In this document: positions 1 through 64,000 of the stretch, piece by piece
Position numbering within the stretch: position 1 is the first letter of the stretch
Layout: each line of letters begins with the position of its first letter
Origin: Candidatus Omnitrophota bacterium
Lineage (GTDB): Bacteria > Omnitrophota > Gorgyraeia > Aquiviventales > Aquiviventaceae
Assembly (NCBI GenBank): GCA_016190215.1
Contig: JACPRA010000027.1
Span: 6,659 to 70,658, forward strand
Length of the DNA stretch: 64,000 nt
Direction: 5' to 3'
Position numbers and translations under genes: made by a program
Notes under the pieces: model-generated
Databases searched by the model: none
Seen by the model: the letters and a program-made list of their open reading frames with translations, nothing else
Told to the model about the DNA's origin: nothing

Positions 1-405
1 ATTGTCTCGGATGCCGTGCGCCAGGTGGTGGCGGCGTTACCCGAAGATGCGTGGCTGACGAAGCTGGAATTTACGAAATCCGAAGCGCTGGAGGGGGTGT
101 TGGAAGGCCACGCGCGCTCCTTCCAAAGCGTGACCCGGCTGATCGAGCAGCTCAAGAGCGCGGGATCGTGGGCGGTCGTCAAACCGCTGGCCACGACGGT
201 CAGCACGGATGCCGCCACCGGCAACGAGCTGATTGATTTTACCGTGCAGATGCAATCGGTCCCGACGCTGGAGCCTCCGAAGAAGCCGACGATCGGCCGC
301 AGCCCCTCCCGCGCCCCCGCCGCCGCGCCGGCGGCGCGCTCGCGGCCCGGCGTCCGGCCTGCGCCGCGCCCCTCCCGTCCCGCCGCGACCCCGGAGCAGC
401 CGTGA
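1..405 (+). CDS. PilN/GspL-like pilus assembly protein, C-terminal part (5' end outside window)
   Basis: Frame is open from base 1. The layout resembles the C-terminal half of the PilN at 28812-29429, followed by a Pro/Ala/Arg-rich tail. The stop overlaps the next start (ATGA at 402-405). Confidence 0.5.
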   Translation: MVSDAVRQVVAALPEDAWLTKLEFTKSEALEGVLEGHARSFQSVTRLIEQLKSAGSWAVVKPLATTVSTDAATGNELIDFTVQMQSVPTLEPPKKPTIGRSPSRAPAAAPAARSRPGVRPAPRPSRPAATPEQP

Positions 406-1250
406 TGGCCTCCGACGCCCCTCGCCGTCCGGCGTCCTGGTCATGGGGGATCGCCATCCTCGCGGTCTTGGGGGCCATCGGCGGCTGGACCGCCTGGCGG
501 CTGCAGTTGCATGGGGTGGACGAGGCCATCACCCGCAAACGCGCCGCGCTGAAACAGCTGCAGTTGAAAGGCGTGCCGCCGGATCCGGAGGTGGTGGAAT
601 ATCTCCAGAGCCGCGGACTCGTGTTCGGCACCCAATATGAGGACCAGCTGGCCCGGCTCGCGCCGTCGCTGCCGGCGCCCGAGGGCCACACCAACGCGCA
701 ATTGTATTTCCAGGAGCGCGTGCATGACGTGCAGCAGACGTTGGAGCATCTGGCCACCGCGCAGGGCATGGAGCTGCCGGCGGTGCTCGGGCTGCCCAAG
801 GAGCTGCCGCCGGTGGATGCCGTGCCGAGGTTTCTCGCGCAACTGGGACTGATTGAAGACACCGCCACGCTGCTCTCCGCCGTGGACGGCATCGCGCTGG
901 TGCGCTCGTTTAAAGTGGAGGACCCGCAACCCGTGCCCCCGGCCGCCACCGAAGGCGCCGAGCTGTTTCTGTCGGCGGTGCCGGTGCGGATCCGCCTGAC
1001 CTGCTCGCTCCGGGCGGTCAGCCGGCTGCTGGGGGCGCTGGATCGGGCCGTCCCGCTCATGGATCTCCTGGCGGTCCGGATTGTGACAGTCCCTCCGGCG
1101 GTTGAGGATCCCGAAGCCCCGCCGGCCGCGGCGGTGCTGGATGCGGAGATCGTGGTGGCTCGCTATCAGGTGACGGCCCCGGAGACAGAGCCGGCGGCGG
1201 AGGAGGCGCCGGCGGCGCCGGCGAGCCGCAGCAAACGTCCAGCCTCATGA
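402..1250 (+). CDS. PilO/GspM-like inner-membrane pilus/T2SS assembly protein
   Basis: One N-terminal TM helix (WGIAILAVLGAIGGWTAW), then a coiled segment and a periplasmic domain. It sits between PilN-like and PilP-like genes upstream of secretins. Confidence 0.45.
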   Translation: MMASDAPRRPASWSWGIAILAVLGAIGGWTAWRLQLHGVDEAITRKRAALKQLQLKGVPPDPEVVEYLQSRGLVFGTQYEDQLARLAPSLPAPEGHTNAQLYFQERVHDVQQTLEHLATAQGMELPAVLGLPKELPPVDAVPRFLAQLGLIEDTATLLSAVDGIALVRSFKVEDPQPVPPAATEGAELFLSAVPVRIRLTCSLRAVSRLLGALDRAVPLMDLLAVRIVTVPPAVEDPEAPPAAAVLDAEIVVARYQVTAPETEPAAEEAPAAPASRSKRPAS

Positions 1251-1336
1251 TTCCCTCACGATATGTTCGGTGCTTGATTGACGAGTTACGAGTGGATAGA
1301 CTCCTGCACAGTGGGCGTGCTTTTTGTGACCTCCAC

Positions 1337-1364
1337 TTGTCACTTGTCACCTGTCACCTGTCAC
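1337..1364. repeat. Tandem heptamer array (YTGTCAC)x4
   Basis: TTGTCAC TTGTCAC CTGTCAC CTGTCAC, preceded by an inverted GTGAC at 1326-1330. Confidence 0.85.
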
Positions 1365-1380
1365 TCCGGCAGGTGGGGGG

Positions 1381-1908
1381 ATGAATCGGTCTCCCTGGGG
1401 CGTGGTTGTGTTGTCGCTCGTCTTGGCCGCGATGGCGTGGGCCAGTTGGCAATGGGAGTCGCGGCTGCCCCGGCAGGTTGCCTCGAGATCCCCCAACGCC
1501 GGCGAGTCGTTGCGGCTGGCGCTGAAGCAGTTTCCGCTGCCCACCCCGGCCGCGCCTGCGGACGAGGTGCCCGCGACGGAATGGGAAGGGGTCGTCAAAG
1601 CCAACCCGTTTTCGGCGGAGCGCTGGAAGACGCCGGAGGACATCCTCGAGGGTTCCGGGGTGCCCGCCGCTCCGCCGCCGCCGGCCCGGCCGGTCTTTGT
1701 CTATAAAGGCCGCATTCTCATGGGGAGCGCCCAGCGCGCGATTTTGGAAGAATCCGTCAGCAAGAAAACACATTTTCTTCAAGTCGGACAAGAGGTTGCA
1801 GGGTTCAAAGTGCTTGACATCTCCGAAACGCAAGTGGTACTATTGGAAACCTCAACCCAGCATGAGGTTGTGGTCTTTGTTGCGGCAAAACCTCAAAGTG
1901 CGCCCTAA
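1381..1908 (+). CDS. PilP/GspC-like small membrane-anchored protein
   Basis: N-terminal TM/signal anchor (VVVLSLVLAAMAWASW). The C-terminal beta-rich segment (KGRILMGSAQRAILEE...FKVLDISETQVVLLE) resembles the PilP-like protein at 30063-30509. It lies immediately upstream of a secretin. Confidence 0.4.
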   Translation: MNRSPWGVVVLSLVLAAMAWASWQWESRLPRQVASRSPNAGESLRLALKQFPLPTPAAPADEVPATEWEGVVKANPFSAERWKTPEDILEGSGVPAAPPPPARPVFVYKGRILMGSAQRAILEESVSKKTHFLQVGQEVAGFKVLDISETQVVLLETSTQHEVVVFVAAKPQSAP

Positions 1909-1945
1909 CGCGCGATGGCTGGAGTGAGCGGGGAGATTCACCATA

Positions 1946-4234
1946 GTGAACCGGCGGCGTCCGCTTATTATTCTCGCGCTCAGCGCAGGGGTGTGGGTCT
2001 ACGCGAGCAGCCTGCGCGCGTGGTCTGAGCCCCTCCACTTGCTTCGCCAGTCCTCCGAGCCCGAAGAGCTCCAGCTCTTGCGCGGCAGTCAGAACGACAA
2101 CGAGCCCTCGTCCTCCACAGCGTCTTCCCAATCCCAATCGCTTGACTCGATTACCAATCAAGTGATCGCCGAGAAAGCGGCGCAGCGCGCGCAGGATCGG
2201 ACCCAGCGCCAGCGCGCGCAGATGCGCGAGGCAGCGACGCGCATCGCGGTGCAAGTGGCCCAGGAAAAAGCGCGCCAGTTGGAACTCGCAGCGCGCGAAG
2301 CGCAGCGCCAATTGGCGCTGGCCCGGGAGCGCCAGCTCAAGTTCCTCTACAGCCAAGCGTTGTCGCTCTACCGCCGGGGCGCCTACCAGGACGCCATCGA
2401 ACAGCTCCAGCAGATGGCGTTGCTGGATCCCGCCCATCCACTCGTCAAGGCCGCCCAGCACCTGATGACGCAAGCGGAGGCCAAGCGGCTGGAGCAGCGC
2501 GGCCGCGCCCATGCGGCCCTGCCGCCCCAGCGCAAGGCCGCGCCGGCGGTGTCCGATCTGGAGCGGCTGCTGACCGAGAAGCGCATCGAGCAGGATACGT
2601 TGATGAAATACGCCAAGACCGCGATGAAAGAGCAGCGCCACGACATGGCGATGGAGCTGGCCTATCGGGTGCTCCATGGCGACCCGGAAAACCGGGCGGC
2701 GCAGCAGCTCGTGCATGAGGCCCAGCTGGCCAAGCTGAAAGATGACGACCAGACGCTGAAGCGGTCCGTAGAGCTGGATGAGGCCGAAATGATGAACGAC
2801 GTGTTGGAGCGGGAGCTGTTGACGCCGCCGGCCGCCTCGCCGCGCGGCATCGTGCCGGCCGCGCACGTCACCAGCGCGGCGGCGGAGCTCTCCGGACGGT
2901 TCACGCAGCCGATCAGCTGCGAGTTCCAGGACGTGCCGCTGGGCGACGTGCTCGATTTTCTGGGCGATGCCGCCAACGTCAGTCTCATCCCCTCGCCCCG
3001 GCTGGATTTGAAGGGCACGTTGGTGTCGCTCAAGGCCGACCGGCTGCCGTTTGAGCTGGCTTTGAAGTATCTCGCCAAGAGCGAAGGGCTGGCGTACCGC
3101 CAGGAAGACAGCGTCATCCTGATCTCCACGGAGGAAGAGCTGGCCAACGAGCCGCTGGAGACGCGCGTCTTTTTCCTGCGGGCCGGCCTCGGCCCGTTTG
3201 CGCTGGAGACCGCGGCCGTGGACTCCTCCGCTCCGCTGAAAATGGAATCCATCAAGGGCTTGATTGAGCAGACCATCACGCAGCCCTCCGGCGGCAAGCT
3301 GGTGATTGACGAGCGCAGCGGGTCGGTCATTATCACCAATACGGCGGAAAACCTGCGCAAAGTGGAGCGGCTGCTCAGCCGCATTGACACCACGCCGATC
3401 CAGGTGCTGATCGAATCCCGGTTCATCGAGCTGACCCTGACGGATTTGCAGCAGATGGGATTTGAATCCGTTCTGACCGGCGACTATCCCCTCAGCAAAG
3501 CCAAGACGAACACCCAAGGGGTGGAGGGTTTGGCAAACGAGCAGATCATCGGCAAGGGCGGCGGGTTTAAGTTTCCCGCGCTGGCTCGCGAGAGTGAAAG
3601 CCTGAACATCACCTTGCAGGGCGTGCTCACCGGCTTTCAGTTCGAATCGGTGCTGCACCTGCTGGAGGAAAACCAGAAGAGCAAGACCCTCTCCGCGCCC
3701 CGCGTGACGACGCTCAATCACCAGCCGGCCTCCATTAAAGTGGTGGATGAGTTCCGCTATCCGACGCGGTATGAGCTCTCCCTCGTGCAGTTCGACGCCA
3801 ACGGCGACGGCGATTTCGACGATGCGGGCGAGGCGGAGTTCGTCAACGTGCCCCAGGACTTTCAAAAGCGCGACGTCGGCATCCTGCTGAACGTCACACC
3901 CAGCGTCGGGGACGATTTGAAGACCGTGACCTTGGTGCTGGCCCCGGAGGTCAGCTCCTTCAGCCAGTTCCGCGATTTGGGCGGGGGTGTCACCGTGCCG
4001 GAGTTCACCTCCAGCCAATTGACCACCAGCGTCGTGATCCAGGACGGCGAAACCGTCGTGCTCGGCGGCTTGATCAAAGACAGCCGTTCCGAGCAGCTCA
4101 CCAAGGTGCCGCTGCTGGGCGATCTGCCCCTCGTCGGCGGCCTCTTCCGCCAGACGGAAGAATCCCAAACCCGCAAGAACCTCCTCATTTTTGTGACGGC
4201 GCGGATCCTGGCTCCGCGCGGCCCCACGATTTAG
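1946..4234 (+). CDS. Secretin (GspD/PilQ family) with long N-terminal coiled-coil/TPR-like extension
   Basis: C-terminal secretin domain motifs (TLSAPRVTTLNHQPASIKVV, ILLNVTPSVG, VVLGGLIKD, VPLLGDLPLVGGLFR, NLLIFVTARIL). The N-terminal ~280 aa is Q/R/A-rich helical with TPR-like segments (YRRGAYQDAIEQLQQMALLDP). Confidence 0.85.
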   Translation: MNRRRPLIILALSAGVWVYASSLRAWSEPLHLLRQSSEPEELQLLRGSQNDNEPSSSTASSQSQSLDSITNQVIAEKAAQRAQDRTQRQRAQMREAATRIAVQVAQEKARQLELAAREAQRQLALARERQLKFLYSQALSLYRRGAYQDAIEQLQQMALLDPAHPLVKAAQHLMTQAEAKRLEQRGRAHAALPPQRKAAPAVSDLERLLTEKRIEQDTLMKYAKTAMKEQRHDMAMELAYRVLHGDPENRAAQQLVHEAQLAKLKDDDQTLKRSVELDEAEMMNDVLERELLTPPAASPRGIVPAAHVTSAAAELSGRFTQPISCEFQDVPLGDVLDFLGDAANVSLIPSPRLDLKGTLVSLKADRLPFELALKYLAKSEGLAYRQEDSVILISTEEELANEPLETRVFFLRAGLGPFALETAAVDSSAPLKMESIKGLIEQTITQPSGGKLVIDERSGSVIITNTAENLRKVERLLSRIDTTPIQVLIESRFIELTLTDLQQMGFESVLTGDYPLSKAKTNTQGVEGLANEQIIGKGGGFKFPALARESESLNITLQGVLTGFQFESVLHLLEENQKSKTLSAPRVTTLNHQPASIKVVDEFRYPTRYELSLVQFDANGDGDFDDAGEAEFVNVPQDFQKRDVGILLNVTPSVGDDLKTVTLVLAPEVSSFSQFRDLGGGVTVPEFTSSQLTTSVVIQDGETVVLGGLIKDSRSEQLTKVPLLGDLPLVGGLFRQTEESQTRKNLLIFVTARILAPRGPTI

Positions 4235-4237
4235 CCC

Positions 4238-5734
4238 ATGCGTCGCCTGTATGCCGGCGTGGGATGCCTCCTGGTTCTCCTCTGCTGCGCCGCTCCGACG
4301 CAGGCCGCCACGACGCTGGTGTCGGAACGCCTGCAGCAGCCGCTGACCGCCAAGCTCCGGGAAGTGGATTTTGAATCCGCGATGAACTTCCTGGCGGAGG
4401 CGGCCGGCATCACGATCGTCCTCTCCCCCAAAGCCAAAGAGGTGGCCCAGCCGATCTCGGTGCATCTGGTGGAGATCCCCTTGCAGCGGGCGCTGGATTA
4501 CCTGGTCAAAGGGCAGAATCTCGTCTACCGTGTTGAGGACACGGCGATTTTTGTCTCAACCCTCGATGAGATGGAAGCCGAGCCGCTGGAAACGCGCATC
4601 TTCCCTCTGAAGCGAGGCATGGGCCTCTTTGCGGATTTCGAGCCGATCCAGGACACGCGGGACAGCGTCGCCCTGCAGTCGGTGGGGCTGCGCAAGCTGC
4701 GGACCATCAAGGACGTGCTGGAGCAGACCATCCCGCAGGTGGAATCCAGCTCGTTCCTGCTGGATGAGCGCACCGGCGCCTTGATCGTGACCCATGTGCC
4801 GTTCTACCTGGGGAAGACCGAGGAGCTGCTGCTCGCGCTGGACGTGCTGCCGCTGGAGGTCCGCATCGAGGCGCGGTTCGTCGAATTGACCGTGACGAAC
4901 ACGGACGAGTGGTCCCTCGACGCGCAGCTCACCGGCAATGCGGCGCTGATCACGGGCGTTGACCGCGACGGCACGACAAAGAGCCCGGCGATCCAGCTCT
5001 CCTCCGTTGGCACGGATCTGCGCCGGGGCACGAAGATTGATTTCACGGATTTTTCACGCTCCGGCGAAGCGCTCAACTTGACCCTGCAGGGCGTGCTGAC
5101 CGGCACGCAGTATTCCTCCGTGCTGCACGCGCTGTCGGAAACCAAGAAAGCCAAGACCCTCTCGTCGCCGCAGGTGACGACCCTGAACAACCAAACGGCC
5201 ACCATCAAGGTGGTGACCGAGTTCGTCTACGCCTCCCGCTATGAGGCCTCGGTGAAGCGGGAAGACTTGAACGGGGACGGCAAGTTCGATGCGACGGTCA
5301 ACGGCGTGCGGGAGACGCGGTTCGTCAACGTGCCGCAAGATTTCGTGACGAAGGATTTGGGCATCCTCCTGAACGTGACGCCGAGCATCGGGCATGACCT
5401 GCGGACCGTGACGCTGGCCTTGAAGCCGGAAGTGAGCGAGAAGAAGACCGACGACACCTTCGCCGGCGAGATCAAGCTGCCGCGGTTCACCTCCCGCTAC
5501 CTGACCAGCAGTGTCGTGATCGAGGACGGCGAAACCGTCGTGCTGGGCGGGCTGATGAAAGACACCACCACCAACGTGCTGACCAAGGTCCCCCTGCTCA
5601 GCAGCATCCCGGTCATCGGCAAAGCGTTTCAGAAGCGCTCGAGCGCGGTGGAGCGGTCCAATCTCGTCATCTTCGTGACGGCGCACGTCGTCAAGCCCAG
5701 CCCGCAATTGGCGCAGTCGTCCCCGGACCGATGA
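4238..5734 (+). CDS. Secretin (GspD/PilQ family), paralogue of the upstream gene
   Basis: Signal peptide (LLVLLCCAAPTQA). Same secretin motifs as the upstream gene (TLSSPQVTTLNNQTATIKVV, ILLNVTPSIG, VVLGGLMKD, VPLLSSIPVIGKAF, NLVIFVTAHVV). It starts 4 nt after the previous stop. Confidence 0.85.
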   Translation: MRRLYAGVGCLLVLLCCAAPTQAATTLVSERLQQPLTAKLREVDFESAMNFLAEAAGITIVLSPKAKEVAQPISVHLVEIPLQRALDYLVKGQNLVYRVEDTAIFVSTLDEMEAEPLETRIFPLKRGMGLFADFEPIQDTRDSVALQSVGLRKLRTIKDVLEQTIPQVESSSFLLDERTGALIVTHVPFYLGKTEELLLALDVLPLEVRIEARFVELTVTNTDEWSLDAQLTGNAALITGVDRDGTTKSPAIQLSSVGTDLRRGTKIDFTDFSRSGEALNLTLQGVLTGTQYSSVLHALSETKKAKTLSSPQVTTLNNQTATIKVVTEFVYASRYEASVKREDLNGDGKFDATVNGVRETRFVNVPQDFVTKDLGILLNVTPSIGHDLRTVTLALKPEVSEKKTDDTFAGEIKLPRFTSRYLTSSVVIEDGETVVLGGLMKDTTTNVLTKVPLLSSIPVIGKAFQKRSSAVERSNLVIFVTAHVVKPSPQLAQSSPDR

Positions 5735-6744
5735 GCGCCGGTAAAACGCGCATTGCCGAGGTGGCCCGGGCGGCCAAGGTGTCCACGACGACGGTGTCCC
5801 GCGTCCTCAACAACGTGCCGACGGTGGATGAGGCCAACCGGCGGCGCGTGTTGGCGGCCATCAAGCGGCTGCGCTACCGTCCGAACGCCAATGCCCAGCG
5901 CTTGGCCGCCGGCCGCAACAACACGATGGCCCTCGTCATCCCGCGGTTTGCGGACATGTTCCGCTCCTTCCACGTCATGGAGATGCTCAAGGGGGTTGGG
6001 ACGGCTGCCGACCGCCTCCATGTGGATTTGCTGCTGCATGTGACGGATGGGCGCGGGTTCCCCAATGTGGGCGCGGCGGCGGGCATCCTGTTCGCGGACA
6101 TTGACGGCAATGAAGAGCAGCTCGACTGGGCGCTGCAGCAGGGCATCCCCTCGATCGTCATGTATCAGTTCCTCGAGGATTTACCGGTCAGTTGCGTCGC
6201 CGTGGACAACCGGGCGGCCGTGGAGAATGTGGTGGCCTATCTGGTGAAGCTGGGGCATCGCGAGATTGCGACGATCACCGGGCACCTGCGCACGTCCATC
6301 GGCATCGAGCGGTTGGATGGCTATCTGAAGGCCATGCAAGCCCGCCAGCTCGAGGTCAAGCCGCACTACGTCCAGCATGGCGATTACACCGGCGCGTCCG
6401 CGCGGCCGCTGGCCAAACGGCTCCTGGCGCATGAGGATCGCCCGACCGCCGTGGTGGCGGCGAGCGATGAGATGGCCGTCGCGGTCATTGACACCGCGAT
6501 GGAGATGGGATTGCGGGTCCCGGAGGACCTGTCGGTCGTCGGATTCGATGACAGCCCGATCGCGAAATTCTCCAAAGTGCCGCTGACGACCGTGTGGCAG
6601 CCGATGAGCGATGTCGCGGAACGATCGGTCGAGATTTTGCGCGGGAGACTCTCCGGGTCGTCGCGTCGTCCGGTCAAAGAGCGATTGGGCACCCGGCTGG
6701 TGGAACGGCAATCCTGCCGCCAGACCTGGCTCGATCCATCCTAA
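5731..6744 (+). CDS. LacI-family transcriptional regulator
   Basis: N-terminal HTH (IAEVARAAKVSTTTVSRVLNN) plus a periplasmic-binding-protein-like sugar-binding fold. The start overlaps the secretin stop (ATGA). Confidence 0.85.
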   Translation: MSAGKTRIAEVARAAKVSTTTVSRVLNNVPTVDEANRRRVLAAIKRLRYRPNANAQRLAAGRNNTMALVIPRFADMFRSFHVMEMLKGVGTAADRLHVDLLLHVTDGRGFPNVGAAAGILFADIDGNEEQLDWALQQGIPSIVMYQFLEDLPVSCVAVDNRAAVENVVAYLVKLGHREIATITGHLRTSIGIERLDGYLKAMQARQLEVKPHYVQHGDYTGASARPLAKRLLAHEDRPTAVVAASDEMAVAVIDTAMEMGLRVPEDLSVVGFDDSPIAKFSKVPLTTVWQPMSDVAERSVEILRGRLSGSSRRPVKERLGTRLVERQSCRQTWLDPS

Positions 6745-6766
6745 CGTTGCGTAGAGGAGGTTGGTG

Positions 6767-7747
6767 ATGACGTGGTCGCTGGAACGTCCGATTCGGGTCG
6801 CGGTCTTGGGAGCCGGCGGGCTCGGGCGCGCGGCATGCCGGCTGATCAGCGCCAAGCGCGAGCTGCAACTGACGGCCATCTGCGACAGCAAGAGCGCCCT
6901 GGCCTCGCCTGAGGGTTTGGACAGCCGCTCGCTCGGCGCGGGAGCCGGCGAGCTGGGAGCGAGCCGGTGCGACGACCCCATCGGCGCCGTGCTGGGGCAC
7001 GCGGCCTGGTTTGACGCGCTGCTGGTCACGCTGCCCAACATGCCCAACGAATTCATTCCGGGCGTGGTGGGCCGAGCTATCGACGCCGCGCCCGGCGTCG
7101 TGTGCGTAGACGTGCTCAAGCGGACCCGGGCGGTCGAGCTGATGTACGAGCTCGAGGCCGGCGCCAAGCGGACGCAGAGCGTGGTCCTCACCGGCTGCGG
7201 CGCAACCCCCGGGCTCCTCAGCGCGGCCGCGGTCTTGGCGGCGCAATCGTTTATCGAAGTCGAGCGGGTGGATATTTGGTGGGGGGTCGGCATCGCCAAT
7301 TGGGAGGCCTACAAAGCCACGATTCGGGAAGACATCGCGCACTTGCCGGGCTACACGGTGGAGCGCGCCAAGGCCATGACCGACGCCGACGTGGACGCCT
7401 TGCTGGAACGGACGAACGGGCTGTTGGAGCTGCGCCACATGGAGCATGCCGACGATGTGCTGCTGGAGCGGGTGGGCGTGGTCCAGTCGCAGGATCAAGT
7501 CGAGGTCGGCGGCGTGATGGACACGCGCCATCCCAAGAAACCCGTCTCCACCACGATGACGTTGACCGGCATTACCCTGGACGGCAAGCGCGCGTCGCAT
7601 CGGTTTATCCTCGGCGATGACACCACCATGGCCGCCAACGTGCTTGGCCCCGCGCTCGGTTATCTGAAGCGGGGCATCTGGATGAAGCAGCACGGCCTCT
7701 GCGGGGTGTTCGGTTCGACCGAGTTCCTGCCGATGGTCGTGCGCTAA
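6767..7747 (+). CDS. NAD(P)-binding Rossmann oxidoreductase (saccharopine-dehydrogenase-like); candidate BioU-type bioA substitute
   Basis: GxGxxG motif (IRVAVLGAGGLG). GAGGAGG lies 6 nt upstream of the ATG at 6767; the track start at 6761 is TTG. The gene is directly upstream of bioF-bioD, and no bioA is present in the cluster. Confidence 0.5.
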   Translation: MTWSLERPIRVAVLGAGGLGRAACRLISAKRELQLTAICDSKSALASPEGLDSRSLGAGAGELGASRCDDPIGAVLGHAAWFDALLVTLPNMPNEFIPGVVGRAIDAAPGVVCVDVLKRTRAVELMYELEAGAKRTQSVVLTGCGATPGLLSAAAVLAAQSFIEVERVDIWWGVGIANWEAYKATIREDIAHLPGYTVERAKAMTDADVDALLERTNGLLELRHMEHADDVLLERVGVVQSQDQVEVGGVMDTRHPKKPVSTTMTLTGITLDGKRASHRFILGDDTTMAANVLGPALGYLKRGIWMKQHGLCGVFGSTEFLPMVVR

Positions 7748-7776
7748 CCCCGTCCACCTCCCCTGGTGCGCGGTTC

Positions 7777-8967
7777 ATGACGCCGCCCTCCGCGCTGCCG
7801 GAGCTGCTGGCCCTCTTGGAGCAGGAGGTGCGGCAGCTGCAGTCGCGCCGGCTCCTCAGAACGCTGACCACCGTGGAGGCCTGCGACGGCCCCCATCTCA
7901 CCATCGGCGGCCGCGCCCTCGTGGCGTGGTGCACCAACGACTACCTCGGGCTGTCCTGCCATCCGCGCGTCATTGAGGCTGCCTGCGACGCGGCGCGCTG
8001 CTGGGGCGTGGGGGCGCGCGCCTCGCGATTACTGGCCGGCTCCACAGCGGTGCATGCCGCGCTGGAGCGCCATCTCGCATCGTTCTTCCGTGCGCAGGAC
8101 GCCATCGTGTTTCCCACCGGATACCTGGCGAACGTGGGGGCGCTCTCCGCGCTCGCGGGACCTGCGGATGTGGTGGTGGCCGACCGGCTCTGCCACGCGA
8201 GCCTGATTGATGCGTGCCGGGCCTCGGGTGCCGTGTTGCGCGTGTTCCGCCATCAGGATGCCGGACACCTCGCGTCCGTCCTGGCCCGATACCCCTCGGC
8301 CCGCCGCCGGTTCATCGTGACGGAGGGTATCTTCAGCATGGAAGGCGATGCCGCGCCGCTGCGGGAGCTCGTTGAGGCGGCGGAGCGCCATCAGGCGGTC
8401 GTGTATCTCGATGATGCGCACGGCGCGTTCGCCGTCGGGCCCACCGGGCGCGGCAGCCCGGAACACGCCGGGGTGCCGCACGATCGCGTGATCTACATGG
8501 GGACGCTGGGCAAGGCGTTGGGATGCCAGGGCGGATTTGTGGTCGGGCCGACACCGCTGGTCTCCGTGCTGCGCACGCGGGCGCGGACCTTCATCTACAC
8601 CACGGCGCTGGCGGTGCCGGTGGCGGCCGCGGCCGACGCGGCGCTGTCGGTGGTGGAGCAGGACCCCTCGGCGCGGGAGCGCCTCACCCGCAACGTCCTC
8701 GATGTGCGGGCGCGCCTGGCGGCGGCGGCCCTGCCGGTGTTGCCGCAGGGCAGCCATATCGTGCCGGTTCGATTGGGCTCGACCGAGCGGGCCTGCCGCG
8801 TGGCCCAGGCATTGGTCGAGCGCGGCCTCTATGCGCCGGCGATTCGTCCTCCCACGGTGCCGCAGGGCACCGCGCGGCTGCGGATCAGCATCAGCGCGCT
8901 GCATGCGCCGGGCGATGTGGCGCGCTTGGCCGACGTCCTCCAGGCGTGCCTAAGGGAAGATCCTTGA
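7777..8967 (+). CDS. bioF: 8-amino-7-oxononanoate synthase
   Basis: Class II aminotransferase fold with a PLP-lysine context (GTLGKALG). Followed by bioD. Confidence 0.85.
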   Translation: MTPPSALPELLALLEQEVRQLQSRRLLRTLTTVEACDGPHLTIGGRALVAWCTNDYLGLSCHPRVIEAACDAARCWGVGARASRLLAGSTAVHAALERHLASFFRAQDAIVFPTGYLANVGALSALAGPADVVVADRLCHASLIDACRASGAVLRVFRHQDAGHLASVLARYPSARRRFIVTEGIFSMEGDAAPLRELVEAAERHQAVVYLDDAHGAFAVGPTGRGSPEHAGVPHDRVIYMGTLGKALGCQGGFVVGPTPLVSVLRTRARTFIYTTALAVPVAAAADAALSVVEQDPSARERLTRNVLDVRARLAAAALPVLPQGSHIVPVRLGSTERACRVAQALVERGLYAPAIRPPTVPQGTARLRISISALHAPGDVARLADVLQACLREDP

Positions 8968-9837
<870 letters not shown>

Positions 9838-9869
9838 CGCATCAATTTTCCGCCGCTCTCCCCCCATTA

Positions 9870-9951
9870 CAACCATTCAACGGGTGACGCGAAGTGGGGG
9901 CCCCCGCCGTCCCGGCGGGGTCACGAAGCGGCAGGACCCGTTGAATGGTTG
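9870..9951. repeat. GC-rich palindromic element, copy A (conserved core, private arms)
   Basis: 16-nt arms CAACCATTCAACGGGT / ACCCGTTGAATGGTTG enclose a core that contains the CCCCGCCG-tcc-CGGCGGGG hairpin. Confidence 0.75.
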
Positions 9952-9970
9952 CTCCCTATCTCCAAATCCA

Positions 9971-10000
9971 TTGACATCAATCGAATAGCTATGGTAGAGT
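9971..10000 (+). promoter_or_regulatory. Sigma70-type promoter (TTGACA-18 nt-TAGAGT) for the coiled-coil gene
   Basis: Read directly from the sequence. It lies 20 nt downstream of palindromic element A. Confidence 0.4.
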
Positions 10001-10041
10001 CAGCCGATTCTCACCCCCATCATGAGGAGGCCGTAACCCGC

Positions 10042-10860
10042 ATGACGCGTTCCGGACGAGCTGTGGTGATCTTGTTGGCCGCGGTGGCCGTCTTGGCCAT
10101 CGGGGTTGCCGGGGTAGCCATGATGTTCCAGATGAAGGAACGCGATCTTCGCATGGCGAAGGAGCGTGAATTGCTGCTGGTCCAATCCGAAAATCAGGAC
10201 CTGACGCAGCAGTTGGCCCAGGTGAAAACGGCCAAGGCGAAAGCCGAGCAAGATTTGGTCAAAGCCACGAGCCAGCTCGAGCAAGTCGTCCAGCAGCTCG
10301 CCGAGGAGCGCACCGCCAAAGACACGCTCGCCAAGTCGGTTGACGACCGGCAGCGCGAGATTGACCGCCTCACGAAAGATCTCGACCAAGTCCGCACCGA
10401 GAAAACCACGCTGAGCGACCAGCTGGCGGCGCTGAAGAACCAGCAGCAGGGCCTCCAGGAGCAGCTGTCGAAGGCGCAAGAAGCCAAGGAGGCCTTGGCG
10501 GCCAAGATTGAAGCCAGGGCCGGCTCCGACGAACCCACCGTCGAGCTCGACAAAGTCGTCGTGGCCAATCCCTCCGCGTCCGCGCCGTTTGCCTCCTCGT
10601 CGTCTTCCTCGCCCGCGCAGGCCGTGTCCGCATTGCAGGGCCAGGTGCTGGTCGTGAACCGGGAATACGATTTCATCGTCTTCAACCTCGGCAAGAACCA
10701 AGGACTCCAGATCGGCCAGGAGTTCCAAGTCATCCGCGGGCAGGAAGTGCTCGGGCGCGTGAAGGTGGAGAAAGTGTACGATGAGCTCTCCGCCGCCGCG
10801 CTCTTGCCTGACGCGAAAGAAGACTCGATCCGCGAAGGCGACGTCGTTCGCCCGATTTAA
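10042..10860 (+). CDS. Membrane-anchored coiled-coil protein with C-terminal beta domain (function unknown)
   Basis: GAGGAGG lies 11 nt upstream of the ATG at 10042. One TM helix (VVILLAAVAVLAIGVAGVAMM), about 150 aa of Q/E/K/L heptad-rich coiled coil, then a C-terminal segment VLVVNREYDFIVFNLGKNQGLQIGQEFQVIRG. Confidence 0.5.
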   Translation: MTRSGRAVVILLAAVAVLAIGVAGVAMMFQMKERDLRMAKERELLLVQSENQDLTQQLAQVKTAKAKAEQDLVKATSQLEQVVQQLAEERTAKDTLAKSVDDRQREIDRLTKDLDQVRTEKTTLSDQLAALKNQQQGLQEQLSKAQEAKEALAAKIEARAGSDEPTVELDKVVVANPSASAPFASSSSSSPAQAVSALQGQVLVVNREYDFIVFNLGKNQGLQIGQEFQVIRGQEVLGRVKVEKVYDELSAAALLPDAKEDSIREGDVVRPI

Positions 10861-10926
10861 TCGTTCCTCCTGCGCCGGTCCCGGCGCGGGTCGTACCGAC
10901 CGCCCTCCAGGAGATTCATTGCGCGC

Positions 10927-12255
10927 ATGGATGCCTTCCTGCGTCAGTCTTCGACCCTTACCGGCACGCTGACCGTCCCGCCGGATAAAGCCATTACGCA
11001 TCGGGCGCTGTTGTTGGCCTCCGTGCTGGAGGGTGTGACCGAGGTGGCTCCGTGGTCCGCCGCCGACGATTGCCGGCGGACGCTGGAGATGGTGGAAGGG
11101 CTGGGGGTGGGTGTGGAGCGGGTCGGTGGTGTGGTGCGCGTGACCGGGCGCGGCCTCCAGGGGTTGCGAGCACCCGCCGCGGATCTCTGGTGCGGAGAAT
11201 CCGGCACGACCATGCGGCTGAGCTGCGGCCTGCTGGCCGGCCAGCCCTTCCGCGCCCGTCTGACCGCCAGCCCGTCCTTATGCCGCCGGCCCATGCGCCG
11301 CGTGGCGGAGCCGCTGACCCGGATGGGGGCTGAGATCCAGGGGACAGGGACGGCGCTGGACCTCCACCCGCCGCTGAGCATCCACGGCCGCCGCCCCCTG
11401 ACCGCGATCACCTACCGGCCGCCGGTCGCCTCCGCTCAAGTCAAATCCGCCGTGTTGCTTGCCGGTCTCTGGGCCGATGGGCCGACCACGGTGGACGAGC
11501 TAGCCCCGACCCGCGACCATACCGAGCGGCTGCTCGCCCATCTCGGGGTGCCGGTGACGCGGCGCGACTTGAGCGTGACCATAGCACCCGTCACTCGCCC
11601 GCTGCCCTCGCCGGGCCGGTTGACCATTCCCGGCGATCCCTCCAGTGCTGCTTTTCTCATCGTGGCGGCCGCGATCGTGCCGGATGCTCGCCTCGTGCTG
11701 CGGGACATCGGATTGAATCCGACCCGCATGCATTTTCTCCAGGTGCTGCAACGCATGGGCGCGTCGGTGGAGTGGAAAGTGGAGGAGGACGGATGGGAGC
11801 CGCGCGGCACGATCACGGTGACGTCCAGCCGCCTGACGGGTGTGACAGTGCCGGCGCGGGAGATCCCGCTCGTGATTGACGAGCTGCCGATCCTGATGGC
11901 GGCCGCCTGTGCCGCCGATGGCGTCACGATGTTTGAAGAGGTCGGTGAGCTCAAGGTCAAGGAAACTGACCGGCAGCATTCGATGGCGGAGGGGTTGTCG
12001 CGCTTGGGCGCGTCGGTCACGGCGCACGGCCGCTCGGGCATCGCGGTGGCCTCCTCGCGCCTGAGGGGCGCGGTGGTGGAGAGCTACGGAGACCACCGCA
12101 CCGCGATGAGCCTGGCGGTGGCCGGCCTGTTGGCTGAAGGGGAGACCCGCATCCGCGGGGCGGAGTGCGTGTCGAAATCGTTCGGCGATTTCTTTGAGGT
12201 ATTGGCGTCGGTGGCCGCCCCCGGCGCCGTCCGCTGTGAAGTTGACAAGCCTTAG
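10927..12255 (+). CDS. aroA: 3-phosphoshikimate 1-carboxyvinyltransferase (EPSP synthase)
   Basis: N-terminal PPDKAITHRALLLA, plus GESGTTMRL and other EPSP synthase hallmarks. Length is typical for the family. Confidence 0.85.
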   Translation: MDAFLRQSSTLTGTLTVPPDKAITHRALLLASVLEGVTEVAPWSAADDCRRTLEMVEGLGVGVERVGGVVRVTGRGLQGLRAPAADLWCGESGTTMRLSCGLLAGQPFRARLTASPSLCRRPMRRVAEPLTRMGAEIQGTGTALDLHPPLSIHGRRPLTAITYRPPVASAQVKSAVLLAGLWADGPTTVDELAPTRDHTERLLAHLGVPVTRRDLSVTIAPVTRPLPSPGRLTIPGDPSSAAFLIVAAAIVPDARLVLRDIGLNPTRMHFLQVLQRMGASVEWKVEEDGWEPRGTITVTSSRLTGVTVPAREIPLVIDELPILMAAACAADGVTMFEEVGELKVKETDRQHSMAEGLSRLGASVTAHGRSGIAVASSRLRGAVVESYGDHRTAMSLAVAGLLAEGETRIRGAECVSKSFGDFFEVLASVAAPGAVRCEVDKP

Positions 12256-12270
12256 CGCCTTTGTTACGAT
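12242..12270 (+). promoter_or_regulatory. Sigma70-type promoter (TTGACA-17 nt-TACGAT) for mreB operon
   Basis: Read directly from the sequence. The -35 lies inside the last codons of aroA. Confidence 0.35.
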
Positions 12271-12291
12271 GCCCGTAGATACCCTCCCGCT

Positions 12292-13371
12292 ATGAGACGC
12301 CTTTTCAACGCGATCCGCCGGTTTTTCAAAGGCCTCACCAACTCTTTTTTTGCCAGCATGTCCAATGATCTCGCCATTGACCTGGGCACGGCCACCACGC
12401 TGGTGTTCGTGAAAGGGCGGGGTATTGTGCTGTGCGAGCCCTCGGTCGTGGCGATCCAGCGTGGGTCCAGCAAGGTACTGGCGGTGGGGGAAGAGGCCAA
12501 GCGGATGATCGGCCGCACGCCTGGCAACATTTCCGCCATCCGCCCCATGAAGGACGGCGTGATCGCGGATTTCGAGGTGACCGAGGCGATGCTGCGGTAC
12601 TTCATCAAGAAGGTGCAGTCGCGCAAACTCAATAAGCCGCTCGTGGTGGTGGCGATCCCCTCCGGCATCACCGAGGTGGAAAAGCGGGCCGTGCGCGATT
12701 CCGCGCTGCGCGCGGGAGCCCGGGAAGTCTACCTCGTGGAAGAGCCCAAGGCGGCGGCCATCGGTGTCGGGCTGCCCATCCATGAGCCGGGCGGCAACAT
12801 GATTATCGATATCGGCGGCGGCACCACCGAAATGGCGGTCATCTCGCTGGACGGTGTCGTGATCTCGAAATCCATACGGATCGCCGGCGATGAGCTGGAT
12901 CAAGCGATCGTCGAGCATCTGCGCAAGACCTTCAACTTGATGATCGGGGAGCGCACGGCCGAGGAAATCAAAATCCGCGTGGGCTCCGCCTATCCGCTGG
13001 AGCAGGAGCTGACGATGGACGTCCGCGGCCGCGACTTGGGCGGCGGGTTGCCCAAAACCGTCACGATCACCTCAGAAGAAATCCGCGAAGCGCTCTCGGA
13101 GCCGGTCCGCATCATCGTCGAGTCGGCCCGGGCGACCCTGGAAAAAACCCCGCCGGAGTTGGCGGCGGACCTCATTGACCGGGGCATCGTGCTCGCCGGC
13201 GGCAGCTCGCAGTTGCGCGGATTGGACCGGCTGCTGGCGGAAGAGACCGGCTTGCCCGTGCACGTGGCCGACAGTCCGGTGACGGCGGTGGCCTTAGGGG
13301 TCGGCAAAGGCCTCGAAGACATCCGGTATCTGCGCAGCAGAATCGCCATCTCCAACGGCTCAGAACTCTAA
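12292..13371 (+). CDS. mreB: Rod shape-determining actin homologue MreB
   Basis: [33 protein letters not shown] and [14 protein letters not shown] motifs. Confidence 0.95.
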
Positions 13372-13416
13372 CACCCCGTCCTTCTGGGGCCTGTCTCGCA
13401 ACCAGGCACCGCATCC

Positions 13417-14166
13417 GTGCGTCGTCTGACAGTCCGCCTGCTTTCTCTCAGCCTTCTCCTTGCGCTTCTCAGCGCAGCTCCTGTTCGCCGTGCCGCCCTC
13501 CACGTGTTCCGGTTCCCCCTTGAAATCGTGCAGGGCGCCATCCGAATCGGCTGGTGGCTGCCCCAGCTGCCGCGCGTGAGCGCCGAGCACGGCGCGCTGC
13601 GGCGGCAGTTGGCCGCCGATCAATTGGAATTGGCTCGCCTGCGGGAAGCGCTCCGTCATGCCTCCGCCACCGCGGCGCTGACGTCCTCCGAGCTGCCGGG
13701 CGCCCTGGTCGGCAGCGTTATGGGGCGGACGCTGCTGCCGACCCAGCAGAGCATCTTGATCAACCGCGGGGAGCGGGACGGGGTCAAGGCCGGCAGCCTC
13801 CTGATGAGCTCCGAGGGGTTGGTGGGCCGGGTGATCGAAACGACTCCCGCGACCAGCCTCGGCCTGCTGGTGACGGATTCCGACAGCCGCGTGGCCGCCT
13901 TGACGGAGCGGACGCGCGAAACCGGATTGCTCGTCGGCATGGCCGGGTCGTGGTGCCAGTTCATCTATGTGGATCCGGAAGCCGATATCGTCGTTGGAGA
14001 TCGCGTCGTGACGGCCGGGCTGGATGGCGCGTTTCCCAAGGGGTTGCCGGTGGGGACCGTGGACCAGGTGGTCCGGCACGGGGGCGGGACGTCGCTCTCC
14101 GTTCGGGTGCGCCCGGCGGCCATGCTGCGCCGGATCGAAGAAGTGCTGATTATTCCGCCAGGATGA
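13417..14166 (+). CDS. mreC: Rod shape-determining protein MreC
   Basis: Position after mreB. N-terminal anchor, coiled segment and C-terminal beta domains (GDRVVTAGLDGAFPKGLPVG). Confidence 0.8.
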   Translation: MRRLTVRLLSLSLLLALLSAAPVRRAALHVFRFPLEIVQGAIRIGWWLPQLPRVSAEHGALRRQLAADQLELARLREALRHASATAALTSSELPGALVGSVMGRTLLPTQQSILINRGERDGVKAGSLLMSSEGLVGRVIETTPATSLGLLVTDSDSRVAALTERTRETGLLVGMAGSWCQFIYVDPEADIVVGDRVVTAGLDGAFPKGLPVGTVDQVVRHGGGTSLSVRVRPAAMLRRIEEVLIIPPG

Positions 14167-14636
14167 GCCGCGTGCTGCTCGTGGGAATGGCGGTCTTCCT
14201 GCAGGTGGCCCTGGGCGGCGTGCTGAGCTCCCCGTGGTGGATGCCGGATGTGGTGCTGATCGTCCTCGCCCTCGTCGCCATGGAGGCCGCCGATCCGCCG
14301 TGGGGCGCCTTGGCGGCGGCGGCGGCCGGGGCCGTCCTCGCCAGCGCGCGGGATTGGCTGCCCGTCGGCGCCGTCTATGCCGCTGCGGGAGCGGTGATCT
14401 GGTGGCTCGCGCACCGGTGGGATTTGGAAGCGGCCTCGCACCGGCTGCTCGTCATGGCCCTCGCGGAGGGCGGGATCCTGGCCTGCTGGCTGGCGGTGGA
14501 GCTGGCCGCCGGGCGCGTGGAAGGGAATCGCCTCGGGGGGTGGATCGCGCTGCTGGGATGGGTCGCTGTCAGAGTGGCGATGACGACCGGCGCGGCCTGG
14601 GGCGTCCTCCGTCTCCGGTCCCGGTTTGCTAGCTGA
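14163..14636 (+). CDS. mreD: Rod shape-determining protein MreD
   Basis: Polytopic hydrophobic protein starting at the ATG at 14163, which overlaps the mreC stop (ATGA). The 13554 track start lies inside mreC in another frame. Confidence 0.65.
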   Translation: MSRVLLVGMAVFLQVALGGVLSSPWWMPDVVLIVLALVAMEAADPPWGALAAAAAGAVLASARDWLPVGAVYAAAGAVIWWLAHRWDLEAASHRLLVMALAEGGILACWLAVELAAGRVEGNRLGGWIALLGWVAVRVAMTTGAAWGVLRLRSRFAS

Positions 14637-14647
14637 GCGCGCGCGGG

Positions 14648-16429
14648 ATGCCCTCTCGTCTGATTTGGTTCCGGCGCGTCCTGGTGGCCGCGTTGGCATG
14701 CCTGGTGTTTCGGCTCGCCGGGCTGCAGTTGTGGGAGGGGGCTCGCTATCGCGCGCTGGCGGAGCGTAACCGGGTGCGGGTGGTGCCGGAGCCGGCCCCG
14801 CGCGGCCGGATCGTGGATCGCCACGGGCGTCTGTTGGCGGCGACGCGGCCGATCTTCCGCGTCGCGGCGATTCCGCAAGAGTTTTCCAGCGAGACGCGAT
14901 GGCGGTGGCGGGAGTCGGCCCAGCGCGCTGGCACGGTGTCCCGGGCCGAGGCCTTCGCCCGCCTGAGTCCCTTCGTGGGCGTGCCCCCCGCAGAGCTGGA
15001 GCAGCGGTTTCGGGCCCAGCGCACCCTCCCCTTTGTTCCCGCCACGATCGTGCCGGAGGTGACCAAGCTGCAGGCGTTGCAGATCGCCGAAGCGCATCTG
15101 GAGCTGCCGGGCATCGTGGTGGAGCCCGTACCCGTCCGCGACTACCCGCTGGGCTCCGCTGCGGCCCATCTCATCGGCTATGTCGGCCAGCCGACGGAGG
15201 AGGCGTTTCCGGTCCTGAAGCAGTACGGGGTGCGCCCCACCGATGCCGTCGGGCGGTCGGGAATCGAGAAAGAATTCGAGGCCTATCTCCGCGGCCGCTC
15301 CGGCGGGTCTGTCATCGAGGTGGATCATCGGGCGCGGCAAGTCCGGTTGCTGGGCCGCCGCGAGGCGGAAGCCGGACAGACTGTCGCGCTGACCGTTGAT
15401 GCGCAGCTCTGCTCGCTGATTGCGCGCCGGTTCGGGGATCAGCCCGGGGCGGCGGTCGTCGTGCAGCCCTCGACGGGAGAAGTGCTGGCCCTGGTGAGCG
15501 TGCCGGATTTTGACCCGGGCCTCTTTGTCCGGCAGGATCGCCGGGAACTGCAGCGCGTCCTCACGGACCCGCAGTCTCCGCTGCTGGATCGCGCGACGAT
15601 GGGACAATACACGCCCGGCTCCATCATCAAGCTGCTGACGGCGGCCATTGCGCTGCAGCAGCATCTCGTCACGCCGGCGACGCCGCTGCCGTGCCTCGGC
15701 TATGTCCAGATCGGCGACCGGCGCTTCCATTGCTGGAATCGCGATGGGCATGGCCCGGTGACGCTGCGCGAGGCCCTCACGGTGTCCTGCAACAGCTATT
15801 TTCTGGAGGTCGGACACCGGCTGGGGCTGGAGCGGCTTCGCGCCGGATTTCAGCGCGCCGGGTTGGGGCGGCGGACCGGCTGGGTCTTGGGCGATCAGCC
15901 CGGGCATCTTCCCCCGCCAAGCCGGCGGCTCACCGAAGGAGAGGCCACGCTGCTGGCCATCGGGCAGGGAGAAATCCTGCTCACGCCGCTGCAGGCGGCC
16001 GTCATGGTCGGCGCCGTCGCCAACGGCGGGTGGCTCATGCGGCCCTGGGTGGTCAAGCAAATCGGCGAGCGCGCGATTGAGCCGTCCGCCGGCGTCTCGC
16101 TGGGGTGGCCGCGCGAGACGTTCGATCGCTTGCGGGAGGGCATGGTGGCGGTGGTGAACGCTCCGCACGGCACCGGCGCGCACGCCCACAGCGATCAGGT
16201 GCGCATTGCGGGGAAAACCGGCACGGCACAAACCCACGTGCCGGGCCGGCCCAACGGCTGGTTCGTGGGATTTTGTCCCGTGGACCATCCGGTGGTGGCG
16301 CTGGCCGTGGTGGCGGAGCACGGCGGCTCCGGAGGCGAGCTGCCCTCGCTGATCGGCAAGGCGGTCTGTGAATACGTGGCGGCCCATCCCGAGGCTGTCT
16401 CGTCGCCCGAGGAGGCCGGCGCGTCATGA
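14648..16429 (+). CDS. mrdA: Penicillin-binding protein 2 (elongasome transpeptidase)
   Basis: SxxK (GSIIKL), SxN (SCNSYF) and KTG (GKTGTAQ) motifs. Located between mreD and rodA. Confidence 0.9.
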   Translation: MPSRLIWFRRVLVAALACLVFRLAGLQLWEGARYRALAERNRVRVVPEPAPRGRIVDRHGRLLAATRPIFRVAAIPQEFSSETRWRWRESAQRAGTVSRAEAFARLSPFVGVPPAELEQRFRAQRTLPFVPATIVPEVTKLQALQIAEAHLELPGIVVEPVPVRDYPLGSAAAHLIGYVGQPTEEAFPVLKQYGVRPTDAVGRSGIEKEFEAYLRGRSGGSVIEVDHRARQVRLLGRREAEAGQTVALTVDAQLCSLIARRFGDQPGAAVVVQPSTGEVLALVSVPDFDPGLFVRQDRRELQRVLTDPQSPLLDRATMGQYTPGSIIKLLTAAIALQQHLVTPATPLPCLGYVQIGDRRFHCWNRDGHGPVTLREALTVSCNSYFLEVGHRLGLERLRAGFQRAGLGRRTGWVLGDQPGHLPPPSRRLTEGEATLLAIGQGEILLTPLQAAVMVGAVANGGWLMRPWVVKQIGERAIEPSAGVSLGWPRETFDRLREGMVAVVNAPHGTGAHAHSDQVRIAGKTGTAQTHVPGRPNGWFVGFCPVDHPVVALAVVAEHGGSGGELPSLIGKAVCEYVAAHPEAVSSPEEAGAS

Positions 16430-17496
16430 GGAAGATACCGTGGGACATGCCGCTGCTGCTGGCCGCGGGGGCGTTGAGCTGCATCAGCCTGATCGCGTTG
16501 GCCTCCGCCGCGGCCACGCTGAATCCGTCCTTGGTCTGGCGGCAGGCCGTGTGGGTGGGAGTGGGGATGGGAGTAGCCTGGCTGATGGCCTCTGTGCCGT
16601 ATCCCAAGTGGCTCGATCTGGCGCCGGTCTGGTACGCGGGCGCGGTGGGGCTGCTGGTCATCGTCTTCATCGCCGGCACCATGAAGCTGGGCGCGACCCG
16701 CTGGCTGACGATCGTGGGATTCAGCCTGCAGCCGTCGGAATGCGCCAAGCTGGCCGTGGCGTTCCTCTTGGCCCGATCACTCGGCCATCGGAGCGCGCCA
16801 TTGTCCTGGCGGGACCTCGCCGGCTCCGCCCTGGTCGCCGGGCTGCCTGCGGTGCTGATTTTTCTCCAGCCGGATTTGGGCTCCAGCTCTATCCTGCTGG
16901 CCATGTGGCTGGGGGTCGTGTGGGTGGCCGGCATCGCGCCGAAGCAACTGCTGCTGTTGGGAATCGCGGCGGCGGCCGTGACGCCGATCGGCTGGCATGC
17001 GCTGAAGGAATTTCAACGCCTGCGCCTGCTGGCGTTCATCAACCCGCATGCGGATCCCCTGGGGGCGGGCTACACCATCATTCAATCGCAGATCGCCATC
17101 GGTTCCGGAGGGTTCTGGGGCCGGGGGTGGCTCTCCGGGACGCAGAGCCAGCTTAATTTCTTGCCCGAGCGCCACGCGGATTTCCTTTTCTCGGTCATCG
17201 GGGAAGAGTGGGGGTGGTGGGGAGCGGTCCTCGTCGTGGCTTGCATCGGATGCGTGATCTGGCGGGCGCTGGCGATCGCCCTGCGCAACTCGGAATCCCA
17301 GGGCCGGTTGCTGGCGGCGGCGCTGGTCTCTTGGCTGGGGTATCAGGCCGTCATCAATATCGCCATGGTCATGGGCATGGTGCCGGTGGTGGGTATTCCG
17401 TTGCCGTTCGTCAGCTACGGGGGGTCGGCCATGGTCATGACGTGGACCGCCGTCGGCCTCTTGCAAAGTATCCACCGCTTTGGGACTCGCTTCTGA
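16426..17496 (+). CDS. rodA: SEDS-family peptidoglycan glycosyltransferase RodA
   Basis: FtsW/RodA/SpoVE family polytopic protein (PERHADFLFSVIGEEWG, GIPLPFVSYGGS). The start overlaps the mrdA stop. Confidence 0.9.
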   Translation: MRKIPWDMPLLLAAGALSCISLIALASAAATLNPSLVWRQAVWVGVGMGVAWLMASVPYPKWLDLAPVWYAGAVGLLVIVFIAGTMKLGATRWLTIVGFSLQPSECAKLAVAFLLARSLGHRSAPLSWRDLAGSALVAGLPAVLIFLQPDLGSSSILLAMWLGVVWVAGIAPKQLLLLGIAAAAVTPIGWHALKEFQRLRLLAFINPHADPLGAGYTIIQSQIAIGSGGFWGRGWLSGTQSQLNFLPERHADFLFSVIGEEWGWWGAVLVVACIGCVIWRALAIALRNSESQGRLLAAALVSWLGYQAVINIAMVMGMVPVVGIPLPFVSYGGSAMVMTWTAVGLLQSIHRFGTRF

Positions 17497-17500
17497 ACAA

Positions 17501-17558
17501 CTGTGACAAGTGACAGGTGACATGTCACATGTAACCTGTAACATGTGACATATGTCAC
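17501..17558. repeat. Tandem heptamer array (NNGTRAC / GTCAC), about 8 units, partly self-complementary
   Basis: CTGTGAC AAGTGAC AGGTGAC ATGTCAC ATGTAAC CTGTAAC ATGTGAC ATATGTCAC. Confidence 0.85.
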
Positions 17559-17582
17559 TTTGCACCATTGAGGAAAGGTGCC

Positions 17583-17612
17583 TTGATGCGCGGCGAGCGC
17601 GTATGATATAGT
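17583..17612 (+). promoter_or_regulatory. Sigma70-type promoter (TTGATG-18 nt-TATAGT) feeding the riboswitch leader
   Basis: Read directly from the sequence. The spacing and -10 form match other candidate promoters in this window. Confidence 0.4.
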
Positions 17613-17619
17613 TCAGACA

Positions 17620-17753
17620 GAGACGATCGACGAACGGGCAAACCTCCGCCACACATCGTGGCGGACCCGCCGAGGGTGTAGGGGCGGGCGCCGCAAGGCA
17701 GGGACGCAAAGCTTCTGACCCCGCGCGCGCGGGGTAGCAGGGCTGCCGAATGG
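17620..17753 (+). promoter_or_regulatory. c-di-GMP-I (GEMM-I) riboswitch aptamer
   Basis: Contains the hallmark segments GGGCAAACC (17636-17644), GGGACGCAAAGC (17701-17712) and GGUAGCAGGGCUGCCGAAUGG (17732-17753). For comparison, V. cholerae Vc2 has GGGCAAACC...GGGACGCAAAGCC...GGUAGCGGGGUUACCGAUGG. The first hairpin carries an enlarged branched insert. Confidence 0.65.
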
Positions 17754-17766
17754 CACACGTGGACCC

Positions 17767-17799
17767 GCACGCCCTGGCACCAGGGCGTGCAATTTTTTT
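17767..17799 (+). terminator. Intrinsic terminator (riboswitch expression platform)
   Basis: GCACGCCCT-GGCACC-AGGGCGTGC stem-loop followed by AATTTTTTT. It sits just before the SD (GAGGGGGAG) and the ATG at 17816. Confidence 0.8.
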
Positions 17800-17815
17800 G
17801 AGGGGGAGCAGGCGC

Positions 17816-18073
17816 ATGAACGGACCGCATCTTCGGGCGCACCGGGTCATTGCCTCCTTAAACCGCGAGCAGGTGGACGCCTTGGATAAGGTCGGCAAGG
17901 ATGCCCTCTTTTCCGCCGGGGTGAAGCTCTCCCGCACGCACATCATCTCCGTCTTGGTCAACGTGCTCCAACGGCTCCACGTCAGCGGCAACGGGGTTCG
18001 GACCCCGGACGAGCTGGAGCAGCGGATTCTAGGCCGGGTCACGAAAGGTCGAGGAGGAAAGCCCCATGGCTGA
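17816..18073 (+). CDS. Small protein, possible ribbon-helix-helix fold (function unknown)
   Basis: Strong SD upstream of the ATG at 17816; the track start at 17750 lies inside the riboswitch and terminator. The N-terminus HRVIASLNREQVDALDKV looks like a beta-strand plus helix. The stop overlaps the next gene. Confidence 0.45.
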   Translation: MNGPHLRAHRVIASLNREQVDALDKVGKDALFSAGVKLSRTHIISVLVNVLQRLHVSGNGVRTPDELEQRILGRVTKGRGGKPHG

Positions 18074-19499
18074 AACGCGGGAACCCCGGCGGCTGGGCGT
18101 CGTGCCCCAGGGCATTCGTTTGGACGTGCTGTGCGCGTTTTTGCTGATGTCGGTGGTGCCGCTGGTGGTGTTGCTGCTGGTCGCCGGCTGGTTTGCGTTT
18201 CCAAGCGTTCGGGAGTTCTACCACTTGGAGCAGTGGTTTCCGCTGATCGCGAGCCCCTCGGAGGCCACATGGTGGCTGCTGAGCATCCTGACGCTGACGA
18301 TGGCCATTTCGCTGCTGGGCAGCGCTTACCTGGCCGTGAAGATCATCACGCCGGTCATTCATTTGAGCCATCACGCCAAATCGCTGGCCGCCGGCGATTA
18401 TGACGCGCGAATGACCGATGACGCCCGCACCGGCGAGCTGGGCGATCTCAGCGCCGCCTTGAAGAAGCTGACGTCGCAGATCCGCACGAATATGGTCGAG
18501 CTCAAGCAGCTGGGCGATCGCACCACCCAGATGAACTTTGAGATCAACACGCGCATGGTAATGCTCTCCGGCCTGCTGCAGATCGGCGAGCTGATCGGCG
18601 GTGGGGCGGGGTTGGACATCGTGCTGGACCTGGTGGTGGAGAAGCTGGCCTTGCTGGATCCCCAAGGGTTCAGCTTCCTGTCCTTGCAGCCGGTGGAAGG
18701 CTTGCCCGTGACCTTGCGGCGCAGCCACAACGTGGATCTGGGCCGCCTGACGATCCCGCCGCCGAAGCCGGCCACGGTCACGATCGACGCCGGGCATCGC
18801 CCGAGCGCCGGCCTGGAGCCGCTCTGGAAGCAGTTGGACGGGGCCAATGTGGTGTTACAGCCGGTGTTCGTCCGCGGCAAGCCGGTCGGGATGCTGGGGG
18901 TGGGCAATCGGTATCCGGAGTTCGCTTGGACGCAGGAGTCTGTGGACTTGGCCGGGATCTTCGCGAAGCAGATTTCCATTGCGCTGGAGAACGATTTGCT
19001 GTTGCGCAAGACCAAGCTGCTGGCCATCCATGATGAGCTGACCGGCGCGTATAACGAAACCTATGTCCGGCAGCGGCTGACGGAAGAGCTTAAGCGCGCC
19101 CTCTTGTACCAGCGCCCCTGCGCGCTGGCGATGTTCGCGATCCCCGGCTTGGCGGACTATCGGCGGCGCGCCGGCGAGCCGCAGAGCGAGCAAGTGCTGA
19201 AGCAGGCCGTGCGGATCATCCAGGAATCCGTGACGGACATTGACCGGGTCGGCCGGTTCGGCGGCAACGAGATCGCGGTGCTGCTGCCGGAGCGGAGCAA
19301 GCGCCAGGCCTTGGAGGTGGCGGAGGCCGTGCGCCGGCGCGCCAACGCGTCGTTGGCGGAGCTCGCCGCCGGCGATGCGCTGGCCCTGGTCAGCAGTGTC
19401 GTCGAAAATCCACTGGATGGCGTGACGGCGGATGAGCTGATCACCAAGGCCTCCGCGGCCCTCTCGAAGGCGTCTCCAACACAAGGACACGGCGCATGA
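18066..19499 (+). CDS. Membrane HAMP-GAF-GGDEF protein with degenerate active site (GGNEI)
   Basis: Two TM helices and a HAMP-like segment (PVIHLSHHAKSLAAGDYDARM...GELGDLSAALKKL). C-terminal GGDEF fold (DELTGAYNETYV...RFGGNEIAVLLPE). GGDEF is replaced by GGNEI (19260-19274), and the metal-binding DxD region reads FAIPGL. Confidence 0.75.
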   Translation: MAETREPRRLGVVPQGIRLDVLCAFLLMSVVPLVVLLLVAGWFAFPSVREFYHLEQWFPLIASPSEATWWLLSILTLTMAISLLGSAYLAVKIITPVIHLSHHAKSLAAGDYDARMTDDARTGELGDLSAALKKLTSQIRTNMVELKQLGDRTTQMNFEINTRMVMLSGLLQIGELIGGGAGLDIVLDLVVEKLALLDPQGFSFLSLQPVEGLPVTLRRSHNVDLGRLTIPPPKPATVTIDAGHRPSAGLEPLWKQLDGANVVLQPVFVRGKPVGMLGVGNRYPEFAWTQESVDLAGIFAKQISIALENDLLLRKTKLLAIHDELTGAYNETYVRQRLTEELKRALLYQRPCALAMFAIPGLADYRRRAGEPQSEQVLKQAVRIIQESVTDIDRVGRFGGNEIAVLLPERSKRQALEVAEAVRRRANASLAELAAGDALALVSSVVENPLDGVTADELITKASAALSKASPTQGHGA

Positions 19500-20572
19500 G
19501 CGTTTCCGCCCGACCCACCATGGAACACCTGCTGCGGCTGATGGTGGAGCAGGGGGCCACGGATTTGCATCTGACCGCCAATGCCCCGCCGCACCTGCGG
19601 CTGGACGAACAGCTGGTGGCGACGGACCACGGCGTGCTCAAAGGCGAGGACGTGCGCGAGCTGGCGCACAGCTTGTTGTCGCCCGACAAAGCGGAACGGC
19701 TGGAGCGGTGGAAAGAGCTGGATTTCGCGTTTTCCATCGAGGGGCTGGCGCGGTTCCGCGCCAACTATTTCTTCCAGCAGGGCTATATCGGGGTGGCGAT
19801 CCGCATGCTGCCGTTTCGCATCCAAGGCTTCGAGGAGCTGGGCCTGCCTGCCAAGGTCTTGACGGAGTGGTGCAATAAGCCCAAGGGGCTGGTCCTCATC
19901 ACCGGGTCCACCGGCTCGGGTAAAACCACGACCCTCGCGGCCATGGTGGACTACTTGAACAACACCAAGCCCTACCACATCGTCACCATCGAAGACCCGG
20001 TGGAGTATGTGCATACCGGCAAGCGCGCGATCGTGGACCAGCGGGAAGTCGGCGCGGATACGCAGTCCTTCGCGCAGGCCTTGAAGCACTCGCTCCGCCA
20101 GGATCCGGACGTCATCCTGATCGGAGAGATGCGGGACCTGGAAACCATTGAGACGGCGCTCATCATGGCGGAAACCGGCCATCTGGTCTTGGCGACCCTC
20201 CATACGTCCGACGCCGTGCAGACGGTCAACCGGATCGTGGACGTGTTCCCGTCCCATCAGCAAAACCAGGTGCGCAGCCAGCTGTCGCTGGAGCTGTTGG
20301 GCGTGCTCTCCCAACAGTTGATCCCCAAATCCAGCGGCCGGGGGCGCGTGCTGGCCGTGGAAGTGCTGCTGGCCAATCATGCCGTGCGGTCGCTGGTGCG
20401 GGAGCAGAAAGTCCACCAGCTCTATTCCGTGATCCAGACGGCCCAGAAAGACGGCATGAAGACGATGAACCAGTCCTTATATGAGCTGTATCTCAACCGG
20501 GTCATTACGCTGGAGGAGGCGTTGGCGCGGTCCACGGACCCCGACGACCTCTTGCGGCTGACGAAACGCTGA
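19496..20572 (+). CDS. pilT: Type IV pilus retraction ATPase PilT
   Basis: Walker A GSTGSGKTTTLAAM, the AIRNLIRE-like VRSLVREQK, and a PilT-type length of 358 aa with no N-terminal T2SSE_N domain. Confidence 0.9.
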   Translation: MSVSARPTMEHLLRLMVEQGATDLHLTANAPPHLRLDEQLVATDHGVLKGEDVRELAHSLLSPDKAERLERWKELDFAFSIEGLARFRANYFFQQGYIGVAIRMLPFRIQGFEELGLPAKVLTEWCNKPKGLVLITGSTGSGKTTTLAAMVDYLNNTKPYHIVTIEDPVEYVHTGKRAIVDQREVGADTQSFAQALKHSLRQDPDVILIGEMRDLETIETALIMAETGHLVLATLHTSDAVQTVNRIVDVFPSHQQNQVRSQLSLELLGVLSQQLIPKSSGRGRVLAVEVLLANHAVRSLVREQKVHQLYSVIQTAQKDGMKTMNQSLYELYLNRVITLEEALARSTDPDDLLRLTKR

Positions 20573-20600
20573 GCCCGAGCGGATTACAGGACGGAGCGGC

Positions 20601-21095
20601 ATGGCCAAGCGCATCATCACAAAGCGGATCGGCGACATCCTGCTGGAGCGGGGAATCGTCAACCGCCAGGAGCTGGAGCAGGCCTTGGCGCAGCAAAAGG
20701 AGCGCGGGGGCCTGTTGGGCCAAGTGCTGGTGGAGATGGGGGCGGTCACGGAAGAGGAGGTCGCCCTGGCGCTGACGGCCCAGTACGGTTTTCCCTATCT
20801 GCCGCTGGAGAGCTATGAGATTGACGACGCGATTGCCCGCTTGGTGCCGGAACAGGTGGCCCGGCAATACGTGCTGATTCCGATTGATCAGATCGGGAAT
20901 GCCTTGTCCGTGGCCATGGCGGATCCCTCCAACCTCCAGGCCGTGGAAGACATCGAGCTGCTCACCAGCTGTATCGTGCAGACGTTTGTCAGCACGCCCT
21001 CGGACATCCGCAAGGCGATCGGCCGCTGCTATCCCTCCGCGTCCGCCGGTCCCGCGCCGGCGTCCGGGCCCTCACCCAGCGAGCCGCGGCCATGA
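20601..21095 (+). CDS. Stand-alone T2SSE_N/MshEN domain protein (predicted c-di-GMP receptor)
   Basis: Residues 9-61 give two 24-residue MshEN motifs separated by a 5-residue spacer: RIGDILLERGIVNRQELEQALAQQ-KERGG-LLGQVLVEMGAVTEEEVALALTAQ. No ATPase domain; the protein ends in a Pro/Ser-rich tail. Confidence 0.75.
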   Translation: MAKRIITKRIGDILLERGIVNRQELEQALAQQKERGGLLGQVLVEMGAVTEEEVALALTAQYGFPYLPLESYEIDDAIARLVPEQVARQYVLIPIDQIGNALSVAMADPSNLQAVEDIELLTSCIVQTFVSTPSDIRKAIGRCYPSASAGPAPASGPSPSEPRP

Positions 21096-22843
21096 TGAGC
21101 TTCAAGGACCGCATGATGGAGGCCCTCGTGGGGAACCACGTGTTGACGCGCGAGCAGATCGAAGCCGCCCTGAAATTTCAACAGACCAGCGGCGGCAGCC
21201 TGCAGAAGGTGCTGGTCGAGCGCGGGTTCATCACGGAGAGCGCCTTGCTCTCCGCCATCAGCCAGGGGCTGGGCATCCCGCAGATTCGGCTGGCGCGCAT
21301 GAAGATCGACCCGACGCTCAAAACGCTGCTTTCCAGGGAAATCGCCAAGCAGTACCAGCTGATCCCGATCGCCTGCATGGGGCAGACCCTGACGGTGGCG
21401 ATGGCCGATCCGCTGAACATTTTTGCGCTCGATACCTTGACGACCATGACGGGCTTGTCCATCAATCCGCTCCTGGCGACCGCCGGGGACATCCAGGAAG
21501 CCATTGACGTGTACTACGGCACCGGGGTCGAGGAAACATTGCGGCAGATGGTCCGGGAGACGCGGCCCGTCGCGCCGGACCGCGCGCCGGCTCGTCCGCC
21601 CCGCCCGGAGGAGCCGCCGAAGAAATCCGCCCGGCCGGCGGGCTTGACCCAAGAGCCTCCCGTCGTGCGGATGACCGATATGCTGTTGGCGAAGGCGGTG
21701 CAGCTGCGCGCGTCGGATTTATTGATCGAGCCGCTGGAGCATGCCTTCCGCGTGCGCTATCGCGTGGACGGCGTGCTGCAGGAAGGCGAGGCGCCGCCCC
21801 GGCAGTTCCAGCAGGCCGTGGTCTCCCGGATCAAGATCCTGGCGGAATTGAACATTGCCGAGCGCCGCCTGCCGCAGGATGGTCATTTCAACGCGCTCAT
21901 GGACGGCCGCCCGGTGGACTTCCGCGTGTCCGTGCTGCCCGCGACGTTCGGAGAGCGGGTGGTGCTGCGGATTTTGGATAAGCGGCAGGTCAAGCTGGAT
22001 CTGAGGACCCTCGGATTCCACCCGGATGATTTGAGCATGCTGCAGCGTCTGGCTCAGCAGCCGCACGGGTTGGTGCTGTGCACCGGGCCCACCGGCTCGG
22101 GCAAAACCACGACCTTGTATTCCCTGCTGACGACGGTGGATCGCCCCGAGAAAAACCTCGTCACGGTGGAGGACCCCGTCGAATTCCAGTTGGAAGGCGT
22201 CAACCAGGTCACGGCCCGCGCCGACATCGGCTTGACGTTCGCCGCGGCGCTGCGGTCCATCCTCCGCCAGGATCCGGATGTCATCATGGTGGGAGAGATC
22301 CGTGACGCCGAAACCGCGGACATGGCCGTCAAGGCCGCCTTGACCGGGCACTTGGTGCTCAGCACCCTCCACACGAACAGCGCCGCCGGCACCGTCGTGC
22401 GGCTGGTCAATATGGGCGTGGAGCCCTTCCTGCTGAACTCGTCGCTCCTGGCGGTTATTGGGCAGCGGCTTGTCCGGCGCATCTGCTCTTCGTGCCAGAA
22501 GGCCTATCGTCCGCCGGAGGCCCTTGCCAAAAAATTCGGCCTGGTGGATGCCCGCGGGCGCGTCGTGGAGCTGGTCAAGGGGGAAGGCTGCGGGGCGTGC
22601 TTTCAATCCGGCTACCGGGGGCGGGAGGTGATCGCGGAGGTGCTGACGATCGTGCCCCCGATGCGCGAGCTGATCCTGCACCGTCCCCAGGAGCGCGAGC
22701 TGGAAGAGAGCGCCCGCCAGTCCGGCATGCGGACCTTGCGCGAGCACGGCCTGCAGAAAGCGATCGCGCACCTGACGTCGTTGGATGAGGTCATCCGCAC
22801 CACGGTCGGCGAATCGGTGGAGCTGGGGAGTGCCGCGCCATGA
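21092..22843 (+). CDS. pilB: Type IV pilus/T2SS assembly ATPase (PilB/GspE family), copy 1
   Basis: T2SSE_N domain, Walker A CTGPTGSGKTTTLYS, Asp/His boxes, and a tetracysteine motif (CSSC...CGAC). Confidence 0.9.
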   Translation: MMSFKDRMMEALVGNHVLTREQIEAALKFQQTSGGSLQKVLVERGFITESALLSAISQGLGIPQIRLARMKIDPTLKTLLSREIAKQYQLIPIACMGQTLTVAMADPLNIFALDTLTTMTGLSINPLLATAGDIQEAIDVYYGTGVEETLRQMVRETRPVAPDRAPARPPRPEEPPKKSARPAGLTQEPPVVRMTDMLLAKAVQLRASDLLIEPLEHAFRVRYRVDGVLQEGEAPPRQFQQAVVSRIKILAELNIAERRLPQDGHFNALMDGRPVDFRVSVLPATFGERVVLRILDKRQVKLDLRTLGFHPDDLSMLQRLAQQPHGLVLCTGPTGSGKTTTLYSLLTTVDRPEKNLVTVEDPVEFQLEGVNQVTARADIGLTFAAALRSILRQDPDVIMVGEIRDAETADMAVKAALTGHLVLSTLHTNSAAGTVVRLVNMGVEPFLLNSSLLAVIGQRLVRRICSSCQKAYRPPEALAKKFGLVDARGRVVELVKGEGCGACFQSGYRGREVIAEVLTIVPPMRELILHRPQERELEESARQSGMRTLREHGLQKAIAHLTSLDEVIRTTVGESVELGSAAP

Positions 22844-24558
22844 GCAGCATGCAAACCCGTCTCGTTGACGTCTTGATTGCCAAGGGATTGGCCAGCCGGG
22901 AACAGCTGGTTGCGCTCCAAACCGAGGCGCGCAGCGGCAAGCGGTTCGGACAGCTGCTGATTCAGCAGGGCATCCTGACCGCGGAGACGCTCGTCGGGCT
23001 GCTCTCGCAGGAGCTGGGGGTGCCCAGCTTATCGCTGTCCAAATATCGGTTGGATCCGAAAGTGGCGGGGTTGATTCCGGAGCGGGTGGCCCGCCAATAC
23101 ACGATGATCCCGATTTCCCAGTTCGGCCAGCGGCTCGTGGTGGCCATGGCCGACCCGGTGGACTTGTTCGCCCTGGAAGACGTGAAAGCCCTCACGCACT
23201 ATGCGGTGGATCCCGTGCTGGCCAAGGCCTCGGAAATCGAGCAGGCCATCGAGCAGAGCTATGGCGGCATGCGGGCCAGTTTTCCATCAACGCCTCCGGC
23301 GGCGGACGCCGGCGGGGGCGAGGACAAGGACGGCGGCGCCCTCCAGAGCGGGGAATTGGAGAGCGCGGTCCAGCTCCTCCTGGCCGAGGATGCCAGCGAC
23401 GCCCCGGCCGTCAAGGTGATCAACCTGATGCTGCTCGAGGCCCTGCGCCAGCGGGCCTCCGACATCCACCTCGAGCCGGCGTCCGACGCCGTGCGCGTGC
23501 GCTACCGGGTTGATGGGCGCCTGGCGGAAGCCCACCGGTTGCCGAAGCGGGCGCAAAGCACGGTGCTCACCCGCCTAAAAATCATGGCGGGGCTGGACAT
23601 TACCGAATCGCGCTTGCCGCAGGATGGGCGGTTTAAAGTCCGGCTGGATGTGCGGGAGGTGGATTTCCGCGTCTCGGTGCTGCCGGTGGTGCACGGCAAC
23701 AAAATCGTCTTGCGCGCGCTGGATAAGAGCAGCCTCGCCGCGGGGTTGGAGCAATTAGGGTTTTCCCCGCGATCGGTCGCCCCCCTCAAAGACGCCGTGG
23801 CGCGGCCCCACGGCATGATCTTGGTGACCGGACCCACCGGCTCCGGCAAATCCACGACGCTGTATTCCATGCTGCAGCAGCTCAACCTGCCCACGCGCAA
23901 CATCATCACCATCGAGGACCCGGTGGAGTATCAGCTCAACGGCGCCACCCAGGTCCAGGACAACCCGGAGATCGGGCTGACCTTCGCGTCCGGGTTGCGG
24001 TCCATCCTGCGGCAGAATCCCGACATCGTGATGATCGGGGAAATCCGCGACTTTGAAACCGCCGACATCGCCATGAAGGCCAGCCTGACCGGCCACCTGG
24101 TGTTGTCCACCCTGCATACCAACGACGCGCCCTCGTCCGTGACCCGGTTGGTGGACATGGGGGTGGAGCCCTTCCTCATCGCCTCCAGCCTCACCGTGAT
24201 CGAGGCGCAGCGGCTGGTGCGCAAGCTCTGCGCGAAGTGCCGGCAGCCCATCGAGCCGCCCCGGGCGCTCCTGGAACAGTTGGCGTTCAGCCCGCCGCCG
24301 GGGAGCGCGTTCTACCGCGCCGTCGGCTGCCCCAGCTGCAACGGGATGGGCTACCGCGGGCGGATGGGGCTGATCGAGGTCTGCCCGGTGGATGAAGGGT
24401 TGCGCGAGCGGATCGTCTCCCAGGCCCACGCCGGGGAGTTGAAAGCGTATGCGCGCGCCCACCTGGGCATGGTGACGTTGCAGGAGGATGGGATCGCCAA
24501 AGCCGCCGCCGGCTTGACGACGCTGGAAGAAATCCTGCAGGCGACGTCGGAGCTGTGA
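22840..24558 (+). CDS. pilB: Type IV pilus/T2SS assembly ATPase (PilB/GspE family), copy 2
   Basis: T2SSE_N domain with a good second MshEN-like half (RFGQLLIQQGILTAETLVGLLSQ), Walker A VTGPTGSGKSTTLYS, and tetracysteine (CAKC...CPSC). Confidence 0.9.
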   Translation: MSSMQTRLVDVLIAKGLASREQLVALQTEARSGKRFGQLLIQQGILTAETLVGLLSQELGVPSLSLSKYRLDPKVAGLIPERVARQYTMIPISQFGQRLVVAMADPVDLFALEDVKALTHYAVDPVLAKASEIEQAIEQSYGGMRASFPSTPPAADAGGGEDKDGGALQSGELESAVQLLLAEDASDAPAVKVINLMLLEALRQRASDIHLEPASDAVRVRYRVDGRLAEAHRLPKRAQSTVLTRLKIMAGLDITESRLPQDGRFKVRLDVREVDFRVSVLPVVHGNKIVLRALDKSSLAAGLEQLGFSPRSVAPLKDAVARPHGMILVTGPTGSGKSTTLYSMLQQLNLPTRNIITIEDPVEYQLNGATQVQDNPEIGLTFASGLRSILRQNPDIVMIGEIRDFETADIAMKASLTGHLVLSTLHTNDAPSSVTRLVDMGVEPFLIASSLTVIEAQRLVRKLCAKCRQPIEPPRALLEQLAFSPPPGSAFYRAVGCPSCNGMGYRGRMGLIEVCPVDEGLRERIVSQAHAGELKAYARAHLGMVTLQEDGIAKAAAGLTTLEEILQATSEL

Positions 24559-24568
24559 GGCCCCCGCC

Positions 24569-25777
24569 ATGCCGACCTTTGCGTACGTCGTCAAAGACAA
24601 AGCGGGCCGGACGCACAACGGCATGCTGGAGACCCCCTCCCGCCAATCCCTTATCGAGTTGTTGTGGAAGCAGGATTTCGTCGTGCTTTCGATCGAAGAG
24701 CGGCAGGCCGCCCGGCGGATGGCGGCGTGGTCCGCCCCCCGCGTGCCCGCGCAGCACCTCGTCATCTTTGCGAGGCAGTTGGCCACCATGGTGGCCAGCG
24801 GCATCCCCATCCTCGGCGCGCTGGACATCCTGCAATCGCAACTGGAGGACCGGGGGTTCCGCCAGGTGCTCAAGCAGATCCAGCGCGATGTCGAAAGCGG
24901 CAGCAGCCTGTCGGAGAGCCTGGCCAAGTATCCGCGCATTTTCTCCGATCTCTTTGTCAACATGATCAAGGCCGGCGAGTCCTCCGGCCGCCTGGATGAA
25001 ATCCTCGACCGGCTCGCCGGCTATATCGAGAAAACCGACGGGCTGCGCCGGAAGGTCAGCACGAGCATGTTTTACCCGATCCTGGTGTCGGTCCTGGCCG
25101 CGGGGATCACCGGGTTTCTGGTCATCGTCGTGGTGCCGAAATTCCGCGAAATTTTCACCTCCCTCGGCGGGCAGTTGCCGCTGCCCACCCAGTTGCTGTT
25201 GAACGCCAGCGATTACCTGCGCCGGTATTTCCTGGCCTATGTGGCCGTGGGCGTCCTGGCGGTGTTTGCGGGGCGCGCGCTCCTCGGCACGAAGCCGGGC
25301 CGGTTGTGGTTTGATCGGATGAAGCTCAAGTTTCCGGTGTTCGGGCCGTTGCTGCAAAAGGTGGCGATCGCCCGCTTCGCCCGTACGTTGGCGACGCTGG
25401 TGCGCTCCGGCGTGCCCATCCTGGCGGCGTTGGAGATCGTGGCCAGGACCGCCGGCAATGCGGCCATTGAGCGGGCGGTCATGAAGGCGCGGACCAGCAT
25501 TCGCGAGGGGGTGAACATCGCCGATCCGCTGACCCAAAGCGGCATGTTTCCCCCTATGGTGACGCGGATGATCGCCGTGGGGGAGAAGACCGGCGAACTG
25601 GAAAAAATGCTCTCCAAGATCGCGGAATTTTATGAGAGCGAAGTGGATGCCATGGTCTCCGCGCTGACGAGCCTGATTGAGCCGATCGTCATCGCCGTCC
25701 TGGGGGTGATCATCGGCGGGATCGTGGTCGCGCTGTTCCTGCCGATTTTCAAGATCTCGCAACTGGTCACCGGATAA
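24569..25777 (+). CDS. pilC: Type IV pilus platform protein PilC (GspF family)
   Basis: Duplicated GspF domains and three TM segments. Located after the pilB genes. Confidence 0.9.
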   Translation: MPTFAYVVKDKAGRTHNGMLETPSRQSLIELLWKQDFVVLSIEERQAARRMAAWSAPRVPAQHLVIFARQLATMVASGIPILGALDILQSQLEDRGFRQVLKQIQRDVESGSSLSESLAKYPRIFSDLFVNMIKAGESSGRLDEILDRLAGYIEKTDGLRRKVSTSMFYPILVSVLAAGITGFLVIVVVPKFREIFTSLGGQLPLPTQLLLNASDYLRRYFLAYVAVGVLAVFAGRALLGTKPGRLWFDRMKLKFPVFGPLLQKVAIARFARTLATLVRSGVPILAALEIVARTAGNAAIERAVMKARTSIREGVNIADPLTQSGMFPPMVTRMIAVGEKTGELEKMLSKIAEFYESEVDAMVSALTSLIEPIVIAVLGVIIGGIVVALFLPIFKISQLVTG

Positions 25778-25791
25778 GGGGCAAGGAAATC

Positions 25792-25821
25792 TTGACGTTT
25801 CTTTGGCGATGTATGTATAGT
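25792..25821 (+). promoter_or_regulatory. Sigma70-type promoter (TTGACG-18 nt-TATAGT) for the pilin gene
   Basis: Read directly from the sequence. It lies about 80 nt upstream of the pilin ATG. Confidence 0.45.
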
Positions 25822-25899
25822 AAAGGTTGGACTTGTAACTTCTTGTGCGGCAGGGGGTTTTTGGCGCGGCTTTATTCATCATCAAGGAGGGAGTCCACC

Positions 25900-26415
25900 A
25901 TGGGCACCAGGCATCGGCGGGGGTTTACGCTCGTTGAAATCATGATCGTGGTTGCCATTATCGCGTTGCTGGCGGCTATTGCGATTCCGAACGTGCTGCG
26001 CGGACGGACCAGCGCCAATGAGGCGGCGGTCATCGGGAATATGCGGGCGGTCAACAGCGCGCTGCAGATGTTTCAATCCGTCAACAATGTGTTCCCGACG
26101 ACGTGGAACACGGAAATGTACGGGGCGGACTGCGCGGCCGCAACCGCGCCAAACCCGGATTACGGCCCGCCGTCATTCTGCGTGAACCTGGACGGCGGCG
26201 CGGCGGTGCAAGGCTACACCTACACGTACGCGGATGGCGCGGCCCCGGTCAACTCGTATACGGTGCTGGCGGTTCCGCAGACGCTCGGCACGACCGGCAC
26301 GCGGTCCTTCTACACCGATCAGTCCGGGGTGCTCCGGCACTGCACCGGGACGGGCACCGTCGCCAATATCGCGGACGAATCCACGGTTGACACGGCCCCG
26401 ACCGCTTGCGATTAA
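25900..26415 (+). CDS. pilA: Type IV major pilin (prepilin)
   Basis: AAGGAGGGA SD. Class III signal MGTRHRRG|FTLVEIMIVVAIIALLAAIAIPN with Glu at +5. Two Cys pairs in the C-terminal half. Confidence 0.85.
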   Translation: MGTRHRRGFTLVEIMIVVAIIALLAAIAIPNVLRGRTSANEAAVIGNMRAVNSALQMFQSVNNVFPTTWNTEMYGADCAAATAPNPDYGPPSFCVNLDGGAAVQGYTYTYADGAAPVNSYTVLAVPQTLGTTGTRSFYTDQSGVLRHCTGTGTVANIADESTVDTAPTACD

Positions 26416-26492
26416 GTCCGAGTGCGTCATCGGTACGTTCAGCTAGCGTGGACGATCCCTCAGAACGTCTGCGTGCTCTGAGGAGAGTTGTC

Positions 26493-27032
26493 ATGCGGCC
26501 GCGCGCGGCATTTACGATGGTGGAGCTCATCATCGGCGCCGCCATCCTCGCCATCGCCCTCTCGGCGCTGCTCGGCTCGTTCGTCGGGCAGGTGACGCTC
26601 AACGAGCACTCCCGCAACCTCACCTGGGCCGCCAACGATGCCACGCGGGTCATGGAGCAGTTGCGGGTGCAGAACATGAACCCCTGCGTCGGCGGCAGCG
26701 TGCCCTCCGGCAACCCGCCGGCCGGCTTTGGCAGTTGGGATGCGTGGCTGGACGCCCCGACGGGCGGGGGCGGCAAGAGCATTCAACCGGCCCCCGCCAC
26801 GCAGGAGCTCATCGTCGTGACCTGCCGCAATCAAGCCGACACGGCCGCCTGCATTGCCACCGATGACCCGATTCGGCTGACGGTGGCGGTATGTTGGCGC
26901 CACCGCAGCCGCACGATCGGCGAATGCACGTGGGACGGCGCCGCCCTCGCGGCGAATCCCGGCGCCAGCGGCGATGCGAATGTGACGGAATCTCCCGCGA
27001 TGCTCTCCACGATCATGACGTGCCGCCAATGA
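26493..27032 (+). CDS. Minor pilin/pseudopilin
   Basis: GAGGAGAG SD. Leader MRPRAA|FTMVELIIGAAILAIALSALLG. The residue at -1 is Ala rather than Gly. Confidence 0.7.
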   Translation: MRPRAAFTMVELIIGAAILAIALSALLGSFVGQVTLNEHSRNLTWAANDATRVMEQLRVQNMNPCVGGSVPSGNPPAGFGSWDAWLDAPTGGGGKSIQPAPATQELIVVTCRNQADTAACIATDDPIRLTVAVCWRHRSRTIGECTWDGAALAANPGASGDANVTESPAMLSTIMTCRQ

Positions 27033-27038
27033 TGCTTC

Positions 27039-27177
27039 GAGAGGCAAGGCCCGCCGCATCGCTAGCCCGCCCCTCCGAGGCGGGCTGCGCTCGACTGATG
27101 TTCTCGCTCGTCCCGCCTGCACGGCGGGACACCATGGCCGCTCGAACATCAGACGTGCGGCTGAGCCCTTGCCTCTC
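27039..27177 (+). other. Nested multi-helix structured region between minor pilin genes
   Basis: Four to five complementary pairs found by hand. GAGAGGCAAGG/CCTTGCCTCTC; GCCGCA/TGCGGC; AGCCCGCC/GGCGGGCT; CTGATGTTC/GAACATCAG; GTCCCGCC/GGCGGGAC. Confidence 0.55.
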
Positions 27178-27772
27178 TCAGAGGAGAAAAAAATCACAGT
27201 CTGATTCTCGAGGATTTACATTAGTGGAGCTGTTCATCGCGGTGGCGATTTTCTCCGGCATCATCGGGGCGGTGTTCGTGAGCTTCCTTATCGGGCAGCG
27301 CTCCTTCCGCTCCTCGGAGGCGTTCATTCAAGTCCAGCAAGAAGCGCGCCGGGCGTTGGACAACATGGTGAAGGAGCTGCGCGAAGCCGGAGGGACCATC
27401 ACCGGCCCGCCCACCGAGCTGCGGTTTCAGGTCGCGCTGGGATATAATCTGCCGCCGCCGTGCCCGGTGAACGATGTGTGTTGGGGCGCCACCGACAGCA
27501 GCGGGACGGACCAGCCGAACTGGAGTATCCGCTATCGCCTCACCGGCGCGCAGCTGCGGCGCGAGGTGCTCGACACGGCTGGAGCCACCCGCGCCTCGAG
27601 CGTGCTCGGCAATGATGTCAGCCAGTTGACGTTTGCGTATATTGGTGGTAATACGCAACTAGTCACCATTGATCTTCAGGTGCAGCAGGTTTCATCGCAA
27701 CTTCCCGGGGGCAGCATGAGCACCGGCACGACACCCTTGCGCACGCAGGTCCGATTACGGAATCCGTCATAG
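27134..27772 (+). CDS. Minor pilin/pseudopilin (PilW/GspJ-like)
   Basis: Prepilin motif SRG|FTLVELFIAVAIFSGIIGAVF. The start is uncertain: the nearest upstream in-frame ATG is 27134, giving an unusually long leader, and it lies inside a structured region. Confidence 0.6.
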   Translation: MAARTSDVRLSPCLSQRRKKSQSDSRGFTLVELFIAVAIFSGIIGAVFVSFLIGQRSFRSSEAFIQVQQEARRALDNMVKELREAGGTITGPPTELRFQVALGYNLPPPCPVNDVCWGATDSSGTDQPNWSIRYRLTGAQLRREVLDTAGATRASSVLGNDVSQLTFAYIGGNTQLVTIDLQVQQVSSQLPGGSMSTGTTPLRTQVRLRNPS

Positions 27773-27777
27773 TCTGC

Positions 27778-28815
27778 ATGCCTGCGTCATCGTCCTCTCT
27801 CCTTCAGTCGGGCTGGAGCCTGCTCTCCCGGTTGGCGACCGTGTCGCCGAAAGAGCCCAAGCTCACCATCGGGCTCGACGTGGGGACCTCGTCCATCAAG
27901 ACTGTGGCGCTCGGCCAGCGCCGCCTGGGCCCGCGGCCGGTGCTGGGGCAGCACGTGCTGGAGCTGGGATCCGGCAGCGAGGTGCATCTACCGCAGGCCA
28001 TCCAGCGGGCGGTGGCGGCGCTGCGGGTGCCGACGAAAGCGGTCAGCGTGTCGGTCAGCGGCCAGTGGGTGATCATGCGGGTGATCGAGATGCCGGTGAT
28101 GAAGCCGGACGAGCTGGCCCTGGCGCTCCCCATTGAGGCGCAGCGTTACGTGCCGTTTCGGATTGAAGAGGTGATCGTCGACGGCACCATCCTCGGCCCG
28201 GCCGACGGCAACAAGATCTGGGTGGTGTTGGTCGCCTGCAAACGGGACCTGGTGGAGCGCCGGGTCGGGTGGGTCCGCCAGGCCGGCCTGGAGCCGGTGG
28301 TGGTGGATGTGGATGCCCTGGCCGTGGCGAACGCCGTGTGCGCCGGCGCCGACAACGGGTCCTCGACGGCAACCCGGGCCGTCATCAACGTCGGCACGCA
28401 GTGGACCAACCTGGCGGTCATCAAGAGCGGCAATCCGTATTTGATCCGCGACATTCCCTGGGGCATCGAAAAGCTCAGCCGCCGCGTGGCTGAGCAAACC
28501 GGCCTGGAAGAGCGTGCCGTCATCGGGCATCTGAAGCAATCCGAGGCCGTGCCGCCTGCGGTGCAGGAAGCCGTGGCGATCATGTGCGAGTCGCTTACCA
28601 CGGAACTGCAGCTCTCCTTTGATTTCTTCGAAAACCACTTCGGCCCGCCGCCTCAGCAACTGTTGGTGACCGGCGGGGCGGGCCAGTCCGCCTCGTTCCT
28701 GGAGGCGCTCAAGCGCCATGTGTCGCTGCCGATCGTGCCGTGGACGCCGGCGGCCGGGCTCGGGGGGCAGTTCACCGTGGCCTACGGGCTGGCGTTGCGC
28801 GGAGGCGCGGCATGA
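27778..28815 (+). CDS. pilM: Type IV pilus assembly protein PilM (actin-like ATPase fold)
   Basis: IGLDVGTSSIKTVAL phosphate-1 motif. Followed by pilNOPQ. Confidence 0.85.
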   Translation: MPASSSSLLQSGWSLLSRLATVSPKEPKLTIGLDVGTSSIKTVALGQRRLGPRPVLGQHVLELGSGSEVHLPQAIQRAVAALRVPTKAVSVSVSGQWVIMRVIEMPVMKPDELALALPIEAQRYVPFRIEEVIVDGTILGPADGNKIWVVLVACKRDLVERRVGWVRQAGLEPVVVDVDALAVANAVCAGADNGSSTATRAVINVGTQWTNLAVIKSGNPYLIRDIPWGIEKLSRRVAEQTGLEERAVIGHLKQSEAVPPAVQEAVAIMCESLTTELQLSFDFFENHFGPPPQQLLVTGGAGQSASFLEALKRHVSLPIVPWTPAAGLGGQFTVAYGLALRGGAA

Positions 28816-29429
28816 GCGCGCGCCTCGTAGCTGTCAACCTCCTGCCGGAGGGGCAGCGCAAACCCGTCACAAGTTCGCTTGAGCAGTTTCATCGGTCGCC
28901 GCTGGCGTGGTTGATCGGGGGCGGGCTGGTCGGGGTGGCGTTGGTGTTGTTCGTCATGTTGCGCGTCTATCAAGCCCAGACGGCGCAGGTGGCCGCGCAG
29001 CTGCAAACCCTGGACCAGCAGAAGCTGGTCGTGTTTCAGTTGAAGGACTCCCTGCAGGCCCTGCGCGCGCAGCAGCAGGCGTACCAGCAGGTCCAGCAGG
29101 ATCGCAGCGATTGGGCCCACCACCTCAACACGATTTCCGATCAGGTGCCGGATGGGGTGTGGTTCAGCGATTTGACGCTGGATCCGGTCCGCGGGTTGGT
29201 GATTGAGGGCTCGGCGATCAGCGAGGGCGGGGAAGAGATGGTGCGGATCGGCCGGTTCGTCCAGGAGTTGAAAGCCGATCCCCGGTTCGCGCAGTCCATC
29301 CAGGACATTCAAATTGAAGCGATCAAGCGCGGACAAGAAGGCGACATCGAGCTGGTGTTTTTCACCATTACCTGCACGCTGGCTCCGCCGCGCGCGGCCG
29401 CGGCGGCCTCCGCGACAGGCGGCGCGTGA
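28812..29429 (+). CDS. pilN: Type IV pilus assembly protein PilN
   Basis: The ATG at 28812 overlaps the pilM stop (ATGA). N-terminal VNLLPE motif, one TM helix and a coiled coil. Confidence 0.8.
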   Translation: MSARLVAVNLLPEGQRKPVTSSLEQFHRSPLAWLIGGGLVGVALVLFVMLRVYQAQTAQVAAQLQTLDQQKLVVFQLKDSLQALRAQQQAYQQVQQDRSDWAHHLNTISDQVPDGVWFSDLTLDPVRGLVIEGSAISEGGEEMVRIGRFVQELKADPRFAQSIQDIQIEAIKRGQEGDIELVFFTITCTLAPPRAAAAASATGGA

Positions 29430-30055
29430 CGATGGCGGAGAAGCCGTCTCGGCGGGTGGTGGCGGGCCTGGCGATTCTTGCGGCCCTCATTGCGTGGGTG
29501 TATTATGCCTATGTGGTGCAGCCGATGGCGCAGGGCATCACGCGGCTGCGGGAGGAATTGCGGCGCGCCCGCATTCAAGCCAGCGCGATCGAGCAAGCGA
29601 TCGCGCATGTGCCGGAACTGCAGCAGGAGCAGGCCGCGCTGGCCGACGACGTGGCCCGGCTGCGCGGCGCGTTGCCGAGCGAGCGTGAGCTGGCCTCGGT
29701 GATCCAGTTCATTTCCGATCTAGCCAGCCAGACGAACGTGAAAATCCAATCGGTCTTTCCTCAGCGCTCGTCCGACGAGGAGGCGGCCTCGGGTCGCCCC
29801 AGCCCCGCGTCGTCCGTAGGGCTGCTGTACCAGGAGATTCCCATCCAAATTGACGCGGTCGCCGGGTTTCACCAATTCGGCAGCTTCCTGAGCCGGGCGG
29901 AGCATGGTCCGCACGTGCTGCGGGTCCGCAGCCTCCGCATCAGCGGCAATCCCCGCGAGCCCCGCCGGCAGACGATCAAGCTCGTCATGATGACCTATGT
30001 GACGCCGGGCGCGCCGGTCGGCGCGGCAGCGCCTGAACCGCGCGCGGTGCCGTGA
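29426..30055 (+). CDS. pilO: Type IV pilus assembly protein PilO
   Basis: TM helix, coiled coil and a ferredoxin-like periplasmic domain. Overlaps the pilN stop. Confidence 0.8.
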   Translation: MTMAEKPSRRVVAGLAILAALIAWVYYAYVVQPMAQGITRLREELRRARIQASAIEQAIAHVPELQQEQAALADDVARLRGALPSERELASVIQFISDLASQTNVKIQSVFPQRSSDEEAASGRPSPASSVGLLYQEIPIQIDAVAGFHQFGSFLSRAEHGPHVLRVRSLRISGNPREPRRQTIKLVMMTYVTPGAPVGAAAPEPRAVP

Positions 30056-30062
30056 TCCGGCC

Positions 30063-30509
30063 ATGTCCAGCCTCTCCTCGATGCACCAGATCATCGTGCC
30101 GATGTTGGGACTGCTGATCCTCGCGGGAGCCAGCGGCGCCGACCCGCAAGAGCACCCTACCTATGATGCCAAACGCCGCCGCGACCCCTTCACTCCCTTG
30201 GTGCGGGAGGGCCGGTTGGTCGGGGCGTCGTCAGCAGACGCGTCCGCGGCGGTGATCGTCTCCTCCTCCACGTTGGTCTTGGCGGGCATCCTCTGGGACC
30301 CCGCCGGCCGCTCCGTGGCGTTGGTCAACGAGACCGAAGTGAAGGTCGGCGACCTCATTGGAGAGTACCGGGTGATCGAGATCCGTCCCGATGCCGTGGT
30401 CTTGGACCGCGACGGGAAACAGCACGTGTTGCACATGACCTATGAGGGGTCCAGCAAGGGACACAGCCAGCCGGAGACATCGGCAGCGACAGGAGGGGAA
30501 GGCCCGTGA
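30063..30509 (+). CDS. pilP: Type IV pilus assembly protein PilP-like
   Basis: Signal/lipoprotein-like N-terminus. C-terminal beta domain (LVLAGILWDPAGRSVALVNETEVKVGDLIGEYRVIEIRPDAVVL). Confidence 0.65.
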   Translation: MSSLSSMHQIIVPMLGLLILAGASGADPQEHPTYDAKRRRDPFTPLVREGRLVGASSADASAAVIVSSSTLVLAGILWDPAGRSVALVNETEVKVGDLIGEYRVIEIRPDAVVLDRDGKQHVLHMTYEGSSKGHSQPETSAATGGEGP

Positions 30510-31909
30510 GGAGACAACGCTGGTGGATCGGAGCCCTGCTCGGCTGCTGCCTCGTGGCCCCAAGCCTGCTGCGGGCGCAAGAGGACGTGGAGGTCTCGCC
30601 CGAGGCTGAGACGCGCGAGGACGCGGCCGGCGCCGCGTCCGAATCGCCAGCATCCGCGGCGGCGGTTGCTGCCGCCCCGGTGTCGGCGCCGAGCGAGGCC
30701 GGATTGATCACGCTGGATTTCAAGGACGCCGACATCCGCCAGGTCTTGCGGGTGCTCTCGCTGAAGAGCGGGGTGGATATCGTCGCCAGCCCGGATGTGG
30801 AAAGCCTCGTCTCCATCAAGCTGACCAACGTGCCCTGGGAGCAGGCGCTGGACATCATCCTGCGGACGTACGGCTTCGCCTACGAGCGCAAAGACAAGGT
30901 CATCCGGGTGATGACGCAGGAAGCCGTGGAGCAGGAGGCCCTTGCCACGGAAGTGTTCCCGCTGAACTATGCCAAGGCCGCCGACGTGTCCAAAGTGATC
31001 GAAGAGATGCTCTCAGAGCGGGGCAAAGCGAAATTCGACGAGCGAACCAATACGCTCATCGTGACAGATCTGCCCTCCAACCTGTTTCAGTTGCGGAGCG
31101 TGATCACGCGCTTGGATCAGGCGACGGCGCAAGTCCACATCGAATCGCGCTTCGTCGAGACGCGCCTGACGCGGGATGAAAACCTGGGGTTTGATTGGAG
31201 CGATTCCATGAGCATGACGTGGACGCTGCCCCAGGTGACCGGCACGATCCCGCTGCCGCGGCGCCTGCAATCGGTCAGCGCGGCGGCGGACGGCGCGGTC
31301 ACGCTGGGGACCTTGAATCCGGGCAGCCTGAACACGGTGATCAACGTCTTAAAATCGCGCGTGGAGACGCGGGTGATCTCCAATCCCACCATCGTGACCT
31401 TGGACAACAAAGAAGCCAGCGTCCAGGTGGGCACGGATGTGAATATCCCGAATTTCCAGATCGACCCCTCCACCGGCCGCGCCACCGTCACCGGTTTCCA
31501 GACCCGCTCGACCGGCATTTTGTTGAAGGTGACGCCGCACATCAACCTGCAAGGGGAGATCGTCTTGGACGTGAAGCCGGAGATCACCTCGGTCGGGACG
31601 GATCGGACGTTCGCGCAGGGGATCACCTTTCCCGACTTCGACGTGCAGAAAGCGCAGACGCAAGTCCGCTTGCTCAATGGGCAGACGTTGGCGATCGGCG
31701 GGCTCAAGCGGCAGGCCGAGCGCGTGACGTTGAGCAAGGTGCCGATCTTGGGCGATGTGCCGATCCTGGGATGGTTTTTTACCAATCGGCGGGAGCAGAC
31801 CCCCTCCGGCCAGGACCAGCTGGATCTGCTGATTTTCTTGACGGTGCATCTGGTGACCCAGGGTTCGCCGCAGGCGGTGGTGGCGGCCCAGCCGCCGTCG
31901 GCGCCCTAA
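30506..31909 (+). CDS. pilQ: Type IV pilus secretin PilQ
   Basis: N0/STN-like ITLDFKDADIRQVLRVLS, and secretin domain motifs (VISNPTIVTLDNKEASVQVG, ILLKVTPHIN, LAIGGL, VPILGDVPILGWFF, LLIFLTVHLV). Confidence 0.9.
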   Translation: MRRQRWWIGALLGCCLVAPSLLRAQEDVEVSPEAETREDAAGAASESPASAAAVAAAPVSAPSEAGLITLDFKDADIRQVLRVLSLKSGVDIVASPDVESLVSIKLTNVPWEQALDIILRTYGFAYERKDKVIRVMTQEAVEQEALATEVFPLNYAKAADVSKVIEEMLSERGKAKFDERTNTLIVTDLPSNLFQLRSVITRLDQATAQVHIESRFVETRLTRDENLGFDWSDSMSMTWTLPQVTGTIPLPRRLQSVSAAADGAVTLGTLNPGSLNTVINVLKSRVETRVISNPTIVTLDNKEASVQVGTDVNIPNFQIDPSTGRATVTGFQTRSTGILLKVTPHINLQGEIVLDVKPEITSVGTDRTFAQGITFPDFDVQKAQTQVRLLNGQTLAIGGLKRQAERVTLSKVPILGDVPILGWFFTNRREQTPSGQDQLDLLIFLTVHLVTQGSPQAVVAAQPPSAP

Positions 31910-31913
31910 GCGA

Positions 31914-32171
31914 ATGCCGAAGGAGCTGCGAATGCGACACATGTCCACGCTCATGCTGGCCGCGGCCGCCGGGGCCGCGGCGACCTGGCTGGTGGCGCTG
32001 CCGACGCGCGTGACGGCGGCGTCCTCTCCCGCCGCGCGCGAGTCCAAGGCCGATCTGGCGGCGATCGATCGAAAATTAGACCAGATTGCGGATCAGCAGG
32101 TGCTGATCCTCCAGCAGCTTCAAGCGATGGCGGAAGAGCTGCGCATTATCAAGGTTCGCGCCACCCGCTAA
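31914..32171 (+). CDS. Small secreted coiled-coil protein (unknown)
   Basis: Signal-like N-terminus (MSTLMLAAAAGAAATWLVA) and a C-terminal heptad-rich helix. It begins 5 nt after pilQ and precedes the terminator-like hairpin. Confidence 0.4.
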   Translation: MPKELRMRHMSTLMLAAAAGAAATWLVALPTRVTAASSPAARESKADLAAIDRKLDQIADQQVLILQQLQAMAEELRIIKVRATR

Positions 32172-32196
32172 CACGCCTCCCTGAAGACATCAGCTC

Positions 32197-32233
32197 GCCG
32201 TTCGTGAAGCGTCTCTCGCGCTTCACGAACGGC
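32197..32233 (+). terminator. Perfect 15-bp stem-loop closing the pilus operon (no U-tract)
   Basis: GCCGTTCGTGAAGCG-tctctcg-CGCTTCACGAACGGC. A second small palindrome, GGTAGCG...CGCTACC, follows. Confidence 0.5.
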
Positions 32234-32275
32234 GCTTCACCAACCCTCTTGGTAGCGATTTCCGGTACCGCTACC

Positions 32276-32305
32276 TTGACGCTTTTTCACGACGTATGTT
32301 ATACT
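32276..32305 (+). promoter_or_regulatory. Sigma70-type promoter (TTGACG-18 nt-TATACT) for cvpA
   Basis: Read directly from the sequence. The -10 ends 7 nt before the ATG at 32313, so the mRNA may be leaderless. Confidence 0.45.
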
Positions 32306-32312
32306 TCCCTTG

Positions 32313-32915
32313 ATGCCAAACGCGTGGCCGAATTGGGTGGATGTGCTTATTGTAATTCTATTTCTCCGAGCATGTTACAGTGGTTTTAGCCGCGGCGTTG
32401 AGGCAGAAATTTTCAGTCTGATCGGGGCGGTCAGCGCCGCCGCCCTGGCCTGTAATTTCCACGGCGTGCTCACGCGGATGGTATCGCCGTGGTGGAAGTG
32501 GGACCCGGCCTCGCTGGATTTCTTCATCTTTGTCGCCATACTGCTGGTTGCGAACATCGGGTTTCGAGCGCTCTTTCAATTGGTGATCGGGTTGGTGAAA
32601 TGGGGCGAGCGGTTTTCCTGGGTGGTGCAGGGCCTGGGGTTGGTCCTGGGGGGTGTGCGGGGACTGTGGTGGTCCGGCATGCTCCTGGCGTTGCTGCTGG
32701 CCACCGGGGTGCCGGGGTTGGTGTACGCGATCCAAGAGCGTTCGATGACGGGCGATCGCCTCGTGCGGACCGCGTATTCGACGCTACAGCGGGTGGCGGA
32801 TTGGTATCCAGGGCGGGAACAGCGGACCTCGGTCCTGCCCTCCACCCAGTGGCGAGCGCCTGAGGCGCCGATTCCGCAGCGGACGTTTCCCTCCCGATCA
32901 GAACGCCGGCGATAA
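32313..32915 (+). CDS. cvpA: CvpA-family membrane protein
   Basis: N-terminus NWVDVLIVILFLRACYSGFSRG and four TM helices, typical of colicin V production protein family members. Confidence 0.7.
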   Translation: MPNAWPNWVDVLIVILFLRACYSGFSRGVEAEIFSLIGAVSAAALACNFHGVLTRMVSPWWKWDPASLDFFIFVAILLVANIGFRALFQLVIGLVKWGERFSWVVQGLGLVLGGVRGLWWSGMLLALLLATGVPGLVYAIQERSMTGDRLVRTAYSTLQRVADWYPGREQRTSVLPSTQWRAPEAPIPQRTFPSRSERRR

Positions 32916-32917
32916 GG

Positions 32918-34729
32918 ATGCCACTGATTCCTGAGCAGCTATTGGATGACATTCAGTCCCGGGCCGATATCGCCGAGCTGATCGGCCAATACGTGCCGCT
33001 CAAGCGCGCGGGGCGGAATTTTAAGGGGCGCTGTCCGTTTCATCAGGAACGCACCCCGTCGTTCCACGTGAATACGGACAAGCAGATCTACCACTGCTTT
33101 GGCTGCGGGGTTGGCGGCAACATCTTCAGCTTCCTGATGCAGCAGGAGCGCTTGACGTTTCCGGAAGCGGCGCAGCGGCTGGCGGAGCAGGTGGGTGTCA
33201 CCCTGCCGTCCGGCGGCGATGCCGGGCGCAGCGAGCGGATGAGCGCGCTCGCGGACCTGATGGAGAAGGCGACCCAGTACTATGAGCGGATGCTGGCGCA
33301 TCCGGCCATGGGCCGCGCCGCACGGGCGTATCTGGATGCGCGCGGCGTTGCCGCGGCGACGCGCCAGGCCTATCGCCTGGGCTGCGCGCCGGGCGGATGG
33401 CAGCATCTCGTTGACGCGGCCCGGCGCCGGGGCATCGGGCCGGACCAGTTGGAGACGGCGGGGCTGGCGCTGTCGGGGCCGCGCGGGTTTCGGGACCGGT
33501 TCCGCGACCGTTTGTTGTTTCCCATTCAAGACGCGCGCGGGCGGGTGCTGAGCTTCGGGGGGCGCTCGTTGGCCGACCAGGAGCCGAAGTATTTGAACGG
33601 GCCGGAGACGCCGCTCTATCACAAAGGGCAGGGCCTCTTTGGCATCGCCCAGGCCAAGGACGCGATCGCGCGCGCGAAATGCGCCGTCATCGTGGAAGGC
33701 TATTTTGATTGCGTGGTACTGTGGCAGGAGGGCGTGCAGCACGTCGTGTCGCCGTTGGGAGTGGCACTGACCCCGGAGCAAGCCCGGCTCCTGGCGCGCT
33801 ACGCGGACCGGGCGGTGCTGGCGTTTGACCCGGATACCGCCGGGGAAACGGCCTCGCTGCGCGGCATTGACGTGCTGGTGGAAGCCGGGTTTCACGTGCA
33901 GGTGGCCCAGTTGCCGCCCGGGGTCGATCCGGATGAGTTCGTGCGCGCGTACGGGCGCGAGGCGATGGAACAGCTTCTGGCCAATGCGGCCGGGGTGGTG
34001 GAGTTTTTGATGGCCTGCGCGGGGAAGCGCTACCGCCTGGGCAGTGCGGATGAAAAAGTCCGCGCCGCCGAGCAGATGATCTTACCGACGGTGGCGAAGG
34101 TGCCCAATGCGATGCTGCGCGCCGAATATGTCCGCGTGCTGGCGGAGCAGTGGCAGCTGGATGAGCACGCGGTCCGGGAAGAGCTGGGCAAGGCGCAGTC
34201 CCGTCCGGCTGTCGGGCGCGCAGCGGCCGCGCCGGCGGCGCCGGCCGCCCGACCTACGCCGGGGCAAAGCGCGGAGCGATTGGTCACGGCGCTGGTGCTG
34301 GACGAGCCCTCCCGGTGGACGCAGCTCCAAGGCCGCGTGGCGTTGCAGGACCTGCAAGACGAGCGGCTGCGGCGCATCCTGGCGGTCATCGCCGAGGTGC
34401 ATGGCGCCGGCGAGCGGCAGCCGAGCGCCGGGCAAGTCATGGCGCGGCTGCAGGATGAGGAAGCCGGCGCGCTGATCCCGCAACTTATTGCCCTCGCCCA
34501 GGCCGAGCCGACCAAGGACGATGCCTGGAACAAGGGGCTGAAACGATTGGAACGAGACGCCGGTCTGCGGCATCAAGAGCAGTTGCGCCAGCAGATCCGC
34601 GTGGCGCAGGAACGGGGCAACGACGCCGAGCTGATGCGCTTAATGGGCGCCTATCAATTAGTCATGAAATCTCCGACGGAAGCGGGAGTCGCGCAGCCAT
34701 CGTACGCCGGGACAGGGAGGAAACCATAA
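32918..34729 (+). CDS. dnaG: DNA primase
   Basis: CHC2 zinc finger ([13 protein letters not shown]...HCFGCG) and a TOPRIM domain (VIVEGYFD). Located upstream of rpoD. Confidence 0.95.
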
Positions 34730-36369
34730 TGGACACCACGACGAAGCGCAAGCCGATCAGCGAGCGTCTGCAGCGGATCTTGGCCATCGGACGGGACAAG
34801 GGGCGCATTACGTACGAGGAGCTCAACCGCCTCCTGCCCGAGGACGTGGCCTCGCCTGAAGAGATTGACGAGCTGCTGACCCTGCTGGCGAAGGAGAACA
34901 TCGAGATCGTGGACAAGCCGACCTCGGCCGCCTCGGCCCGGAAAGAAGCTCGCCAGGCCGCGGATCACGCCCCGGCGCACGGTTCGGCGTCATCCGCCCC
35001 GGCGGAAGAGAAAGCGGAGGCCGAGGCTGAAGAGGTGCCGGAGGCCCCCCAGATCAAGCAGCTGGACGATCCGGTCAAAATGTATCTGCGCCAAATGGGG
35101 CAGATCCCGCTGCTGACGCGCGAGCAAGAATTGGCTCTCGCCCAGAAGATCGAGGCGGCGGAGTGGGCCTTCCGCGGCCGCGTCTTGAAGCTGCCCTTTA
35201 CCCGGCGCGAGCTGATGACGCTGCTGGATTCGCTCATCGAAGGCCGCCTGCCGCCTGAAGATTACGTGAAGGACGATCCCAACCTCAAGCGGGAAGAGCT
35301 GGTGGCCCTGATCATCAAGCTGCGCAAGCGGCTGCGGGCCACCCGGTCGCTGACGGGAGTGCGCAAGCTGGCGGGGGAATTCCACCTGACGATCTTGGCC
35401 ATCGGCTGGATCGTCGAGCGCGCCGAGCAATTCCTGCGGGCCATCGAGACGACGGACCGGCAGCTCGTCCAGGTGAAGCGCTCCAGCCGCAACGGCGCCG
35501 CCCGGCGGCACGACTTGCTGGCCAAGCGCCGCGAGCAGCTGCGGCAGCTGGGCGGCCCGCCGGAGACGATGCGCGTTGTCTGCCGCGAGATCCGCCAGGC
35601 CGAAACCGAGTACACGCGCGCCAAGAAGGCCCTGGTGGAAGCGAACCTGCGGCTGGTCGTGAGCATTGCCAAGAAGTACACGAACCGCGGGCTGTCCTTC
35701 CTCGACCTGATCCAGGAAGGCAACATCGGGCTGATGAAGGCGGTGGAGAAGTTCGAGTATCGCCGCGGCTACAAGTTCTCCACGTATGCGACCTGGTGGA
35801 TCCGCCAGGCGATCACGCGCGCCATCGCCGATCAGGCGCGCACGATCCGCATCCCGGTGCACATGACGGAGACCATCAACAAGCTTATCCGCGTCTCGCT
35901 GGCGATCGTCCAGGAAACCGGGCGGGAGCCGGCCCCGGAGGAGATCGCCAAAGCCACCGGGATCCCGGTGGACAAGGTGCGCGGCATCTTGAAGATCGCG
36001 CAGGAGCCCATCTCCCTGCAGACGCCCATCGGGGAAGACGGGGATACGCACTTCGGCGATTTCATCGAGGACAAGCGCGCGGTGTCGCCGGCCAACGCCA
36101 CCGCCTACAACATGCTCAAAGAGCAGATTGAAGGCGTGCTCACCAGCCTCTCCGAGCGGGAGCGCCAGGTGCTGCTGCTGCGTTTCGGCCTGCATGACGG
36201 CTCGCCGCGCACGCTGGAGGAAGTGGGCCAGATGTTCAACGTCACCCGCGAGCGCGTGCGCCAGATCGAAGCCAAGGCGCTGCGGAAGCTGCGGCACCCC
36301 ACGCGCAGCCGCCGGCTTCGCAACTTTTTGGAAGTGGCATTCTCGAGCGAAAAGGGCTACACTTTCTGA
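34729..36369 (+). CDS. rpoD: RNA polymerase primary sigma factor
   Basis: Region 2-4 motifs ([27 protein letters not shown], and [27 protein letters not shown]). Confidence 0.95.
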
Positions 36370-36446
36370 ACCCCGCGCGCGTCGGCCGTTGCGCCGCGCT
36401 GCGGCGTGGTGTGATCTTCGGTGGTGTTCCCGCCAGGCGTATCCAC

Positions 36447-36518
36447 GGGCCGGTAGCTCAGTGGTAGAGCAGGAGACTCATAATCTCTTGGTCGGACGTT
36501 CGATCCGTCCCCGGCCCA
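36447..36518 (+). tRNA. tRNA with CAT anticodon (elongator type; resembles tRNA-Ile2/lysidine class more than initiator)
   Basis: Hand-folded cloverleaf. Acceptor GGGCCGG/CCGGCCC, anticodon loop CTCATAA, T-loop TTCGATC. G1-C72 pairing and no GGG/CCC anticodon stem argue against an initiator. No encoded CCA. Confidence 0.85.
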
Positions 36519-36552
36519 TGTTGTTTCGAGGCAAGGGACGGACGGTAAGCTT

Positions 36553-36626
36553 GGGCGATTAGCTCAGTCGGTTAGAGCGCATGCCTCACATGCATGAGGT
36601 CAGAGGTTCGAGTCCTCTATCGCCCA
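36553..36626 (+). tRNA. tRNA-Val (CAC)
   Basis: Hand-folded cloverleaf. Acceptor GGGCGAT/ATCGCCC, anticodon loop CTCACAT, T-loop TTCGAGT. No encoded CCA. Confidence 0.9.
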
Positions 36627-36771
36627 CGTTCTTTCACGCATAAGGTTGAGGGACTCGAAGGGAGCCGCGACTTGGTGAACGTTGGCGCGACGAATAGGAG
36701 CGCCGACCTTCCTTGGGAGCGGCGGGCGGCGACCGGAACGACCCCGATCGCAATCGGGGGAGTGCAGGCGC

Positions 36772-36787
36772 CGAGTCCTCTATCGCC
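36772..36787 (+). repeat. Direct repeat of the tRNA-Val 3' end (CGAGTCCTCTATCGCC)
   Basis: 16-nt exact copy of 36609-36624, located 163 nt downstream. Confidence 0.8.
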
Positions 36788-36815
36788 TAGGTGATGTATT
36801 TTCTCATGGGAGACG

Positions 36816-37526
36816 ATGGCAGACCAGATTGAGACCTTGCGGAAGCTCCAGGTCATTGACACGGAGCTCTTCCGTCTGCGCGCCGAGCAGCGGCAGAAGC
36901 CGCTCGCGCTCGAGCAGGCCAAGCAGCGCGTGACGGAAGAGCAGGCCAAAGGCCAAGCGCTCGACGCCCGGGTCAAGGCCCTGCAGATGCAGCAGAAGGA
37001 AAAAGAACTGGAGCTCTCCACCCGCGAAGGCAACGTCAAAAAATTCCAGTTGCAGCTCTTCCAGGTCAAGACGAACAAGGAATACGCGGCGATCCAGCAG
37101 GAGATCGCCCAGGCCAAAGCGGACATTTCGCTGGCCGAAGAAGGCATTTTGGCGGTATTAGAAGCGATTGACTTGGCGATGAAACAGCACAAGGCCCAGT
37201 TCGCGGCCGTGGCGAAGCAGCAGGACGCCTACCGCGCCGAAGAGGCGGTGGTAGCCAAGGAGCTCGCGGTCGTGCAGGCGCAGCTGGCGGACTATGAGCG
37301 GCAGCGCGGCGAATTGCTCCCGTTGATCCTGCCGACGGCGCTCTCAACGTATGAACGGGTGCTGGCCAATCGCGACGGCCTGGCCCTGGTGCCGCTGATC
37401 CAAGACTCTTGCGGAGGCTGCCACATGGTCCAGCCGCCGCAGGTCGTGAATGAAGTGCGGCTCAACGCCAAGCTCGTGATGTGCCAGAGCTGCAGCCGCA
37501 TCCTCTGCCTGCAGGACGGGGCGTGA
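36816..37526 (+). CDS. COG1579/DUF164-type coiled-coil protein with C-terminal C4 zinc ribbon
   Basis: Long coiled coil with the KEYAAIQQEI motif, and a C-terminal CGGC...CQSC. Confidence 0.75.
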   Translation: MADQIETLRKLQVIDTELFRLRAEQRQKPLALEQAKQRVTEEQAKGQALDARVKALQMQQKEKELELSTREGNVKKFQLQLFQVKTNKEYAAIQQEIAQAKADISLAEEGILAVLEAIDLAMKQHKAQFAAVAKQQDAYRAEEAVVAKELAVVQAQLADYERQRGELLPLILPTALSTYERVLANRDGLALVPLIQDSCGGCHMVQPPQVVNEVRLNAKLVMCQSCSRILCLQDGA

Positions 37527-37975
37527 CGTCCGCCGGCAAGTTCGCTCGAAAGCTCGCCGCAGCCGCCACGGTCTACGTTGACGGGGCCAGCCGGGGGAAC
37601 CCCGGGCCCGCCGGGGCGGGGATCGTGTTCGTGGACGCCGACGGCCACCCGTTGGTGGAGCTGTCCAAGCCGCTGGGCCGGACGACCAACAACGTGGCGG
37701 AGTACCTGGCCCTCGTGCATGCCTTGCGCGAAGCGCAGGCCCAGGGGGTGCGCCGGTTGTGGGTCAACAGCGACAGCGAGCTGCTCGTCAAGCAGTTGCA
37801 GGGCGCCTATCGCGTCCGCAATGACGCGCTGCGGGTGTTGTACGAGCAGGTCCGCCATGCCGCCGCGGCCTTCGAGCAGATCAGTTTTCATCACGTGCCG
37901 CGCGAGCGCAATCGCCAGGCGGATCGGCTGGCCGGACGGGCCGCCGATCACCAGACCGGCACGCCGGATCTTTGA
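37523..37975 (+). CDS. rnhA: Ribonuclease HI family protein
   Basis: VYVDGASRGNPGPAGAG, NNVAEYLALVHAL, SDSELLVKQ and NRQADRLA (DEDD catalytic residues). A GTG at 37523 overlaps the upstream stop (GTGA). The track ATG at 37481 is an alternative start. Confidence 0.85.
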   Translation: MTSAGKFARKLAAAATVYVDGASRGNPGPAGAGIVFVDADGHPLVELSKPLGRTTNNVAEYLALVHALREAQAQGVRRLWVNSDSELLVKQLQGAYRVRNDALRVLYEQVRHAAAAFEQISFHHVPRERNRQADRLAGRAADHQTGTPDL

Positions 37976-38363
37976 GAGCCGTCACGCGGGACGCTGGATG
38001 GTCGCTCTCCGCCGCCGTGCGTGGCGGAGGGAGGAAAGTCCGAGCTCCGCAGGGCAGCGTACCCCGATAACCTCGGGGCCTCTCCCGCCACAGTTCGTTG
38101 GCGGGGGGGCGGATAAGAGCCACAGAGACGAGTCCTTCGGCAAGGTGATGCCTTGCTGAGGGGGTGAAACGCGGCAATCTCTACGCGGAGCAAGGCCAAA
38201 TGACCTGACGGTTGTCCGCCCAGCGTGGTGGATAACCAGCGGTAGCCCGCCGCCGGTCAGGAAGGTCGGCCGCACGAGCCCGGTCGCAAGGCCGGGCCCA
38301 GATGGATGACCATCGTCCGCCACAGTACGTTGGCGGAAACAAAACTCGGCTTACATGCGGCTC
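37976..38363 (+). ncRNA. rnpB: RNase P RNA, bacterial type A
   Basis: Conserved GAGGGAGGAAAGTCCGAGCTCC, AGCAAGGCCAAAT, AGATGGATGACCATCGTCC and ACAAAACTCGGCTTA segments. P1 pairs GAGCCG (37976) with CGGCTC (38358). Confidence 0.9.
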
Positions 38364-38386
38364 GCGCGGCGGCTCTCATTCTTTCA

Positions 38387-38415
38387 TTGACGCTCAGAAG
38401 GGGAGGACGTATACT
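38387..38415 (+). promoter_or_regulatory. Sigma70-type promoter (TTGACG-17 nt-TATACT) for rpsO-pnp
   Basis: Read directly from the sequence. The -10 ends 9 nt before the ATG at 38425, implying a very short leader or a leaderless mRNA. Confidence 0.45.
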
Positions 38416-38424
38416 ACCGACACC

Positions 38425-38694
38425 ATGACCCAAACTCTCATACCGAAACAAGATCAGATCAAATCGTTTCAGCGCCATCAGACCGACACCGGATCGTCCC
38501 CCGTGCAGATTGCGCTCCTGACCCAGCGCATCAACAGCTTGGCGCAGCATTTTAAATCCCATAAGAAAGATCAGCATTCCCGTCAGGGGTTGCTGAAGAT
38601 GGTCAGCCGGCGCCGGCGCCTCTTGGAATACCTCAAGCGCCACGACGAATCCCGCTACCGCAGCCTGCTTGACGCGCTGAAACTCCGCAAGTAA
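38425..38694 (+). CDS. rpsO: 30S ribosomal protein S15
   Basis: 89 aa. Contains [49 protein letters not shown]. Confidence 0.95.
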
Positions 38695-38701
38695 TCCGTC
38701 C

Positions 38702-40792
38702 ATGGCCCATCGCGTTGAAACATCCTTAGGAGCGTCTACACTCTCGCTGGAGACCGGCAAGGTCGCCAGGCAGGCGGACGGCGCCGTCATCGTGCAGCAG
38801 GGCGAAACCGTGCTGCTGGCAACCGTTGTCTTCAGCCGCACCCCGTCAGACAAGGCCATGGATATCGTCCCGCTGACGGTGGACTACCGGGAAAAAAGCT
38901 CCGCGGCCGGCCGCATCCCCGGCGGATTTTTCAAGCGCGAAGGCCGCCCCACCGAAAAAGAGATCCTGAGCGCCCGCCTCATTGATCGGCCCATTCGTCC
39001 GCTGTTTCCCAAGGGGTTCCAGCACGAAGTGCTCATCATGGTCATGGTGCTTTCCTCGGATGGCCAGTATGATCCGGATGTGCTGGCCGTCTTCGGCGCC
39101 GCGACCGCGCTGCGCTTGTCGCCGATCGCATTCCCGCATGCGCTGGCAGCGGTCCGTGTGGGGCTGGTCAACGGCCAGTGGGTGGCCAACCCGACGTACC
39201 AGCAGCTGGCGAACAGCTCGGTGGATCTGGTCGTCGAAGGGACCCGCGAAGGCATTCTCTCCATTGAAGCCGGCATGAAAGAAGTGCCGGAACAGCAAGT
39301 CAACGAAGCGGTGGTGTTCGGCTATGAGCAGGTGCTCAAGCTGCTGGATGCGCAGGATCAGCTGGTGAAAGCCGCCGGCAAGCCGAAAGAACCCAACGTG
39401 ACGATCCGGCAGGCGTCTGCGGAGCTGATCGCGGCGGTCCGCAAGCGTGCCGGCGCGGCCTTGGAAAACATGCAGGGCACCGCCCGCAAAGAAGATTATC
39501 AAAGCGCGTACGACGCGCTGCTGGCGTCCTTGAAGCAAGAGCTCGCCCCGGAGGGCAGCGGCGTGGATCCCGCCATGGTGCTCCTGGCGCTACATGACGT
39601 GGAGCGCGAGCACGTGCGCCATGCCATTCTGAGCACCAAGAAGCGCATGGATGGACGGCCCTACACCCAATTCCGCGACATCACCTGCGAAGTCGGCGTG
39701 TTGCCGCGGACCCACGGCTCGAGCTTGTTCACGCGCGGCGAAACGCAAAGCTTGACCGTGACGACGCTCGGCACCAGCGATGACGAGCAGCACGTCGAAG
39801 CCCTGGAAGGCGAGAGCTACAAGCGCTTCATGCTGCACTACAACTTTCCGCCCTTCAGCGTTGGCGAGGTGCGGCGGGTGGGCAGCCCGGGTCGGCGCGA
39901 GATCGGCCACGGGGCGCTGGCGGAGCGCGCGTTGGCTCCGATGGTGCCGAGCAAGGACGAGTTTCCGTACACCATCCGCCTGGTCTCCGACATTCTGGAA
40001 TCCAATGGGTCGTCCAGCATGGCCACCGTCTGCGCCGGGACCTTGGCGTTGATGGACGCCGGCGTGCCGATCAAGGCGATGGTCAGCGGGGTTGCGATGG
40101 GGTTGATCAAGGAAGCTGAGGGCACCGCGATCCTCACCGATATCTCCGGGCTGGAAGACCACCTGGGCGACATGGACTTCAAGGTCGCCGGGACCCGCCT
40201 CGGGGTGACGGCCCTGCAGGTGGACGTGAAGCTGTCGCAAGGGTTGACCACCAAGCTGGTGGCCGACATCCTGGCCCAGGCCCATCCCGCGCGCTTGCTG
40301 GTGCTGGACCTCATGGCTAAAACGCTCGACAAGCCGCGGCTGTCCACGTCCCCCTACGCGCCGCGCATCACGACCATCAAGGTGAATCCGGAGCGGATCC
40401 GCGACGTGATCGGGCCGGGCGGGCGCGTGATCCGCAAGATCGTCGAGGAAACCGGGGCCAAAATTGACATCGAAGACGACGGCACGATCGCGATCGCCTC
40501 CGCCGATTCGAAAGCCTCCGAGCGGGCGATCGAGATCATCCGCAGCCTGACGGAAGACGCCGAGGTGGGCAAGCTCTACAACGCCAAGGTCAAGCGGGTG
40601 ACCAGCTTCGGCGCGTTCTGCGAATACCTCCCGGGCAAAGAAGGCCTTGTCCACATTTCCGAATTGGCGGACAAGCGCGTCGAGAAAGTGGACGACGTCG
40701 TGAAGGTGGGCGACGAATTCCGCGTGAAAGTCATCGAAATTGATGAGCAAGGGCGGATCAACTTGTCCAGAAAACGGGCGCTGGAAGGGTAA
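38702..40792 (+). CDS. pnp: Polyribonucleotide nucleotidyltransferase (PNPase)
   Basis: Two RNase PH domains followed by KH and S1 domains. Located after rpsO. Confidence 0.95.
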   Translation: MAHRVETSLGASTLSLETGKVARQADGAVIVQQGETVLLATVVFSRTPSDKAMDIVPLTVDYREKSSAAGRIPGGFFKREGRPTEKEILSARLIDRPIRPLFPKGFQHEVLIMVMVLSSDGQYDPDVLAVFGAATALRLSPIAFPHALAAVRVGLVNGQWVANPTYQQLANSSVDLVVEGTREGILSIEAGMKEVPEQQVNEAVVFGYEQVLKLLDAQDQLVKAAGKPKEPNVTIRQASAELIAAVRKRAGAALENMQGTARKEDYQSAYDALLASLKQELAPEGSGVDPAMVLLALHDVEREHVRHAILSTKKRMDGRPYTQFRDITCEVGVLPRTHGSSLFTRGETQSLTVTTLGTSDDEQHVEALEGESYKRFMLHYNFPPFSVGEVRRVGSPGRREIGHGALAERALAPMVPSKDEFPYTIRLVSDILESNGSSSMATVCAGTLALMDAGVPIKAMVSGVAMGLIKEAEGTAILTDISGLEDHLGDMDFKVAGTRLGVTALQVDVKLSQGLTTKLVADILAQAHPARLLVLDLMAKTLDKPRLSTSPYAPRITTIKVNPERIRDVIGPGGRVIRKIVEETGAKIDIEDDGTIAIASADSKASERAIEIIRSLTEDAEVGKLYNAKVKRVTSFGAFCEYLPGKEGLVHISELADKRVEKVDDVVKVGDEFRVKVIEIDEQGRINLSRKRALEG

Positions 40793-40797
40793 GAGTC

Positions 40798-43080
40798 GTG
40801 GCGCGTTCCGCCATGGCTGGTGAACGCGCGCGTCCGTTGCTTTCTCCTCTCTGGTCGGCTCGGCTCCGAAGCCTCCTCCTCGGCGCGGCCGGCTGCTTCA
40901 GCTTCTTCGCCTTCGCCTCCTATCACCCCGACGATTTAGCCGTCCTCAGTTCCACTCCCAACGTCCCCCTGCGCAATATCGGCGGCGTGGTCGGCGCCTG
41001 GCTTGCGCTGGCCGGCCGCGGCGGGTTCGGCTGGGCGGCGTTTGCCGTGCCGGCGGTGTGCGTCCTCTGGGCGATGTGGTACTGGCGCGGCCGCACGCCG
41101 CTGGTGCGCTGGCTGCCGCGGACCGTGTCGGGCCTGTGCTTCCTCACCGCGTTGGCCGCGTTGGCCGCGTTGACGAGCGCGGATGCCATCGTGCAAACGG
41201 AGGCGGGCGGCGTGATCGGCTACGCGCTCACCCGCACCGGACGCTACTATCTGGGATCGCTGGGCACCGCGTTGCTGGCCGGCTGCGTGCTGTTGTTGTC
41301 GTGGGTCTTGGTGTCGGATGAGCCGGGGCTGCCTCGCCGGTGGTTCTCGACGGTGAAGGCCTGGCTCTGGTCCCGCGTGCCCGAAGCGGCCTCAGCCGCG
41401 AAGCGGGTTCGTTCCGCGGCGGCCCCCGGGAAGGCGGCGGAGGCGCTGCGGGAGGCCTCAGCCTCCGCGTCGGCGCTGGTGCGCGCCGCCGTGTCCGCGC
41501 TGCCGGCGGCGAACGGCCGCGAGGGCGCGTCTGAAGAATCCGCCGGTCCCCGCGCCAAAGTCAGCGCCGTTGCGACTAAACCGAAAATCCTCACCGCCTC
41601 GCTTCGGTCCCGCCAGGCCGCGGGCGGGTTCCAATTGCCGCCGATGGATTTGTTGACCACGCCGCCGCCGGTCAGCGAACGGCAGATCGGCGAAGACCTC
41701 CAGGTGAATGCGCGCATTCTGGAGGAGACGCTGCGCGAGTTCGGGGTGGAGGCCAGCTGCGTGAACATTGACCGCGGCCCGGCGGTCACGCGGTATGAGC
41801 TGGCTCCGGCCCCCGGCGTCAAGCTGACCCGGATCGTCTCGCTCAGCGACGATCTCGCCCTGGTGCTGAAGGCCGTCAGCTGCCATATCGTGGCACCCAT
41901 CCCCGGCAAGGGCCGCGTCGGCATTGATGTGCCCAACTCCGTCTCCACGATCGTGTATCTGAAAGAAATCATCGCCTCCCGGGTGTTCACCCAACTGAAC
42001 TCACCGCTGGCGCTGGGTGTGGGCAAGGACGTCTCCGGCCAATCAATCGTGGCGGACCTGCGGGAATGTCCCCACCTCCTGGTCGCGGGTGCCACCGGCT
42101 CCGGCAAGACCGTCTGCCTGAACAGCTTTCTGACGGGGATCATGTGCCATGCCACCCCGGATGAAGTGAAGTTCCTGATGATCGACCCGAAGATGGTCGA
42201 GCTGGTCTTGTTCAATGATATCCCCCATCTGGTGGCCCCCGTCGTGACCGACGCCAAACGGGCCGGGGCGGCGTTGTCCTGGGCCGTGCAGGAAATGGAG
42301 CGGCGCTACCAGGTGCTGGCGAAAGTAGGCGTGCGCAACATTGACGGCTATAATGAGAAGGTGCTGCGCAGCAAGAACGGCTCCGCGCCCGCCGCCGAAG
42401 GCGAGGCGCCGCTGGAGCGGATGCCGTATATCGTCATCGTGATTGATGAGCTGGCGGACTTGATGATGGTCTCGTCTCAGCACGTCGAGGAGTCCATCAC
42501 GCGGCTCGCGCAGCTCTCCCGGGCCGTGGGGTTGCACATCATCCTGGCCACGCAGCGGCCGTCGGTGGACGTGATCACCGGCGTCATCAAGGCGAACTTC
42601 CCGGCGCGCATCGCGTTTCAGGTGGCCTCGAAGGTGGATTCACGCACGATTCTCGACATGAACGGGGCCGACAAGCTGCTCGGGCGGGGCGATTTGCTCT
42701 TCCTGAAGCCCGGGGCCGCGAAGCCGGTCCGCGTGCAGGGATGCTACGTGACGGATGAGGAGATCGAGCGGGTGGTGGCCCATCTGAAGGCGCAGCGCGC
42801 GCCGGTGTATGATGAAGGGTTCCTCACCCAGCAGGACAAGGCGGTCGAAACGCCGCTGGGCGAAAAAGACGAGCTCTACGACATGGCCAAGAAGTTGGTC
42901 TTGGACAGCGGCCAGGCCTCCACCTCGCTGCTGCAGCGCCGATTGCGGCTCGGGTATGGCCGCGCGGCCCGGATGCTGGATTTGATGGAGCAAGAAGGGA
43001 TCGTCGGCCCGCCGCAGGGCAGCCGTCCGCGTGAAGTGCTCGCCGGAGAAGCGCGCAGCCACCAGGCCGCCTCAGACTAG
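40798..43080 (+). CDS. ftsK: DNA translocase FtsK/SpoIIIE
   Basis: N-terminal TM helices, Walker A VAGATGSGKTV, and a gamma winged-helix domain (TSLLQRRLRLGYGRAARMLDLME). Confidence 0.9.
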   Translation: MARSAMAGERARPLLSPLWSARLRSLLLGAAGCFSFFAFASYHPDDLAVLSSTPNVPLRNIGGVVGAWLALAGRGGFGWAAFAVPAVCVLWAMWYWRGRTPLVRWLPRTVSGLCFLTALAALAALTSADAIVQTEAGGVIGYALTRTGRYYLGSLGTALLAGCVLLLSWVLVSDEPGLPRRWFSTVKAWLWSRVPEAASAAKRVRSAAAPGKAAEALREASASASALVRAAVSALPAANGREGASEESAGPRAKVSAVATKPKILTASLRSRQAAGGFQLPPMDLLTTPPPVSERQIGEDLQVNARILEETLREFGVEASCVNIDRGPAVTRYELAPAPGVKLTRIVSLSDDLALVLKAVSCHIVAPIPGKGRVGIDVPNSVSTIVYLKEIIASRVFTQLNSPLALGVGKDVSGQSIVADLRECPHLLVAGATGSGKTVCLNSFLTGIMCHATPDEVKFLMIDPKMVELVLFNDIPHLVAPVVTDAKRAGAALSWAVQEMERRYQVLAKVGVRNIDGYNEKVLRSKNGSAPAAEGEAPLERMPYIVIVIDELADLMMVSSQHVEESITRLAQLSRAVGLHIILATQRPSVDVITGVIKANFPARIAFQVASKVDSRTILDMNGADKLLGRGDLLFLKPGAAKPVRVQGCYVTDEEIERVVAHLKAQRAPVYDEGFLTQQDKAVETPLGEKDELYDMAKKLVLDSGQASTSLLQRRLRLGYGRAARMLDLMEQEGIVGPPQGSRPREVLAGEARSHQAASD

Positions 43081-43099
43081 CCAGGGAGCCAAGGACACC

Positions 43100-43921
43100 A
43101 TGAGCGTCGGACAGGAACTCAAGCAGGCTCGCGAGGAATTGCGGTTGGATGTCAAGGAGCTCGCCCACGCCAGCCGGATTCAGCCCTGGGTGCTTGAGGC
43201 GCTTGAGGCGGATGAGCTGCACCGCACGATGAGCCCGGTGTATGTCAAAGCGTTTCTCATGAAATACGCCAAGGCCCTGCGGTTGGATCCGGCGCCGCTG
43301 GTGGCCCGGCTGCTTCCGCCGCCGCCCGCCGCGGCCCCGGAGCCATCAGCTGCCCCGGTGTTCACGGGGGAGTCGCTCGGCACAACCTCCGCATCGTTAG
43401 CCTGGTCGTACGCCGCCTGGCGACGGCTGGGCACGCTGGCCGTAAGTGCGGCGGTGATCGCCGCCGTCGTGGTGGTGAACCCCTGGAAGTGGCTGACGCT
43501 GCGCTGGCCGCATGAAGCCGCCAGCCTCTCGGTGCGCCGCCAGCCCGGGGTGTCGGCGCCGGCGGAGATGCTGCTGCAGTTGGAGCCACATGTGCCGCTG
43601 GAGCTGACGGTGGTGGCCAAGCGGCGGACCTGGATTCTCGTGAAAGCCGACGGCAAGCTCGTCGCCCAGCGGCAGCTCACCCCCGGCACGCAGGAGCTGT
43701 GGAAAGCCAACCGGCGCTTCGAGCTGGTCCTCGGCTCGCCCTCGCATACGGACGTCCTCATCAACGGCCATTCGATCAGCCCCATGGCCATGGCCCACGA
43801 CGGCCGCTTGGTGATCACGCATCAGCGCGTCCAGCCGCTGGCCAGCCGCGCGCCGACTCCCGCACCCGCGTCGTCCCCGAAGCGCAGCGCGCAATCCAAA
43901 CGCTCCAGCTCGTCTCGTTGA
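43100..43921 (+). CDS. rodZ: RodZ-like cytoskeleton protein (HTH + TM + DUF4115-like)
   Basis: N-terminal HTH (VGQELKQAREELRLDVKELAHASRI), a central TM helix, and a C-terminal beta domain (TWILVKADGK...ELWKANRRFELVLGSPSHTDVLINGH). Confidence 0.65.
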   Translation: MSVGQELKQAREELRLDVKELAHASRIQPWVLEALEADELHRTMSPVYVKAFLMKYAKALRLDPAPLVARLLPPPPAAAPEPSAAPVFTGESLGTTSASLAWSYAAWRRLGTLAVSAAVIAAVVVVNPWKWLTLRWPHEAASLSVRRQPGVSAPAEMLLQLEPHVPLELTVVAKRRTWILVKADGKLVAQRQLTPGTQELWKANRRFELVLGSPSHTDVLINGHSISPMAMAHDGRLVITHQRVQPLASRAPTPAPASSPKRSAQSKRSSSSR

Positions 43922-43941
43922 GCGCGGGACCCAGAGGACGC

Positions 43942-45318
43942 ATGGCCCTCGCCCGCACTGTCGCCCCTGTCCGCCGCCAGCCCACCGTCTGCCTGGTCAG
44001 CCTGGGGTGTGCCCGCACCCTGGTGGATTCCGAGCTGTATCTGGGCAAGCTGGTGCAGGCCGGCTATCGCGTGGTGGATAGCACGGACCAGGCCGACGTC
44101 GCCGTCATCAATACCTGCAGCTTCATCCAGGATTCCATCCAAGAGTCCATTGACACCATCCTGCAGACCACTGAACTGAAAGCCCAGGGCAAGCTCAAGG
44201 CCGTCATCGTGGCCGGCTGCCTGGTGCAGCGCTTCAAAGGCGATCTCATCAAGGAGCTGCCGGAAGTGGACGGCTTCGTCGGCGTGGACGGCTTCGGCGA
44301 CATTGACGTGGTCGTCCAGCGCGCCATCGCGGGCAGCCCGCTGTCCGTGGTCCGCCCGCGCCCGGTGACGCTGCCGCAGGGCCAGGCCGCGCGGGTCGCC
44401 TTGACGCCGTCGCACTACGCCTACCTCAAGATTTCCGAGGGCTGCTTGAAAGGCTGCGCCTTCTGCATCATCCCCAAGATCAAAGGCCCGCTCGCCAGCC
44501 GGTCCATTGACGAGCTGGTGGAGGAGGCCACGATGCTGGTGGAGACCCGCGGCGCCACAGAGCTGGTGATCGTCGGGCAGGACACCTCCGACTATGGCGT
44601 CGACCGCTACGGCGCGCCCCGCATCGCGGACTTGCTGCGCGCCCTGGACCGCGTGCCGAGGCTGCGGTGGATGCGGCTGCTCTATTGCCATCCCCGCGGG
44701 ATCAGCCCGCAGCTCGTCGAGGCGATCCGCGATCTGCCGACGATGTGTAAATACCTGGACATGGCCATCGAGCATGCCGATGACGACGTGCTGCGGCTCA
44801 TGAACCGCGGCATCACGCAATCGGAGCTGCGGCGGACCATCGGCGAGTTGCGCCGCGCGGTGCCGACAATCGCCCTGCGGACGTCGGTGATCGTCGGGTT
44901 TCCCGGCGAAACCGATGCGGCGTTCGCCAACCTGCTGGCCTTTGTCACCGAGGCGCGCTTCGAGCGGCTGGGCACCTTCCGGTATTCGCCGGAGGAGGGC
45001 ACGGCGGCGTTCCGCGCGCCCAACCAGGTGCCCGAGGCCGTCCGCCAAGCCCGGTATGAGCAGCTCATGCAAGTGCAGCAGGAGATCTCGCACGAGCTGA
45101 CGCGCGCCCGGGTGGGGCAGACGCTCGATGTGCTCATTGATGAAGCCGATCCCTCCGACGCCGCCCTCTTCCACGGCCGCACGGCGGCGGACGCGCCGGA
45201 GGTGGACGGCTCCGTCTACGTGCGCAGCCCGCAGGTCCCGCTCGCGCCGGGACGGATCGTGCCGGTGCGCATGACGGACGCCTACGAGTACGACCTGGCC
45301 GGCGAGGCCGTCCTGTGA
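43942..45318 (+). CDS. rimO: Ribosomal protein S12 methylthiotransferase RimO (MiaB-family radical SAM)
   Basis: UPF0004 N-domain (SLGCARTLVDSE...NTCSF), radical-SAM CLKGCAFC, and a C-terminal TRAM domain. The start is at the ATG at 43942, not 43699. Confidence 0.8.
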   Translation: MALARTVAPVRRQPTVCLVSLGCARTLVDSELYLGKLVQAGYRVVDSTDQADVAVINTCSFIQDSIQESIDTILQTTELKAQGKLKAVIVAGCLVQRFKGDLIKELPEVDGFVGVDGFGDIDVVVQRAIAGSPLSVVRPRPVTLPQGQAARVALTPSHYAYLKISEGCLKGCAFCIIPKIKGPLASRSIDELVEEATMLVETRGATELVIVGQDTSDYGVDRYGAPRIADLLRALDRVPRLRWMRLLYCHPRGISPQLVEAIRDLPTMCKYLDMAIEHADDDVLRLMNRGITQSELRRTIGELRRAVPTIALRTSVIVGFPGETDAAFANLLAFVTEARFERLGTFRYSPEEGTAAFRAPNQVPEAVRQARYEQLMQVQQEISHELTRARVGQTLDVLIDEADPSDAALFHGRTAADAPEVDGSVYVRSPQVPLAPGRIVPVRMTDAYEYDLAGEAVL

Positions 45319-45905
45319 CGACGCTCCAGCGCCTCCTGCCCAACAGCTTGACCGTCCTTCGAGTGGTTTTGACGCTCGTCATCATGGGCCTGGTGTTTGC
45401 GCCGGGCGTGGCGGCCAAAGCCTGGTGCCTGGGATTGTTCCTGGTGGCCGCGCTGACCGATTGGCTGGACGGCGCGCTGGCGCGCCGGTGGGGGCAGGTG
45501 ACCCCGCTGGGCATCCTCTTGGATCCCATCGCCGATAAAGTGCTGGTGCTGGGGTTGCTGCTCGCGTTCGTGCAGTTGGAAGTGATCCGCGCCTGGATGG
45601 TGCTCGTGATCGTCCTGCGGGAATTCCTCATCACCGGCGTGCGCCTCTACGCCGCCAATCGCCACATCATCATCCCGGCCGCCCGCGAGGGCAAACATAA
45701 AACCGTCTCCCAGATGGGGACCCTCTTCGTCATCTTGGTCGTGGTGATGGTGGAGGAGATGGCGCCCGCCAGCGCGGCGCGGGCCCGGTTCTTTACCGCG
45801 CTCATTGACGGCTGCATGTGGGTCACGGTGGCTCTGACCATGTTTTCGGGCGGCAGCTTTTTTTGGCGGAATCGCGCGCTGTTGCGGAATGCCATCACTC
45901 GTTAA
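45315..45905 (+). CDS. pgsA: CDP-diacylglycerol--glycerol-3-phosphate 3-phosphatidyltransferase
   Basis: CDP-alcohol phosphatidyltransferase motif DWLDGALARRWGQVTPLGILLDPIADK. Confidence 0.85.
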   Translation: MTTLQRLLPNSLTVLRVVLTLVIMGLVFAPGVAAKAWCLGLFLVAALTDWLDGALARRWGQVTPLGILLDPIADKVLVLGLLLAFVQLEVIRAWMVLVIVLREFLITGVRLYAANRHIIIPAAREGKHKTVSQMGTLFVILVVVMVEEMAPASAARARFFTALIDGCMWVTVALTMFSGGSFFWRNRALLRNAITR

Positions 45906-46347
45906 GCTCGCGGCGACGGCCGGCGGGCTGGGCTACAGCCCCATCGCGCCCGGGACCGTGGGCAGCGTGCTCGGTGTCGCGTTGGCCTGGGTCACGCGGG
46001 ATTGGCCGGCGCCCTGGGCCCTGGGCGTATGGCTGGCGGCGTGCGCGGCCAGCATCCCGATCGCCACGCGCGCGGAACGGGCATTTGGACGGCTGGATCC
46101 CTCCGCCATCGTTCTTGACGAAGTGGTGGCGATGTGGGGTATTGGCGTGTGCTATCCCCTCAGCATCCGCAGCGGCTGGGGGATTGCCGCGGCCGCCTTC
46201 CTCCTCTTCCGCGCGTTCGATATCGTCAAGCCCCCGCCATTGCGCCGCTTGGCCCGGCTGCCGGGCGGATGGGGCGTGGTGTTCGATGACCTGGGGGCCG
46301 CCGTCTACACTGGGCTAATCCTCTGGGCCGCCGTGTCCTGGCGGTAG
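45889..46347 (+). CDS. pgpA: Phosphatidylglycerophosphatase A
   Basis: GLGYSPIAPGTVGS and FRAFDIVKPPP...GWGVVFDD motifs. Confidence 0.8.
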   Translation: MPSLVKLAATAGGLGYSPIAPGTVGSVLGVALAWVTRDWPAPWALGVWLAACAASIPIATRAERAFGRLDPSAIVLDEVVAMWGIGVCYPLSIRSGWGIAAAAFLLFRAFDIVKPPPLRRLARLPGGWGVVFDDLGAAVYTGLILWAAVSWR

Positions 46348-46356
46348 GAGAGCGTC

Positions 46357-46953
46357 CTGCGCGCGTTCGTCGCCCTTGAGCTGCCTGAAGAAACGCGCCG
46401 CGCGCTCGGCGAGGTGCAATGCCGCCTCGCGGCGTCCCAGGCGGATGTGTCGTGGGTGGCGGTTTCCAACCTCCATCTGACGTTGCGCTTCCTTGGCGAG
46501 ATCACGGACGCGCAGCGCGCCGAGATTACGCAGGTGCTGGAGACGCTGGCGCGCGGCATAGCACCCTTGCGGCTGCGGTTGTCAGAGCTGGGAAGTTTTC
46601 CCAATGCGCATGCACCGCGCGTGGTGTGGGTGGGTGTGGAGGATGAGACCCGGCAATTGCCGCGCTTGGCTGCGGCGGTGGAGCAGGAATTGGCCGCGCT
46701 CGGATATAGCGCGCGCGAGGAGCGGTTTACGGCGCATGTCACGCTGGGCCGCGTGCGCTCGCCGCGCCATCGTGACGCGTTATCGCGTCAGTTGGCCGAG
46801 TTGGCGTGGACGCCGCCGGCCGCGTGCGACGTGCCCCAATTAACGTTGATGCGCAGCGTGCTCAGCTCCGCCGGGTCCAGCTATACGCCGCTGGCCCAAC
46901 TGCCGTTCACCCCGCCCCTTGGGGCGGGGTTCACCGGCGCGACGACGGCGTAA
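46357..46953 (+). CDS. thpR: RNA 2',3'-cyclic phosphodiesterase / 2'-5' RNA ligase family (ThpR/LigT)
   Basis: Two HxT/S motifs (HLTLRFLG and HVTLGRV). Family-typical N-terminal residues (LRAFVALELPEE) lie upstream of the track start at 46414, and no ATG/GTG/TTG is available after the TAG at 46345-46347, so the start is uncertain. Confidence 0.7.
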   Translation: MRAFVALELPEETRRALGEVQCRLAASQADVSWVAVSNLHLTLRFLGEITDAQRAEITQVLETLARGIAPLRLRLSELGSFPNAHAPRVVWVGVEDETRQLPRLAAAVEQELAALGYSAREERFTAHVTLGRVRSPRHRDALSRQLAELAWTPPAACDVPQLTLMRSVLSSAGSSYTPLAQLPFTPPLGAGFTGATTA

Positions 46954-48193
46954 GCGCGTTCGCCGCGAGCCGCAGGCCGTTCAGCGCGAGTTGCGCTGCC
47001 TGCCGTCGAATCCCCGCTCGATCTCCGTAAAAAAACTTTCGCGCCACCTGCGTGCCCTGCGGTCCGGCCCACGCCAGATAGACCAGCCCCACCGGTTTGT
47101 CCGCGGTGCCGCCGCCGGGGCCGGCGATGCCGGTGACGCTCACGCCGAACGTGCTGCCGCTCAATCGGCGCGCCCCCTCGGCCATGGCCCGTGCGACCGG
47201 CGCGCTGACCGCGCCATGGCGCGCCAGGAGTGCCGGCGCTACGCCCAGTACGTGTATTTTTGCCTGGTTGTGATAGGCGACGACGGAGAGCGTGACATAC
47301 CGAGAGCTGCCGGGCACCTCTGTCAGCACGGTGGATACCAAGCCCCCGGTGCACGACTCCGCGATCGCGACCGTCGCGCGATGCCGCACCAAGCTCTCTC
47401 CCGCAACGGCCTCAAGCGATGGTTCGCCGACGGCATAGATGGCGCGTCCCAGCGCGCGATGGAGCCGGCGCTCGATGCCGTCGAGGAGCATCGCTGCGCG
47501 CCGCGCCGAGGTGCTGGTGGCGGTGAGTTGGACATCCACCATCAGCAGGTTCGGATAGAATCCCACCGAGACGCCGGGCGGAAGATGGAACCGGCGCAGC
47601 AGCCGCTGTAATTGGAGCTCCAGCACGCCGATCGTCCGGATGGTCCGGGTGGCGAGCGCACCGGCTGGGCGCAGGCGTCGCAGCCTCGGCAGCACCGACG
47701 CCTGCAGGATCGCCCGCATTTCCTGGGGCACGCCGGGCAGAGCAATCAGCCGGGTCGCACCCCGCTCCCACCACACGCCAGGCGCGGTGCCCAGGGGATT
47801 CGGCAGCGGGCGCGCCCCGCGAGGCACGAAAGCCTGGCGCGCGGCCAGGCGGCTGAGGTGGGCGCCATGCCGGCGATAGAGCCGCTGCACGTGCCGGGCG
47901 GCTTGGGAGGAGCGCACGAGCGGTTGTCCTAACGCGCGCGCCAGGGCCTGAACGGTGATGTCATCGTCGGTGGGCCCGAGGCCGCCGGTGATGAGGATGA
48001 GATCGCTGCGGTGCAGGGCCGCGGTGATGGCCTCGACGATGGCCGCCGGCTCGTCCGGCACGGCAAGATGGCGCCGGGCGGCGATGCCCAGCGCCTGCAG
48101 TTGGCGCGAGAGGTAGGCGGCGTTGGTATTGATGACGCGCCCGCTGAGCAGCTCCGATCCGATGGCAATGATTTCCGCCTGCATGACCGCCAT
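46931..48193 (-). CDS. cinA: CinA-family protein (competence/damage-inducible; NMN amidohydrolase PncC domain)
   Basis: N-terminal MoCF-binding domain (AEIIAIGSELLSGRVINTNAAYL...ITGGLGPTDDDIT) plus a C-terminal PncC domain. The start is the ATG at 48193 or 48184; the track GTG at 48280 lies in a repeat element. Confidence 0.85.
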   Translation of the reverse strand: MAVMQAEIIAIGSELLSGRVINTNAAYLSRQLQALGIAARRHLAVPDEPAAIVEAITAALHRSDLILITGGLGPTDDDITVQALARALGQPLVRSSQAARHVQRLYRRHGAHLSRLAARQAFVPRGARPLPNPLGTAPGVWWERGATRLIALPGVPQEMRAILQASVLPRLRRLRPAGALATRTIRTIGVLELQLQRLLRRFHLPPGVSVGFYPNLLMVDVQLTATSTSARRAAMLLDGIERRLHRALGRAIYAVGEPSLEAVAGESLVRHRATVAIAESCTGGLVSTVLTEVPGSSRYVTLSVVAYHNQAKIHVLGVAPALLARHGAVSAPVARAMAEGARRLSGSTFGVSVTGIAGPGGGTADKPVGLVYLAWAGPQGTQVARKFFYGDRAGIRRQAAQLALNGLRLAANALTPSSRR

Positions 48194-48208
48194 TATAGCA
48201 TTTGGGTC

Positions 48209-48297
48209 GTGATTTCGGTTGGCGGGTCCTGCCGCTGCGCGACCCCGCCGGGGGCGGCGGGGGCCCCCGCTCCGCGTCACCCGCCAACCGAAGTCAC
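48209..48297. repeat. GC-rich palindromic element, copy B (inverted relative to copy A)
   Basis: 19-nt arms GTGATTTCGGTTGGCGGGT / ACCCGCCAACCGAAGTCAC with one mismatch. The core matches the reverse complement of copy A at 53 of 59 hand-aligned positions. Confidence 0.75.
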
Positions 48298-48332
48298 TTG
48301 GTTGGGAGGGGGAGAGAGGAAGAGCAGGCGCT

Positions 48333-48362
48333 TTGACAGGGACGGCGGGCTTCTCGTATAAT
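48333..48362 (+). promoter_or_regulatory. Sigma70-type promoter (TTGACA-18 nt-TATAAT) for recA
   Basis: Read directly from the sequence. It lies about 95 nt upstream of the recA ATG. Confidence 0.5.
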
Positions 48363-48457
48363 AATTCAACAGATTTGCCTCACCTGTGGGCGCGCGCTCA
48401 GGCATCCGCGCGGCGGGAAGCGCCTCGAAAAGCACCTAGCAGCAGAAAGGGTTACCA

Positions 48458-49540
48458 ATGGCGGAGCGAGAAAAAACAACCACGCACGATCGCGAGCGGG
48501 TGGAACGTCACAAAGTCTTGGAATCTACCCTCAGCCAGATTGAAAAGCAGTTCGGTAAAGGGTCCATCATGCGCCTGGGACAGAATTCCGTCGTGGACAT
48601 CCCGGCGATCCCCACCGGCTCCCTCGCGCTGGATTTGGCGCTGGGCATCGGCGGCCTGCCGCGCGGGCGCGTGGTCGAGATCTTCGGGCCGGAATCCTCC
48701 GGGAAAACCACCCTGTCGCTGAGCGTCATCGTGCAAGCGCAGCGCGCCGGCGGCACCGCGGCCTTCATTGACGCGGAGCACGCTCTCGACCCCGGGTATG
48801 CCCGGACGATCGGCGTGAACTTGGACGACCTTCTCGTCTCCCAGCCGGACACCGGCGAGCAGGCGCTGGAGATCGCCGAGACCTTGGTGCGCTCCAACGC
48901 GGTGGACCTCGTGGTGGTAGACTCGGTGGCCGCCCTCGTGCCGCGCGCCGAGATCGAAGGCGAGATGGGCGACCAGTTCATGGGGCTGCAGGCGCGGCTC
49001 ATGAGCCAGGCGCTGCGCAAGCTGACCGCGGTGATTTCCCGGTCCAAGACCTGCTGTGTGTTCATCAACCAGTTGCGCGAGAAGATCGGTGTCATGTTCG
49101 GCAACCCGGAAGTCACCCCCGGCGGCCGCGCGCTGAAATTCTACTCCTCGGTGCGCATTGACCTGCGGCGGATCGATTCGATCAAAGTCGGCGACCGCGC
49201 CGTGGGCAACCGCGTGCGGGCGAAGGTGGTCAAGAACAAGGTGGCCCCGCCGTTTCGCCAAGCCGAGTTCGACATCCTGTTCGACGAGGGCATCTCCAAG
49301 GCCGGCAGCTTGCTGGACGTCGGCGAGAGCGTGGGCGTCATCCAGCGGCAGGGCAGTTGGCTCTCCGCCGGCGATACCAAGCTGGGCCAGGGCCGCGAAA
49401 GCGCCCGGATGTTTTTAAGAGAAAACCCCAAGCTCATGCAGGACCTGGAGAACCGGATTCGGCAACAGGAGAAGTCGCAAGCGAAAGCAAAAGAAAAAGA
49501 CAAATCCGACGCCGCAACCCCGGTGGAGGCGGAAGCATGA
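48458..49540 (+). CDS. recA: Recombinase RecA
   Basis: Contains [30 protein letters not shown] and [17 protein letters not shown]. Confidence 0.97.
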
Positions 49541-51069
49541 AGCGATGGCGGGGAGCGGCAACGCTGGCGGCGGCCCTTGGCGTAATCGGGGCCGGGGTGT
49601 TTGCGACACGGGGCGAGCTCTGGTCCGGCAGCAGCGCGATGGGGCGGGCGGTCTCGAGCGCGTCCAGCGCGCAGGCGGCGCAGAACAGCAGTGTGGCGGA
49701 ATCGCTGGAGCAGTCGTTCGTGCGCATCGGCGAAGAGGTCGGCCCGGCGGTCGTGAGCATTTCCACCGAACAGATCGAGCAGGTGCAGCGGTATTTCCGG
49801 GTGCATCCGTTTTTCGGCGAAGGGCCGTTTGAGGATTTCTTCCGCGACTTCTACGGCGACAACTCGCCGCAACAGCCGCAGCGGGAGTTCAAGCGGTTCG
49901 GGCTGGGGTCCGGGGTGCTGATTGACGGCCGCGGGTTTATCCTGACGAACGAGCATGTCGTCGCCGACGCGGACAAGATCACCGTCACCCTGGCCGACGG
50001 GCGGGAGTTTTCCGGCGAGGTGAAGGGCAAGGACCTGCGCTCGGATCTCGCCGTCATCAAGATTGATGCCAAGGACCTGCCGGCCATCCCGCGCCTGGGT
50101 GATTCGGATCACGTCAAGCCGGGCCAGTGGGCGATCGCGCTGGGCAACCCGTTCGGCTTGATGGGCTATGGCGGGGCGTCGCAGCAGGTGCTGGGGCCGG
50201 AGCCGACGCTGACCGTCGGCGTGGTCAGCGCCTTGCACCGCCGCCTGCCGCGGCCCATGCAGTCGGACCGCGATTACTCGGATTTGATTCAAACCGACGC
50301 GGCCATCAACCCCGGCAACAGCGGGGGGCCGCTCCTGAACATGCAAGGAGACGTCATCGGCATCAACGTGGCCATCCTCACCAGCTCGCGCGGCTCCGAA
50401 GGGGTGGGGTTCGCGGTGCCGATCAACCGGGCCAAAGCCATTCTGGACTCGCTAATTGAGGGCCGTAAAATCCTGTACGGCTGGCTGGGCATCCAGATCC
50501 AGGACATCACCCAGGACGTGGCGGAGTACTACGGCCTGACGGACCGCGAGGGCGTGCTGATTTACCAGGTGCTGCCTGAGGGGCCGGCCCACCAAGCAGG
50601 GCTGAAAGACGGCGACATCCTCAAGAGTTTTGAGGGGAAGCCGATCCGCAGCTCCCGCGAGCTGGTGGACGTGGTCGGCCACACCAAGGTGGGGCGGCGC
50701 GTCCCGGTCGAGGTGTTGCGCGAGGGCAAGCGGATGTCGGTGAATGTGGAGATCGGGGAGCGCCCCACGGACACGGATGCCGCGGTCGGCACCAGCGAGG
50801 CCTGGCGCGGGCTGAAAGTCATGGAGCTGACCCCGCAGTTGCGCGAGCAGTTTGAGCTGCCGCAGGATCTCTCCGGGGTCGTGATCACCGAGGTGGACCC
50901 CGCCAGCCCGGCGGCCGAAGCCAATCTGCAGCCTGGCGACGTGATCAACGAGATCAACCGGATGCAGGTCAATTCAGTGCAGGAGTACCGGCACGCGATC
51001 GAGAAAGTCCAGGGCAACGCCCTGGTGCGGACCACCCGCGGGTATGTGGTGGTGAAAGCCGAGCCGTGA
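49537..51069 (+). CDS. htrA: HtrA/DegP-family periplasmic serine protease with two PDZ domains
   Basis: Catalytic triad contexts LTNEHVV, DLAVIKI and GNSGGPLLN. Signal peptide present. The ATG at 49537 overlaps the recA stop (ATGA). Confidence 0.9.
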
Positions 51070-51128
51070 GCCGGCGGCGCATTCCGTACCGTGATTGTGC
51101 AGCCTGACGCCCTGCGCGTCAGTCGCTG

Positions 51129-51607
51129 ATGATCATGAGGCGCGCCAGTGGGGGGAGCACGGATGTGCAGGCCCGAGCCTCCGCGCTGGCGCGTCGTTAT
51201 CTGCGGTTCGGCGTCCGCTCCGTCGCGCAAGTTCAGACCTACCTGCGCGCTCGCGAGGTGCCCCCAGCGGTCATCGAAGCGGTGCTGGTCGAGTGCCGGC
51301 AGCGCGGCTGGGTGGATGACCGCGCGTGCGCGAAGCTGATCGCCGGCCGCTTGGCCGAGCAGGGCTACGGGGTGGCGCTCATCCGAGCGCGCCTGGCCGC
51401 GCGTGAGCTGGCGCCGGCCGCCGTAGAGGCGGCGTTGGCGCCGTTGGCCTCTGAAGGACAGGAGCTCTCGCGCGCCCGGGCCGCGGCGCGCAGCCGCGCG
51501 CGGACGGCCCGCGCCGTAGCACCGGGCGAGGCCGCGCGGCTGGCCCGGCGGCTGGCCCGTCGAGGATTTTCACCGGAGATCATTGAGCAGACCATCACCC
51601 GTCACGA

Positions 51608-51611
<4 letters not shown>
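51129..51611 (+). CDS. recX: RecX-like recombination regulator
   Basis: Repeated three-helix RecX pattern (RRYLRFGVRSVAQVQTYLRAREVP...ECRQRGWVDD...AGRLAEQGYG). Located between recA and alaS. Confidence 0.7.
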
Positions 51612-54283
<2,672 letters not shown>

Positions 54284-54296
54284 CAGGAAGGATCGC

Positions 54297-55517
54297 ATGA
54301 AGATCATCTCCACCCATGGACAGGTCTGGCAGCGGTTGTGCGCGCGCCAGCTCGTGAGCAAGCGGCGCGTCGAAGAGCGGGTGCGCGGCATCCTCGACGA
54401 CGTGCGCCAGCACGGCGATGAAGCCGTGCTGCGCTACACCCGGAAATTCGACGGCGTAAAGCTGACCCCGAAGCAGTTGCGGGTGACCGAGGCGGAAATC
54501 TCCGGCGCGTTCCAGCACATTGATCCGAACTTGACCGTGCACTTGAAGGCCGCCATCCAGAAGGTGCAGGCCTTCTACGGCAAGCTGCGCATGAAGCCGG
54601 TCCGGATCGTGGACAGCGACGGGGTGTTCCTCGGCGAGAAGTTCGATCCCATCGAGCGGGTGGGCGTCTACATCCCCGGCGGCACGGCGAGCCTGGTCTC
54701 CACCGTCTACATGACGGTGATTCCGGCCCGGCAGGCGGGGGTGCAGCACATCGCGCTGACGACGCCGCCGAGGCCTGACGGCAGTGTCGATCCAAACATC
54801 CTGGCGGTGGCCAGCCTGCTGCACGTGGACGAGGTCTACAAGCTCGGCGGCGCGCAGGCGATCGGCGCCTTCGCGTTCGGCACCAAGACCGTCCCGCGGG
54901 TGGACAAGATCGTTGGTCCCGGCAATGCCTACGTGGTGGAAGCCAAGCGGCAGGTCTTCGGCGTGGTGGACATCGAGACCATCGCCGGGCCGTCGGAGAT
55001 CGCCATCATCGCGGACCGCCACGCCACTCCGCAATTCGTGCTGGCCGACTTGATGGGGGAAACCGAGCACGCCGGCGGCATCGGGTTTCTGATCACGACA
55101 TCCAAGTCGCTGGCCCGGCTGGCCAAGAAGCAGATCCCCTCCGGCTATTGCATCGCGGTGAAGAACCTGGATGAGGCCGTGGACGTGGCCAACCAGTTGG
55201 CGCCCGAGCACCTGGAGCTGATGGTCGCGTCGCCCAAGAAGCTGCTCAAGCGCATCCGCCACGCGGGAGCGATCTTCCTGGGCGCCTACTCGCCGGTCAC
55301 GATCGGCGATTATATCGCCGGCCCCAGCCACGTGCTGCCCACCGGCGGGGCGGCGCGCATCTTTTCCGGCATCGGGGTGGATGACTTCATCCGCAAGACG
55401 CACATCATCGGGTATACCAAAGGCGCGCTGGAGAAAGTCCGCGAGCCGGTGGAGCGGCTGACGGCGCTGGAAGGGCTGCCGTTGCACTTTGAATCCGTGC
55501 GGGTCCGCTTAAGCTGA
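54297..55517 (+). CDS. hisD: Histidinol dehydrogenase
   Basis: Family-typical sequence (AGPSEIAIIAD, and GDYIAGPSHVLPTGG). First gene of the his block. Confidence 0.9.
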   Translation: MKIISTHGQVWQRLCARQLVSKRRVEERVRGILDDVRQHGDEAVLRYTRKFDGVKLTPKQLRVTEAEISGAFQHIDPNLTVHLKAAIQKVQAFYGKLRMKPVRIVDSDGVFLGEKFDPIERVGVYIPGGTASLVSTVYMTVIPARQAGVQHIALTTPPRPDGSVDPNILAVASLLHVDEVYKLGGAQAIGAFAFGTKTVPRVDKIVGPGNAYVVEAKRQVFGVVDIETIAGPSEIAIIADRHATPQFVLADLMGETEHAGGIGFLITTSKSLARLAKKQIPSGYCIAVKNLDEAVDVANQLAPEHLELMVASPKKLLKRIRHAGAIFLGAYSPVTIGDYIAGPSHVLPTGGAARIFSGIGVDDFIRKTHIIGYTKGALEKVREPVERLTALEGLPLHFESVRVRLS

Positions 55518-55527
55518 TCGGAGTCTC

Positions 55528-56127
55528 ATGAGACGAGCCAACGTGACACGGCGCACGACCGAAACACAGATCGCCATTCGTCTGGATGTGGATCGCCCCG
55601 GCACGGCGCGGGTGGCCACCGGCCTGCCGTTTTTGGACCACATGCTGGTCCTCCTGGCCACGCACGCCGGCTGGACGCTGTCTGTGAAAGCGCAGGGCGA
55701 TCTGGCGGTGGACGTGCACCACACCAATGAAGACGTCGGGCTGGTGCTGGGCCAAGCTTTGCTCAACGCCGTGGGCGACTCCCGCGGCATCCGGCGCTTC
55801 GGCTGGGCCTACGTGCCGATGGAAGACGCCCTGGCGCGCGTGGTGGTGGACATCTGCGGCCGCCCCAAGCTGGTGGTGCGGGACCAGCGCCGCCCGCGCC
55901 GGACGCTGACCAGCTCCGGCACGGCGTATCAATGGCGGGATCTCGAGCACTGCCTGGAGTCGTTCACGCGCACCGCCAAGCTGACGGCGCACGTGGACCT
56001 CTTTGCCGGCGATGATTTACACCACACGGCTGAGGCGGTGATGAAGGCGCTGGGGCGCGCGTTGCGCCAGGCCGCCGAGCGGGACGCCCGCGGCCGCCGC
56101 GTTCCATCCTCGAAGGGCATCTTGTGA
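55528..56127 (+). CDS. hisB: Imidazoleglycerol-phosphate dehydratase
   Basis: Contains TRRTTETQIAIRLDVD and DVHHTNEDVGLVLGQAL. Confidence 0.9.
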   Translation: MRRANVTRRTTETQIAIRLDVDRPGTARVATGLPFLDHMLVLLATHAGWTLSVKAQGDLAVDVHHTNEDVGLVLGQALLNAVGDSRGIRRFGWAYVPMEDALARVVVDICGRPKLVVRDQRRPRRTLTSSGTAYQWRDLEHCLESFTRTAKLTAHVDLFAGDDLHHTAEAVMKALGRALRQAAERDARGRRVPSSKGIL

Positions 56128-56155
56128 AAGGGCAGGGGGCACGCCAAATAGTGGG

Positions 56156-56229
56156 CAGACAGCACCTAGCACACAGCACACAGAGCGATCCTTTTTATCT
56201 GTTTGCTGTGTGCTGTGTGCTGTGTGCTG
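56156..56229. repeat. Inverted heptamer arrays (CACACAG)n / (CTGTGTG)n between hisB and hisH
   Basis: Left arm CAGACAG CACCTAG CACACAG CACACAG, loop AGCGATCCTTTTTAT, right arm CTGTTTG CTGTGTG CTGTGTG CTGTGTG. Confidence 0.85.
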
Positions 56230-56233
56230 CAAT

Positions 56234-56845
56234 ATGATTGTTGTCGTGGACTACGGCATGGGCAACCTGCGCAGCGTCTCCAAGGCGTTGGAGCGCGCGG
56301 GGGCCTCGGTGCGCGTCAGCGACCAGCCCAAGGATGTCGCGCGCGCAACGAAGCTCATCGTGCCCGGCGTGGGCGCGTTTGATGTGGCGATGGACGAGCT
56401 GCGCCGCCGGAAGCTGGCGGAGCCGATCACGCAGGCCATCGCCTCCGGCACGCCGTACCTGGGCATCTGCCTGGGGCTGCAGTTGCTCTTCGAGTTCAGC
56501 GAGGAAGGCAACGTCCCCGGGCTGGGCGTGCTCGACGGGCGCGTGAAGCGCTTCACGGTCCTGCCGCCGCTCAAAGTGCCGCACATGGGCTGGAACCGCG
56601 TGCGCCGCCTCCCCAGGGCCGGAGCGTGCCCGCTGCTGGCGGGGATCCCGGACGAGAGCTTCTTCTACTTCGTGCACTCCTATTACGCGGATCCGGCCGA
56701 CCGGGCGATTGTCGCGTTGGAAACCGAGTACGATCATCCGTTTGCCTCCATGATGTGGCGGGAGCGGGTGTTCGCCACGCAGTTCCACCCGGAAAAGAGC
56801 CAGGCGGCGGGATTGAAGTTATTGGAGAACTTCGTGACACTCTAA
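56234..56845 (+). CDS. hisH: Imidazole glycerol phosphate synthase, glutamine amidotransferase subunit
   Basis: MIVVVDYGMGNLRSV, GICLGLQLL (catalytic Cys) and FHPEKS. The track start at 56210 lies in a repeat array. Confidence 0.9.
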   Translation: MIVVVDYGMGNLRSVSKALERAGASVRVSDQPKDVARATKLIVPGVGAFDVAMDELRRRKLAEPITQAIASGTPYLGICLGLQLLFEFSEEGNVPGLGVLDGRVKRFTVLPPLKVPHMGWNRVRRLPRAGACPLLAGIPDESFFYFVHSYYADPADRAIVALETEYDHPFASMMWRERVFATQFHPEKSQAAGLKLLENFVTL

Positions 56846-57595
56846 ATGGTGATCCTTCCCGCAATTGATCTCTTGGATGGCAAGGTCGTGCGCCTGGTGC
56901 AGGGCAAGCGCGACCAGGTGACCGTCTATTCCGACGACCCGGTGGCCGTCGCGCAGCGCTGGAAGGCGCAGGGCGCGGAGTGGCTGCACGTCGTGGATTT
57001 AAACGGCGCCTTTGAGGGCACCTACACCAACCTGGCCTGGGCCAAGCGCATCATGGAGTCCTCCGGGCTGAACATTGAGTTGAGCGGGGGCATTCGCAGC
57101 CGGGAGACGCTGGCCGAGTGCATCGGCCTCGGGGCCAAGCGCGTGGTGCTGGGCACCAAGGCGTGCGAGGACCCGCAGTTCGTCCAGGAAGCGGCGGACC
57201 GCTACGGCCATAAAATCGCGGTGGCCATTGACGCCAAGGCGGGGCAGGTGGTCGCGCGCGGCTGGACCGCGCCCACCGCGCTGTCGGCGGAGCAGCTGGC
57301 GCGCAGCATGGCCTATTTAGGGGTCGAGTGCCTCATTTGCACCGACGTTTCGCGCGACGGCATGCTGCAAGGCCCCAACACCGACTTGCTGCGCAAGGTG
57401 CTGGGCATCGGGTCCGTGAAGGTCGTCGCCTCCGGCGGAGTCGCCACGCTTGAGGATGTGCTGCGTCTGGCGGAGCTGGCCCCCCAGGGATTGACCGGCG
57501 TTATCATCGGCAAAGCCTTGTACGAAGGGGCCATTGATTTAAAGGAAGCTCTTCGCGTCGTCAGCAGACAGCACACAGCAGACAGCGAACAGTAA
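56846..57595 (+). CDS. hisA: ProFAR isomerase
   Basis: Contains ILPAIDLLDGKVVRLVQG and VASGGVATLEDV. The C-terminal residues SRQHTADSEQ are encoded by a heptamer repeat array. Confidence 0.9.
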   Translation: MVILPAIDLLDGKVVRLVQGKRDQVTVYSDDPVAVAQRWKAQGAEWLHVVDLNGAFEGTYTNLAWAKRIMESSGLNIELSGGIRSRETLAECIGLGAKRVVLGTKACEDPQFVQEAADRYGHKIAVAIDAKAGQVVARGWTAPTALSAEQLARSMAYLGVECLICTDVSRDGMLQGPNTDLLRKVLGIGSVKVVASGGVATLEDVLRLAELAPQGLTGVIIGKALYEGAIDLKEALRVVSRQHTADSEQ

Positions 57596-57637
57596 CCCCG
57601 TGCGCAATTCTGTGTGCCGTATGCTGTGTGCTGCAGA
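57562..57637. repeat. Inverted heptamer arrays (CAGCASA)n / (CTGTGTG)n spanning hisA 3' end and the hisA-hisF spacer
   Basis: Left arm CAGCAGA CAGCACA CAGCAGA CAGCGAA CAGTAAC. Right arm CTGTGTG CCGTATG CTGTGTG CTGCAGA. Confidence 0.8.
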
Positions 57638-57640
57638 GAC

Positions 57641-58435
57641 ATGTTAACCAAACGCATCATTCCGTGCTTGGACGTGGACGCCGGCCGCGTCGTCAAAGGC
57701 GTGCGGTTCGTCAACCTGCGCGATGCCGGCGATCCGGTGGCGACGGCGCGCGCATATGACGCCACTGGCGCGGATGAACTGGTCTTCCTCGACATCACCG
57801 CCAGCGCGCAGCAGCGCAATATCATGCTGGACGTCGTGGCCCGGACCGCTGCGGTGGTCTTCATGCCGCTGACCGTCGGCGGCGGCATCCGCGGCGTGGA
57901 CGATATCCGCGCCTTGCTGAACGCCGGCGCGGATAAAGCCTCCTTGAACACCGCTGCGGTGCAGCGTCCGGAATTGATCCGCGAATCAGCCGCGCGCTTC
58001 GGCAACCAGTGCATCGTCGTGGCGATTGACGCCAAGCAAGTTCCAGCACACAGCACACAGCACACAGCACACGAGGGCATGCGGTGGGAAGTGTATACCC
58101 ACGGTGGCCGCACCGCCACCGGCCAGGATGCCGTCGCGTGGGCGCGCGAGGCGGAGCGGCTCGGCGCGGGCGAGATTCTGTTGACCAGCATGGACCGCGA
58201 CGGCACGAAACAGGGCTACGACGTGGAGCTCACCCGGGCCGTGGCCCAGGCGGTGACGATCCCGGTGATCGCCTCCGGCGGGGCGGGGACACCCGCGCAC
58301 TTTGTCGAGGTGCTCACCACCGGCGGCGCGGATGCGGCGCTGGCAGCCTCGCTGTTCCACTTCGGCGAGCTGTCCATCGCGCAGGTGAAATCGGCGCTGG
58401 CGCACGCCGGTGTCGCCGTTCGGACTTCAACGTAG
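57641..58435 (+). CDS. hisF: Imidazole glycerol phosphate synthase, cyclase subunit
   Basis: Contains [40 protein letters not shown] and VIASGGAG. Confidence 0.93.
58044..58071 (+). repeat. (CAGCACA)x4 perfect tandem heptamer inside the hisF coding sequence
   Basis: 28 nt, read in frame as [10 protein letters not shown], within a variable loop of HisF after VVAIDAK. Confidence 0.9.
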
Positions 58436-58451
58436 AGCGAAGGAGACGGGC

Positions 58452-58880
58452 ATGAGCAGGCAAGGGCGATCAGCCACGTGGCGCATTGATGCCTCAAAAA
58501 TGCACGAGCTGGTGAAGTTCGACAAGGACGGGTTGGTGCCGGCGGTCATTCAAGATGCCCGCTCCAAACGGGTGCTCACCTTGTGCTATTTGAACAAGGA
58601 CGCGCTCGTCCGCAGTTTGGAGGAAGGGAAGGTCTACGTCTTCCGCCGCTCGCAGCAGCGCCTCATGCTGAAGGGCGAGACCTCCGGCCACATCCAGGTG
58701 ATCCGCGAAGTGCGGATCGACTGCGAGGGGAAATCGCTGGTCTTCCTCGTTTTTCAGCACGTGGCGGCCTGTCACACCGGCTATGCGAGCTGCTACTTCC
58801 GGATTCTGACCACCGACGGGTTCCTGGTCATCAAAGAGCGAAAACTGTTCAAGCCGGAGGCGGTGTACCGTACGCCGTAA
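58452..58880 (+). CDS. hisI: Phosphoribosyl-AMP cyclohydrolase
   Basis: AAGGAGAC SD 6 nt upstream of the ATG at 58452. Contains GLVPAVIQD, SGH and CHTGY. Confidence 0.85.
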   Translation: MSRQGRSATWRIDASKMHELVKFDKDGLVPAVIQDARSKRVLTLCYLNKDALVRSLEEGKVYVFRRSQQRLMLKGETSGHIQVIREVRIDCEGKSLVFLVFQHVAACHTGYASCYFRILTTDGFLVIKERKLFKPEAVYRTP

Positions 58881-60392
58881 ATGCGCCGTCGCGTCGCGTG
58901 CGTCCCCTCTTTGGCGGAATGTTCCCGCCTCGCCCGCCGGGCGAGCGTGGTGCCGGTCTGGGGCGAAATCCCGGATGATGTGGACACCCCCGTCAGCGCC
59001 TGGCTGAAGCTCGACGACGGGCGCGACAGCTTTCTGTTGGAGTCCGTCGCCGGCGGCGAGCACGTGGCGCGCTATTCGTTCGTCGGCAGCCGGCCCCACC
59101 TGGTGTTCGAGAGCCGAGGCTCGGATGTGACGCTGCGCGAGCGCGCCGCGGATGGGCGGATCTCGGTCCGAACGTTCCGCGCTCGCCCGGACGCGCTCTC
59201 CGAATTGCAGCGGCTCATGAAGCGCTTCCGCGCCGCGCCGGTGCCGGGGTTGCCGCGCTTCTTCGGCGGGTTGGTGGGCTATGCCGGCTACAACACGGTG
59301 CGGCTGTTGGAGCGCCTGCCGGCGCATCGAAACGACCCGCTGGCGGCACCCGACTTGATGTTCATGCTGGCGGACACGCTGGCGATCTTCGACCACGCGC
59401 AGCACAAGATCATTCTGGTGGCCAACGCCGTCCCAGGTGAAAGCTCGGTCGCCGCGGCGTATCGGCAGGCGGTCTCGCGCATCGAAGAGATGGCGGCACG
59501 GCTCTCGCGCCCGGCCCCAGCCCGACCCCGCGCGGCTCGCCAGCGGGGTGTGGTGGCGGTCCGCTCCAATCTGTCGAAGGCGGCGTTTACCCGGATGGTC
59601 GCGCGCGCCAAAGCCTACATCAAGGCGGGCGACATCATCCAAGTGGTGCTCTCGCAGCGGTTCGAGCGGCCGCTGCAGGCCGCCCCGGTGGACGTGTACC
59701 GCGCGCTGCGGACGCTGAACCCCTCGCCCTACATGTTCCTGCTGCGCCACGGGGGCATGAGCCTGGTGGGCGCCTCGCCGGAAATGCTGGTGCGCTGCGA
59801 GGAAGGGCAGTTGGAGACGCGGCCCATCGCCGGCACGCGCTCCCGCGGCGCAACACCGCAGGAAGAAGCGCGCCTCGTCGAGCAGTTGCGCCGCAGCCCC
59901 AAGGAGCGGGCCGAGCACCTGATGCTGGTGGACCTGGGGCGCAATGATCTGGGCCGCGTGGCCCAGGTGGGCTCGGTCGAAACGCCGGAGCTGATGGTGG
60001 TCGAAAAATATTCGCACGTGATGCACCTGGTCAGCTCGGTGACGGCCAAGCTGCGCCGGGGTCTGACCCCATTCGACGTGCTGCGGGCCACGTTCCCGGC
60101 CGGCACGGTGGCCGGCGCCCCCAAAGTCCGCGCCATGGAGATCATCGCCGAGCTGGAGCCGGACGGCCGCGGCCCGTATGCCGGCGCGGTGGGCTATGTA
60201 AGCTTTTCCGGCAACCTGGACACCTGTATTACCATCCGTACGGTGTTCATCCAAGACGGGCGCGCCTCGGTGCAGGCCGGAGCCGGCATCGTGGCGGACT
60301 CTGACGCGGGGCGCGAGTACCAGGAAACGATCCACAAAGCGCGCGGCTGCCTGGCGGCCATCGAGCGCGCCGAGGCCGGGACACGACCATGA
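58881..60392 (+). CDS. trpE: Anthranilate synthase component I
   Basis: Chorismate-binding domain ([16 protein letters not shown], and [20 protein letters not shown]). Confidence 0.9.
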
Positions 60393-60973
60393 TCGTGATG
60401 ATCGATAACTACGACTCCTTCACCTACAACCTCGTCCAGTATTTCGGCGAGCTGGGGGAAGAGCTGAAAGTAGTGCGCAACGACGCCATGACGGTCGCGC
60501 AGATCCGCAAGCTGCGCCCCAGCAGCATCGTGATTTCGCCCGGCCCGGGCAGCCCCAAGGATGCCGGCGTCTCCAACGCGGTGATCCGCGAGCTGGGCCC
60601 GACGACGCCGCTGCTGGGCGTGTGCCTGGGGCATCAGTGTATCGGGGAAGTGTTCGGCGGCACGGTGGTGGGGGCCAAGCGGCTGATGCACGGCAAGACC
60701 TCGCAGATCCATCACGACAATACGGGGCTCTTCCAGAAGCTGCCCAACCCGTTCGAAGCCACCCGCTACCATTCGCTCATCGTCCGCCGCGAAGACGTGC
60801 CGAAGACGTTGCGCGTCACCGCGTGGACGGCGGAGAAGGAGATCATGGGGCTGCAGCACGTGCGCTATCCCATTTACGGCGTCCAATTCCACCCGGAGTC
60901 CATCCTGACCACCGCCGGCAAATCCCTCCTCAAGAACTTCCTGACGCTGGCCAAGGCGGCCCGGCGCCGGTAA
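60389..60973 (+). CDS. trpG: Anthranilate synthase component II (glutamine amidotransferase)
   Basis: Contains [23 protein letters not shown] and VQFHPES. Confidence 0.9.
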
Positions 60974-60980
60974 CGCGCTT

Positions 60981-62003
60981 ATGTCCGCCCTCGTGGATGC
61001 CATTGCCGCCGGGCCGCTCGACGAGGCGGCGATGACGGACGTCATGGAGCGCATGATGACCCAGGCCATGCCGCCGGAGGAAGTCGGCGCGGTCTTGCGC
61101 GCCCTGGCCGCGCGCGGGGAAACCGCCGCCGAGCTGATCGCCGGCGCGCGCGTGCTGCGCCGGCATGCGACACCCCTGCCGCTCTCCGCTCCGCTGGAGC
61201 TGGGCGACACTTGCGGCACCGGCGGGGACCAGCGCGGCACCATCAACGTCTCAACCCTGGCGGCGCTGGCCGCCTCCGCCTGCGGCGTGGGCATCGCGAA
61301 GCACGGCAATCGCGCCGCCTCCAGCCGCTGCGGCAGCGCGGACGTGCTGGAGGCCCTCGGGCTGAACCTCGCCATCACCCCGGCGCGGGTGGGGCAGTCC
61401 ATTGAGCATTTGGGATTTGGGTTTTGTTTCGCCCCCCTCTTCCACCCGGCCATGAAGGCCGTCGCCCCCATCCGCAAGGAGCTGGGCATTCGGACCATCT
61501 TCAACCTGCTGGGGCCGCTGGCGAACCCGGCCCCGCTGACCTTCCAGTTGCTGGGCGTGTCGGACCGGAAATTTTTGCAGCCTTTGGCCGAGGCGATGCT
61601 GGCTCTGGAGATTCGCCGGGGCCTGGTGGTGCATGGTTTGGACGGGCTTGATGAAGTGACGACCACCGGCGAGACGGAGTACCTGGAAATCATCGCAGGC
61701 GCGATTCGCCCCGGGCGGATTTCGCCGGATGCGCTGGGAGTGCCGCGCGGCCGGCTGGAAACGCTGCAGGGCGGGGATGTTCAGCGCAATGCCGCGATGG
61801 CCCGCGAGGTGCTCTCCGGCGCGCCCTCGCCCTGCCGCGACCTCGTGGCGCTCAACGCCGGCTGCGTGCTGTACGTCGCCCAGGCCGCGTCCACGATTGA
61901 CGAGGGCATGCGCATGGCCACAGCCGCCTTGAAGGAAGGGCATGCCCGCCGGATGCTGGACGACGTGGTGGCTTTCTCAAAGGCGTCGGAGCGCGCGCGA
62001 TGA
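60981..62003 (+). CDS. trpD: Anthranilate phosphoribosyltransferase
   Basis: Contains DTCGTGGDQRGTINVST and KHGNRAASSRCGSADVLEALG. Confidence 0.9.
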   Translation: MSALVDAIAAGPLDEAAMTDVMERMMTQAMPPEEVGAVLRALAARGETAAELIAGARVLRRHATPLPLSAPLELGDTCGTGGDQRGTINVSTLAALAASACGVGIAKHGNRAASSRCGSADVLEALGLNLAITPARVGQSIEHLGFGFCFAPLFHPAMKAVAPIRKELGIRTIFNLLGPLANPAPLTFQLLGVSDRKFLQPLAEAMLALEIRRGLVVHGLDGLDEVTTTGETEYLEIIAGAIRPGRISPDALGVPRGRLETLQGGDVQRNAAMAREVLSGAPSPCRDLVALNAGCVLYVAQAASTIDEGMRMATAALKEGHARRMLDDVVAFSKASERAR

Positions 62004-62785
62004 TCTTGGACGAAATCCTCGCAGCCAAGCGCCGGGAAATCGAGGCCGCCAAGCGGCGGCTGGCGCCGGACGAGCTGATGCGGCGGGCCGGCGCCTACCG
62101 CGCGCAGCGCGATTTTGCCGGGGCCTTACGCGGCGCCGCAGGCCGGCCCGCCCTCATCGCGGAGCTAAAGCGGCGCTCGCCCTCCAAGGGCATGCTGCGG
62201 GAGCGCTTCGACCCGGTGAGCCTGGCTCAGCAGCTTCAAGAGGCCGGGGCCTCAGCGCTGTCCGTGCTGACCGACGAGCAGTTCTTCAGCGGCTGCCTGG
62301 ATTTCTTGCGCGATGCGCACCAGTTTACCGAGGTGCCGTGCCTGCGGAAAGACTTCATCCTGGAGCCCTACCAGATCTACGAGGCCGCGATCTACGAAGC
62401 GGATGCCGTGCTGCTCATCGTGGCCGCGCTCTCCGACGACACGCTGCGCGACTGCCTGCAAACGGCGACGCGGCTCGAGATGGCCGCCCTGGTCGAAGTT
62501 CATGCGGAAGCCGAGCTGCAGCGGGCGCTGACAGCCGGGGCGCAGGTGATCGGCATCAACCACCGCGACCTGCGCACCTTCCAGATGTACCCCGACCTCA
62601 CCGACCGCCTGGTGCCGCAGATTCCGCGCGACCGCCTGATCGTGGCCGAAAGCGGCATCCAGACCCCGCAGGATCTCCTGCGGCTGCGCGATCTGGGCGT
62701 CCACGCCGTGCTGATCGGCGAAGCGCTGATGACCGCCCCCGACGTCCGCGCCAAAGTCCGCGAGCTCTTCACCGGTGTTTGGTAA
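62000..62785 (+). CDS. trpC: Indole-3-glycerol phosphate synthase
   Basis: Contains LIAELKRRSPSKG, PCLRKDFI and IGINHRDL. Confidence 0.9.
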   Translation: MILDEILAAKRREIEAAKRRLAPDELMRRAGAYRAQRDFAGALRGAAGRPALIAELKRRSPSKGMLRERFDPVSLAQQLQEAGASALSVLTDEQFFSGCLDFLRDAHQFTEVPCLRKDFILEPYQIYEAAIYEADAVLLIVAALSDDTLRDCLQTATRLEMAALVEVHAEAELQRALTAGAQVIGINHRDLRTFQMYPDLTDRLVPQIPRDRLIVAESGIQTPQDLLRLRDLGVHAVLIGEALMTAPDVRAKVRELFTGVW

Positions 62786-62799
62786 ACATGTCTCTCGAA

Positions 62800-62828
62800 T
62801 TTACAATGAGTACATTTTAGTGTACACT
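62800..62828 (+). promoter_or_regulatory. Candidate TA promoter (TTTACA-17 nt-TACACT) with overlapping palindromic operator AGTGTACACT
   Basis: The perfect 10-bp palindrome at 62819-62828 covers the -10. A second GTACA half-site lies at 62810-62814. Confidence 0.4.
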
Positions 62829-62849
62829 AATGGGCGGAGGTGAGACGCA

Positions 62850-63122
62850 ATGGTGAACACGGTTAGCATTAAGGAGTTGCGGCCCGAGTTGCCCAAGGTT
62901 ATTTCTCGGATTGACGGGAAGCTGGCCCGGTACATTGTGACGAGGCGAGGGAAACCGGTTGTCGTGATGATGAGTGTGGAGGATTACGAGTCGTTAATGG
63001 AGACGCTTGACATCTTGGCTGATCCCAAGGCCATGGCCGGTTTGCGGCAGGGTGAGGAAGATATTCGTAAAGGCCGCACCCGTTCCTGGAAAGACATCAA
63101 GGGTTCTCTTGGCCGCCTATAG
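62850..63122 (+). CDS. Phd/YefM-family antitoxin
   Basis: Contains VSIKELRPELPKVISRI...VVMMSVEDYESLMETLDIL. Followed by an overlapping toxin gene. Confidence 0.8.
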   Translation: MVNTVSIKELRPELPKVISRIDGKLARYIVTRRGKPVVVMMSVEDYESLMETLDILADPKAMAGLRQGEEDIRKGRTRSWKDIKGSLGRL

Positions 63123-63375
63123 GGTTGAACTTTCTCATCACGCCGAACGAATTGCGCGGCGTATGGCAGTGCGGGAACCTGCTCTGTACGAGCGGGTTGT
63201 TCACGCGTTGGATGATCTTGGGCGAGACCCATTCCAAGGCAAACCCCTTAAGGGGGAATTGCAGGGTCGGTATTCTTATCGTGTGGGAAGCTATCGAATC
63301 CTCTACGTGATCCATCAGCACCGCTTATCAGTGCTGATTATTGACATCGGCCACCGACGAGACATCTATCGATGA
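63109..63375 (+). CDS. RelE/ParE-family toxin
   Basis: Contains YRVELSHHAERIARRM...PLKGELQGRYSYRVGSYRILYVIHQHRLSVLIIDIGHRRDIY. A TTG start at 63109 overlaps the antitoxin end; the start is inferred. Confidence 0.75.
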   Translation: MAAYRVELSHHAERIARRMAVREPALYERVVHALDDLGRDPFQGKPLKGELQGRYSYRVGSYRILYVIHQHRLSVLIIDIGHRRDIYR

Positions 63376-63399
63376 ATGGAGCCGACAGGAGAGGCGACT

Positions 63400-63540
63400 A
63401 TGGGCAGGAAAACCGCTGATCTGAACATGCCGATCGGTAAACTGACGCGGGTGAAGGATGTCTTGCCTCCGCCAGACCGGCTGGCCATGCCGAAAGACGC
63501 CATCAAGGGCACCCCGGCATTATTACCCACTGCTAAGTAG
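63400..63540 (+). CDS. 46-aa mini-ORF (MGRKTADLNMPIGKLTRVKDVLPPPDRL...), possibly a truncated antitoxin-like gene
   Basis: Not in the track because it is under 60 aa. CAGGAGAGG SD upstream of the ATG at 63400. No homology could be checked. Confidence 0.3.
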   Translation: MGRKTADLNMPIGKLTRVKDVLPPPDRLAMPKDAIKGTPALLPTAK

Positions 63541-63549
63541 GCGTCTTCT

Positions 63550-64000
63550 TTGGATAAAGTCGGGTTTGCCTGCCATCCCAGCTTCATCGCTCATGACACC
63601 GGGCCGGGGCATCCGGAGCGGCCGGAGCGCCTGCTCGCCATCCTCAAGCATCTCCACGACACCGGCCTGATCACACAGCTTCACCTGCTTGAGCCCAAGC
63701 CTGCACCCCGCGACGTGATCGAGCTGGTCCACCCCGCAGCCTATGTGACCGCCATCGAGCACGCCTGCCGCGAGGGCCCGACCGCGCTGGACCCAGACAC
63801 TATGGCCTCGCCAGGTTCGTGGGAAGCGGCCCTTCGCGCCGTCGGCGCCGTCACCGGGGCCATTGATGCGGTCATGGCCGGGCAGGTGAGCGCCGCATTC
63901 TGCGCGGTGCGCCCGCCGGGCCACCATGCGCTGGCGGAAGACGCGATGGGGTTTTGCCTCTTCAACAACATCGCGATTGGCGCCCGCTACGCGCAGCAGC
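63550..64000 (+). CDS. Histone deacetylase/acetoin-utilisation (HDAC/AcuC) family protein, N-terminal part (3' end outside window)
   Basis: My own translation of this frame gives VGFACHPSFIAHDTGPGHPERPERL...VRPPGHHA...GFCLFNNIAI. It is not in the track because no stop lies inside the window. The TTG start at 63550 is inferred. Confidence 0.75.
   Translation, partial: MDKVGFACHPSFIAHDTGPGHPERPERLLAILKHLHDTGLITQLHLLEPKPAPRDVIELVHPAAYVTAIEHACREGPTALDPDTMASPGSWEAALRAVGAVTGAIDAVMAGQVSAAFCAVRPPGHHALAEDAMGFCLFNNIAIGARYAQQ

Follow-up and report, generated by a model that had tools for sequence, protein, structure and literature searches.

How can two palindromes of one genome be almost identical at their centre and unrelated in their outer arms, when these arms nevertheless pair almost perfectly within each copy? 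This is the question raised by two sites of the window, by which we mean the whole stretch of 64,000 nucleotides that was analysed. The preliminary description left a choice between compensatory covariation of a selected stem and a small mobile palindrome that inserts into the loops of pre-existing hairpins. We think, with moderate confidence, that both sites are non-autonomous hairpin-type mobile DNA in the style of REP, MITE and RPE sequences, in which the core would be transposed and the arms would be made locally.

Copy A consists of a core of 58 nt on the minus strand (9882–9939; covariance-model match 9876–9945, minus strand, 73.2 bits, E = 3e-13) between two locus-specific arms, caaccattcaac on the bioD side (9870–9881) and gttgaatggttg on the promoter side (9940–9951), which are complementary at 12 of 12 positions. 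Copy B lies 38 kb away in the opposite orientation. Its core of 59 nt occupies positions 48224–48282 of the plus strand (covariance-model match 48218–48288, plus strand, 62.9 bits, E = 4e-11), and its arms, gtgatttcggttggc on the cinA side (48209–48223) and gccaaccgaagtcac on the recA side (48283–48297), form 14 Watson-Crick pairs and one T.G. Of the two strands of the core, GGGTCCTGCCGC...GCGTCACCC is called orientation 1 and its complement, GGGTGACGC...GCGGCAGGACCC, orientation 2. Copy B is in orientation 1 on the plus strand; in copy A orientation 1 is the minus strand (GGGTCCTGCCGCT...GCGTCACCC), the plus strand (GGGTGACGCG...GCGGCAGGACCC) being sense to bioD and to the next gene.

When the reverse complement of 9850–9970 was aligned with 48190–48315 by MAFFT, 54 of 60 core columns were identical, with five substitutions and one indel, in an uninterrupted block CGGGTCCTGCCGCT..CGCGTCACCCG. 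This agrees closely with the 53 of 59 positions and one indel that had been obtained by hand. All five substitutions and the indel fall in loops or in one compensatory pair, which is GUG/CAC in A and GCG/CGC in B. Between the arms of A and those of B, MAFFT found no similarity, and the earlier statement that the flanks are unrelated between copies yet complementary within each copy is borne out by this alignment and by the arm pairing. Both copies fold far better than shuffled sequences, with z from −4.1 to −6.1 (copy A, −53.4 kcal/mol, z −6.1).

Ordinary segmental duplication within this genome, or chance likeness of two GC-rich hairpins, could be invoked for such a pair, and just two copies are present in the 64-kb window, where the covariance model gave at most 11.5 bits at any other site even with filters off. 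We give this explanation practically no weight. It is refuted by the exact end of the similarity at the base of the outermost core stem, P1, with unrelated flanks beyond, by the expectation of 0.00 chance occurrences of the central 28-mer pattern (100 shuffles), and by the occurrence of the core in about 35 other genomes of many phyla among the matches listed.

The search for further copies had been named in advance as a check, and it succeeded. Scanning one genome per bacterial species with the pattern GGGTCCTGCCGCT-N30-50-GCGTCACCC gave at least 80 loci across about 35 genomes of at least 8 phyla among the matches listed, often with many copies per genome: at least 17 in the neighbourhoods of a Coxiella MAG and at least 10 in one Gottesmanbacteria MAG. 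The hosts are Omnitrophota, Patescibacteria (Gottesmanbacteria and Saccharibacteria), Planctomycetota, Rokubacteria, Spirochaetota, Gammaproteobacteria (Coxiella, Coxiellaceae, Rickettsiella, Aquirickettsiella and other MAGs), a 'Deltaproteobacteria' MAG, Chitinivibrionia, Solirubrobacterales and a Lachnospiraceae MAG. Many of these genomes have 35–45% GC, and six high-GC pattern matches are probably due to chance. A covariance model built from 41 sequences found 95 sites in the listed loci, 12 of them outside the exact pattern, with matches of at least 41 bits in about 35 genomes; every sequence comes from MAGs, where assembly or amplification can create palindromes. The exact pattern gave 0 loci in 2.9 million viral contigs, and blastn against plasmids returned chance GC-rich matches only.

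The conserved unit, GGGT...ACCC, is 55–72 nt long and forms a rod-like hairpin, on which single-sequence folds and the model alignment agree. Its base, P1, is made of GGGU/ACCC and a fifth, covarying closing pair (C-G in 58 sequences, G-C in 18). Read in orientation 1, P1 is followed inwards by a 3-nt bulge, CCU, and then by a G-C pair and a C.U mismatch; the fixed mismatch of the core is pyrimidine-pyrimidine in orientation 1 and purine-purine on the other strand. Next come P2 (CGC/GCG) and a 3×3 internal loop (U.. / ..C), beyond which are P3 (3–4 bp), an asymmetric loop and the variable hairpin P4. Many members from five phyla have in common the distal P4 module CGUGCUC-N-GCGCGCG; the window copies are minimal forms closed by GGA or GGGG. 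As a side observation, the nucleotide preceding P4 and the first 3–4 nt of P4 recur in the bulge on its 3' side, which gives a small variable palindrome at the P4 foot: GGGGGCCCCC (the one held by the core of copy B), GGGATCCC, AGATCT or AGCGCT. Of 73 sequences, 23 have an exact 4-mer match of this repeat, where shuffles give 11.5 (maximum 20 in 2000).

P1, the bulge and P2 are fixed, and P3, P4 and the fifth P1 pair covary strongly. Across the family 82.6% of the cells are paired, against 65.3% in shuffles and 39–48% when partners are slid, and 393 cells are changed on both sides, against 150 in shuffles. The invariance of the 22 end positions is partly a matter of construction, since the search pattern imposed them, and only the 12 sites found by the model alone are informative on variation there. 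The first of the two explanations offered, compensatory covariation of a selected stem, therefore stands for P3, P4 and the fifth pair of P1. It fails for the outer arms, which change wholesale between copies, over up to 30–80 nt, and so do not represent covariation by point mutation.

Strong covariation together with conserved bulge and internal-loop nucleotides would also suit a functional structured RNA, either a cis-acting operon element (for processing, stability or protein binding) or conceivably a small ribozyme, with GGGUGACGCG...AGCGGCAGGACCC as the active strand and a long outer stem needed only as a helix, free in sequence. We consider this unlikely, although it has several points in its favour. 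Two loop positions never change singly (71 sequences have C/T, 6 have T/C and 1 has A/C), and on the putative active strand this is a change of A.G to G.A or G.U; on that strand G.A juxtapositions also flank P2 and the loops are purine-rich. On the other hand, the terminal loops are not conserved and neither strand has an excess of G.U: such pairs are equally frequent on the two strands (69 vs 57), and calling the strand from G.U versus A.C pairs was uninformative. Nor does any Rfam family rise above noise, all known self-cleaving classes included. With Rfam 15 at gathering thresholds no family was found at either window site or in 12 other loci, the classes below threshold including hammerhead, twister, twister-sister, pistol, hatchet, hairpin and HDV. 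E-value scans of a short-form and a long-form copy returned only Plastid-psbJ-4 (28 bits, cut-off 55.2) and poplar-1 (16 bits, cut-off 110.5). The layout of poplar-1, P1/2x5 loop/P2, is similar to that of the core.

The genomic context of the copies bears on the same alternative. In the tdk-tmk spacer of three Saccharibacteria the element is retained, sense to the genes, with the same conserved nucleotides and different P3, P4 and arms. This looks like purifying selection for a host function, which would speak for an RNA and against a selfish element. The sense orientation (orientation 2) is modestly favoured, by 23 to 11, between co-directional genes, and the element often precedes highly expressed genes (atpD, eno, sucC, rplK, rpsB and pilins) by 20–130 nt. 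Against an RNA role, copies occur in all four gene configurations and, inside coding sequences, in both orientations. In-frame insertions into unrelated housekeeping genes, target duplications of MITE forms and near-identical multi-copy bursts are moreover traits of mobile DNA.

About a quarter of the copies, among the matches listed, lie inside ORFs. In six proteins an in-frame element, adding 26–32 residues, splits or is spanned by a Pfam or NCBIfam domain: a CopA-type P-type ATPase (L010), a carbamoyltransferase (L003), a polyprenyl synthetase (L020), topoisomerase I (L023), an FtsJ/TlyA methyltransferase (L011) and a PurQ-type amidotransferase (GATase_5, L046). Further in-frame cases, outside or between matched domains, are a TsaD/TsaB-like protein, a TRAM-domain methyltransferase and an O-antigen-ligase-like protein. 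The intragenic inserts are essentially bare core. At one Gottesmanbacteria locus (L071) three consecutive paralogous pilin genes each have a same-orientation element in frame in the N-terminal leader. An NCBIfam scan of the encoded 31-aa peptide gave no family, and a search of proteins with the peptide of the Gottesmanbacteria copies as query gave one weak match only. That the copies inside ORFs might be rRNA intervening sequences was discarded, there being no rRNA at those loci.

Multi-copy genomes give further signs of movement. In the Planctomycetia genome CAYODQ near-identical cores have unrelated flanks, the identity running from GGGT through ACCC. In the Coxiella MAG the core centres a repeat of about 165 nt with terminal inverted repeats, and target duplications of 7–10 bp are apparent: 9 of 14 copies have direct repeats with at least 6 matches, against 1.3 when partners are shuffled. 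Arms are shared within the genome in Coxiella MGOZ, Gammaproteobacteria CAVQQD, Coxiellaceae CAMTUH and Gottesmanbacteria JACPZE. Four Omnitrophica and Chitinivibrionia loci (L040, L055, L076 and L063) have convergent core pairs 10–110 nt apart, and L059 has two copies 310 nt apart; most copies are single, both window copies included. The neighbours of the core copies are ordinary housekeeping genes. All-against-all clustering of the ORFs in 80 neighbourhoods of 8 kb from 41 genomes revealed no recurrent neighbour gene, transposase-like family or integrase.

Within the window, copy A lies 33 nt past the stop of a bioF-bioD pair. The ORF at 9034–9837 matches the AAA_26 dethiobiotin-synthase-type domain and is preceded by a BioF-like aminotransferase. 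The GGGUGACGC strand is sense there, so that copy A lies sense within the bioD 3' region, which is again in keeping with an RNA; no T tract follows. A promoter-like TTGACA-18-TAGAGT begins at 9971, 19 nt beyond the arm, and would serve a gene for a coiled-coil membrane protein. The placement given before, just after bioD and 20 nt upstream of a -35 box, is thus confirmed. The arms of copy A were also considered as a BirA operator, and this was rejected because that downstream gene is not a biotin gene.

Copy B is located between divergent cinA (minus strand, ATG at 48184 or 48193, with a TATAAT overlapping the start) and recA, whose promoter at 48333–48362 matches the consensus at 12 of 12 positions; the arm of copy B ends 35 nt before it. 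Both -10 elements of these divergent promoters are downstream of copy B, which leaves it outside any predicted transcript and is a further argument against an RNA function. The window belongs to a Candidatus Omnitrophica MAG; its CinA is 100% identical to an NCBI MAG protein bearing that name, and an exact look-up of RecA gave no record. The nearest relative available is L081 (GCA_023247215.1), with a CinA that is 73% identical. It keeps both promoters and lacks the core, and its spacer of 83 nt (130 nt in the window) is unrelated and unstructured (z +0.75 vs shuffles). A string in it, cttcgttggcgg, weakly resembles the cinA-side arm of copy B at the equivalent place, and this arm is possibly native flank. 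A LexA box was tried as an interpretation of the copy B arms and discarded, as L081 has no palindrome of that kind. No empty site was found for the window copies, the only relative, L081, being too diverged in the spacer to align, and a scan of metagenomes with the recA-promoter pattern for closer relatives returned one unrelated locus. Strings like a target duplication around the window copies are weak similarities only, such as TTGGGT/TTGGTT at B. One in the 3' spacer of bioD and one between the cinA and recA promoters, the window copies are probably near-neutral passengers.

Where do the arms come from? Most copies have only 1–6 complementary flanking bases, the immediate flank pair being C...G in 57 of 78 and G...C in 17 of 78, with 3–6 bp paired in many cases, and some have long arms unique to their locus. 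One answer is that a mobile core selects hairpins that already exist (terminators, operators, palindromic repeats) and enters at their loops or centres, so that the arms would be old local sequence. The short flanks of most copies would fit small palindromic targets, unrelated palindromic repeats, each specific to a genome, have the core exactly in the middle, and the window has an 'empty' perfect 16-bp hairpin at 32196–32234. In L081, too, weak arm-like strings stand on both sides of an unrelated 28-nt middle, although this segment folds no better than shuffles, as its z value indicates. We nevertheless find this answer improbable. No terminator hairpin is expected between the divergent promoters of copy B, and the arms of both window copies are AT-richer than terminator stems and without a T tract.

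The two loci where the arms can be examined also speak against old hairpins. At L059 the arms, of 64 nt and 38 nt, are 97% complementary, each copy having its own inverted repeats, and none of them was found elsewhere in the 83 loci compared, seven 8-kb loci of the same genome included; prior palindromes of 64 nt (97%) or 56 nt in spacers are implausible. At L045 a tRNA-Val gene, truncated by the end of the contig (Rfam tRNA, 40.9 bits), supplies the left flank with its 3' part. Its last 21 nt (35–55) return as an exact reverse complement in the right arm (194–214), in mirror position across the core. Half a tRNA cannot be one side of an original hairpin, which makes this arm a later inverted copy of native flank. 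A second inverted fragment of the tRNA end, at 376–399, is asymmetric and complicates the example. Mobility, as claimed in the second of the explanations offered, is thus supported by the many copies, varied flanks, in-frame insertions and MITE target duplications, and the pre-existing hairpins find no support at L045 and L059, the loci examined for them; the window copies may still have had them. The long arms of these loci look like secondary inverted duplications of one flank, which suggests fold-back copying as the source of long locus-specific arms. In the window, arm origin is hinted at only by the likeness of the cinA-side arm of copy B to core-free L081.

These observations lead us to favour a transposed core with locally made arms, working as follows. 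The conserved core GGGT...ACCC would be the unit that is recognised and transposed, and its geometry would act as a cis-acting signal, read on the folded single strand by a trans-acting enzyme encoded elsewhere. From the conservation of structure, and not of sequence, outside about 25 fixed nucleotides we infer that a folded single strand is what the enzyme recognises, as with REP/RAYT, the ends of IS200/IS605 and attC. The arms would differ between copies because they are outside the transposed unit. Once in place, the stable hairpin most likely provokes fold-back DNA synthesis, that is, intramolecular template switching, by which one flank would be copied in inverted form to the other side and the palindrome extended with local sequence. 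In some genomes a core with longer arms has turned into a conventional MITE, spreading with direct target duplications.

A bolder view of the same data is that the core is a minimal, horizontally moving 'palindrome seed', whose repeated fold-back copying would make inverted repeats of whatever adjoins it; with an IS end as neighbour, a new two-ended MITE would be born. Movement might depend on a broadly distributed single-strand-specific enzyme or on an intrinsic nucleic-acid activity. This would explain why unrelated MITE families of different phyla have the same core at their exact centre. We advance it as a speculation that is rather doubtful.

The core family is apparently undescribed in the literature. 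Full-text searches with conserved strings of both strands returned unrelated primers only, a search that descriptions without a printed sequence could escape, and keyword searches found papers on REP, MITE and RPE, none of them on the present core element. If it is indeed undescribed, a selfish hairpin is common to Omnitrophota, Patescibacteria, Coxiellaceae, Planctomycetota and others, mostly uncultured and often host-dependent lineages, and the 'protein-coding palindrome' phenomenon, hitherto seen as a peculiarity of Rickettsia, extends to many phyla. It would also offer a concrete system for the growth of palindromes in bacterial genomes and possibly for the birth of MITEs, and serve as an annotation marker for spurious ORF extensions, split domains and contig breaks at core sites. 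For the window itself the implications are small, since it has just two passengers, one in the 3' spacer of bioD and the other in the region that controls cinA and recA.

Among known systems, the RPE of Ogata et al. (2000 and 2002) are said to be palindromic repeats without a transposase of their own, present in spacers and in frame inside housekeeping genes, where they add a short peptide. They measure 100–150 bp and are confined to Rickettsia, and their mode of mobility is not established. The core resembles them in entering protein-coding genes in frame, as it does in the six proteins listed above. It differs in its length of 55–72 nt, its spread over at least 8 phyla, its conserved bulge and mismatch architecture and its variable arms. 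The NCBIfam scan of the core-encoded peptide gave no sign of a sequence relation with RPE (RPE-1 to RPE-8), a comparison at the peptide level only.

RPE are also mentioned in PMC3733652, where REP sequences are given as hairpins of 20–40 nt with an unpaired GTAG or CGTC tag. With REP and REPIN sequences the core shares the nature of a multi-copy imperfect hairpin in which structure and a few fixed nucleotides are conserved; some of its loci have convergent pairs, most copies being single. REP sequences are species- or genus-specific and essentially extragenic, often arranged as inverted doublets. A RAYT (Y1 HUH) enzyme, whose single-copy gene typically has the repeats on its flanks, is believed to recognise them and REPINs in folded single-stranded form. 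The present core, in contrast, is longer, crosses phyla and enters genes, and no RAYT was found in the 8-kb neighbourhoods. The tag is also missing: the ends GGGTCCTGCCGC and GCGTCACCC both pair within P1 and P2, GTAG does not occur, and CGTC is confined to P2 and the loop.

Bacterial MITEs available for comparison are Correia/NEMIS, ERIC and Coxiella QMITE1/2 (PMC5896051, PMC10969869). The form in the Coxiella MAG, of about 165 nt with terminal inverted repeats and direct target duplications of 7–10 bp, is alike in these respects. MITEs, however, keep their ends and leave the centre free. The present element does the reverse: its centre is the part conserved from phylum to phylum, and its ends are specific to the genome or the locus; the window copies have neither shared terminal inverted repeats nor a clear target duplication.

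Integron attC sites are imperfect hairpins of 57–141 nt, recognised by structure (bulged bases and an unpaired spacer), with conserved outer R boxes and a variable centre. The arms of copy A (ATTCAAC/GTTGAAT) fit RYYYAAC / GTTRRRY. Identity with attC was rejected, as copy B (GGTTGGC/GCCAACC) and most members miss the R-box consensus and the conserved part is the centre. Furthermore, neither cassette arrays nor intI are found nearby, and the triple of L071 precedes pilin genes, in frame. The ends of IS200/IS605 and PATE have two different subterminal hairpins, with tnpA or tnpB in autonomous copies, whereas the present element has one hairpin and no associated ORF in the 80 neighbourhoods. The tie to the IS200/IS605 or REP/RAYT world proposed in the preliminary description would be one of analogy.

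The closest parallel for the arms is a mutational process. Quasipalindrome template-switch mutagenesis and fold-back palindrome formation have reportedly been studied by Ripley in 1982, by the Lovett laboratory, and in Tetrahymena and yeast. In the quasipalindrome process a hairpin of nascent DNA primes on itself, which perfects an inverted repeat or adds an inverted copy of adjacent sequence. To our knowledge, fold-back copying is known at arbitrary inverted repeats and has not been described as something that a single family of mobile elements does regularly. In our proposal, it is this same process that would make the arms around the core.

In the rod-like core of the element, the bulge 3' of helix P4 repeats the nucleotides with which that helix begins on its 5' side throughout the family, including the two copies of the window (copy A, 9896-9905; copy B, 48259-48268), and thus the P4 foot and the bulge together form a small palindrome of variable sequence. 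The link between foot and bulge is significant when compared to shuffled sequences. The palindrome reads GGGGGCCCCC in both window copies and GGGATCCC, AGATCT, AGCGCT or AGGCCT in other family members.

Another hairpin of the window, located at 32196-32234, consists of 16 perfectly matched base pairs and a 7-nt loop (CGCCGTTCGTGAAGCG...CGCTTCACGAACGGCG). It has neither the element core nor a T tract and is thus an "empty" hairpin whose size matches that of the element's arms. A truncated copy of the element adjoins a full one in a Coxiella MAG (locus L041, ~1960-2030). What remains of the truncated copy is the right arm plus the core's first 9 nt (GGGTGACGC), beyond which the sequence is unrelated. 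The Logan contig SRR12113431_169298 (L082), in which the organism of the window was assembled independently, ends within the core of copy B, directly after GACCCCGCCGGG, at its cinA-upstream end (L082 position 1, minus strand). This break inside the core suggests that short-read assemblies are fragmented by these element hairpins. At the tRNA-Val locus L045, a second inverted fragment of a tRNA 3' end (376-399, 92% identical to tRNA-Val 30-53) lies 180 nt past the element's arm with no tRNA attached, and it may be the remnant of an old attachment site.

Several other features were located in the window: RNase P RNA (37986-38369), two tRNAs (36447-36626) and three consecutive paralogous genes for PilB/PilT-type ATPases (19878-24101), which are visible as direct repeats of 67-82% identity. 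Three nearby spacers (56155-56229, 57564-57633 and 58028-58074) carry arrays of the heptamer GCACACA/GCAGACA, which in inverted orientation build imperfect palindromes of 24-30 nt. A c-di-GMP-I riboswitch (17627-17750), which Rfam scores at 42.9 bits, is closely preceded on its upstream side by another palindrome, composed of GTGACAN/GTCACNT heptamer repeats (17502-17551), and an array related to these heptamers is found at 1335-1364. Reminiscent of the window's arrays are the tandem heptamers of the Gottesmanbacteria locus L071 (1975-2010, 3055-3095 and 4180-4215), where (AATTTTC)n, (AAAATGC/AAAATTC)n and (AAAACTC)n precede every element-bearing pilin gene.

Convergent pairs of elements, with partners 10-30 nt apart, occur at four loci (L040, 1425-1620; L055, 1898-2083; L076, 5434-5611; L063, 6678-6870), and one partner is often of the variant CCTGTC...GCCACCC. 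In their convergent arrangement, these pairs resemble the doublets of REPINs, which are inverted doublets of REP hairpins.

Follow-up and report, generated by a model that had tools for sequence, protein, structure and literature searches.

A predicted class I c-di-GMP riboswitch with a branched P1b helix and an intrinsic terminator upstream of type IV pilus genes in Omnitrophota

The window, that is, the whole 64-kb stretch of DNA analysed here, carries rodA at 16426-17496 (Pfam FTSW_RODA_SPOVE) and, downstream of it, a type IV pilus gene cluster. The region between rodA and the first open reading frame (ORF) of this cluster is the predicted riboswitch leader. The features of the leader and the genes that follow it are given below in window coordinates, each with the evidence on which it rests.

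17583-17612, plus strand: sigma-70-type promoter (consensus scan; same layout in orthologous loci)
17627-17750, plus strand: c-di-GMP-I (GEMM-I) aptamer (Rfam RF01051 match; custom covariance model R1)
17643-17702, plus strand: P1b four-way junction (covariation; geometry fits the GEMM definition)
17646-17664, plus strand: inserted hairpin A, CCGCCAC / loop ACAUC / GUGGCGG, 7 bp (folding; relatives)
17666-17688, plus strand: inserted hairpin B, CCCGCC / 11-nt loop GAGGGUGUAGG / GGCGGG (folding)
17689-17700, plus strand: hairpin C, the distal P1b, GCC-GCAA-GGC (covariation)
17710-17744, plus strand: P2 hairpin without the 11-nt tetraloop receptor (Rfam alignment, receptor columns deleted)
17738-17743, plus strand: CAGGGC, candidate antiterminator strand within the P2 3' strand (inverted repeat I18; complements GCCCUG at 17771-17776)
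17767-17799, plus strand: intrinsic terminator (terminator scan; present in the MFE fold alongside the aptamer)
17800-18073, plus strand: SD and first gene, encoding an 85-aa conserved orphan protein (translation; ATG at 17816, stop ending at 18073)
18066-19499, plus strand: HAMP-GAF-GGDEF protein with the degenerate motif GGNEI and without an RxxD site (Pfam)
19496-20572, plus strand: PilT (Pfam)
20601-21095, plus strand: MshEN-only protein with the motif RIGDILLERGIVNRQELEQALAQQ (Pfam)
21092-22843, plus strand: first PilB, with an MshEN N-terminus (Pfam)
22840-24558, plus strand: second PilB, with an MshEN N-terminus (Pfam)
24569-25777, plus strand: PilC (Pfam)
On to about 30055, plus strand: pilins, PilM, PilN and PilO (Pfam)

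The downstream genes overlap or sit at most 30 nt apart, suggesting that they form one operon. The 85-aa product of the first gene has no match by Pfam (E up to 10), by PDB profile search or by Foldseek against PDB, and its AlphaFold2 model consists of four helices (pLDDT 72); a ribbon-helix-helix fold, also considered, is not supported by this all-helical model. The motif of the MshEN-only protein fits the c-di-GMP-binding MshEN consensus, RLGxx[LVI][LVI]xxG[LVI][LVI]xxxxLxxxLxxQ.

The promoter combines a -35 element TTGATG (17583-17588), an extended -10 TG (17604-17605) and a -10 element TATAGT (17607-17612), with an 18-nt spacing between the two hexamers. The arrangement TTGATG-N18-TGnTATAGT is kept in 28 of 51 orthologous loci, which make up the entire pilus-linked clade, and this conservation supports a transcription start near 17619 (about 17617-17620), which would lie upstream of the aptamer. 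At the other end of the leader, the terminator begins 23 nt past the end of P2 (17744) and, after a 16-nt spacer, past the Rfam match. It consists of the stem strands GCACGCCCUG and CAGGGCGUGC around a GCAC loop (17767-17790), followed by AA and a U7 tract at 17793-17799, and 8 of the 10 base pairs of its stem are G-C. The MFE fold of the full leader holds P2 and the terminator together. Aptamer and terminator share no nucleotides, which allows the terminator to form next to a ligand-bound aptamer. The SD GAGGGGGAG (17800-17808) and the ATG (17816-17818) follow.

A scan of the whole window against all 4227 Rfam families gave one riboswitch match, a full-length alignment (1-87 of 87) of RF01051 to 17627-17750 on the plus strand; it scores 42.9 bits, above the gathering score of 35 (E=4.7e-05 over the whole window, 3.1e-07 locally). 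RF01051 is also the best match within its clan. c-di-GMP-II (RF01786) gave no gathering-score match in the window and none at E up to 10 in 17480-17900. The conserved segments are GGGCAAACC (17636-17644), GGGACGCAAAGC (17701-17712) and GGUAGCAGGGCUGCCGAAUGG (17733-17753). They supply the 2-bp P1a stem (G17638-C17707 and C17639-G17706), the P1 internal loop (AAA 17640-17642 opposite GAC 17703-17705), the AAA linker between P1 and P2 (17708-17710) and the P2 bulge A17736-G17737, in which G17737 is the G83 equivalent and partner of C44 (17705). In Vc2 numbering, where G20 is the unpaired G before G21-C22, A47 the A after G45-C46 and C92 the first C after P2, the ligand contacts fall at G17637 (G20), A17708 (A47) and C17746 (C92). 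Position 18 is C, which recurs in one ortholog alone (L001); A, the usual base, is found there in 32 of 39 aptamers.

Class I aptamers carry a P2 tetraloop receptor in about half of their members, together with GAAA loops. The window P2 has no GNRA tetraloop receptor, its columns being deleted in the Rfam alignment. Because the window loop, GCAA, is of the GYRA type, and GYRA loops normally occur without a P2 receptor (PMC1950547), this absence is expected and the receptor is not needed for membership of the class. The missing receptor and the insertion described below account for the modest score, which is lower than the 50-69 bits of most orthologs. These results uphold the original prediction, which had read the leader from the sequence as a TTGATG-18-TATAGT promoter, a GEMM-I aptamer, a terminator hairpin with a T7 tract and the SD and ATG of a first gene, heading genes for a small protein, a degenerate GGDEF protein, pilT, an MshEN protein, two pilB and pilC. 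The promoter was recovered by the consensus scan and in the orthologs, the terminator by the terminator scan and the gene set by Pfam; the SD and ATG lie where given above, the aptamer segments it had quoted are all present, and the RF01051 scan that it had proposed returned a significant match. Model score, P1 form with its elaboration, ligand contacts, linker and P2, and expression platform all agree in silico with a c-di-GMP-I riboswitch, and the element occupies a 5' regulatory position, with the conserved promoter upstream and the terminator between aptamer and first ORF. It is very probably a class I c-di-GMP riboswitch that acts through its terminator.

Conservation was traced through the 85-aa protein, which has 138 homologs; a one-genome-per-species scan gave 50 loci (handles beginning with L), recorded as Omnitrophota/Omnitrophica MAGs or as 'uncultured Planctomycetales/Planctomycetia' MAGs. 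In 38 of the 50, Rfam reports a match from the c-di-GMP-I clan immediately before the small gene. On inspection, ten of the other 12 proved to have an aptamer broken by large insertions, several of which were recovered by a custom covariance model, bringing the total to 48 of 50 with an aptamer at the same position; by Rfam scan and inspection it is absent in L005 and L033. L001-L034 and L050 share the order rodA, aptamer, small ORF, (GGDEF), pilT, MshEN, pilB. In L035-L049, an AT-rich clade, the aptamer and small ORF persist but there is no pilT or pilB within 4 kb, so that the small protein is the most constant partner of the riboswitch.

In GEMM RNAs, the P1 hairpin is defined as two base pairs, an internal loop of 3 nt and six further base pairs capped by a GNRA loop (PMC1950547). 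In the window, the P1b base is predicted to consist of C17643-G17702 and C17644-G17701 and to open into a four-way junction with junction nucleotides U17645 and A17665, where hairpins A and B branch off the P1b 5' strand (folding). Hairpin C closes the helix with a GYRA-type GNRA tetraloop at 17693-17696; C17689 and A17700 are mismatched, and U17645 may pair with A17700 instead. The P1b base and hairpin C thus reconstitute the standard 6-bp GNRA-capped helix, as 2 (or 3) plus 4 (or 3) bp. The spacing from C22 to G45 is exactly 22 nt in 31 of 39 orthologs and 66 nt in the window, an insertion of 44 nt.

This architecture recurs. A metagenome scan with GGCNAACNNCCGCCACNNNNNGTGGCGG returned 20 loci, 12 of which (ten distinct sequences) have hairpins A and B inside P1b, upstream of various genes and with one clipped by a contig end. 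When ten sequences were aligned on the proposed structure, 96.2% of cells were paired against 82.1% in shuffles, with both-side changes in 21 pairs; none of 500 shuffles reached any of these measures, and sliding the partners lowered pairing to 35-46%. The covarying parts are the P1b base (CC/GG against CU/AG), hairpin B (helix 4; 100% paired, double changes in 4 of 5 pairs) and hairpin C (compensatory changes at all four pairs, 97.5% of cells paired); the P2 base helix is likewise 100% paired, with double changes in 6 of 7 pairs. In 8 of the 10 aligned sequences, hairpin A was dictated by the pattern used for the search. Its stem can be judged from the loci found through the protein, where it is identical in L007 and L008 and compensated in L003 (UCAGCCG/CGGCUGA) and L020. 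Custom covariance model R1 scores the window at 103.5 bits, L007 at 97.2, L003 at 69.7, L008 at 69.4 and L020 at 68.1, with all other orthologs at or below 52. The four-way P1b is therefore common to four other genomes and about 12 metagenome loci. At the Rfam gathering score, the window is detected, L003 is detected and misaligned, and the other three window-type loci are missed.

Two further orthologs (L029 and L030) have unrelated two-hairpin insertions elsewhere on the same strand, and again the stem totals 6 bp, whereas L001, the closest relative (86% protein identity), has a plain P1b without insertion. Relatives also show a second insertion hot spot, between C44 and G45. Compared with other Rfam families, the inserted hairpins give just sub-threshold, minus-strand chance matches (anti-hemB, nhaA-I). 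The long, branched first hairpin with two extra local hairpins, suspected in the original prediction to be a structural variant, is therefore recovered as a covarying four-way junction in P1b, with the extra hairpins at 17646-17664 and 17666-17688 by folding. As judged from the alignments, the junction appears to be a peripheral elaboration in a subset of related aptamers that leaves the ligand pocket intact.

A strict finder detects a terminator behind the aptamer in 31 of 39 loci, from which that of L003, lying inside a coding region, was discounted; three further imperfect terminators recognized by eye give about 33 of the 39 Rfam-detected orthologs, and five or six loci whose spacers are very short lack a terminator. 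Across orthologs, the terminator 5' arm and loop, or its loop and 3' arm, show complementarity to the 5' core strand of the aptamer (for example, GUGAAAAGGGC or UAAAGGCAA), with a mean z of -1.59 over 33 loci and z below -2 in 12; the control, the last ~26 nt of the aptamer match (3' segment), has a mean z of 0. Compensatory pairs are found in L023 (GUGAACAGGGC/GCCC-GUUCAC), L019 (GCGACAAGGGC/GCCCUUGCCGC), L062 (GUGAAAAGG/CCUUUUCAC) and L068 (AUGAAAAGG/CCUUUUCAU). Since the ligand would lock the core strand that is complementary to the terminator, this arrangement follows OFF logic.

In the window, L001 and L002, only GGGC/GCCC is left of the core-strand complementarity. These three loci have in common the pairing of CAGGGC, on the 3' side of P2, with GCCCUG, which is compensated in L071 (UCGGGC/GCCCGA) and absent in L074 and L077. 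Another candidate partner for the terminator 5' arm is hairpin B: GGUGUAGGGGCG (17675-17686), made up of its loop and 3' strand, is able to pair with CGCCCUGGCACC (17770-17781) and does so in folds of truncated transcripts. Neither pairing stands out from shuffles, which did equally well or better in 101 of 500 cases for the insert and arm, 269 of 500 for the P2 3' strand and arm, and 63 of 300 for the arm gain; the energy-based evidence for hairpin B and the P2 3' strand was accordingly dropped and both are kept as candidates only. The 6-bp candidate antiterminator falls far short of the stability of the terminator, with its 10 G-C-rich base pairs, and switching would therefore have to be kinetic.

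The best explanation overall is a class I c-di-GMP riboswitch serving as an OFF switch before the pilus genes, which we regard as probable. Transcription would start from the conserved promoter near 17619, and binding of c-di-GMP would lock the aptamer strands, let the terminator form and end transcription ahead of the genes for the small protein, the degenerate GGDEF protein, PilT, the MshEN-only protein, both PilB proteins and PilC. Without ligand, an aptamer strand, in the window most likely CAGGGC at 17738-17743, would pair with the terminator 5' arm and RNA polymerase would read through. High c-di-GMP would thus mean less transcription of the pilus motor genes, and several of the proteins that these genes encode may also bind c-di-GMP through their MshEN domains.

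Four other explanations were weighed against this one, three of which concern what the element is. Chance resemblance in G+C-rich intergenic DNA would accord with the composition of the region (71-72% G+C) and with its unexceptional fold energy (z=-1.53 against shuffles), but the RF01051 match exceeds the curated threshold at E=4.7e-05, and the element's recurrence in the same place in 48 of the 50 orthologs, with strong covariation, effectively refutes it; we give it a negligible probability. The choice between c-di-GMP and cGAMP had been left open when the aptamer was first proposed. The cGAMP-selective GEMM-Ib subclass is recognized by an A at position 20, where the window has G17637; the mark of the GGC variant, G47, is replaced by A17708. 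A47 and C92 are invariant in all 39 Rfam-detected aptamers, and G20 is found in 37, or 38 once L003 is corrected: the A20 assigned to L003 is an Rfam misalignment of a window-type aptamer with G20, and L015 is the sole ortholog with a real A20. The canonical G20, A47 and C92 mark the window aptamer as the c-di-GMP type, distinct from the cGAMP (A20) and GGC (G47) types, and as most likely binding c-di-GMP. Sensing of 3'3'-cGAMP or another dinucleotide would fit the A20 of L015 and the atypical position 18 of the window, and GEMM-Ib RNAs have a nearly identical fold and were first annotated as c-di-GMP riboswitches; the G20-equivalent position, moreover, is a selectivity factor among cyclic dinucleotides and not an absolute filter (PMC9262584). 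With G20 in the window and 38 of 39 orthologs, canonical A47 and C92, and the c-di-GMP-signalling domains GGDEF and MshEN encoded in the operon, we consider such a ligand quite improbable. We note that about 20 orthologous aptamers score best with RF03167 (c-di-GMP-I-GGC), with which they have a receptor-less P2 and an outer P1 in common; these 'GGC' calls were rejected, since the RF03167 consensus GACGCGAAgC has G47, whereas the window and all 39 aptamers have A47, and they are ordinary G20/A47/C92 aptamers. It is also very unlikely that the aptamer is a relic disabled by the 44-nt insertion, with a terminator that is constitutive or controlled by a protein such as a factor on hairpin A. The window score of 42.9 bits, below that of most orthologs, the plain P1b of the closest relative and the unusual conservation of the hairpin A stem CCGCCAC/GUGGCGG in L007, L008 and L020 would suit such a history, but all core nucleotides are intact and the 6-bp GNRA-capped P1b is kept exactly despite the insertion. 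The compensated architecture recurs, moreover, in independent loci before different genes, each with its core intact, and recurrence with compensation around an intact core indicates selection on a working aptamer.

The fourth explanation accepts the same c-di-GMP-I riboswitch and reverses its direction, the ligand blocking the terminator and inducing the pilus genes. Type IV pilus function is often promoted by c-di-GMP acting via MshEN domains, which also occur among the products of this operon. GEMM RNAs include many ON switches, whose terminator 5' arm overlaps with the P2 3' strand (PMC1950547), and the riboswitch before the pilus genes of Geobacter, upstream of pilM, is an ON switch (PMC9262584). 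Here, the terminator (17767-17790) lies beyond both P2 and the Rfam match at the distances given above, where the bound aptamer cannot sequester it, and the ortholog terminators are complementary to core strands that the ligand would lock, as expected of an OFF switch. We hold an ON switch to be unlikely, and promotion of termination by c-di-GMP is, on balance, the direction we favour.

Both this class of riboswitch and its association with pilus and GGDEF genes have been on record since 2007-2008, GEMM elements upstream of pilus, GGDEF and HAMP genes having been listed in 2007 (PMC1950547), and the basic finding is ordinary. Three aspects are new: the P1b four-way junction as a conserved elaboration, a modest structural variant; the nearly constant pairing of the riboswitch with an orphan small protein across Omnitrophota; and the failure of the Rfam model to see many members that carry insertions. 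No description of any of the three was found in the literature searched, although one may exist elsewhere, and searches on four-way junctions in GEMM-I and on Omnitrophota with c-di-GMP or riboswitches found nothing relevant, which is not proof of absence. Insertions put 10 of the 48 orthologous aptamers below the Rfam threshold, so censuses may undercount c-di-GMP riboswitches in such lineages. In this uncultured phylum of very small cells, c-di-GMP would directly control how type IV pilus motor genes are transcribed, and the 85-aa orphan protein, encoded by the gene most tightly coupled to the riboswitch, is a candidate for a new component of c-di-GMP or pilus regulation. A more speculative and on balance doubtful proposal is that the inserted P1b hairpins are a functional add-on that stabilizes the receptor-less aptamer, takes part in antitermination or binds a second factor, and that together with the orphan protein they belong to a phylum-wide module. 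If so, the inserts would define a GEMM-I subclass largely missed by current Rfam models, and inserts and orphan protein (48 of 50 loci) would constitute a phylum-wide c-di-GMP control module for type IV pili.

Among characterized systems, Cd1 of Clostridioides difficile, upstream of flgB, also joins a class I aptamer to a separate, coexisting terminator, and it is an experimentally shown OFF switch of a motility apparatus operon in which the ligand favours termination (PMC9262584). The P1 hairpin of Cd1 is plain and its antiterminator has been mapped, whereas the window has a four-way P1b, a candidate antiterminator and a type IV pilus cluster as its target, and its switch is predicted from sequence. 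Vc2 of Vibrio cholerae matches the window in the equivalents of G20, A47, C92 and C44/G83, in the AAA loop, the AAA linker and the 6-bp GNRA-capped P1b; it differs in that its GAAA tetraloop docks into an 11-nt P2 receptor, whereas the window has a GCAA loop and no receptor, two extra P1b hairpins and C instead of A at position 18. The Geobacter pilM GEMM-Ib riboswitch likewise places a GEMM-I fold before type IV pilus assembly genes under transcriptional control (PMC9262584; PMC1950547). It has A20, senses cGAMP and achieves its ON response through mutually exclusive terminator and aptamer folds (PMC9262584), in contrast to the G20 and non-overlapping terminator of the window. Bc1 of Bacillus thuringiensis has two tandem terminators (PMC11218506), an arrangement also seen in the AT-rich orthologs L035-L049, whereas the window has a single terminator.

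Of all the genes, the first one 3′ of the riboswitch, which encodes an 85-aa protein, has the tightest link to it, since the aptamer directly precedes this gene in 48 of the 50 loci surrounding its homologs (L001-L050, one genome per species), including a clade without pilT/pilB in the 4 kb downstream. The protein has 138 homologs and a strongly conserved core (HRVIASLNREQVDxLDKxGKDALFSAGVKLSRT); Pfam, PDB and Foldseek searches returned no match, and its predicted structure comprises four helices (pLDDT 72). The GGDEF protein is degenerate (GGNEI), lacks an RxxD I-site and carries HAMP and partial GAF domains. The stand-alone MshEN protein has an intact first motif, which fits the c-di-GMP-binding consensus of MshEN domains. 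Both proteins, encoded under the riboswitch, may be c-di-GMP receptors. Features in and around the putative operon are as follows (window positions):

17499-17560, hexamer array between the rodA stop codon and the riboswitch promoter
17816-18073, gene for the 85-aa protein, first gene 3′ of the riboswitch
18066-19499, gene for the degenerate GGDEF protein
20601-21095, gene for the stand-alone MshEN protein (164 aa)

Orthologous aptamers have a second insertion hot spot, adjoining the ligand pocket, in which two putative hairpins (~40-90 nt) separate G45 from C44 of the GAC bulge (Vc2 numbering). Most aptamers with this insertion do not reach the Rfam gathering score. In some loci, a GGCGAAC/GACAAAC and hairpin module, or two unrelated hairpins, is followed on the 3′ side by a second GGCAAAC, complete, and by a plain P1b (the distal stem of the first hairpin, without extra hairpins). 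The arrangement hints that partial duplication or loss relates the four-way-junction type, in which P1b has two extra hairpins on its 5′ strand, to these forms. The variant forms map to the following loci, those numbered L052 and higher lying outside the set of 50:

C44/G45 insertion: L004, L008, L012, L021, L022, L024, L025, L027, L032, L040, L052 and L074-L076
Module or hairpins 5′ of the second GGCAAAC: L050 3806-3953; L054 1072-1292; L061 3557-3714; L071 ~380-470

Ligand-class signatures also vary among the orthologs. One aptamer (L015, 2673-2807) has A rather than G at position 20 (GAAAAGAGCAAAC), the signature of cGAMP-selective GEMM-Ib; it lacks a terminator, and the start of the protein match is only 9 nt away. 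About 20 aptamers (L011, L013, L017, L018, L031, L035-L049 and others) score best with the c-di-GMP-I-GGC variant model RF03167, yet have A, not its consensus G, at position 47, and automatic annotation would therefore mislabel them. The variant model seems to win through peripheral features (outer P1, receptor absent).

Expression platforms in relatives take two further forms. The AT-rich clade L035-L049 has two tandem terminators 3′ of the aptamer (for example, L041 3900-3967 and L045 3905-3975). UUGCCUUUA lies in the first and GUUUGCC in the second, and each is complementary to the aptamer core strand AAAGGCAAAC, which suggests that a single aptamer strand controls two terminators. In two other loci (L063, 1007-1129 and 3′ of it; L066, 684-803 and 3′ of it), the platform contains a near-exact second copy of the 3′ strand of P2 (the second hairpin) and its tail, as in GAGAUGGCCGGGCUGCCGAACCAG and GAGAUGGCCGAGCUACCGAACCAG. 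This copy resembles a decoy strand that would offer an alternative pairing.

Upstream of the promoter, the array holds 8 GTGACA/TGTCAC/TGTAAC hexamers in ~60 nt, versus 26 in the whole 64 kb; GTGACATGTCAC and GTGACATATGTCAC, both perfect palindromes, are part of it. Another group of 4 sites lies near 1338, and L001, L020 and L050 carry related GTGACA-type repeats 5′ of the promoter. The array may serve as a series of operator sites, or else form a structure resembling a terminator for rodA. Ordinary housekeeping RNAs are also encoded in the window, at 36447-36626 and 37986-38369: two tRNAs, and an RNase P RNA of bacterial class A that scores 169 bits.

Follow-up and report, generated by a model that had tools for sequence, protein, structure and literature searches.

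A type IVa pilus locus of Omnitrophota with a predicted c-di-GMP riboswitch and a stand-alone MshEN protein beside two PilB motors

In V. cholerae MshE and Thermus thermophilus PilF, the c-di-GMP receptor domains (MshEN or GSPII) are fused to the ATPase and consist of two motifs of 24 residues each, separated by a 5-residue spacer (PMC5013675, PMC11731258). PilF has binding-competent and decayed copies next to each other (GSPII-A, B, and C). GSPII-A is degenerate and fails to bind c-di-GMP; GSPII-B, a 6 nM binder, has a motif II that starts with Leu and tolerates K and L at the motif start (PMC11731258). The FimX–PilZ–PilB system of Xanthomonas and Pseudomonas combines a degenerate GGDEF protein that binds c-di-GMP via its EAL domain (FimX), a non-binding adaptor (PilZ), and the N-domain of PilB in the control of pilus extension (PMC8389850, PMC5595344). 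At the RNA level, the C. difficile riboswitch Cd1, located 5' of flgB, controls flagellar genes as a transcriptional OFF switch, and its terminator lies 3' of the aptamer, does not overlap it, and can coexist with the bound aptamer (PMC9262584). The switches described in type IV pilus gene leaders are ON switches: the cGAMP riboswitch of Geobacter pilM (GEMM-Ib), in which aptamer and terminator are mutually exclusive (PMC9262584), and the c-di-GMP-II riboswitch 5' of pilA1 in C. difficile (PMC6366702, a review).

The DNA analysed here (the window) is a stretch of 64,000 nucleotides from the MAG of an uncultured Candidatus Omnitrophota bacterium. It contains a co-directional type IVa pilus (T4aP) cluster at 17583–32234, on the forward strand throughout, with a chromosomal setting between mrdA–rodA and cvpA–dnaG. 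Genes were assigned by Pfam and NCBIfam profile matches; one product, the degenerate GGDEF protein (dGGDEF), has a counterpart of 100% identity in NCBI, a protein from a Candidatus Omnitrophica MAG. The cluster most likely comprises two transcription units, both promoters being predicted from consensus matches. Unit 1 has the order promoter, c-di-GMP-I aptamer, intrinsic terminator, 85-aa ORF, degenerate HAMP–GAF–GGDEF protein, PilT, free MshEN, PilB1, PilB2, and PilC; unit 2 begins with the promoter at 25792 and continues with three prepilin-like genes, PilMNOP, and the secretin. An earlier note on this DNA had described a single block with tight junctions and an internal promoter. The co-directional cluster is genuine and all the elements listed there are present, with coordinates slightly corrected here, but the one block is probably two units. 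The four overlaps it quoted are confirmed (18066/18073, ATGGCTGA; 19496/19499, 21092/21095, and 22840/22843, each ATGA), and PilM/PilN (ATGA at 28812) and PilP/PilQ (GTGA) overlap as well. We consider it likely that this is a T4aP locus with a conserved motor operon on which c-di-GMP would act at both the RNA and the protein level. The note had also flagged a candidate novel regulatory system. It is the arrangement that is new, not the kind of system, as all of the components come from known families; in the literature searched, we found no description of a riboswitch and a stand-alone MshEN receptor adjoining two extension motors. The arrangement is thus assembled from known parts, yet its core is retained across the phylum Omnitrophota.

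The leader starts with a promoter-like site (17583–17612; TTGATG-18-TATAGT, TG-extended, from a consensus scan), and CCTTGATGC-N17-GATATAGTT is kept 5' of the leader in the window and in the related loci L003, L004, L005, L006, L008, and L009. The c-di-GMP-I (GEMM-I) aptamer follows at 17627–17750 and matches Rfam RF01051, the class of Cd1, with 42.9 bits (gathering score 35). Homologous aptamers occupy the equivalent position in L003, L004, L005, L007, and L009. In 12 related copies, 92.6% of the cells are paired and 14 of the 22 pairs show compensatory changes, values reached in 0/500 shuffles. The profile match, the homologous copies, and the covariation uphold the GEMM-I-like RNA sensor proposed earlier. 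Unlike Cd1, the aptamer carries a 54-nt multi-hairpin insertion in its first hairpin and precedes pilus genes, and its regulation is predicted from sequence. In the RF01051 alignment, the equivalent of G20 is a G, which would be the c-di-GMP-type residue; this and the OFF-type topology set the leader apart from the pilM and pilA1 switches. Those stand before pilM or pilA, whereas the switch in the window stands before the motor genes pilT, pilB, and pilC. Riboswitch copies directly 5' of a pilin gene, as at pilA1, occur in L004, L005, and L024. The putative expression platform is an intrinsic terminator found by terminator scan (17767–17799), a 10-bp GC-rich stem (17767–17790) followed by T7, AATTTTTTT. 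It lies 16–20 nt 3' of the aptamer in the window, L003, L004, and L009.

The first gene past the riboswitch (17817–18073) encodes an 85-aa protein with an identical NCBI protein of the same annotated length. The ORF most likely begins at ATG 17817, 3' of the terminator, with the SD GAGGGGGAG; a start at 17750 was rejected, this being the last base of the aptamer. About 138 homologues were found, and a Pfam domain in none of them. The AF2 model is all-helical (pLDDT 69) and gave no match in Foldseek against the PDB. The dGGDEF gene (18066–19499) encodes a membrane HAMP–GAF–GGDEF protein (Pfam GGDEF 74 bits, HAMP, GAF) with GGNEI where GG[DE]EF is expected; its 126 relatives are nearly all from Omnitrophota. 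The motif is degenerate in the family, and compared with active cyclases, both the metal-binding DxD region (upstream Asp) and the NDxxGH region are lost. The loss of the catalytic motif and the metal-binding Asp agrees with the dead GGDEF protein postulated before. The PilT-type retraction ATPase (19496–20572; TIGR01420 pilT_fam 477 bits, cutoff 319) has intact Walker A and B motifs.

The stand-alone MshEN (GSPII) protein (20601–21095, 164 aa) is a predicted c-di-GMP receptor, with the NCBIfam NF053729 c-di-GMP_motif over residues 9–61 and Pfam MshEN over residues 62–148. It is homologous over its full length to the PilF, PilB, and MshE N-domains in the PDB (down to E = 2e-52) and has the MshE/PilF plan of motifs and spacer; motif II starts with Leu, as in GSPII-B. 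In a motif scan, both motifs retain G3, G10, and Q24 phylum-wide; outside the clade of the window, motif I starts with Q, T, or K instead of R, a start that the relaxed motif in Wang et al. 2016 does not cover, although GSPII-B tolerates K and L. The two PilB extension ATPases, 43% identical to each other, have a partly degenerate (PilB1, 21092–22843; T2SSE 447 bits, TIGR02538 603 bits) and a degenerate MshEN N-domain (PilB2, 22840–24558; T2SSE 447 bits, TIGR02538 619 bits). In the same scan, the G3/G10/Q24 pattern is lost in both, Gly3 being missing from both motifs of PilB1. The NF053729 scores (62.4 bits for free MshEN, 43.1 for PilB1, and 33.6 for PilB2; cutoff 38, with PilB1 just above and PilB2 below) fit the unequal conservation that had been noted for these domains. 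Because both 24-residue motifs are intact in free MshEN and the PilB1 and PilB2 N-domains lack key glycines, free MshEN is the likely c-di-GMP receptor; PilB1, which passes the NCBIfam cutoff, may bind the ligand itself. As in PilF, competent (here by prediction) and decayed copies are adjacent, but here the copy with the best conservation stands as a polypeptide of its own and the decayed copies sit in two ATPase paralogues. A degenerate GGDEF protein, a small protein, and a PilB N-domain are also the parts of the FimX–PilZ–PilB system; unlike that system, the locus has no EAL or PilZ domain and its predicted binder is the small one of these proteins; the resemblance is a functional analogy only. 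The platform protein PilC (24569–25777; Pfam T2SSF twice, 228 bits; NCBIfam PilC models about 400 bits) completes unit 1.

The internal promoter already suggested at 25792 is a promoter-like site (25792–25821; TTGACG-18-TATAGT) with 10/12 consensus matches, and a similar site follows pilC in relatives. In L004, L005, and L024, TTGAC[GA]-N17-[CT]ATA[GC]T 3' of pilC is followed by a GEMM-I riboswitch and a terminator. The major prepilin candidate (25900–26415; MGTRHRRG/FTLVEIM...; N_methyl E = 3.7e-9, TIGR02532 above cutoff) is followed by two minor-pilin-like proteins with inferred starts, one at 26493–27032 (MRPRAAFTMVELI...; N_methyl 24 bits, cutoff 21.2) and one at 27134–27772 (...SRGFTLVELF...; N_methyl 19.5 bits, just under the cutoff), the latter with the GFTLVE signature in its translation. 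The corrected starts are ATG 25900 for the first, about 26493 for the second, and about 27134 for the third. PilM (27778–28815; Pfam PilM_2, 115 bits), PilN (28812–29429; Pfam PilN, 31.9 bits), whose ATG overlaps the pilM stop, and PilO (29426–30055; Pfam PilO, 48 bits) come next. The PilP-like protein (30063–30509) is assigned by its position between pilO and the secretin gene, with sub-threshold matches to Pfam T2SSB and T2SSC. The PilQ-type secretin (30506–31909) matches Pfam Secretin (132 bits), Secretin_N, and STN, and reaches 250 bits with TIGR02515, under the cutoff of 284. An ORF at 31914–32171 encodes a predicted exported coiled-coil protein of 85 aa with a hydrophobic N-terminus; a Pfam search gave no match. 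The terminal hairpin exists, with a stem of 17 rather than the previously reported 15 bp, at 32196–32234 and without a U tract. The 89-nt stretch containing it (32172–32260) folds with -39.7 kcal/mol (z = -5.8; 0/200 shuffles as stable), and a promoter-like site for cvpA lies 3' of it at 32276.

The riboswitch is most likely an OFF switch because the aptamer and the terminator do not overlap by a single nucleotide and both can form at once, as they do in the MFE folds. This is the topology of Cd1 and not that of the pilM ON switch (PMC9262584). The prediction draws on this topology and on one translational relative, L007, in which the AUG of the small ORF lies within the P1 3' strand (CAUCG...CGAUG) and a ligand-stabilised P1 would therefore mask the start codon. 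The opposite direction, in which c-di-GMP binding would stop termination and switch the motor operon on, as in the pilA1 and pilM models, is possible but doubtful. c-di-GMP usually activates MshE- and PilB-type motors (PMC5013675), with which induction would be consistent, and the partial-transcript MFE fold of the window pairs the terminator 5' arm with the 54-nt insertion at 17675–17689, making three-state schemes possible. A simple antiterminator is without statistical support; complementarity between the aptamer 3' strand and the terminator 5' arm does not exceed that of shuffled controls (p = 0.05–0.34), and the pairing partners in partial-transcript MFE folds differ between homologues. 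Ligand-induced translation is also hard to fit to L005, L006, and L007, where the start codon lies about 5–10 nt past the aptamer. The OFF reading is therefore kept for the RNA layer. A further layer had been proposed in the dead GGDEF protein, which, in the manner of PelD, PopA, or FimX, could sense c-di-GMP or GTP. Degenerate GGDEF domains are frequent c-di-GMP receptors, and the known receptor-type GGDEF domains bind the ligand via the RxxD I-site. In the dGGDEF family, however, [TS]xxD replaces RxxD in 22/22 aligned members, and the Pfam search found no EAL or PilZ domain in the protein. No gene neighbours the MshEN–PilB genes more constantly than dGGDEF, and PilB is regulated by FimX-type degenerate proteins in Xanthomonas and Pseudomonas (PMC8389850, PMC5595344); even so, we regard a sensor of this kind as unlikely. 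Because GG[DE]EF, the upstream metal-binding Asp, and the RxxD I-site are missing, dGGDEF is not a demonstrable c-di-GMP layer, and therefore two supported layers remain of the three claimed. The protein is predicted to be unable to make c-di-GMP or to bind it at the I-site.

The free MshEN gene could be an artefact, namely the N-terminus of a PilF-like multi-GSPII ATPase that was split off or frameshifted. Such ATPases, with 2–6 repeats, are common in metagenomes, the gene overlaps pilB1 by ATGA, and its product has a linker-like C-terminal tail rich in Pro, Ser, and Ala. Nevertheless, MshEN is a separate ORF in 66/66 loci and fused to PilB1 in 0/66, from many independent assemblies that span 30–100% identity of the neighbouring dGGDEF gene, and independent Logan contigs yield identical 164-aa proteins. 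What is conserved is the split state, and an artefact is very improbable; an origin of free MshEN by ancient gene fission is plausible. Instead of a T4aP that serves motility or adhesion, the machine itself could be a pilus for DNA uptake (competence) or a type II secretion system. PilB1 and PilB2 score nearly as high with GspE as with PilB models and stay under the PilB equivalog cutoff, the secretin is likewise under the PilQ cutoff, and the PilP-like protein weakly resembles T2SSB and T2SSC. Against this, the cluster encodes a bona fide PilT together with PilM, PilN, and PilO, the GspC, GspL, GspM, and GspK models gave no match, and the leader of the first pilin is short and of type IVa, G/FTLVE. 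We thus see little chance of this alternative and retain the T4aP assignment; such a T4aP machine may have a competence role.

In the proposed mechanism, c-di-GMP binding to the leader would favour termination, as in C. difficile Cd1, and the small ORF and the motor genes would be expressed less at high c-di-GMP; this RNA level would operate in the clade of the window only. At the protein level, phylum-wide, free MshEN, translationally coupled to PilB1, would bind c-di-GMP and relay the signal to the PilB motors. Speculatively, the dGGDEF protein could serve the motor as a membrane-bound sensor or scaffold. Pilins and PilMNOPQ would probably be expressed from the promoter at 25792, which would escape riboswitch control in the window and has its own riboswitch 3' of the equivalent promoter in some relatives.

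Conservation was followed in 80 related loci, nearly all from Omnitrophota and of fixed gene order. The core dGGDEF–(PilT)–MshEN–PilB1–PilB2–PilC is nearly always found and adjoins mrdA–rodA. The earlier note had named missing co-conservation as one possible refutation; instead, in Omnitrophota loci with enough downstream DNA, the dGGDEF gene is followed by MshEN in 60/61, PilB1 in 53/54, PilB2 in 37/38, and PilC in 22/23. In 37 of 61 loci, PilT comes immediately 3' of dGGDEF. The first PilB is PilB1-type and the second PilB2-type in 54/54, and junctions mostly overlap or are shorter than 30 nt phylum-wide. The motor-operon core is an ancient, phylum-wide trait. The riboswitch and the small ORF, expected to belong to the same unit, are confined to the clade of the window (the window and L003–L009), and L008 has the small ORF without the aptamer. 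In 16 loci of another clade, a gene for a REC–HD-GYP phosphodiesterase with intact HD and GYP motifs lies between pilB2 and pilC, and this predicted enzyme is an independent c-di-GMP link in the same operon.

The window carries a co-directional run of genes on the + strand (17583–32234), bounded on one side by mrdA (14648–16429) and rodA (16426–17496) and on the other by cvpA and dnaG. Pfam and NCBIfam profile matches assign, in order, a HAMP-GAF-GGDEF membrane protein (18066–19499), PilT (19496–20572; TIGR01420, 477 bits, cutoff 319), an MshEN-only protein of 164 residues (20601–21095), two PilB-type ATPases with 43% identity to each other, PilB1 (21092–22843) and PilB2 (22840–24558), and PilC (24569–25777), followed by three prepilin-like genes, PilM, PilN, PilO, a PilP-like protein and the secretin, all on the + strand. 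The GGDEF-domain protein matches an NCBI protein of a Candidatus Omnitrophica MAG, encoded on a 74-kb contig, at 100% identity. The cluster encodes type IVa pilus machinery, with PilB, PilT, PilC, PilM, PilN, PilO, the secretin and a prepilin whose N-terminus fits G|F(T/M)xxE; PilP is called by position only, and PilB and PilQ narrowly miss their equivalog cutoffs. No prepilin peptidase PilD is found within 17583–32234. The first pilin gene starts at 25900, the second and third probably at 26493 and 27134. An 85-residue ORF on the + strand directly 3' of the secretin gene (31914–32171) is hydrophobic at its N-terminus, resembles a coiled coil at its C-terminus and is predicted to be exported; a search for a family match gave none, and it may be a secretin accessory protein. 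The four junction overlaps quoted in an earlier note, which proposed a pilus supercluster with three c-di-GMP-related layers, are all present in the sequence (18066/18073, 19496/19499, 21092/21095 and 22840/22843), and the PilM/PilN and PilP/PilQ junctions overlap as well. The internal promoter-like site proposed at 25792 is the top promoter match of the region (10 of 12 positions in a consensus scan). The terminal hairpin is located at 32196–32234 (z = -5.8) and lacks a U tract; its stem is 17 bp, not the 15 bp first described.

The free MshEN protein has the tandem binding motif, a pair of 24-residue repeats set 5 residues apart (PMC5013675), in the form RIGDILLERGIVNRQELEQALAQQ-KERGG-LLGQVLVEMGAVTEEEVALALTAQ. 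It departs from this motif at one residue only, motif II opening with L in place of R; the same Leu is found in GSPII-B of Thermus thermophilus PilF, for which the Kd of c-di-GMP binding is 6 nM, and the degenerate GSPII-A of PilF does not bind c-di-GMP (PMC11731258). With the curated NCBIfam model for the c-di-GMP motif (NF053729, cutoff 38 bits), free MshEN scores 62.4 bits, PilB1 is marginally above the cutoff at 43.1 bits and PilB2 is below it at 33.6 bits. The C-terminal GSPII alpha/beta subdomain is also present in free MshEN (Pfam PF05157, 76 bits, residues 62–148), and the protein aligns over its full length to the PilF, PilB and MshE structures. The N-domains of both PilBs lack intact tandem motifs. 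In PilB1, Gly3 is replaced by M and Q and Gly10 of motif I by H; in PilB2, Gly3 of motif I is replaced by V and LxxxLxxQ is shifted. The Walker A and B motifs, the Asp and His boxes and the tetracysteine motif are intact in both ATPases. Throughout the phylum, G3, G10 and Q24 are kept in both motifs of free MshEN and mostly lost in both PilBs. Beyond the clade of the window, which comprises the window and the related loci L003–L009, motif I of free MshEN starts with Q, T or K, not R, which leaves some doubt on the affinity in those lineages. The MshEN gene is fused to pilB1 in none of 66 loci. The most economical reading of these motifs is that a detached, predicted receptor would serve two active motors. 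The arrangement bears on the wider question of whether c-di-GMP can be sensed apart from the ATPase, by a receptor common to several motors. In a representative protein library, stand-alone MshEN-sized proteins and proteins with two to six MshEN repeats are common in metagenomes; those of 1000–1345 residues have up to six MshEN/GSPII repeats, whereas three GSPII repeats have been described for Thermus PilF.

A search of the genome collection with an alignment of the GGDEF family returned 126 relatives, and the best 80 of these are almost all from Omnitrophota MAGs. A tblastn map of the loci gives one order throughout, PBP2-RodA-[variable]-GGDEF protein-(PilT)-MshEN-PilB1-PilB2-PilC, also where the GGDEF protein has fallen to 30% identity, and most junctions overlap or are shorter than 30 nt. 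Counted over loci with enough downstream DNA, the protein core stays together, so that the refuting outcome named in the earlier note, components not kept together in relatives, does not apply to this core: MshEN is present in 60 of 61 loci, PilB1 in 53 of 54, PilB2 in 37 of 38 and PilC in 22 of 23. PilT lies directly 3' of the GGDEF gene in 37 of 61 loci, and RodA and PBP2 are found upstream in 42 of 50. The PilB1-type protein comes first and the PilB2-type second in all 54 loci (54/54), which indicates that the duplication is ancient and the order fixed. At one related locus only (L040, 12009–15521 in its own numbering), pilB1 and pilB2 form a single ORF of 1170 residues, which is either a real fusion or an assembly error; a real fusion would speak for joint action of the two ATPases.

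The GGDEF domain is retained at the level of the fold (Pfam, 74 bits), and its functional motifs are lost. The signature reads GGNEI in the window and is degenerate in 22 of 22 aligned members, the variants including GGNEI, SGNEI, NGNAI and DDHDL. Alignment to active cyclases shows that LDxD has become MFAI and NDxxGH has become RRAGE, so that the DxD site with the upstream metal-binding Asp is missing, as is the NDxxGH region. The RxxD I-site five residues upstream of GGDEF, the motif of degenerate-GGDEF c-di-GMP receptors of the PelD/PopA type, is replaced by TDID in the window and by [TS]xxD across the family. With both the active-site motifs and RxxD lost, the protein is neither a cyclase nor an I-site receptor, and its proposed role as a c-di-GMP layer is left without support. 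Conservation within the protein is among the highest in its two transmembrane segments and the short loop that joins them, which hints, speculatively, at a membrane-level partner or signal.

The leader of the cluster contains a c-di-GMP-I aptamer (Rfam RF01051, GEMM-I) at 17627–17750, which scores 42.9 bits (gathering score 35) and has a 54-nt insertion within the first hairpin; the aptamers of the relatives score 35–60 bits. A promoter-like site (17583) precedes the aptamer and an intrinsic terminator (17767–17799) follows it. The P1a and P1b helices are backed by compensatory changes among 12 copies (92.6% paired, 14 of 22 pairs altered on both sides), in an alignment that was fitted to the model and is to that extent biased in its favour; none of 500 shuffles matches the observed values, and slid controls give 32–46%. 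In the cmscan alignment, the ligand-contacting core is kept (GGCAAAC..., GACGCAAAGC and ...GCUGCC), with G, not A, at the position that we take to be equivalent to G20 in Vc2 numbering. The leader RNA is accordingly classed as a c-di-GMP-I riboswitch with a predicted response to the ligand. An A at the G20 equivalent is associated with cGAMP-selective GEMM-Ib riboswitches. The aptamer of the related locus L005 (7181–7268) has this A and scores exactly 35.0 bits, the Rfam threshold.

The terminator, which makes up the expression platform of the aptamer, is conserved in L003, L004 and L009. In these loci and the window it begins 16–20 nt past the aptamer and shares no nucleotides with it, and the two form together in MFE folds. 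The topology is of the same non-overlapping type as in Cd1, an OFF switch; for pilM, an ON switch, the aptamer and the terminator are mutually exclusive (PMC9262584). In L005, L006 and L007, the AUG of the small ORF that follows the riboswitch is located about 5–10 nt beyond the aptamer, and in L007 it falls within the 3' strand of P1 (CAUCG...CGAUG), so that a ligand-stabilised P1 would hide the start codon. The Cd1-like topology, together with start codons next to or within the aptamer, favours an OFF switch, which we regard as the probable mode of action. A specific antiterminator helix was considered and dropped. In MFEs of partial transcripts (ViennaRNA), the partner of the terminator 5' arm differs among the window, L003, L004 and L009, and the duplex energies of this arm with the aptamer 3' strand are no better than those of shuffled controls. 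As no specific antiterminator was identified, the OFF step is one that we infer. The predicted logic is opposite to that of the known switches of pilus genes (Geobacter pilM and C. difficile pilA1), which are ON switches.

Searches with Rfam, a regular expression and a covariance model derived from local copies locate the aptamer upstream of the GGDEF gene only in the window, L003, L004, L005, L007 and L009, with a weak match in L006; the regular expression for the core agrees with the covariance model on the copies, and its only additional matches are two false ones inside pilB2. The small ORF of 85 residues is found in the window and L003–L009, that is, in the aptamer loci and L008. Both are restricted to the clade of the window and do not belong to the conserved unit in which the earlier note had placed them; they are a clade-specific addition. 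Other loci have a radical-SAM gene or different genes between rodA and the GGDEF gene. The promoter, CCTTGATGC-N17-GATATAGTT, is conserved throughout the clade. L008 (9560–9700) keeps the promoter, a GC-rich hairpin and the small ORF with no detectable aptamer, which looks like loss of the riboswitch. Window positions 17500–17560, which fall after the rodA stop and before the promoter at 17583, hold eight GTGACA/TGTCAC/TGTAAC hexamers in 60 nt, with overlapping palindromes, and 6 of the 21 GTGACA/TGTCAC sites of the window; in L005, L009 and L003 this promoter is likewise preceded by similar AAGTGACA motifs. This cluster may be an operator.

The small ORF most likely starts at the ATG at 17817, 3' of the terminator and behind the Shine–Dalgarno sequence GAGGGGGAG, giving 85 residues, which agrees with the NCBI annotation of the protein. 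The start at 17750 first chosen, an in-frame ATG at the last base of the aptamer, would place the terminator inside the gene; the strong Shine–Dalgarno sequence before 17817, the lack of an equivalent upstream ATG in L003 and the NCBI length of 85 residues also disfavour it, and we replace it with 17817. On the basis of its conserved core, the product was considered as a ribbon-helix-helix DNA-binding protein that might act on the upstream GTGACA repeats; this reading was rejected, the AF2 model (pLDDT 69) being all-helical, and Foldseek of this model against the PDB gave no match at E < 1. Additional aptamers are found between pilC and the pilin gene in L004 (14353–14482), L005 (15879–15963) and L024 (12894–12982), each preceded by its own promoter, like the site at 25792 in the window, and followed by a terminator; the window has only the promoter at this position. 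L055 (8973–9055, −), L051 (1554–1638, −) and L067 (2099–2190, −) have aptamers on the other strand, some 1 kb upstream of the GGDEF gene and ahead of the gene for a secreted low-complexity protein, which in L055 has 286 residues and no Pfam domain.

In 16 loci without pilT after the GGDEF gene, a gene encoding a REC and an HD-GYP domain is located between pilB2 and pilC (L040, 15524–16594; L057, L053, L077, L078, L030, L054, L064, L065, L025, L073, L032, L046, L061, L048 and L049). The HD and HHExxDGxGYP motifs are intact, making the protein a candidate c-di-GMP phosphodiesterase within the pilus motor operon. The window has no homologue; the gene ties the operon to c-di-GMP independently, in another part of the phylum. 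Relocation of pilT, which is absent from a third of loci, to the gap between pilB2 and pilC was considered and rejected, since the gap is occupied by the REC-HD-GYP gene. Clades have thus fitted this one motor operon with different c-di-GMP devices, the riboswitch in one clade and REC-HD-GYP in another.

Taken as a whole, the data allow a tentative model, which we hold to be possible rather than likely, in which a phylum-specific signalling module runs the type IV pilus of Omnitrophota. The detached MshEN would act in trans as the common c-di-GMP receptor of two PilB motors that are obligately paired and have only decayed receptor domains of their own. The catalytically dead, I-site-less GGDEF membrane protein, with its highly conserved transmembrane region, would give a second, non-nucleotide input, for example by sensing pilin or the cell envelope. 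Clades would have added different devices, an OFF riboswitch with a small protein or the REC-HD-GYP phosphodiesterase. Cyclic-dinucleotide riboswitches before pilus genes (Geobacter pilM, C. difficile pilA1), MshEN-type PilB and MshE receptors, the multi-GSPII PilF and the FimX-PilZ-PilB complex are already known. A search of the available literature for Omnitrophota with pili or c-di-GMP found no description of the locus. New are the detached, well-conserved MshEN in the company of a dead GGDEF membrane protein and of two PilB paralogues whose receptor domains have decayed, the fixing of this arrangement across a phylum, and, in one clade, a probably OFF riboswitch of class I on the motor genes. 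This class-I case stands ahead of genes for the pilus motor and is predicted to follow OFF logic. In the widespread, uncultured Omnitrophota, pili are obvious candidates for attachment to surfaces or other cells. The locus offers a concrete, testable picture of possible pilus control in these bacteria, with two c-di-GMP inputs recognisable from sequence alone and a core motor operon conserved in the phylum.

Two tRNA genes (36447–36518 and 36553–36626) and a class A bacterial RNase P RNA (37986–38369, 169 bits) are located 3' of the cluster in the window.

Follow-up and report, generated by a model that had tools for sequence, protein, structure and literature searches.

A free-standing MshEN domain with a conserved, putative c-di-GMP-binding motif encoded beside two PilB ATPases with degenerate copies of the motif in Omnitrophota

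The window analyzed here is a stretch of 64,000 nucleotides from contig JACPRA010000027.1 of a Candidatus Omnitrophota bacterium, a member of a large, mostly uncultured phylum with very small cells. It carries a type IV pilus motor operon on the forward strand, with the following features:

17627..17750, forward strand: predicted c-di-GMP-I riboswitch aptamer (RF01051) at the head of the operon, 42.9 bits against a gathering score of 35
17767..17799, forward strand: intrinsic terminator with a 10-bp GC-rich stem and a T-run, the riboswitch expression platform
17816..18073, forward strand: conserved first gene of the operon (85 aa), ribosome-binding site GAGGGGGAG upstream, stop codon overlapping the next start
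18066..19499, forward strand: membrane HAMP-GAF protein with a degenerate GGDEF domain (GGNEI), from profiles and an active-site survey
19496..20572, forward strand: PilT retraction ATPase, TIGR01420 at 477 bits against a cut-off of 319
20601..21095, forward strand: stand-alone MshEN protein (164 aa, ATG start), from Pfam and NCBIfam profiles and a structural model
20625..20783, forward strand: predicted 53-residue c-di-GMP-binding motif of this protein (residues 9-61), two 24-residue repeats and a spacer
21092..22843, forward strand: PilB1 extension ATPase, MshEN motif degenerate, ATPase motifs intact
22840..24558, forward strand: PilB2, second extension ATPase, motif I degenerate, ATPase motifs intact
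24569..25777, forward strand: PilC platform protein, last gene of the motor operon, from Pfam
25792-25821: promoter-like site upstream of a pilin gene at 25900

The 85-aa product of the first gene has no Pfam match, and tblastn matches to it were found in 26 related loci.

The 164-aa protein is the focus of this report. Its start codon is preceded, 6 nt upstream, by a Shine-Dalgarno-like GGAG. The initial annotation had described it as the N-terminal domain of a GspE/PilB protein and nothing more, and had proposed profile searches; these agree with the description. The Pfam MshEN profile (PF05157) matches residues 62-148 with 76 bits (cut-off 23) and the NCBIfam profile NF053729 ('c-di-GMP_motif') matches residues 9-61 with 62.4 bits (cut-off 38), while the Pfam search gave no match to the T2SSE ATPase domain (PF00437). 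TIGR02538 scored 77.6 bits, far below its cut-off of 675, and was covered at profile positions 2-138 alone. Lacking PF00437 and falling so short on TIGR02538, the protein cannot be considered a PilB/GspE assembly ATPase. Several of its orthologues are labelled 'PilB' by JGI.

With 69 aligned sequences from two clades as input, AlphaFold gave a model of pLDDT 85.7, in which a four-helix bundle (helices 10-16, 22-35, 39-45 and 51-62) is joined to a three-stranded alpha/beta subdomain (strands 92-98, 101-106 and 125-130). The MshEN_N bundle spans residues 9-62 approximately, MshEN_C about 63-145, and a disordered Pro/Ser/Ala tail residues 149-164. This model supersedes an earlier one from a narrow 30-sequence alignment (pLDDT 66), in which the C-terminal subdomain was wrongly built as helices. 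The closest solved structure identified by Foldseek is c-di-GMP-bound MshE (5HTL; E 7.6e-12, TM 0.85, rmsd 2.1 A over 138 columns), and sequence searches matched PilF, Geobacter PilB and MshE with E values from 1e-17 to 1e-52. The 164-aa protein is confirmed to be a complete, free-standing MshEN domain without anything else attached.

The published 24-residue motif RLGxx(L/V/I)(L/V/I)xxG(L/V/I)(L/V/I)xxxxLxxxLxxQ was scored at 11 positions. The stand-alone protein matches it at 10 of 11 positions in motif I (RIGDILLERGIVNRQELEQALAQQ) and at 8 of 11 in motif II (LLGQVLVEMGAVTEEEVALALTAQ), with the 5-residue spacer KERGG in between. When all 64 kb were scanned in six frames, motif I came out as the single top match, and only three segments reached at least 8/11, namely the two motifs of this protein and motif II of PilB2. 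The earlier statement that the gene carries the best match of the window, present twice with a 5-residue spacer, therefore holds. The residues corresponding to the ligand contacts, G11, G40, Q32 and Q61, are all present. In V. cholerae MshE, binding is lost altogether with G11L and is 72-fold weaker with G40I, and the Gln side chains touch nothing but the ligand (PMC5013675). The contacts are near-invariant among the stand-alone orthologues: the position-3 Gly is found in 85/85 (motif I) and 84/85 (motif II), and the position-24 Gln in 83/85 and 84/85, respectively. The first residue of motif I is variable (Gln in 38, Arg in 25, Lys in 9, Pro in 6 and Leu in 4; Arg9 in the window), and position 1 of motif II, R38 in MshE, is Leu in 81/85. 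In MshE these arginines (R9 and R38) stack on guanine, and older work, as Wang et al. cite it, puts the loss caused by Arg9 changes below 5-fold (PMC5013675). Motif II of the stand-alone protein opens with LLG, as does that of the binding-competent GSPII-B domain of PilF.

The situation is different for the neighboring ATPases. The initial annotation had stated that PilB1 lost its motif glycines, which is largely correct. In the window, both position-3 glycines are replaced (by Met and Gln) and the motif-I position-10 glycine by His, but the motif-II position-10 glycine is retained. None of 76 PilB1 relatives has a position-3 Gly in either motif, and 59 of the 76 have Gly in place of the motif-II Gln. 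PilB2 of the window has lost a single glycine, that of motif-I position 3 (to Val), and keeps 9/11 positions in motif II; among 69 PilB2 relatives the position-3 Gly occurs in none (motif I) and in 21 (motif II), and the motif-II Gln is retained in 9 only. The same contrast between kept and lost contacts is seen in a second Omnitrophota clade. Over about 70-85 species, these alignments support the view that the predicted c-di-GMP contacts were kept in the stand-alone family and lost in the adjacent PilB proteins. It is also a lesson for annotation that the cut-off of a 'c-di-GMP motif' HMM is passed even after the critical glycines have gone: PilB1 still reaches 43.1 bits on NF053729, above the cut-off of 38, so that the HMM alone would wrongly call it a binder.

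The conserved motif of the stand-alone family points to c-di-GMP binding. This is suggestive and not proof, because the GSPII-A domain of Thermus PilF has a near-consensus motif without binding, and restoring the full consensus did not confer it (PMC12002112). The Gly, Leu and Gln positions could instead be kept for the fold or for protein-protein contacts, a reading that we regard as rather improbable. GSPII-A is indeed among the best solved matches to our protein in both sequence and fold, the C-terminal subdomain of the stand-alone family is even better conserved than the motif region, and the first Arg of motif I varies. However, a constraint from the fold should also be felt by PilB1 and PilB2, which share it, and there the two Gln and two position-3 Gly positions are free. 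GSPII-A moreover has His and Arg for the two Gln, its motif II starts with Ser and Ala instead of Arg and Gly, and neither is true of the stand-alone protein. The helix-capping residue that blocks the GSPII-A pocket corresponds here to Arg4, not to Ser, Thr or Asp. The c-di-GMP riboswitches at the same locus, described below, also speak against this explanation.

The family is widespread in the phylum. Relatives of the stand-alone protein are encoded in 142 GTDB species representatives; the best 120 homologs all measure 149-182 aa and are 63-100% identical. In at least 80 Omnitrophota species from two clades the gene lies directly upstream of two tandem pilB genes. The synteny survey proposed by the initial annotation showed that the order stand-alone gene, pilB1, pilB2, pilC is kept wherever the contig is long enough, i.e. 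in 83 loci and three more (L084-L086). In all of these, as in the window, the module is encoded by an ORF of its own that ends in a stop codon, and intergenic distances vary. The dN/dS ratio of the gene (0.08-0.24) is like that of PilT and mostly below those of PilB1, PilB2 and PilC. The gene family is thus shown to be conserved under purifying selection throughout Omnitrophota. For more distant stand-alone clusters, the names retrieved were all from Omnitrophota, apart from a partial GspE of Wallbacteria, probably a fragment.

One homolog is fused. In P0124 (765 aa, locus L087) a low-complexity linker joins the module to an ATPase resembling PilB1, and PilB2 and PilC are encoded next. This is one contig from a distant relative, in which an indel artefact is possible. 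A search with its N-domain gave two weak stand-alone matches and no close relatives; the fused form is either rare or poorly sampled. The existence of P0124, together with the ATGA overlap of the window, where a single-base indel could fuse or split the frames, raises the question whether the 164-aa ORF is what is left of a broken pilB gene, or an artefact of annotation or assembly. This is hardly credible. At least 80 species of two clades have the split form, with varied spacing, selection acts on it, and the downstream PilB1 is full length with its own N-domain. The stand-alone protein is also no closer to the PilB N-domains of its own operon (32-36% identity) than to that of Geobacter PilB (40%). 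Conservation and selection exclude a pseudogene or pilB fragment. According to the initial annotation, a fused orthologue in close relatives with a frameshift in the window would indicate disruption; a fused protein does exist, but it is a single distant sequence, and what is conserved and under selection is the split form. P0124 therefore does not refute the stand-alone reading.

The genetic context also indicates the partner. As noted initially, the stop codon of the MshEN gene (TGA, 21093-21095) overlaps the ATG of pilB1 (21092-21094) in an ATGA, and the two genes share a transcript and are coupled in translation. Its position between pilT and two pilB genes is correct for the window, but across relatives the constant neighbor is pilB1 and not pilT. 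A functional link to PilT, which had been suggested, finds no support: pilT is missing from the neighborhood in several lineages. Only pilB1, pilB2 and pilC are constant neighbors, in two wider genomic contexts.

A riboswitch at the head of the operon had been overlooked in the initial annotation. RF01051 is found at the same position in eight relatives (L003, L004, L006, L008, L012, L014, L017 and L019), with scores of 35-62.5 bits in the orthologous leaders, and before pilin genes in six relatives (42.5-73.5 bits). None was detected before the pilin gene of the window, even at E values up to 1. Its presence in the window and its recurrence suggest that the locus responds to c-di-GMP. The predicted riboswitch thus supports a tie between the locus and c-di-GMP that is independent of the MshEN motif. 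Some riboswitches of this general class sense 3'3'-cGAMP. The terminator lies entirely 3' of the aptamer, and according to folding its left arm can also pair with aptamer sequences. This hints, without settling the matter, at an OFF switch by which c-di-GMP would repress the locus.

No local source of the messenger came to light. The GGDEF neighbor (18066-19499) has the active site GGNEI; the site is canonical in 4 of 55 orthologs and degenerate in the other 51, and the RxxD inhibitory site is absent. With a degenerate active site and no inhibitory site, it was rejected as a dedicated local diguanylate cyclase. The window and about 1 Mb of flanking DNA of relatives yielded no active diguanylate cyclase, an HMM made from GGDEF domains retrieved from the window and the loci the syntenic neighbor only, and a motif search of the window gave no c-di-GMP enzyme or receptor besides the MshEN motif.

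We favor, by a modest balance of probability, the reading that the stand-alone protein is a c-di-GMP sensor acting in trans, a detached subunit that regulates the PilB1/PilB2 motor by which the type IVa pilus is extended. Its N-terminal four-helix bundle would use the two 24-residue repeats to bind one c-di-GMP, as MshE and PilF GSPII-B do. Its C-terminal alpha/beta subdomain, of the T2SSE_N1 type, would dock it onto the motor, most likely onto PilB1, or onto the PilM/PilC platform. Subdomains of this type bind GspL in type II secretion and PilZ in Xanthomonas (PMC8389850), and are thought to face PilM in pilus systems. Its constant place directly upstream of pilB1 and the one fused homolog point to PilB1 as the partner. 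Occupancy by c-di-GMP may then alter the engagement or activity of the PilB1 and PilB2 ATPases, whose own MshEN domains would no longer be able to bind the ligand. The whole would resemble a PilF-like multi-MshEN ATPase in which the ligand-competent domain is expressed in trans, and the same messenger would also set transcription of the operon via the c-di-GMP-I riboswitch.

The direction of this control could be either way. By analogy with MshE and PilF, c-di-GMP would activate the motor, whereas an OFF-type terminator riboswitch would fit a brake better. The protein could accordingly be a c-di-GMP-dependent decoy that mimics the N-domain of PilB and competes with PilB1 and PilB2 for their docking site on PilM/PilC, or that caps the ATPase; in both cases the pilus would not be extended when c-di-GMP is high. 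An OFF switch and a brake at the protein level would work the same way, and the N1-type subdomain is of the kind that binds GspL and PilZ elsewhere. We nevertheless find a brake unlikely. Coupling and co-transcription with pilB1 suit a stoichiometric subunit better than an inhibitor dosed separately, a covalently fused form exists, and the known c-di-GMP-binding MshEN domains of pilus ATPases act positively; the OFF-switch layout itself is deduced from folding only.

Another output could be imagined, such as exopolysaccharide or the cell envelope, with a receptor merely co-located with the pilus genes. MshEN domains couple to many outputs, PilB of M. xanthus reportedly signals to exopolysaccharide production, and the pil cluster is conserved beside mreBCD-pbp2-rodA. 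That the gene keeps only pilB1, pilB2 and pilC as neighbors in two contexts, and that its fusion partner is PilB1, makes an output outside the motor very improbable.

Returning to a subunit of the extension motor, several known systems can be compared. The N-domain of MshE (5HTL, PMC5013675) shares with the stand-alone protein the two-subdomain fold, two 24-residue motifs in tandem set 5 residues apart, a basic N-terminus and the critical Gly and Gln residues. Unlike the protein described here, which is separate and adjoins ATPases with degenerate copies, it is fused to the T2SSE ATPase that it regulates. Thermus thermophilus PilF, with the layout (MshEN/GSPII)3-T2SSE, and the multi-MshEN ATPases of Clostridia and Nitrospirota likewise place extra MshEN domains before an MshEN-ATPase and have copies that bind next to copies that do not. 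The (MshEN)2-T2SSE layout of P0124 is of this kind. In PilF-type ATPases, however, all domains are on one polypeptide, which among the loci examined here is the case in P0124 only. The present operon also has two ATPase paralogs. The order differs as well: in PilF it is the outermost domain, GSPII-A, that fails to bind, unlike GSPII-B and GSPII-C, whereas here the separate domain, outermost in P0124, would be the ligand-competent one judging from its residues and the ATPase-adjacent domain is degenerate.

MshEN receptors devoid of a T2SSE ATPase have been listed before, namely P. aeruginosa PA3740 and Cyanothece cce_1044 (Wang et al. 2016, Supplementary Tables 3-4). PA3740, taken as experimentally tested, is set among predicted binders by these authors (PMC5013675). 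Compared by description only, PA3740 has a highly divergent C-subdomain where ours is canonical, and cce_1044 consists of two N-subdomains only. In the parts of that paper dealing with them, neither is described as a conserved member of a pilB operon (PMC5013675). The PilB proteins of Xanthomonas and Pseudomonas lack the motif, and FimX and PilZ are used instead (PMC8389850). There, as proposed here, the PilB N-domain has lost its motif and sensing is left to a separate protein that engages this N-domain; the sensor is, however, a degenerate EAL protein acting via the PilZ adaptor and not a paralog of the PilB N-domain, and the two are not homologous. As for RNA, the passage on Clostridioides difficile in a 2024 review places a c-di-GMP-II riboswitch upstream of pilA1 (PMC11656802), again in the leader of a pilus gene. 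The class differs (GEMM-I here), and it is the motor operon that would be controlled in the window, with pilin genes added in some relatives. The C. difficile element would be an ON switch and the present one apparently a terminator-forming OFF switch.

The initial annotation had considered the arrangement to be uncharacterized. We found no paper describing it, but MshEN proteins without an ATPase, such as PA3740, were already known. How MshEN/GSPII domains relay c-di-GMP occupancy to extension ATPases is poorly understood, one reason being that structures of the full-length proteins show little detail of this flexible domain (PMC11656802). A domain that is predicted to be ligand-competent and that exists as a separate 16-kDa protein beside ligand-blind ATPases may make this relay easier to test. 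A more speculative idea, which we consider doubtful, sees in the free MshEN protein an exchangeable 'selector' loaded with c-di-GMP, which would dock on either PilB paralog or on PilM/PilC and so choose the motor. If true, a sensor domain would be shared among ATPase hexamers instead of being built into each of them, and would act beside a riboswitch that sets operon expression from the same messenger. For Omnitrophota, the locus provides a concrete c-di-GMP circuit, made of predicted riboswitches and a putative protein receptor and centered on the type IV pilus.

The stand-alone MshEN gene lies within a complete type IVa pilus locus, with the following features in order:

12292-17496, mreB-mreC-mreD-pbp2-rodA, first in the gene order and followed by the leader region
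17627-17750, c-di-GMP-I riboswitch aptamer (RF01051; Rfam score 42.9 bits, gathering score 35)
17767-17790, strong intrinsic terminator directly after the aptamer, with its T-run (element to 17799)
17816-18073, 85-aa ORF, first gene of the putative operon
18066-19499, HAMP-GAF-GGDEF membrane protein
19496-20572, pilT, directly before the stand-alone MshEN gene
20601-21095, + strand, stand-alone MshEN gene (164 aa)
21092-22843, pilB1
22840-24558, pilB2
24569-25777, pilC, followed by three pilin-like genes
27778-31909, pilM, pilN, pilO, a pilP-like gene and pilQ, after the pilin-like genes

Because no terminator-like site was found on the coding strand between the genes from the 85-aa ORF to pilC, and several genes overlap in this stretch, it can be read as one operon. 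In many of the examined Omnitrophota loci (the window, L001, L003 and others) the pilus cluster is immediately preceded by the cell-shape cluster mreB-mreC-mreD-pbp2-rodA. The product of the 85-aa ORF is kept in 26 related loci with the signature HRVIASLNREQVD..LDKIGKDA.FS.G.KLSRT; Pfam gave no match to it, and its pattern might suggest a ribbon-helix-helix protein. At 36447-36627 and 37986-38369 the window also has genes for tRNA-Met, tRNA-Val and a class A RNase P RNA of the bacterial type (169 bits).

The stand-alone ORF is preceded by a GGAG Shine-Dalgarno sequence. PF05157 (MshEN) is the sole Pfam match in its product (residues 62-148, 76 bits), and the same search found no T2SSE ATPase domain in it. 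The dedicated 53-residue NCBIfam model 'c-di-GMP_motif' (NF053729) matches residues 9-61 with 62.4 bits (cut-off 38). The HMM searches proposed in the initial annotation thus confirm its description of an MshEN domain without an ATPase. Its further claims, that the published c-di-GMP-binding motif is present twice with a 5-residue spacer, gives the best match in the window and stands in a gene coupled to pilB1, are borne out as well. Repeat I agrees at 10/11 positions and repeat II at 8/11, separated by KERGG; repeat I scores highest when all 64 kb are scanned in six frames; and the TGA stop overlaps the pilB1 start codon as ATGA (21092-21095). A shallow alignment gave a poor structural model at first. 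The model from a 69-sequence alignment (pLDDT 85.7, pTM 0.73) comprises a four-helix bundle (residues 10-62), a three-stranded alpha/beta subdomain and, from residue 149 on, a disordered tail. Its closest solved structure is c-di-GMP-bound MshE (5HTL; TM 0.85, rmsd 2.1 A, 138 columns), followed by GSPII-A and GSPII-B of Thermus PilF, the X. citri PilB N-domain in complex with PilZ, and the XpsE N-domain. By fold and motif the protein is a member of the MshEN family, predicted to bind c-di-GMP, and is not a PilB.

A protein of this kind could be a fragment of a disrupted pilB. This is rejected on several grounds. The lengths of the 120 best database homologues all fall within 149-182 aa (63-100% identity). 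One genome per GTDB species was scanned, and 142 loci proved to encode a relative; the 80 fetched are labelled Omnitrophota, 'uncultured bacterium', 'bacterium' or, by loose assignment, 'Planctomycetales/Planctomycetia'. The synteny survey suggested earlier shows the order solo-PilB1-PilB2-PilC to be kept in related loci wherever the contig is long enough, usually with rodA, the GGDEF protein and pilT on its 5' side. A second stand-alone clade, whose named members are all Omnitrophica, has a 6-residue spacer and a different context (cinA-ligT-solo-pilB-pilB-pilC-pilS-pilR). Orthologues are on average 62% identical to the window's protein in the case of the stand-alone MshEN, 70% for PilT, 60% for PilC, 57% for PilB1 and 55% for PilB2, and dN/dS over the folded part of the stand-alone protein (0.08-0.24) is similar to that of PilT and mostly below those of PilB1, PilB2 and PilC. 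Since the protein is only 36% identical to the PilB1 N-domain and 32% to the PilB2 N-domain of the same locus, compared with 40% for that of Geobacter PilB, it is an old paralogue and not the product of a recent break. Among other homologues, P0127, P0150 and P0164 (204-215 aa) are ATPase-less (MshEN_N)2-MshEN_C proteins, with two N-subdomains before one C-subdomain. In P0132 (723 aa) a PilZ-like motif (RRAPR...NDLSATG) and then a long C-terminal stretch come after a solo-like MshEN, so that this protein could combine two different c-di-GMP receptor modules.

In MshE, the guanines form hydrogen bonds with backbone amides at position 3 (Gly) of each repeat, both terminal Gln contact only ribose and phosphate of the ligand, and binding is abolished by G11L and 72-fold weaker with G40I (Wang et al., PMC5013675). 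In stand-alone orthologues the position-3 Gly is present in 85/85 (motif I) and 84/85 (motif II), and the position-24 Gln in 83/85 and 84/85. The initial annotation had noted that the PilB1 N-domain lost the motif glycines, and indeed the position-3 Gly occurs in 0/76 PilB1 orthologues in either motif; Gln-24 is retained by 68/76 in motif I and is a Gly in 59/76 in motif II. PilB2 orthologues have the Gly in 0/69 and 21/69, and the Gln in 31/69 and 9/69, for motifs I and II respectively. The second clade and P0124, a fused homologue, show the same split. That residues serving only the ligand stay fixed among the stand-alone proteins and drift in PilB paralogues of the same fold is the strongest computational case for binding. 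GSPII-A of Thermus PilF is a non-binder even with its motif restored to consensus, its pocket being blocked by a capped extra helical turn and inter-subdomain contacts (PMC12002112). The stand-alone protein lacks the GSPII-A deviations: it has Gln where GSPII-A has His and Arg, and Gly where GSPII-A has Ala. Its capping position is Arg4, with a basic N-terminus as in MshE, and its motif II starts LLG, as in the binding-competent GSPII-B. The first Arg of motif I varies within the family. We consider it likely that the stand-alone MshEN binds c-di-GMP.

As to the partner, the stand-alone gene is always immediately 5' of pilB1. P0124 (765 aa; 6001-8298 of locus L087, a 50-kb metagenome contig) joins a solo-like MshEN, with motif I intact and motif II bearing an insertion but keeping its position-3 Gly, to a PilB1-like ATPase through a ~45-residue low-complexity linker; PilB2 and PilC come next. 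A search found no close relatives of this single sequence, so the fusion, which points to PilB1 as the partner, is taken as supportive at most. It equates the stand-alone system with the multi-MshEN ATPases of Thermus, Clostridia and Nitrospirota. PilT had also been put forward as a target; in several lineages the stand-alone gene and the GGDEF gene have no pilT between them, and no role toward PilT is supported. PilB1 and PilB2 both retain Walker A, Walker B and Asp-box motifs, and may possibly form a mixed motor or divide the labour. The two tandem full-length paralogues (21092-24558) are conserved phylum-wide, PilB2 having mostly TGQ instead of TGH in its His box, and RQSPD or RQNPD for the conserved RQDPD.

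The GGDEF neighbour, which is conserved beside the pil motor genes, was rejected as the signal source: its active site is GGNEI in the window and canonical in only 4/55 orthologues, and it lacks the RxxD inhibitory site. It probably serves as a sensor or scaffold and not as a cyclase. Searches of the window and of the flanks of relatives turned up no further GGDEF, EAL or HD-GYP gene. The riboswitch, overlooked in the initial annotation, is a link of the locus to c-di-GMP independent of MshEN. Promoter-like sites precede the aptamer, and the terminator is followed by the RBS of the first gene; the element (17627-17799) heads the genes for the 85-aa ORF, GGDEF protein, PilT, MshEN, PilB1, PilB2 and PilC. 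The same position is occupied by a riboswitch in eight related loci (L003, L004, L006, L008, L012, L014, L017 and L019). For that of L012 (5446-5528) the top-scoring family is the variant c-di-GMP-I-GGC (RF03167; 61.9 bits, threshold 59), and its ligand specificity may be different. Six relatives carry a second c-di-GMP-I riboswitch between pilC and the pilin genes (L003 13886-14046, L006 12490-12619, L012 12200-12361, L017 12263-12422, L065 12764-12852 and L069 12136-12224), with a terminator in all three that were folded (L003, L006 and L012). None was found there in the window, where the pilin leader instead has a sigma-70-like promoter (25792-25821). The operon-leader terminator lies wholly downstream of the aptamer, and in folding its left arm is able to base-pair with parts of the aptamer, which hints at an OFF-switch layout. 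Given the riboswitches in the window and in its relatives, these organisms would control the pilus motor locus with c-di-GMP or a closely analogous molecule.

Many MshEN architectures are listed by Wang et al., including the ATPase-less PA3740, for which the authors regard binding as experimentally tested, and cce_1044; none of those listed is a plain stand-alone MshEN encoded in a pil operon (PMC5013675). A 2024 review names PilZ, FimX, CpiA and phage peptides as PilB cofactors, and a term search of it found no free MshEN protein (PMC11656802). A functional analogue exists in Xanthomonas and Pseudomonas, where the motif is missing from the PilB N-domains and c-di-GMP information arrives via FimX and PilZ (PMC8389850). 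Full-text literature searches found nothing on a detached MshEN arrangement, or on Omnitrophota pili and c-di-GMP, in keeping with the earlier view that the arrangement is uncharacterised. In an exhaustive profile search, stand-alone MshEN proteins of ~145-180 aa fell into many clusters at 50% identity. ATPase-less MshEN proteins are already known, and the plain stand-alone MshEN of a pil operon is a variant on them. The detached MshEN module is real and conserved. Its most likely role is to sense c-di-GMP as a subunit of a PilB motor with two paralogues, and one messenger, c-di-GMP, most likely also controls the motor locus via the riboswitch.
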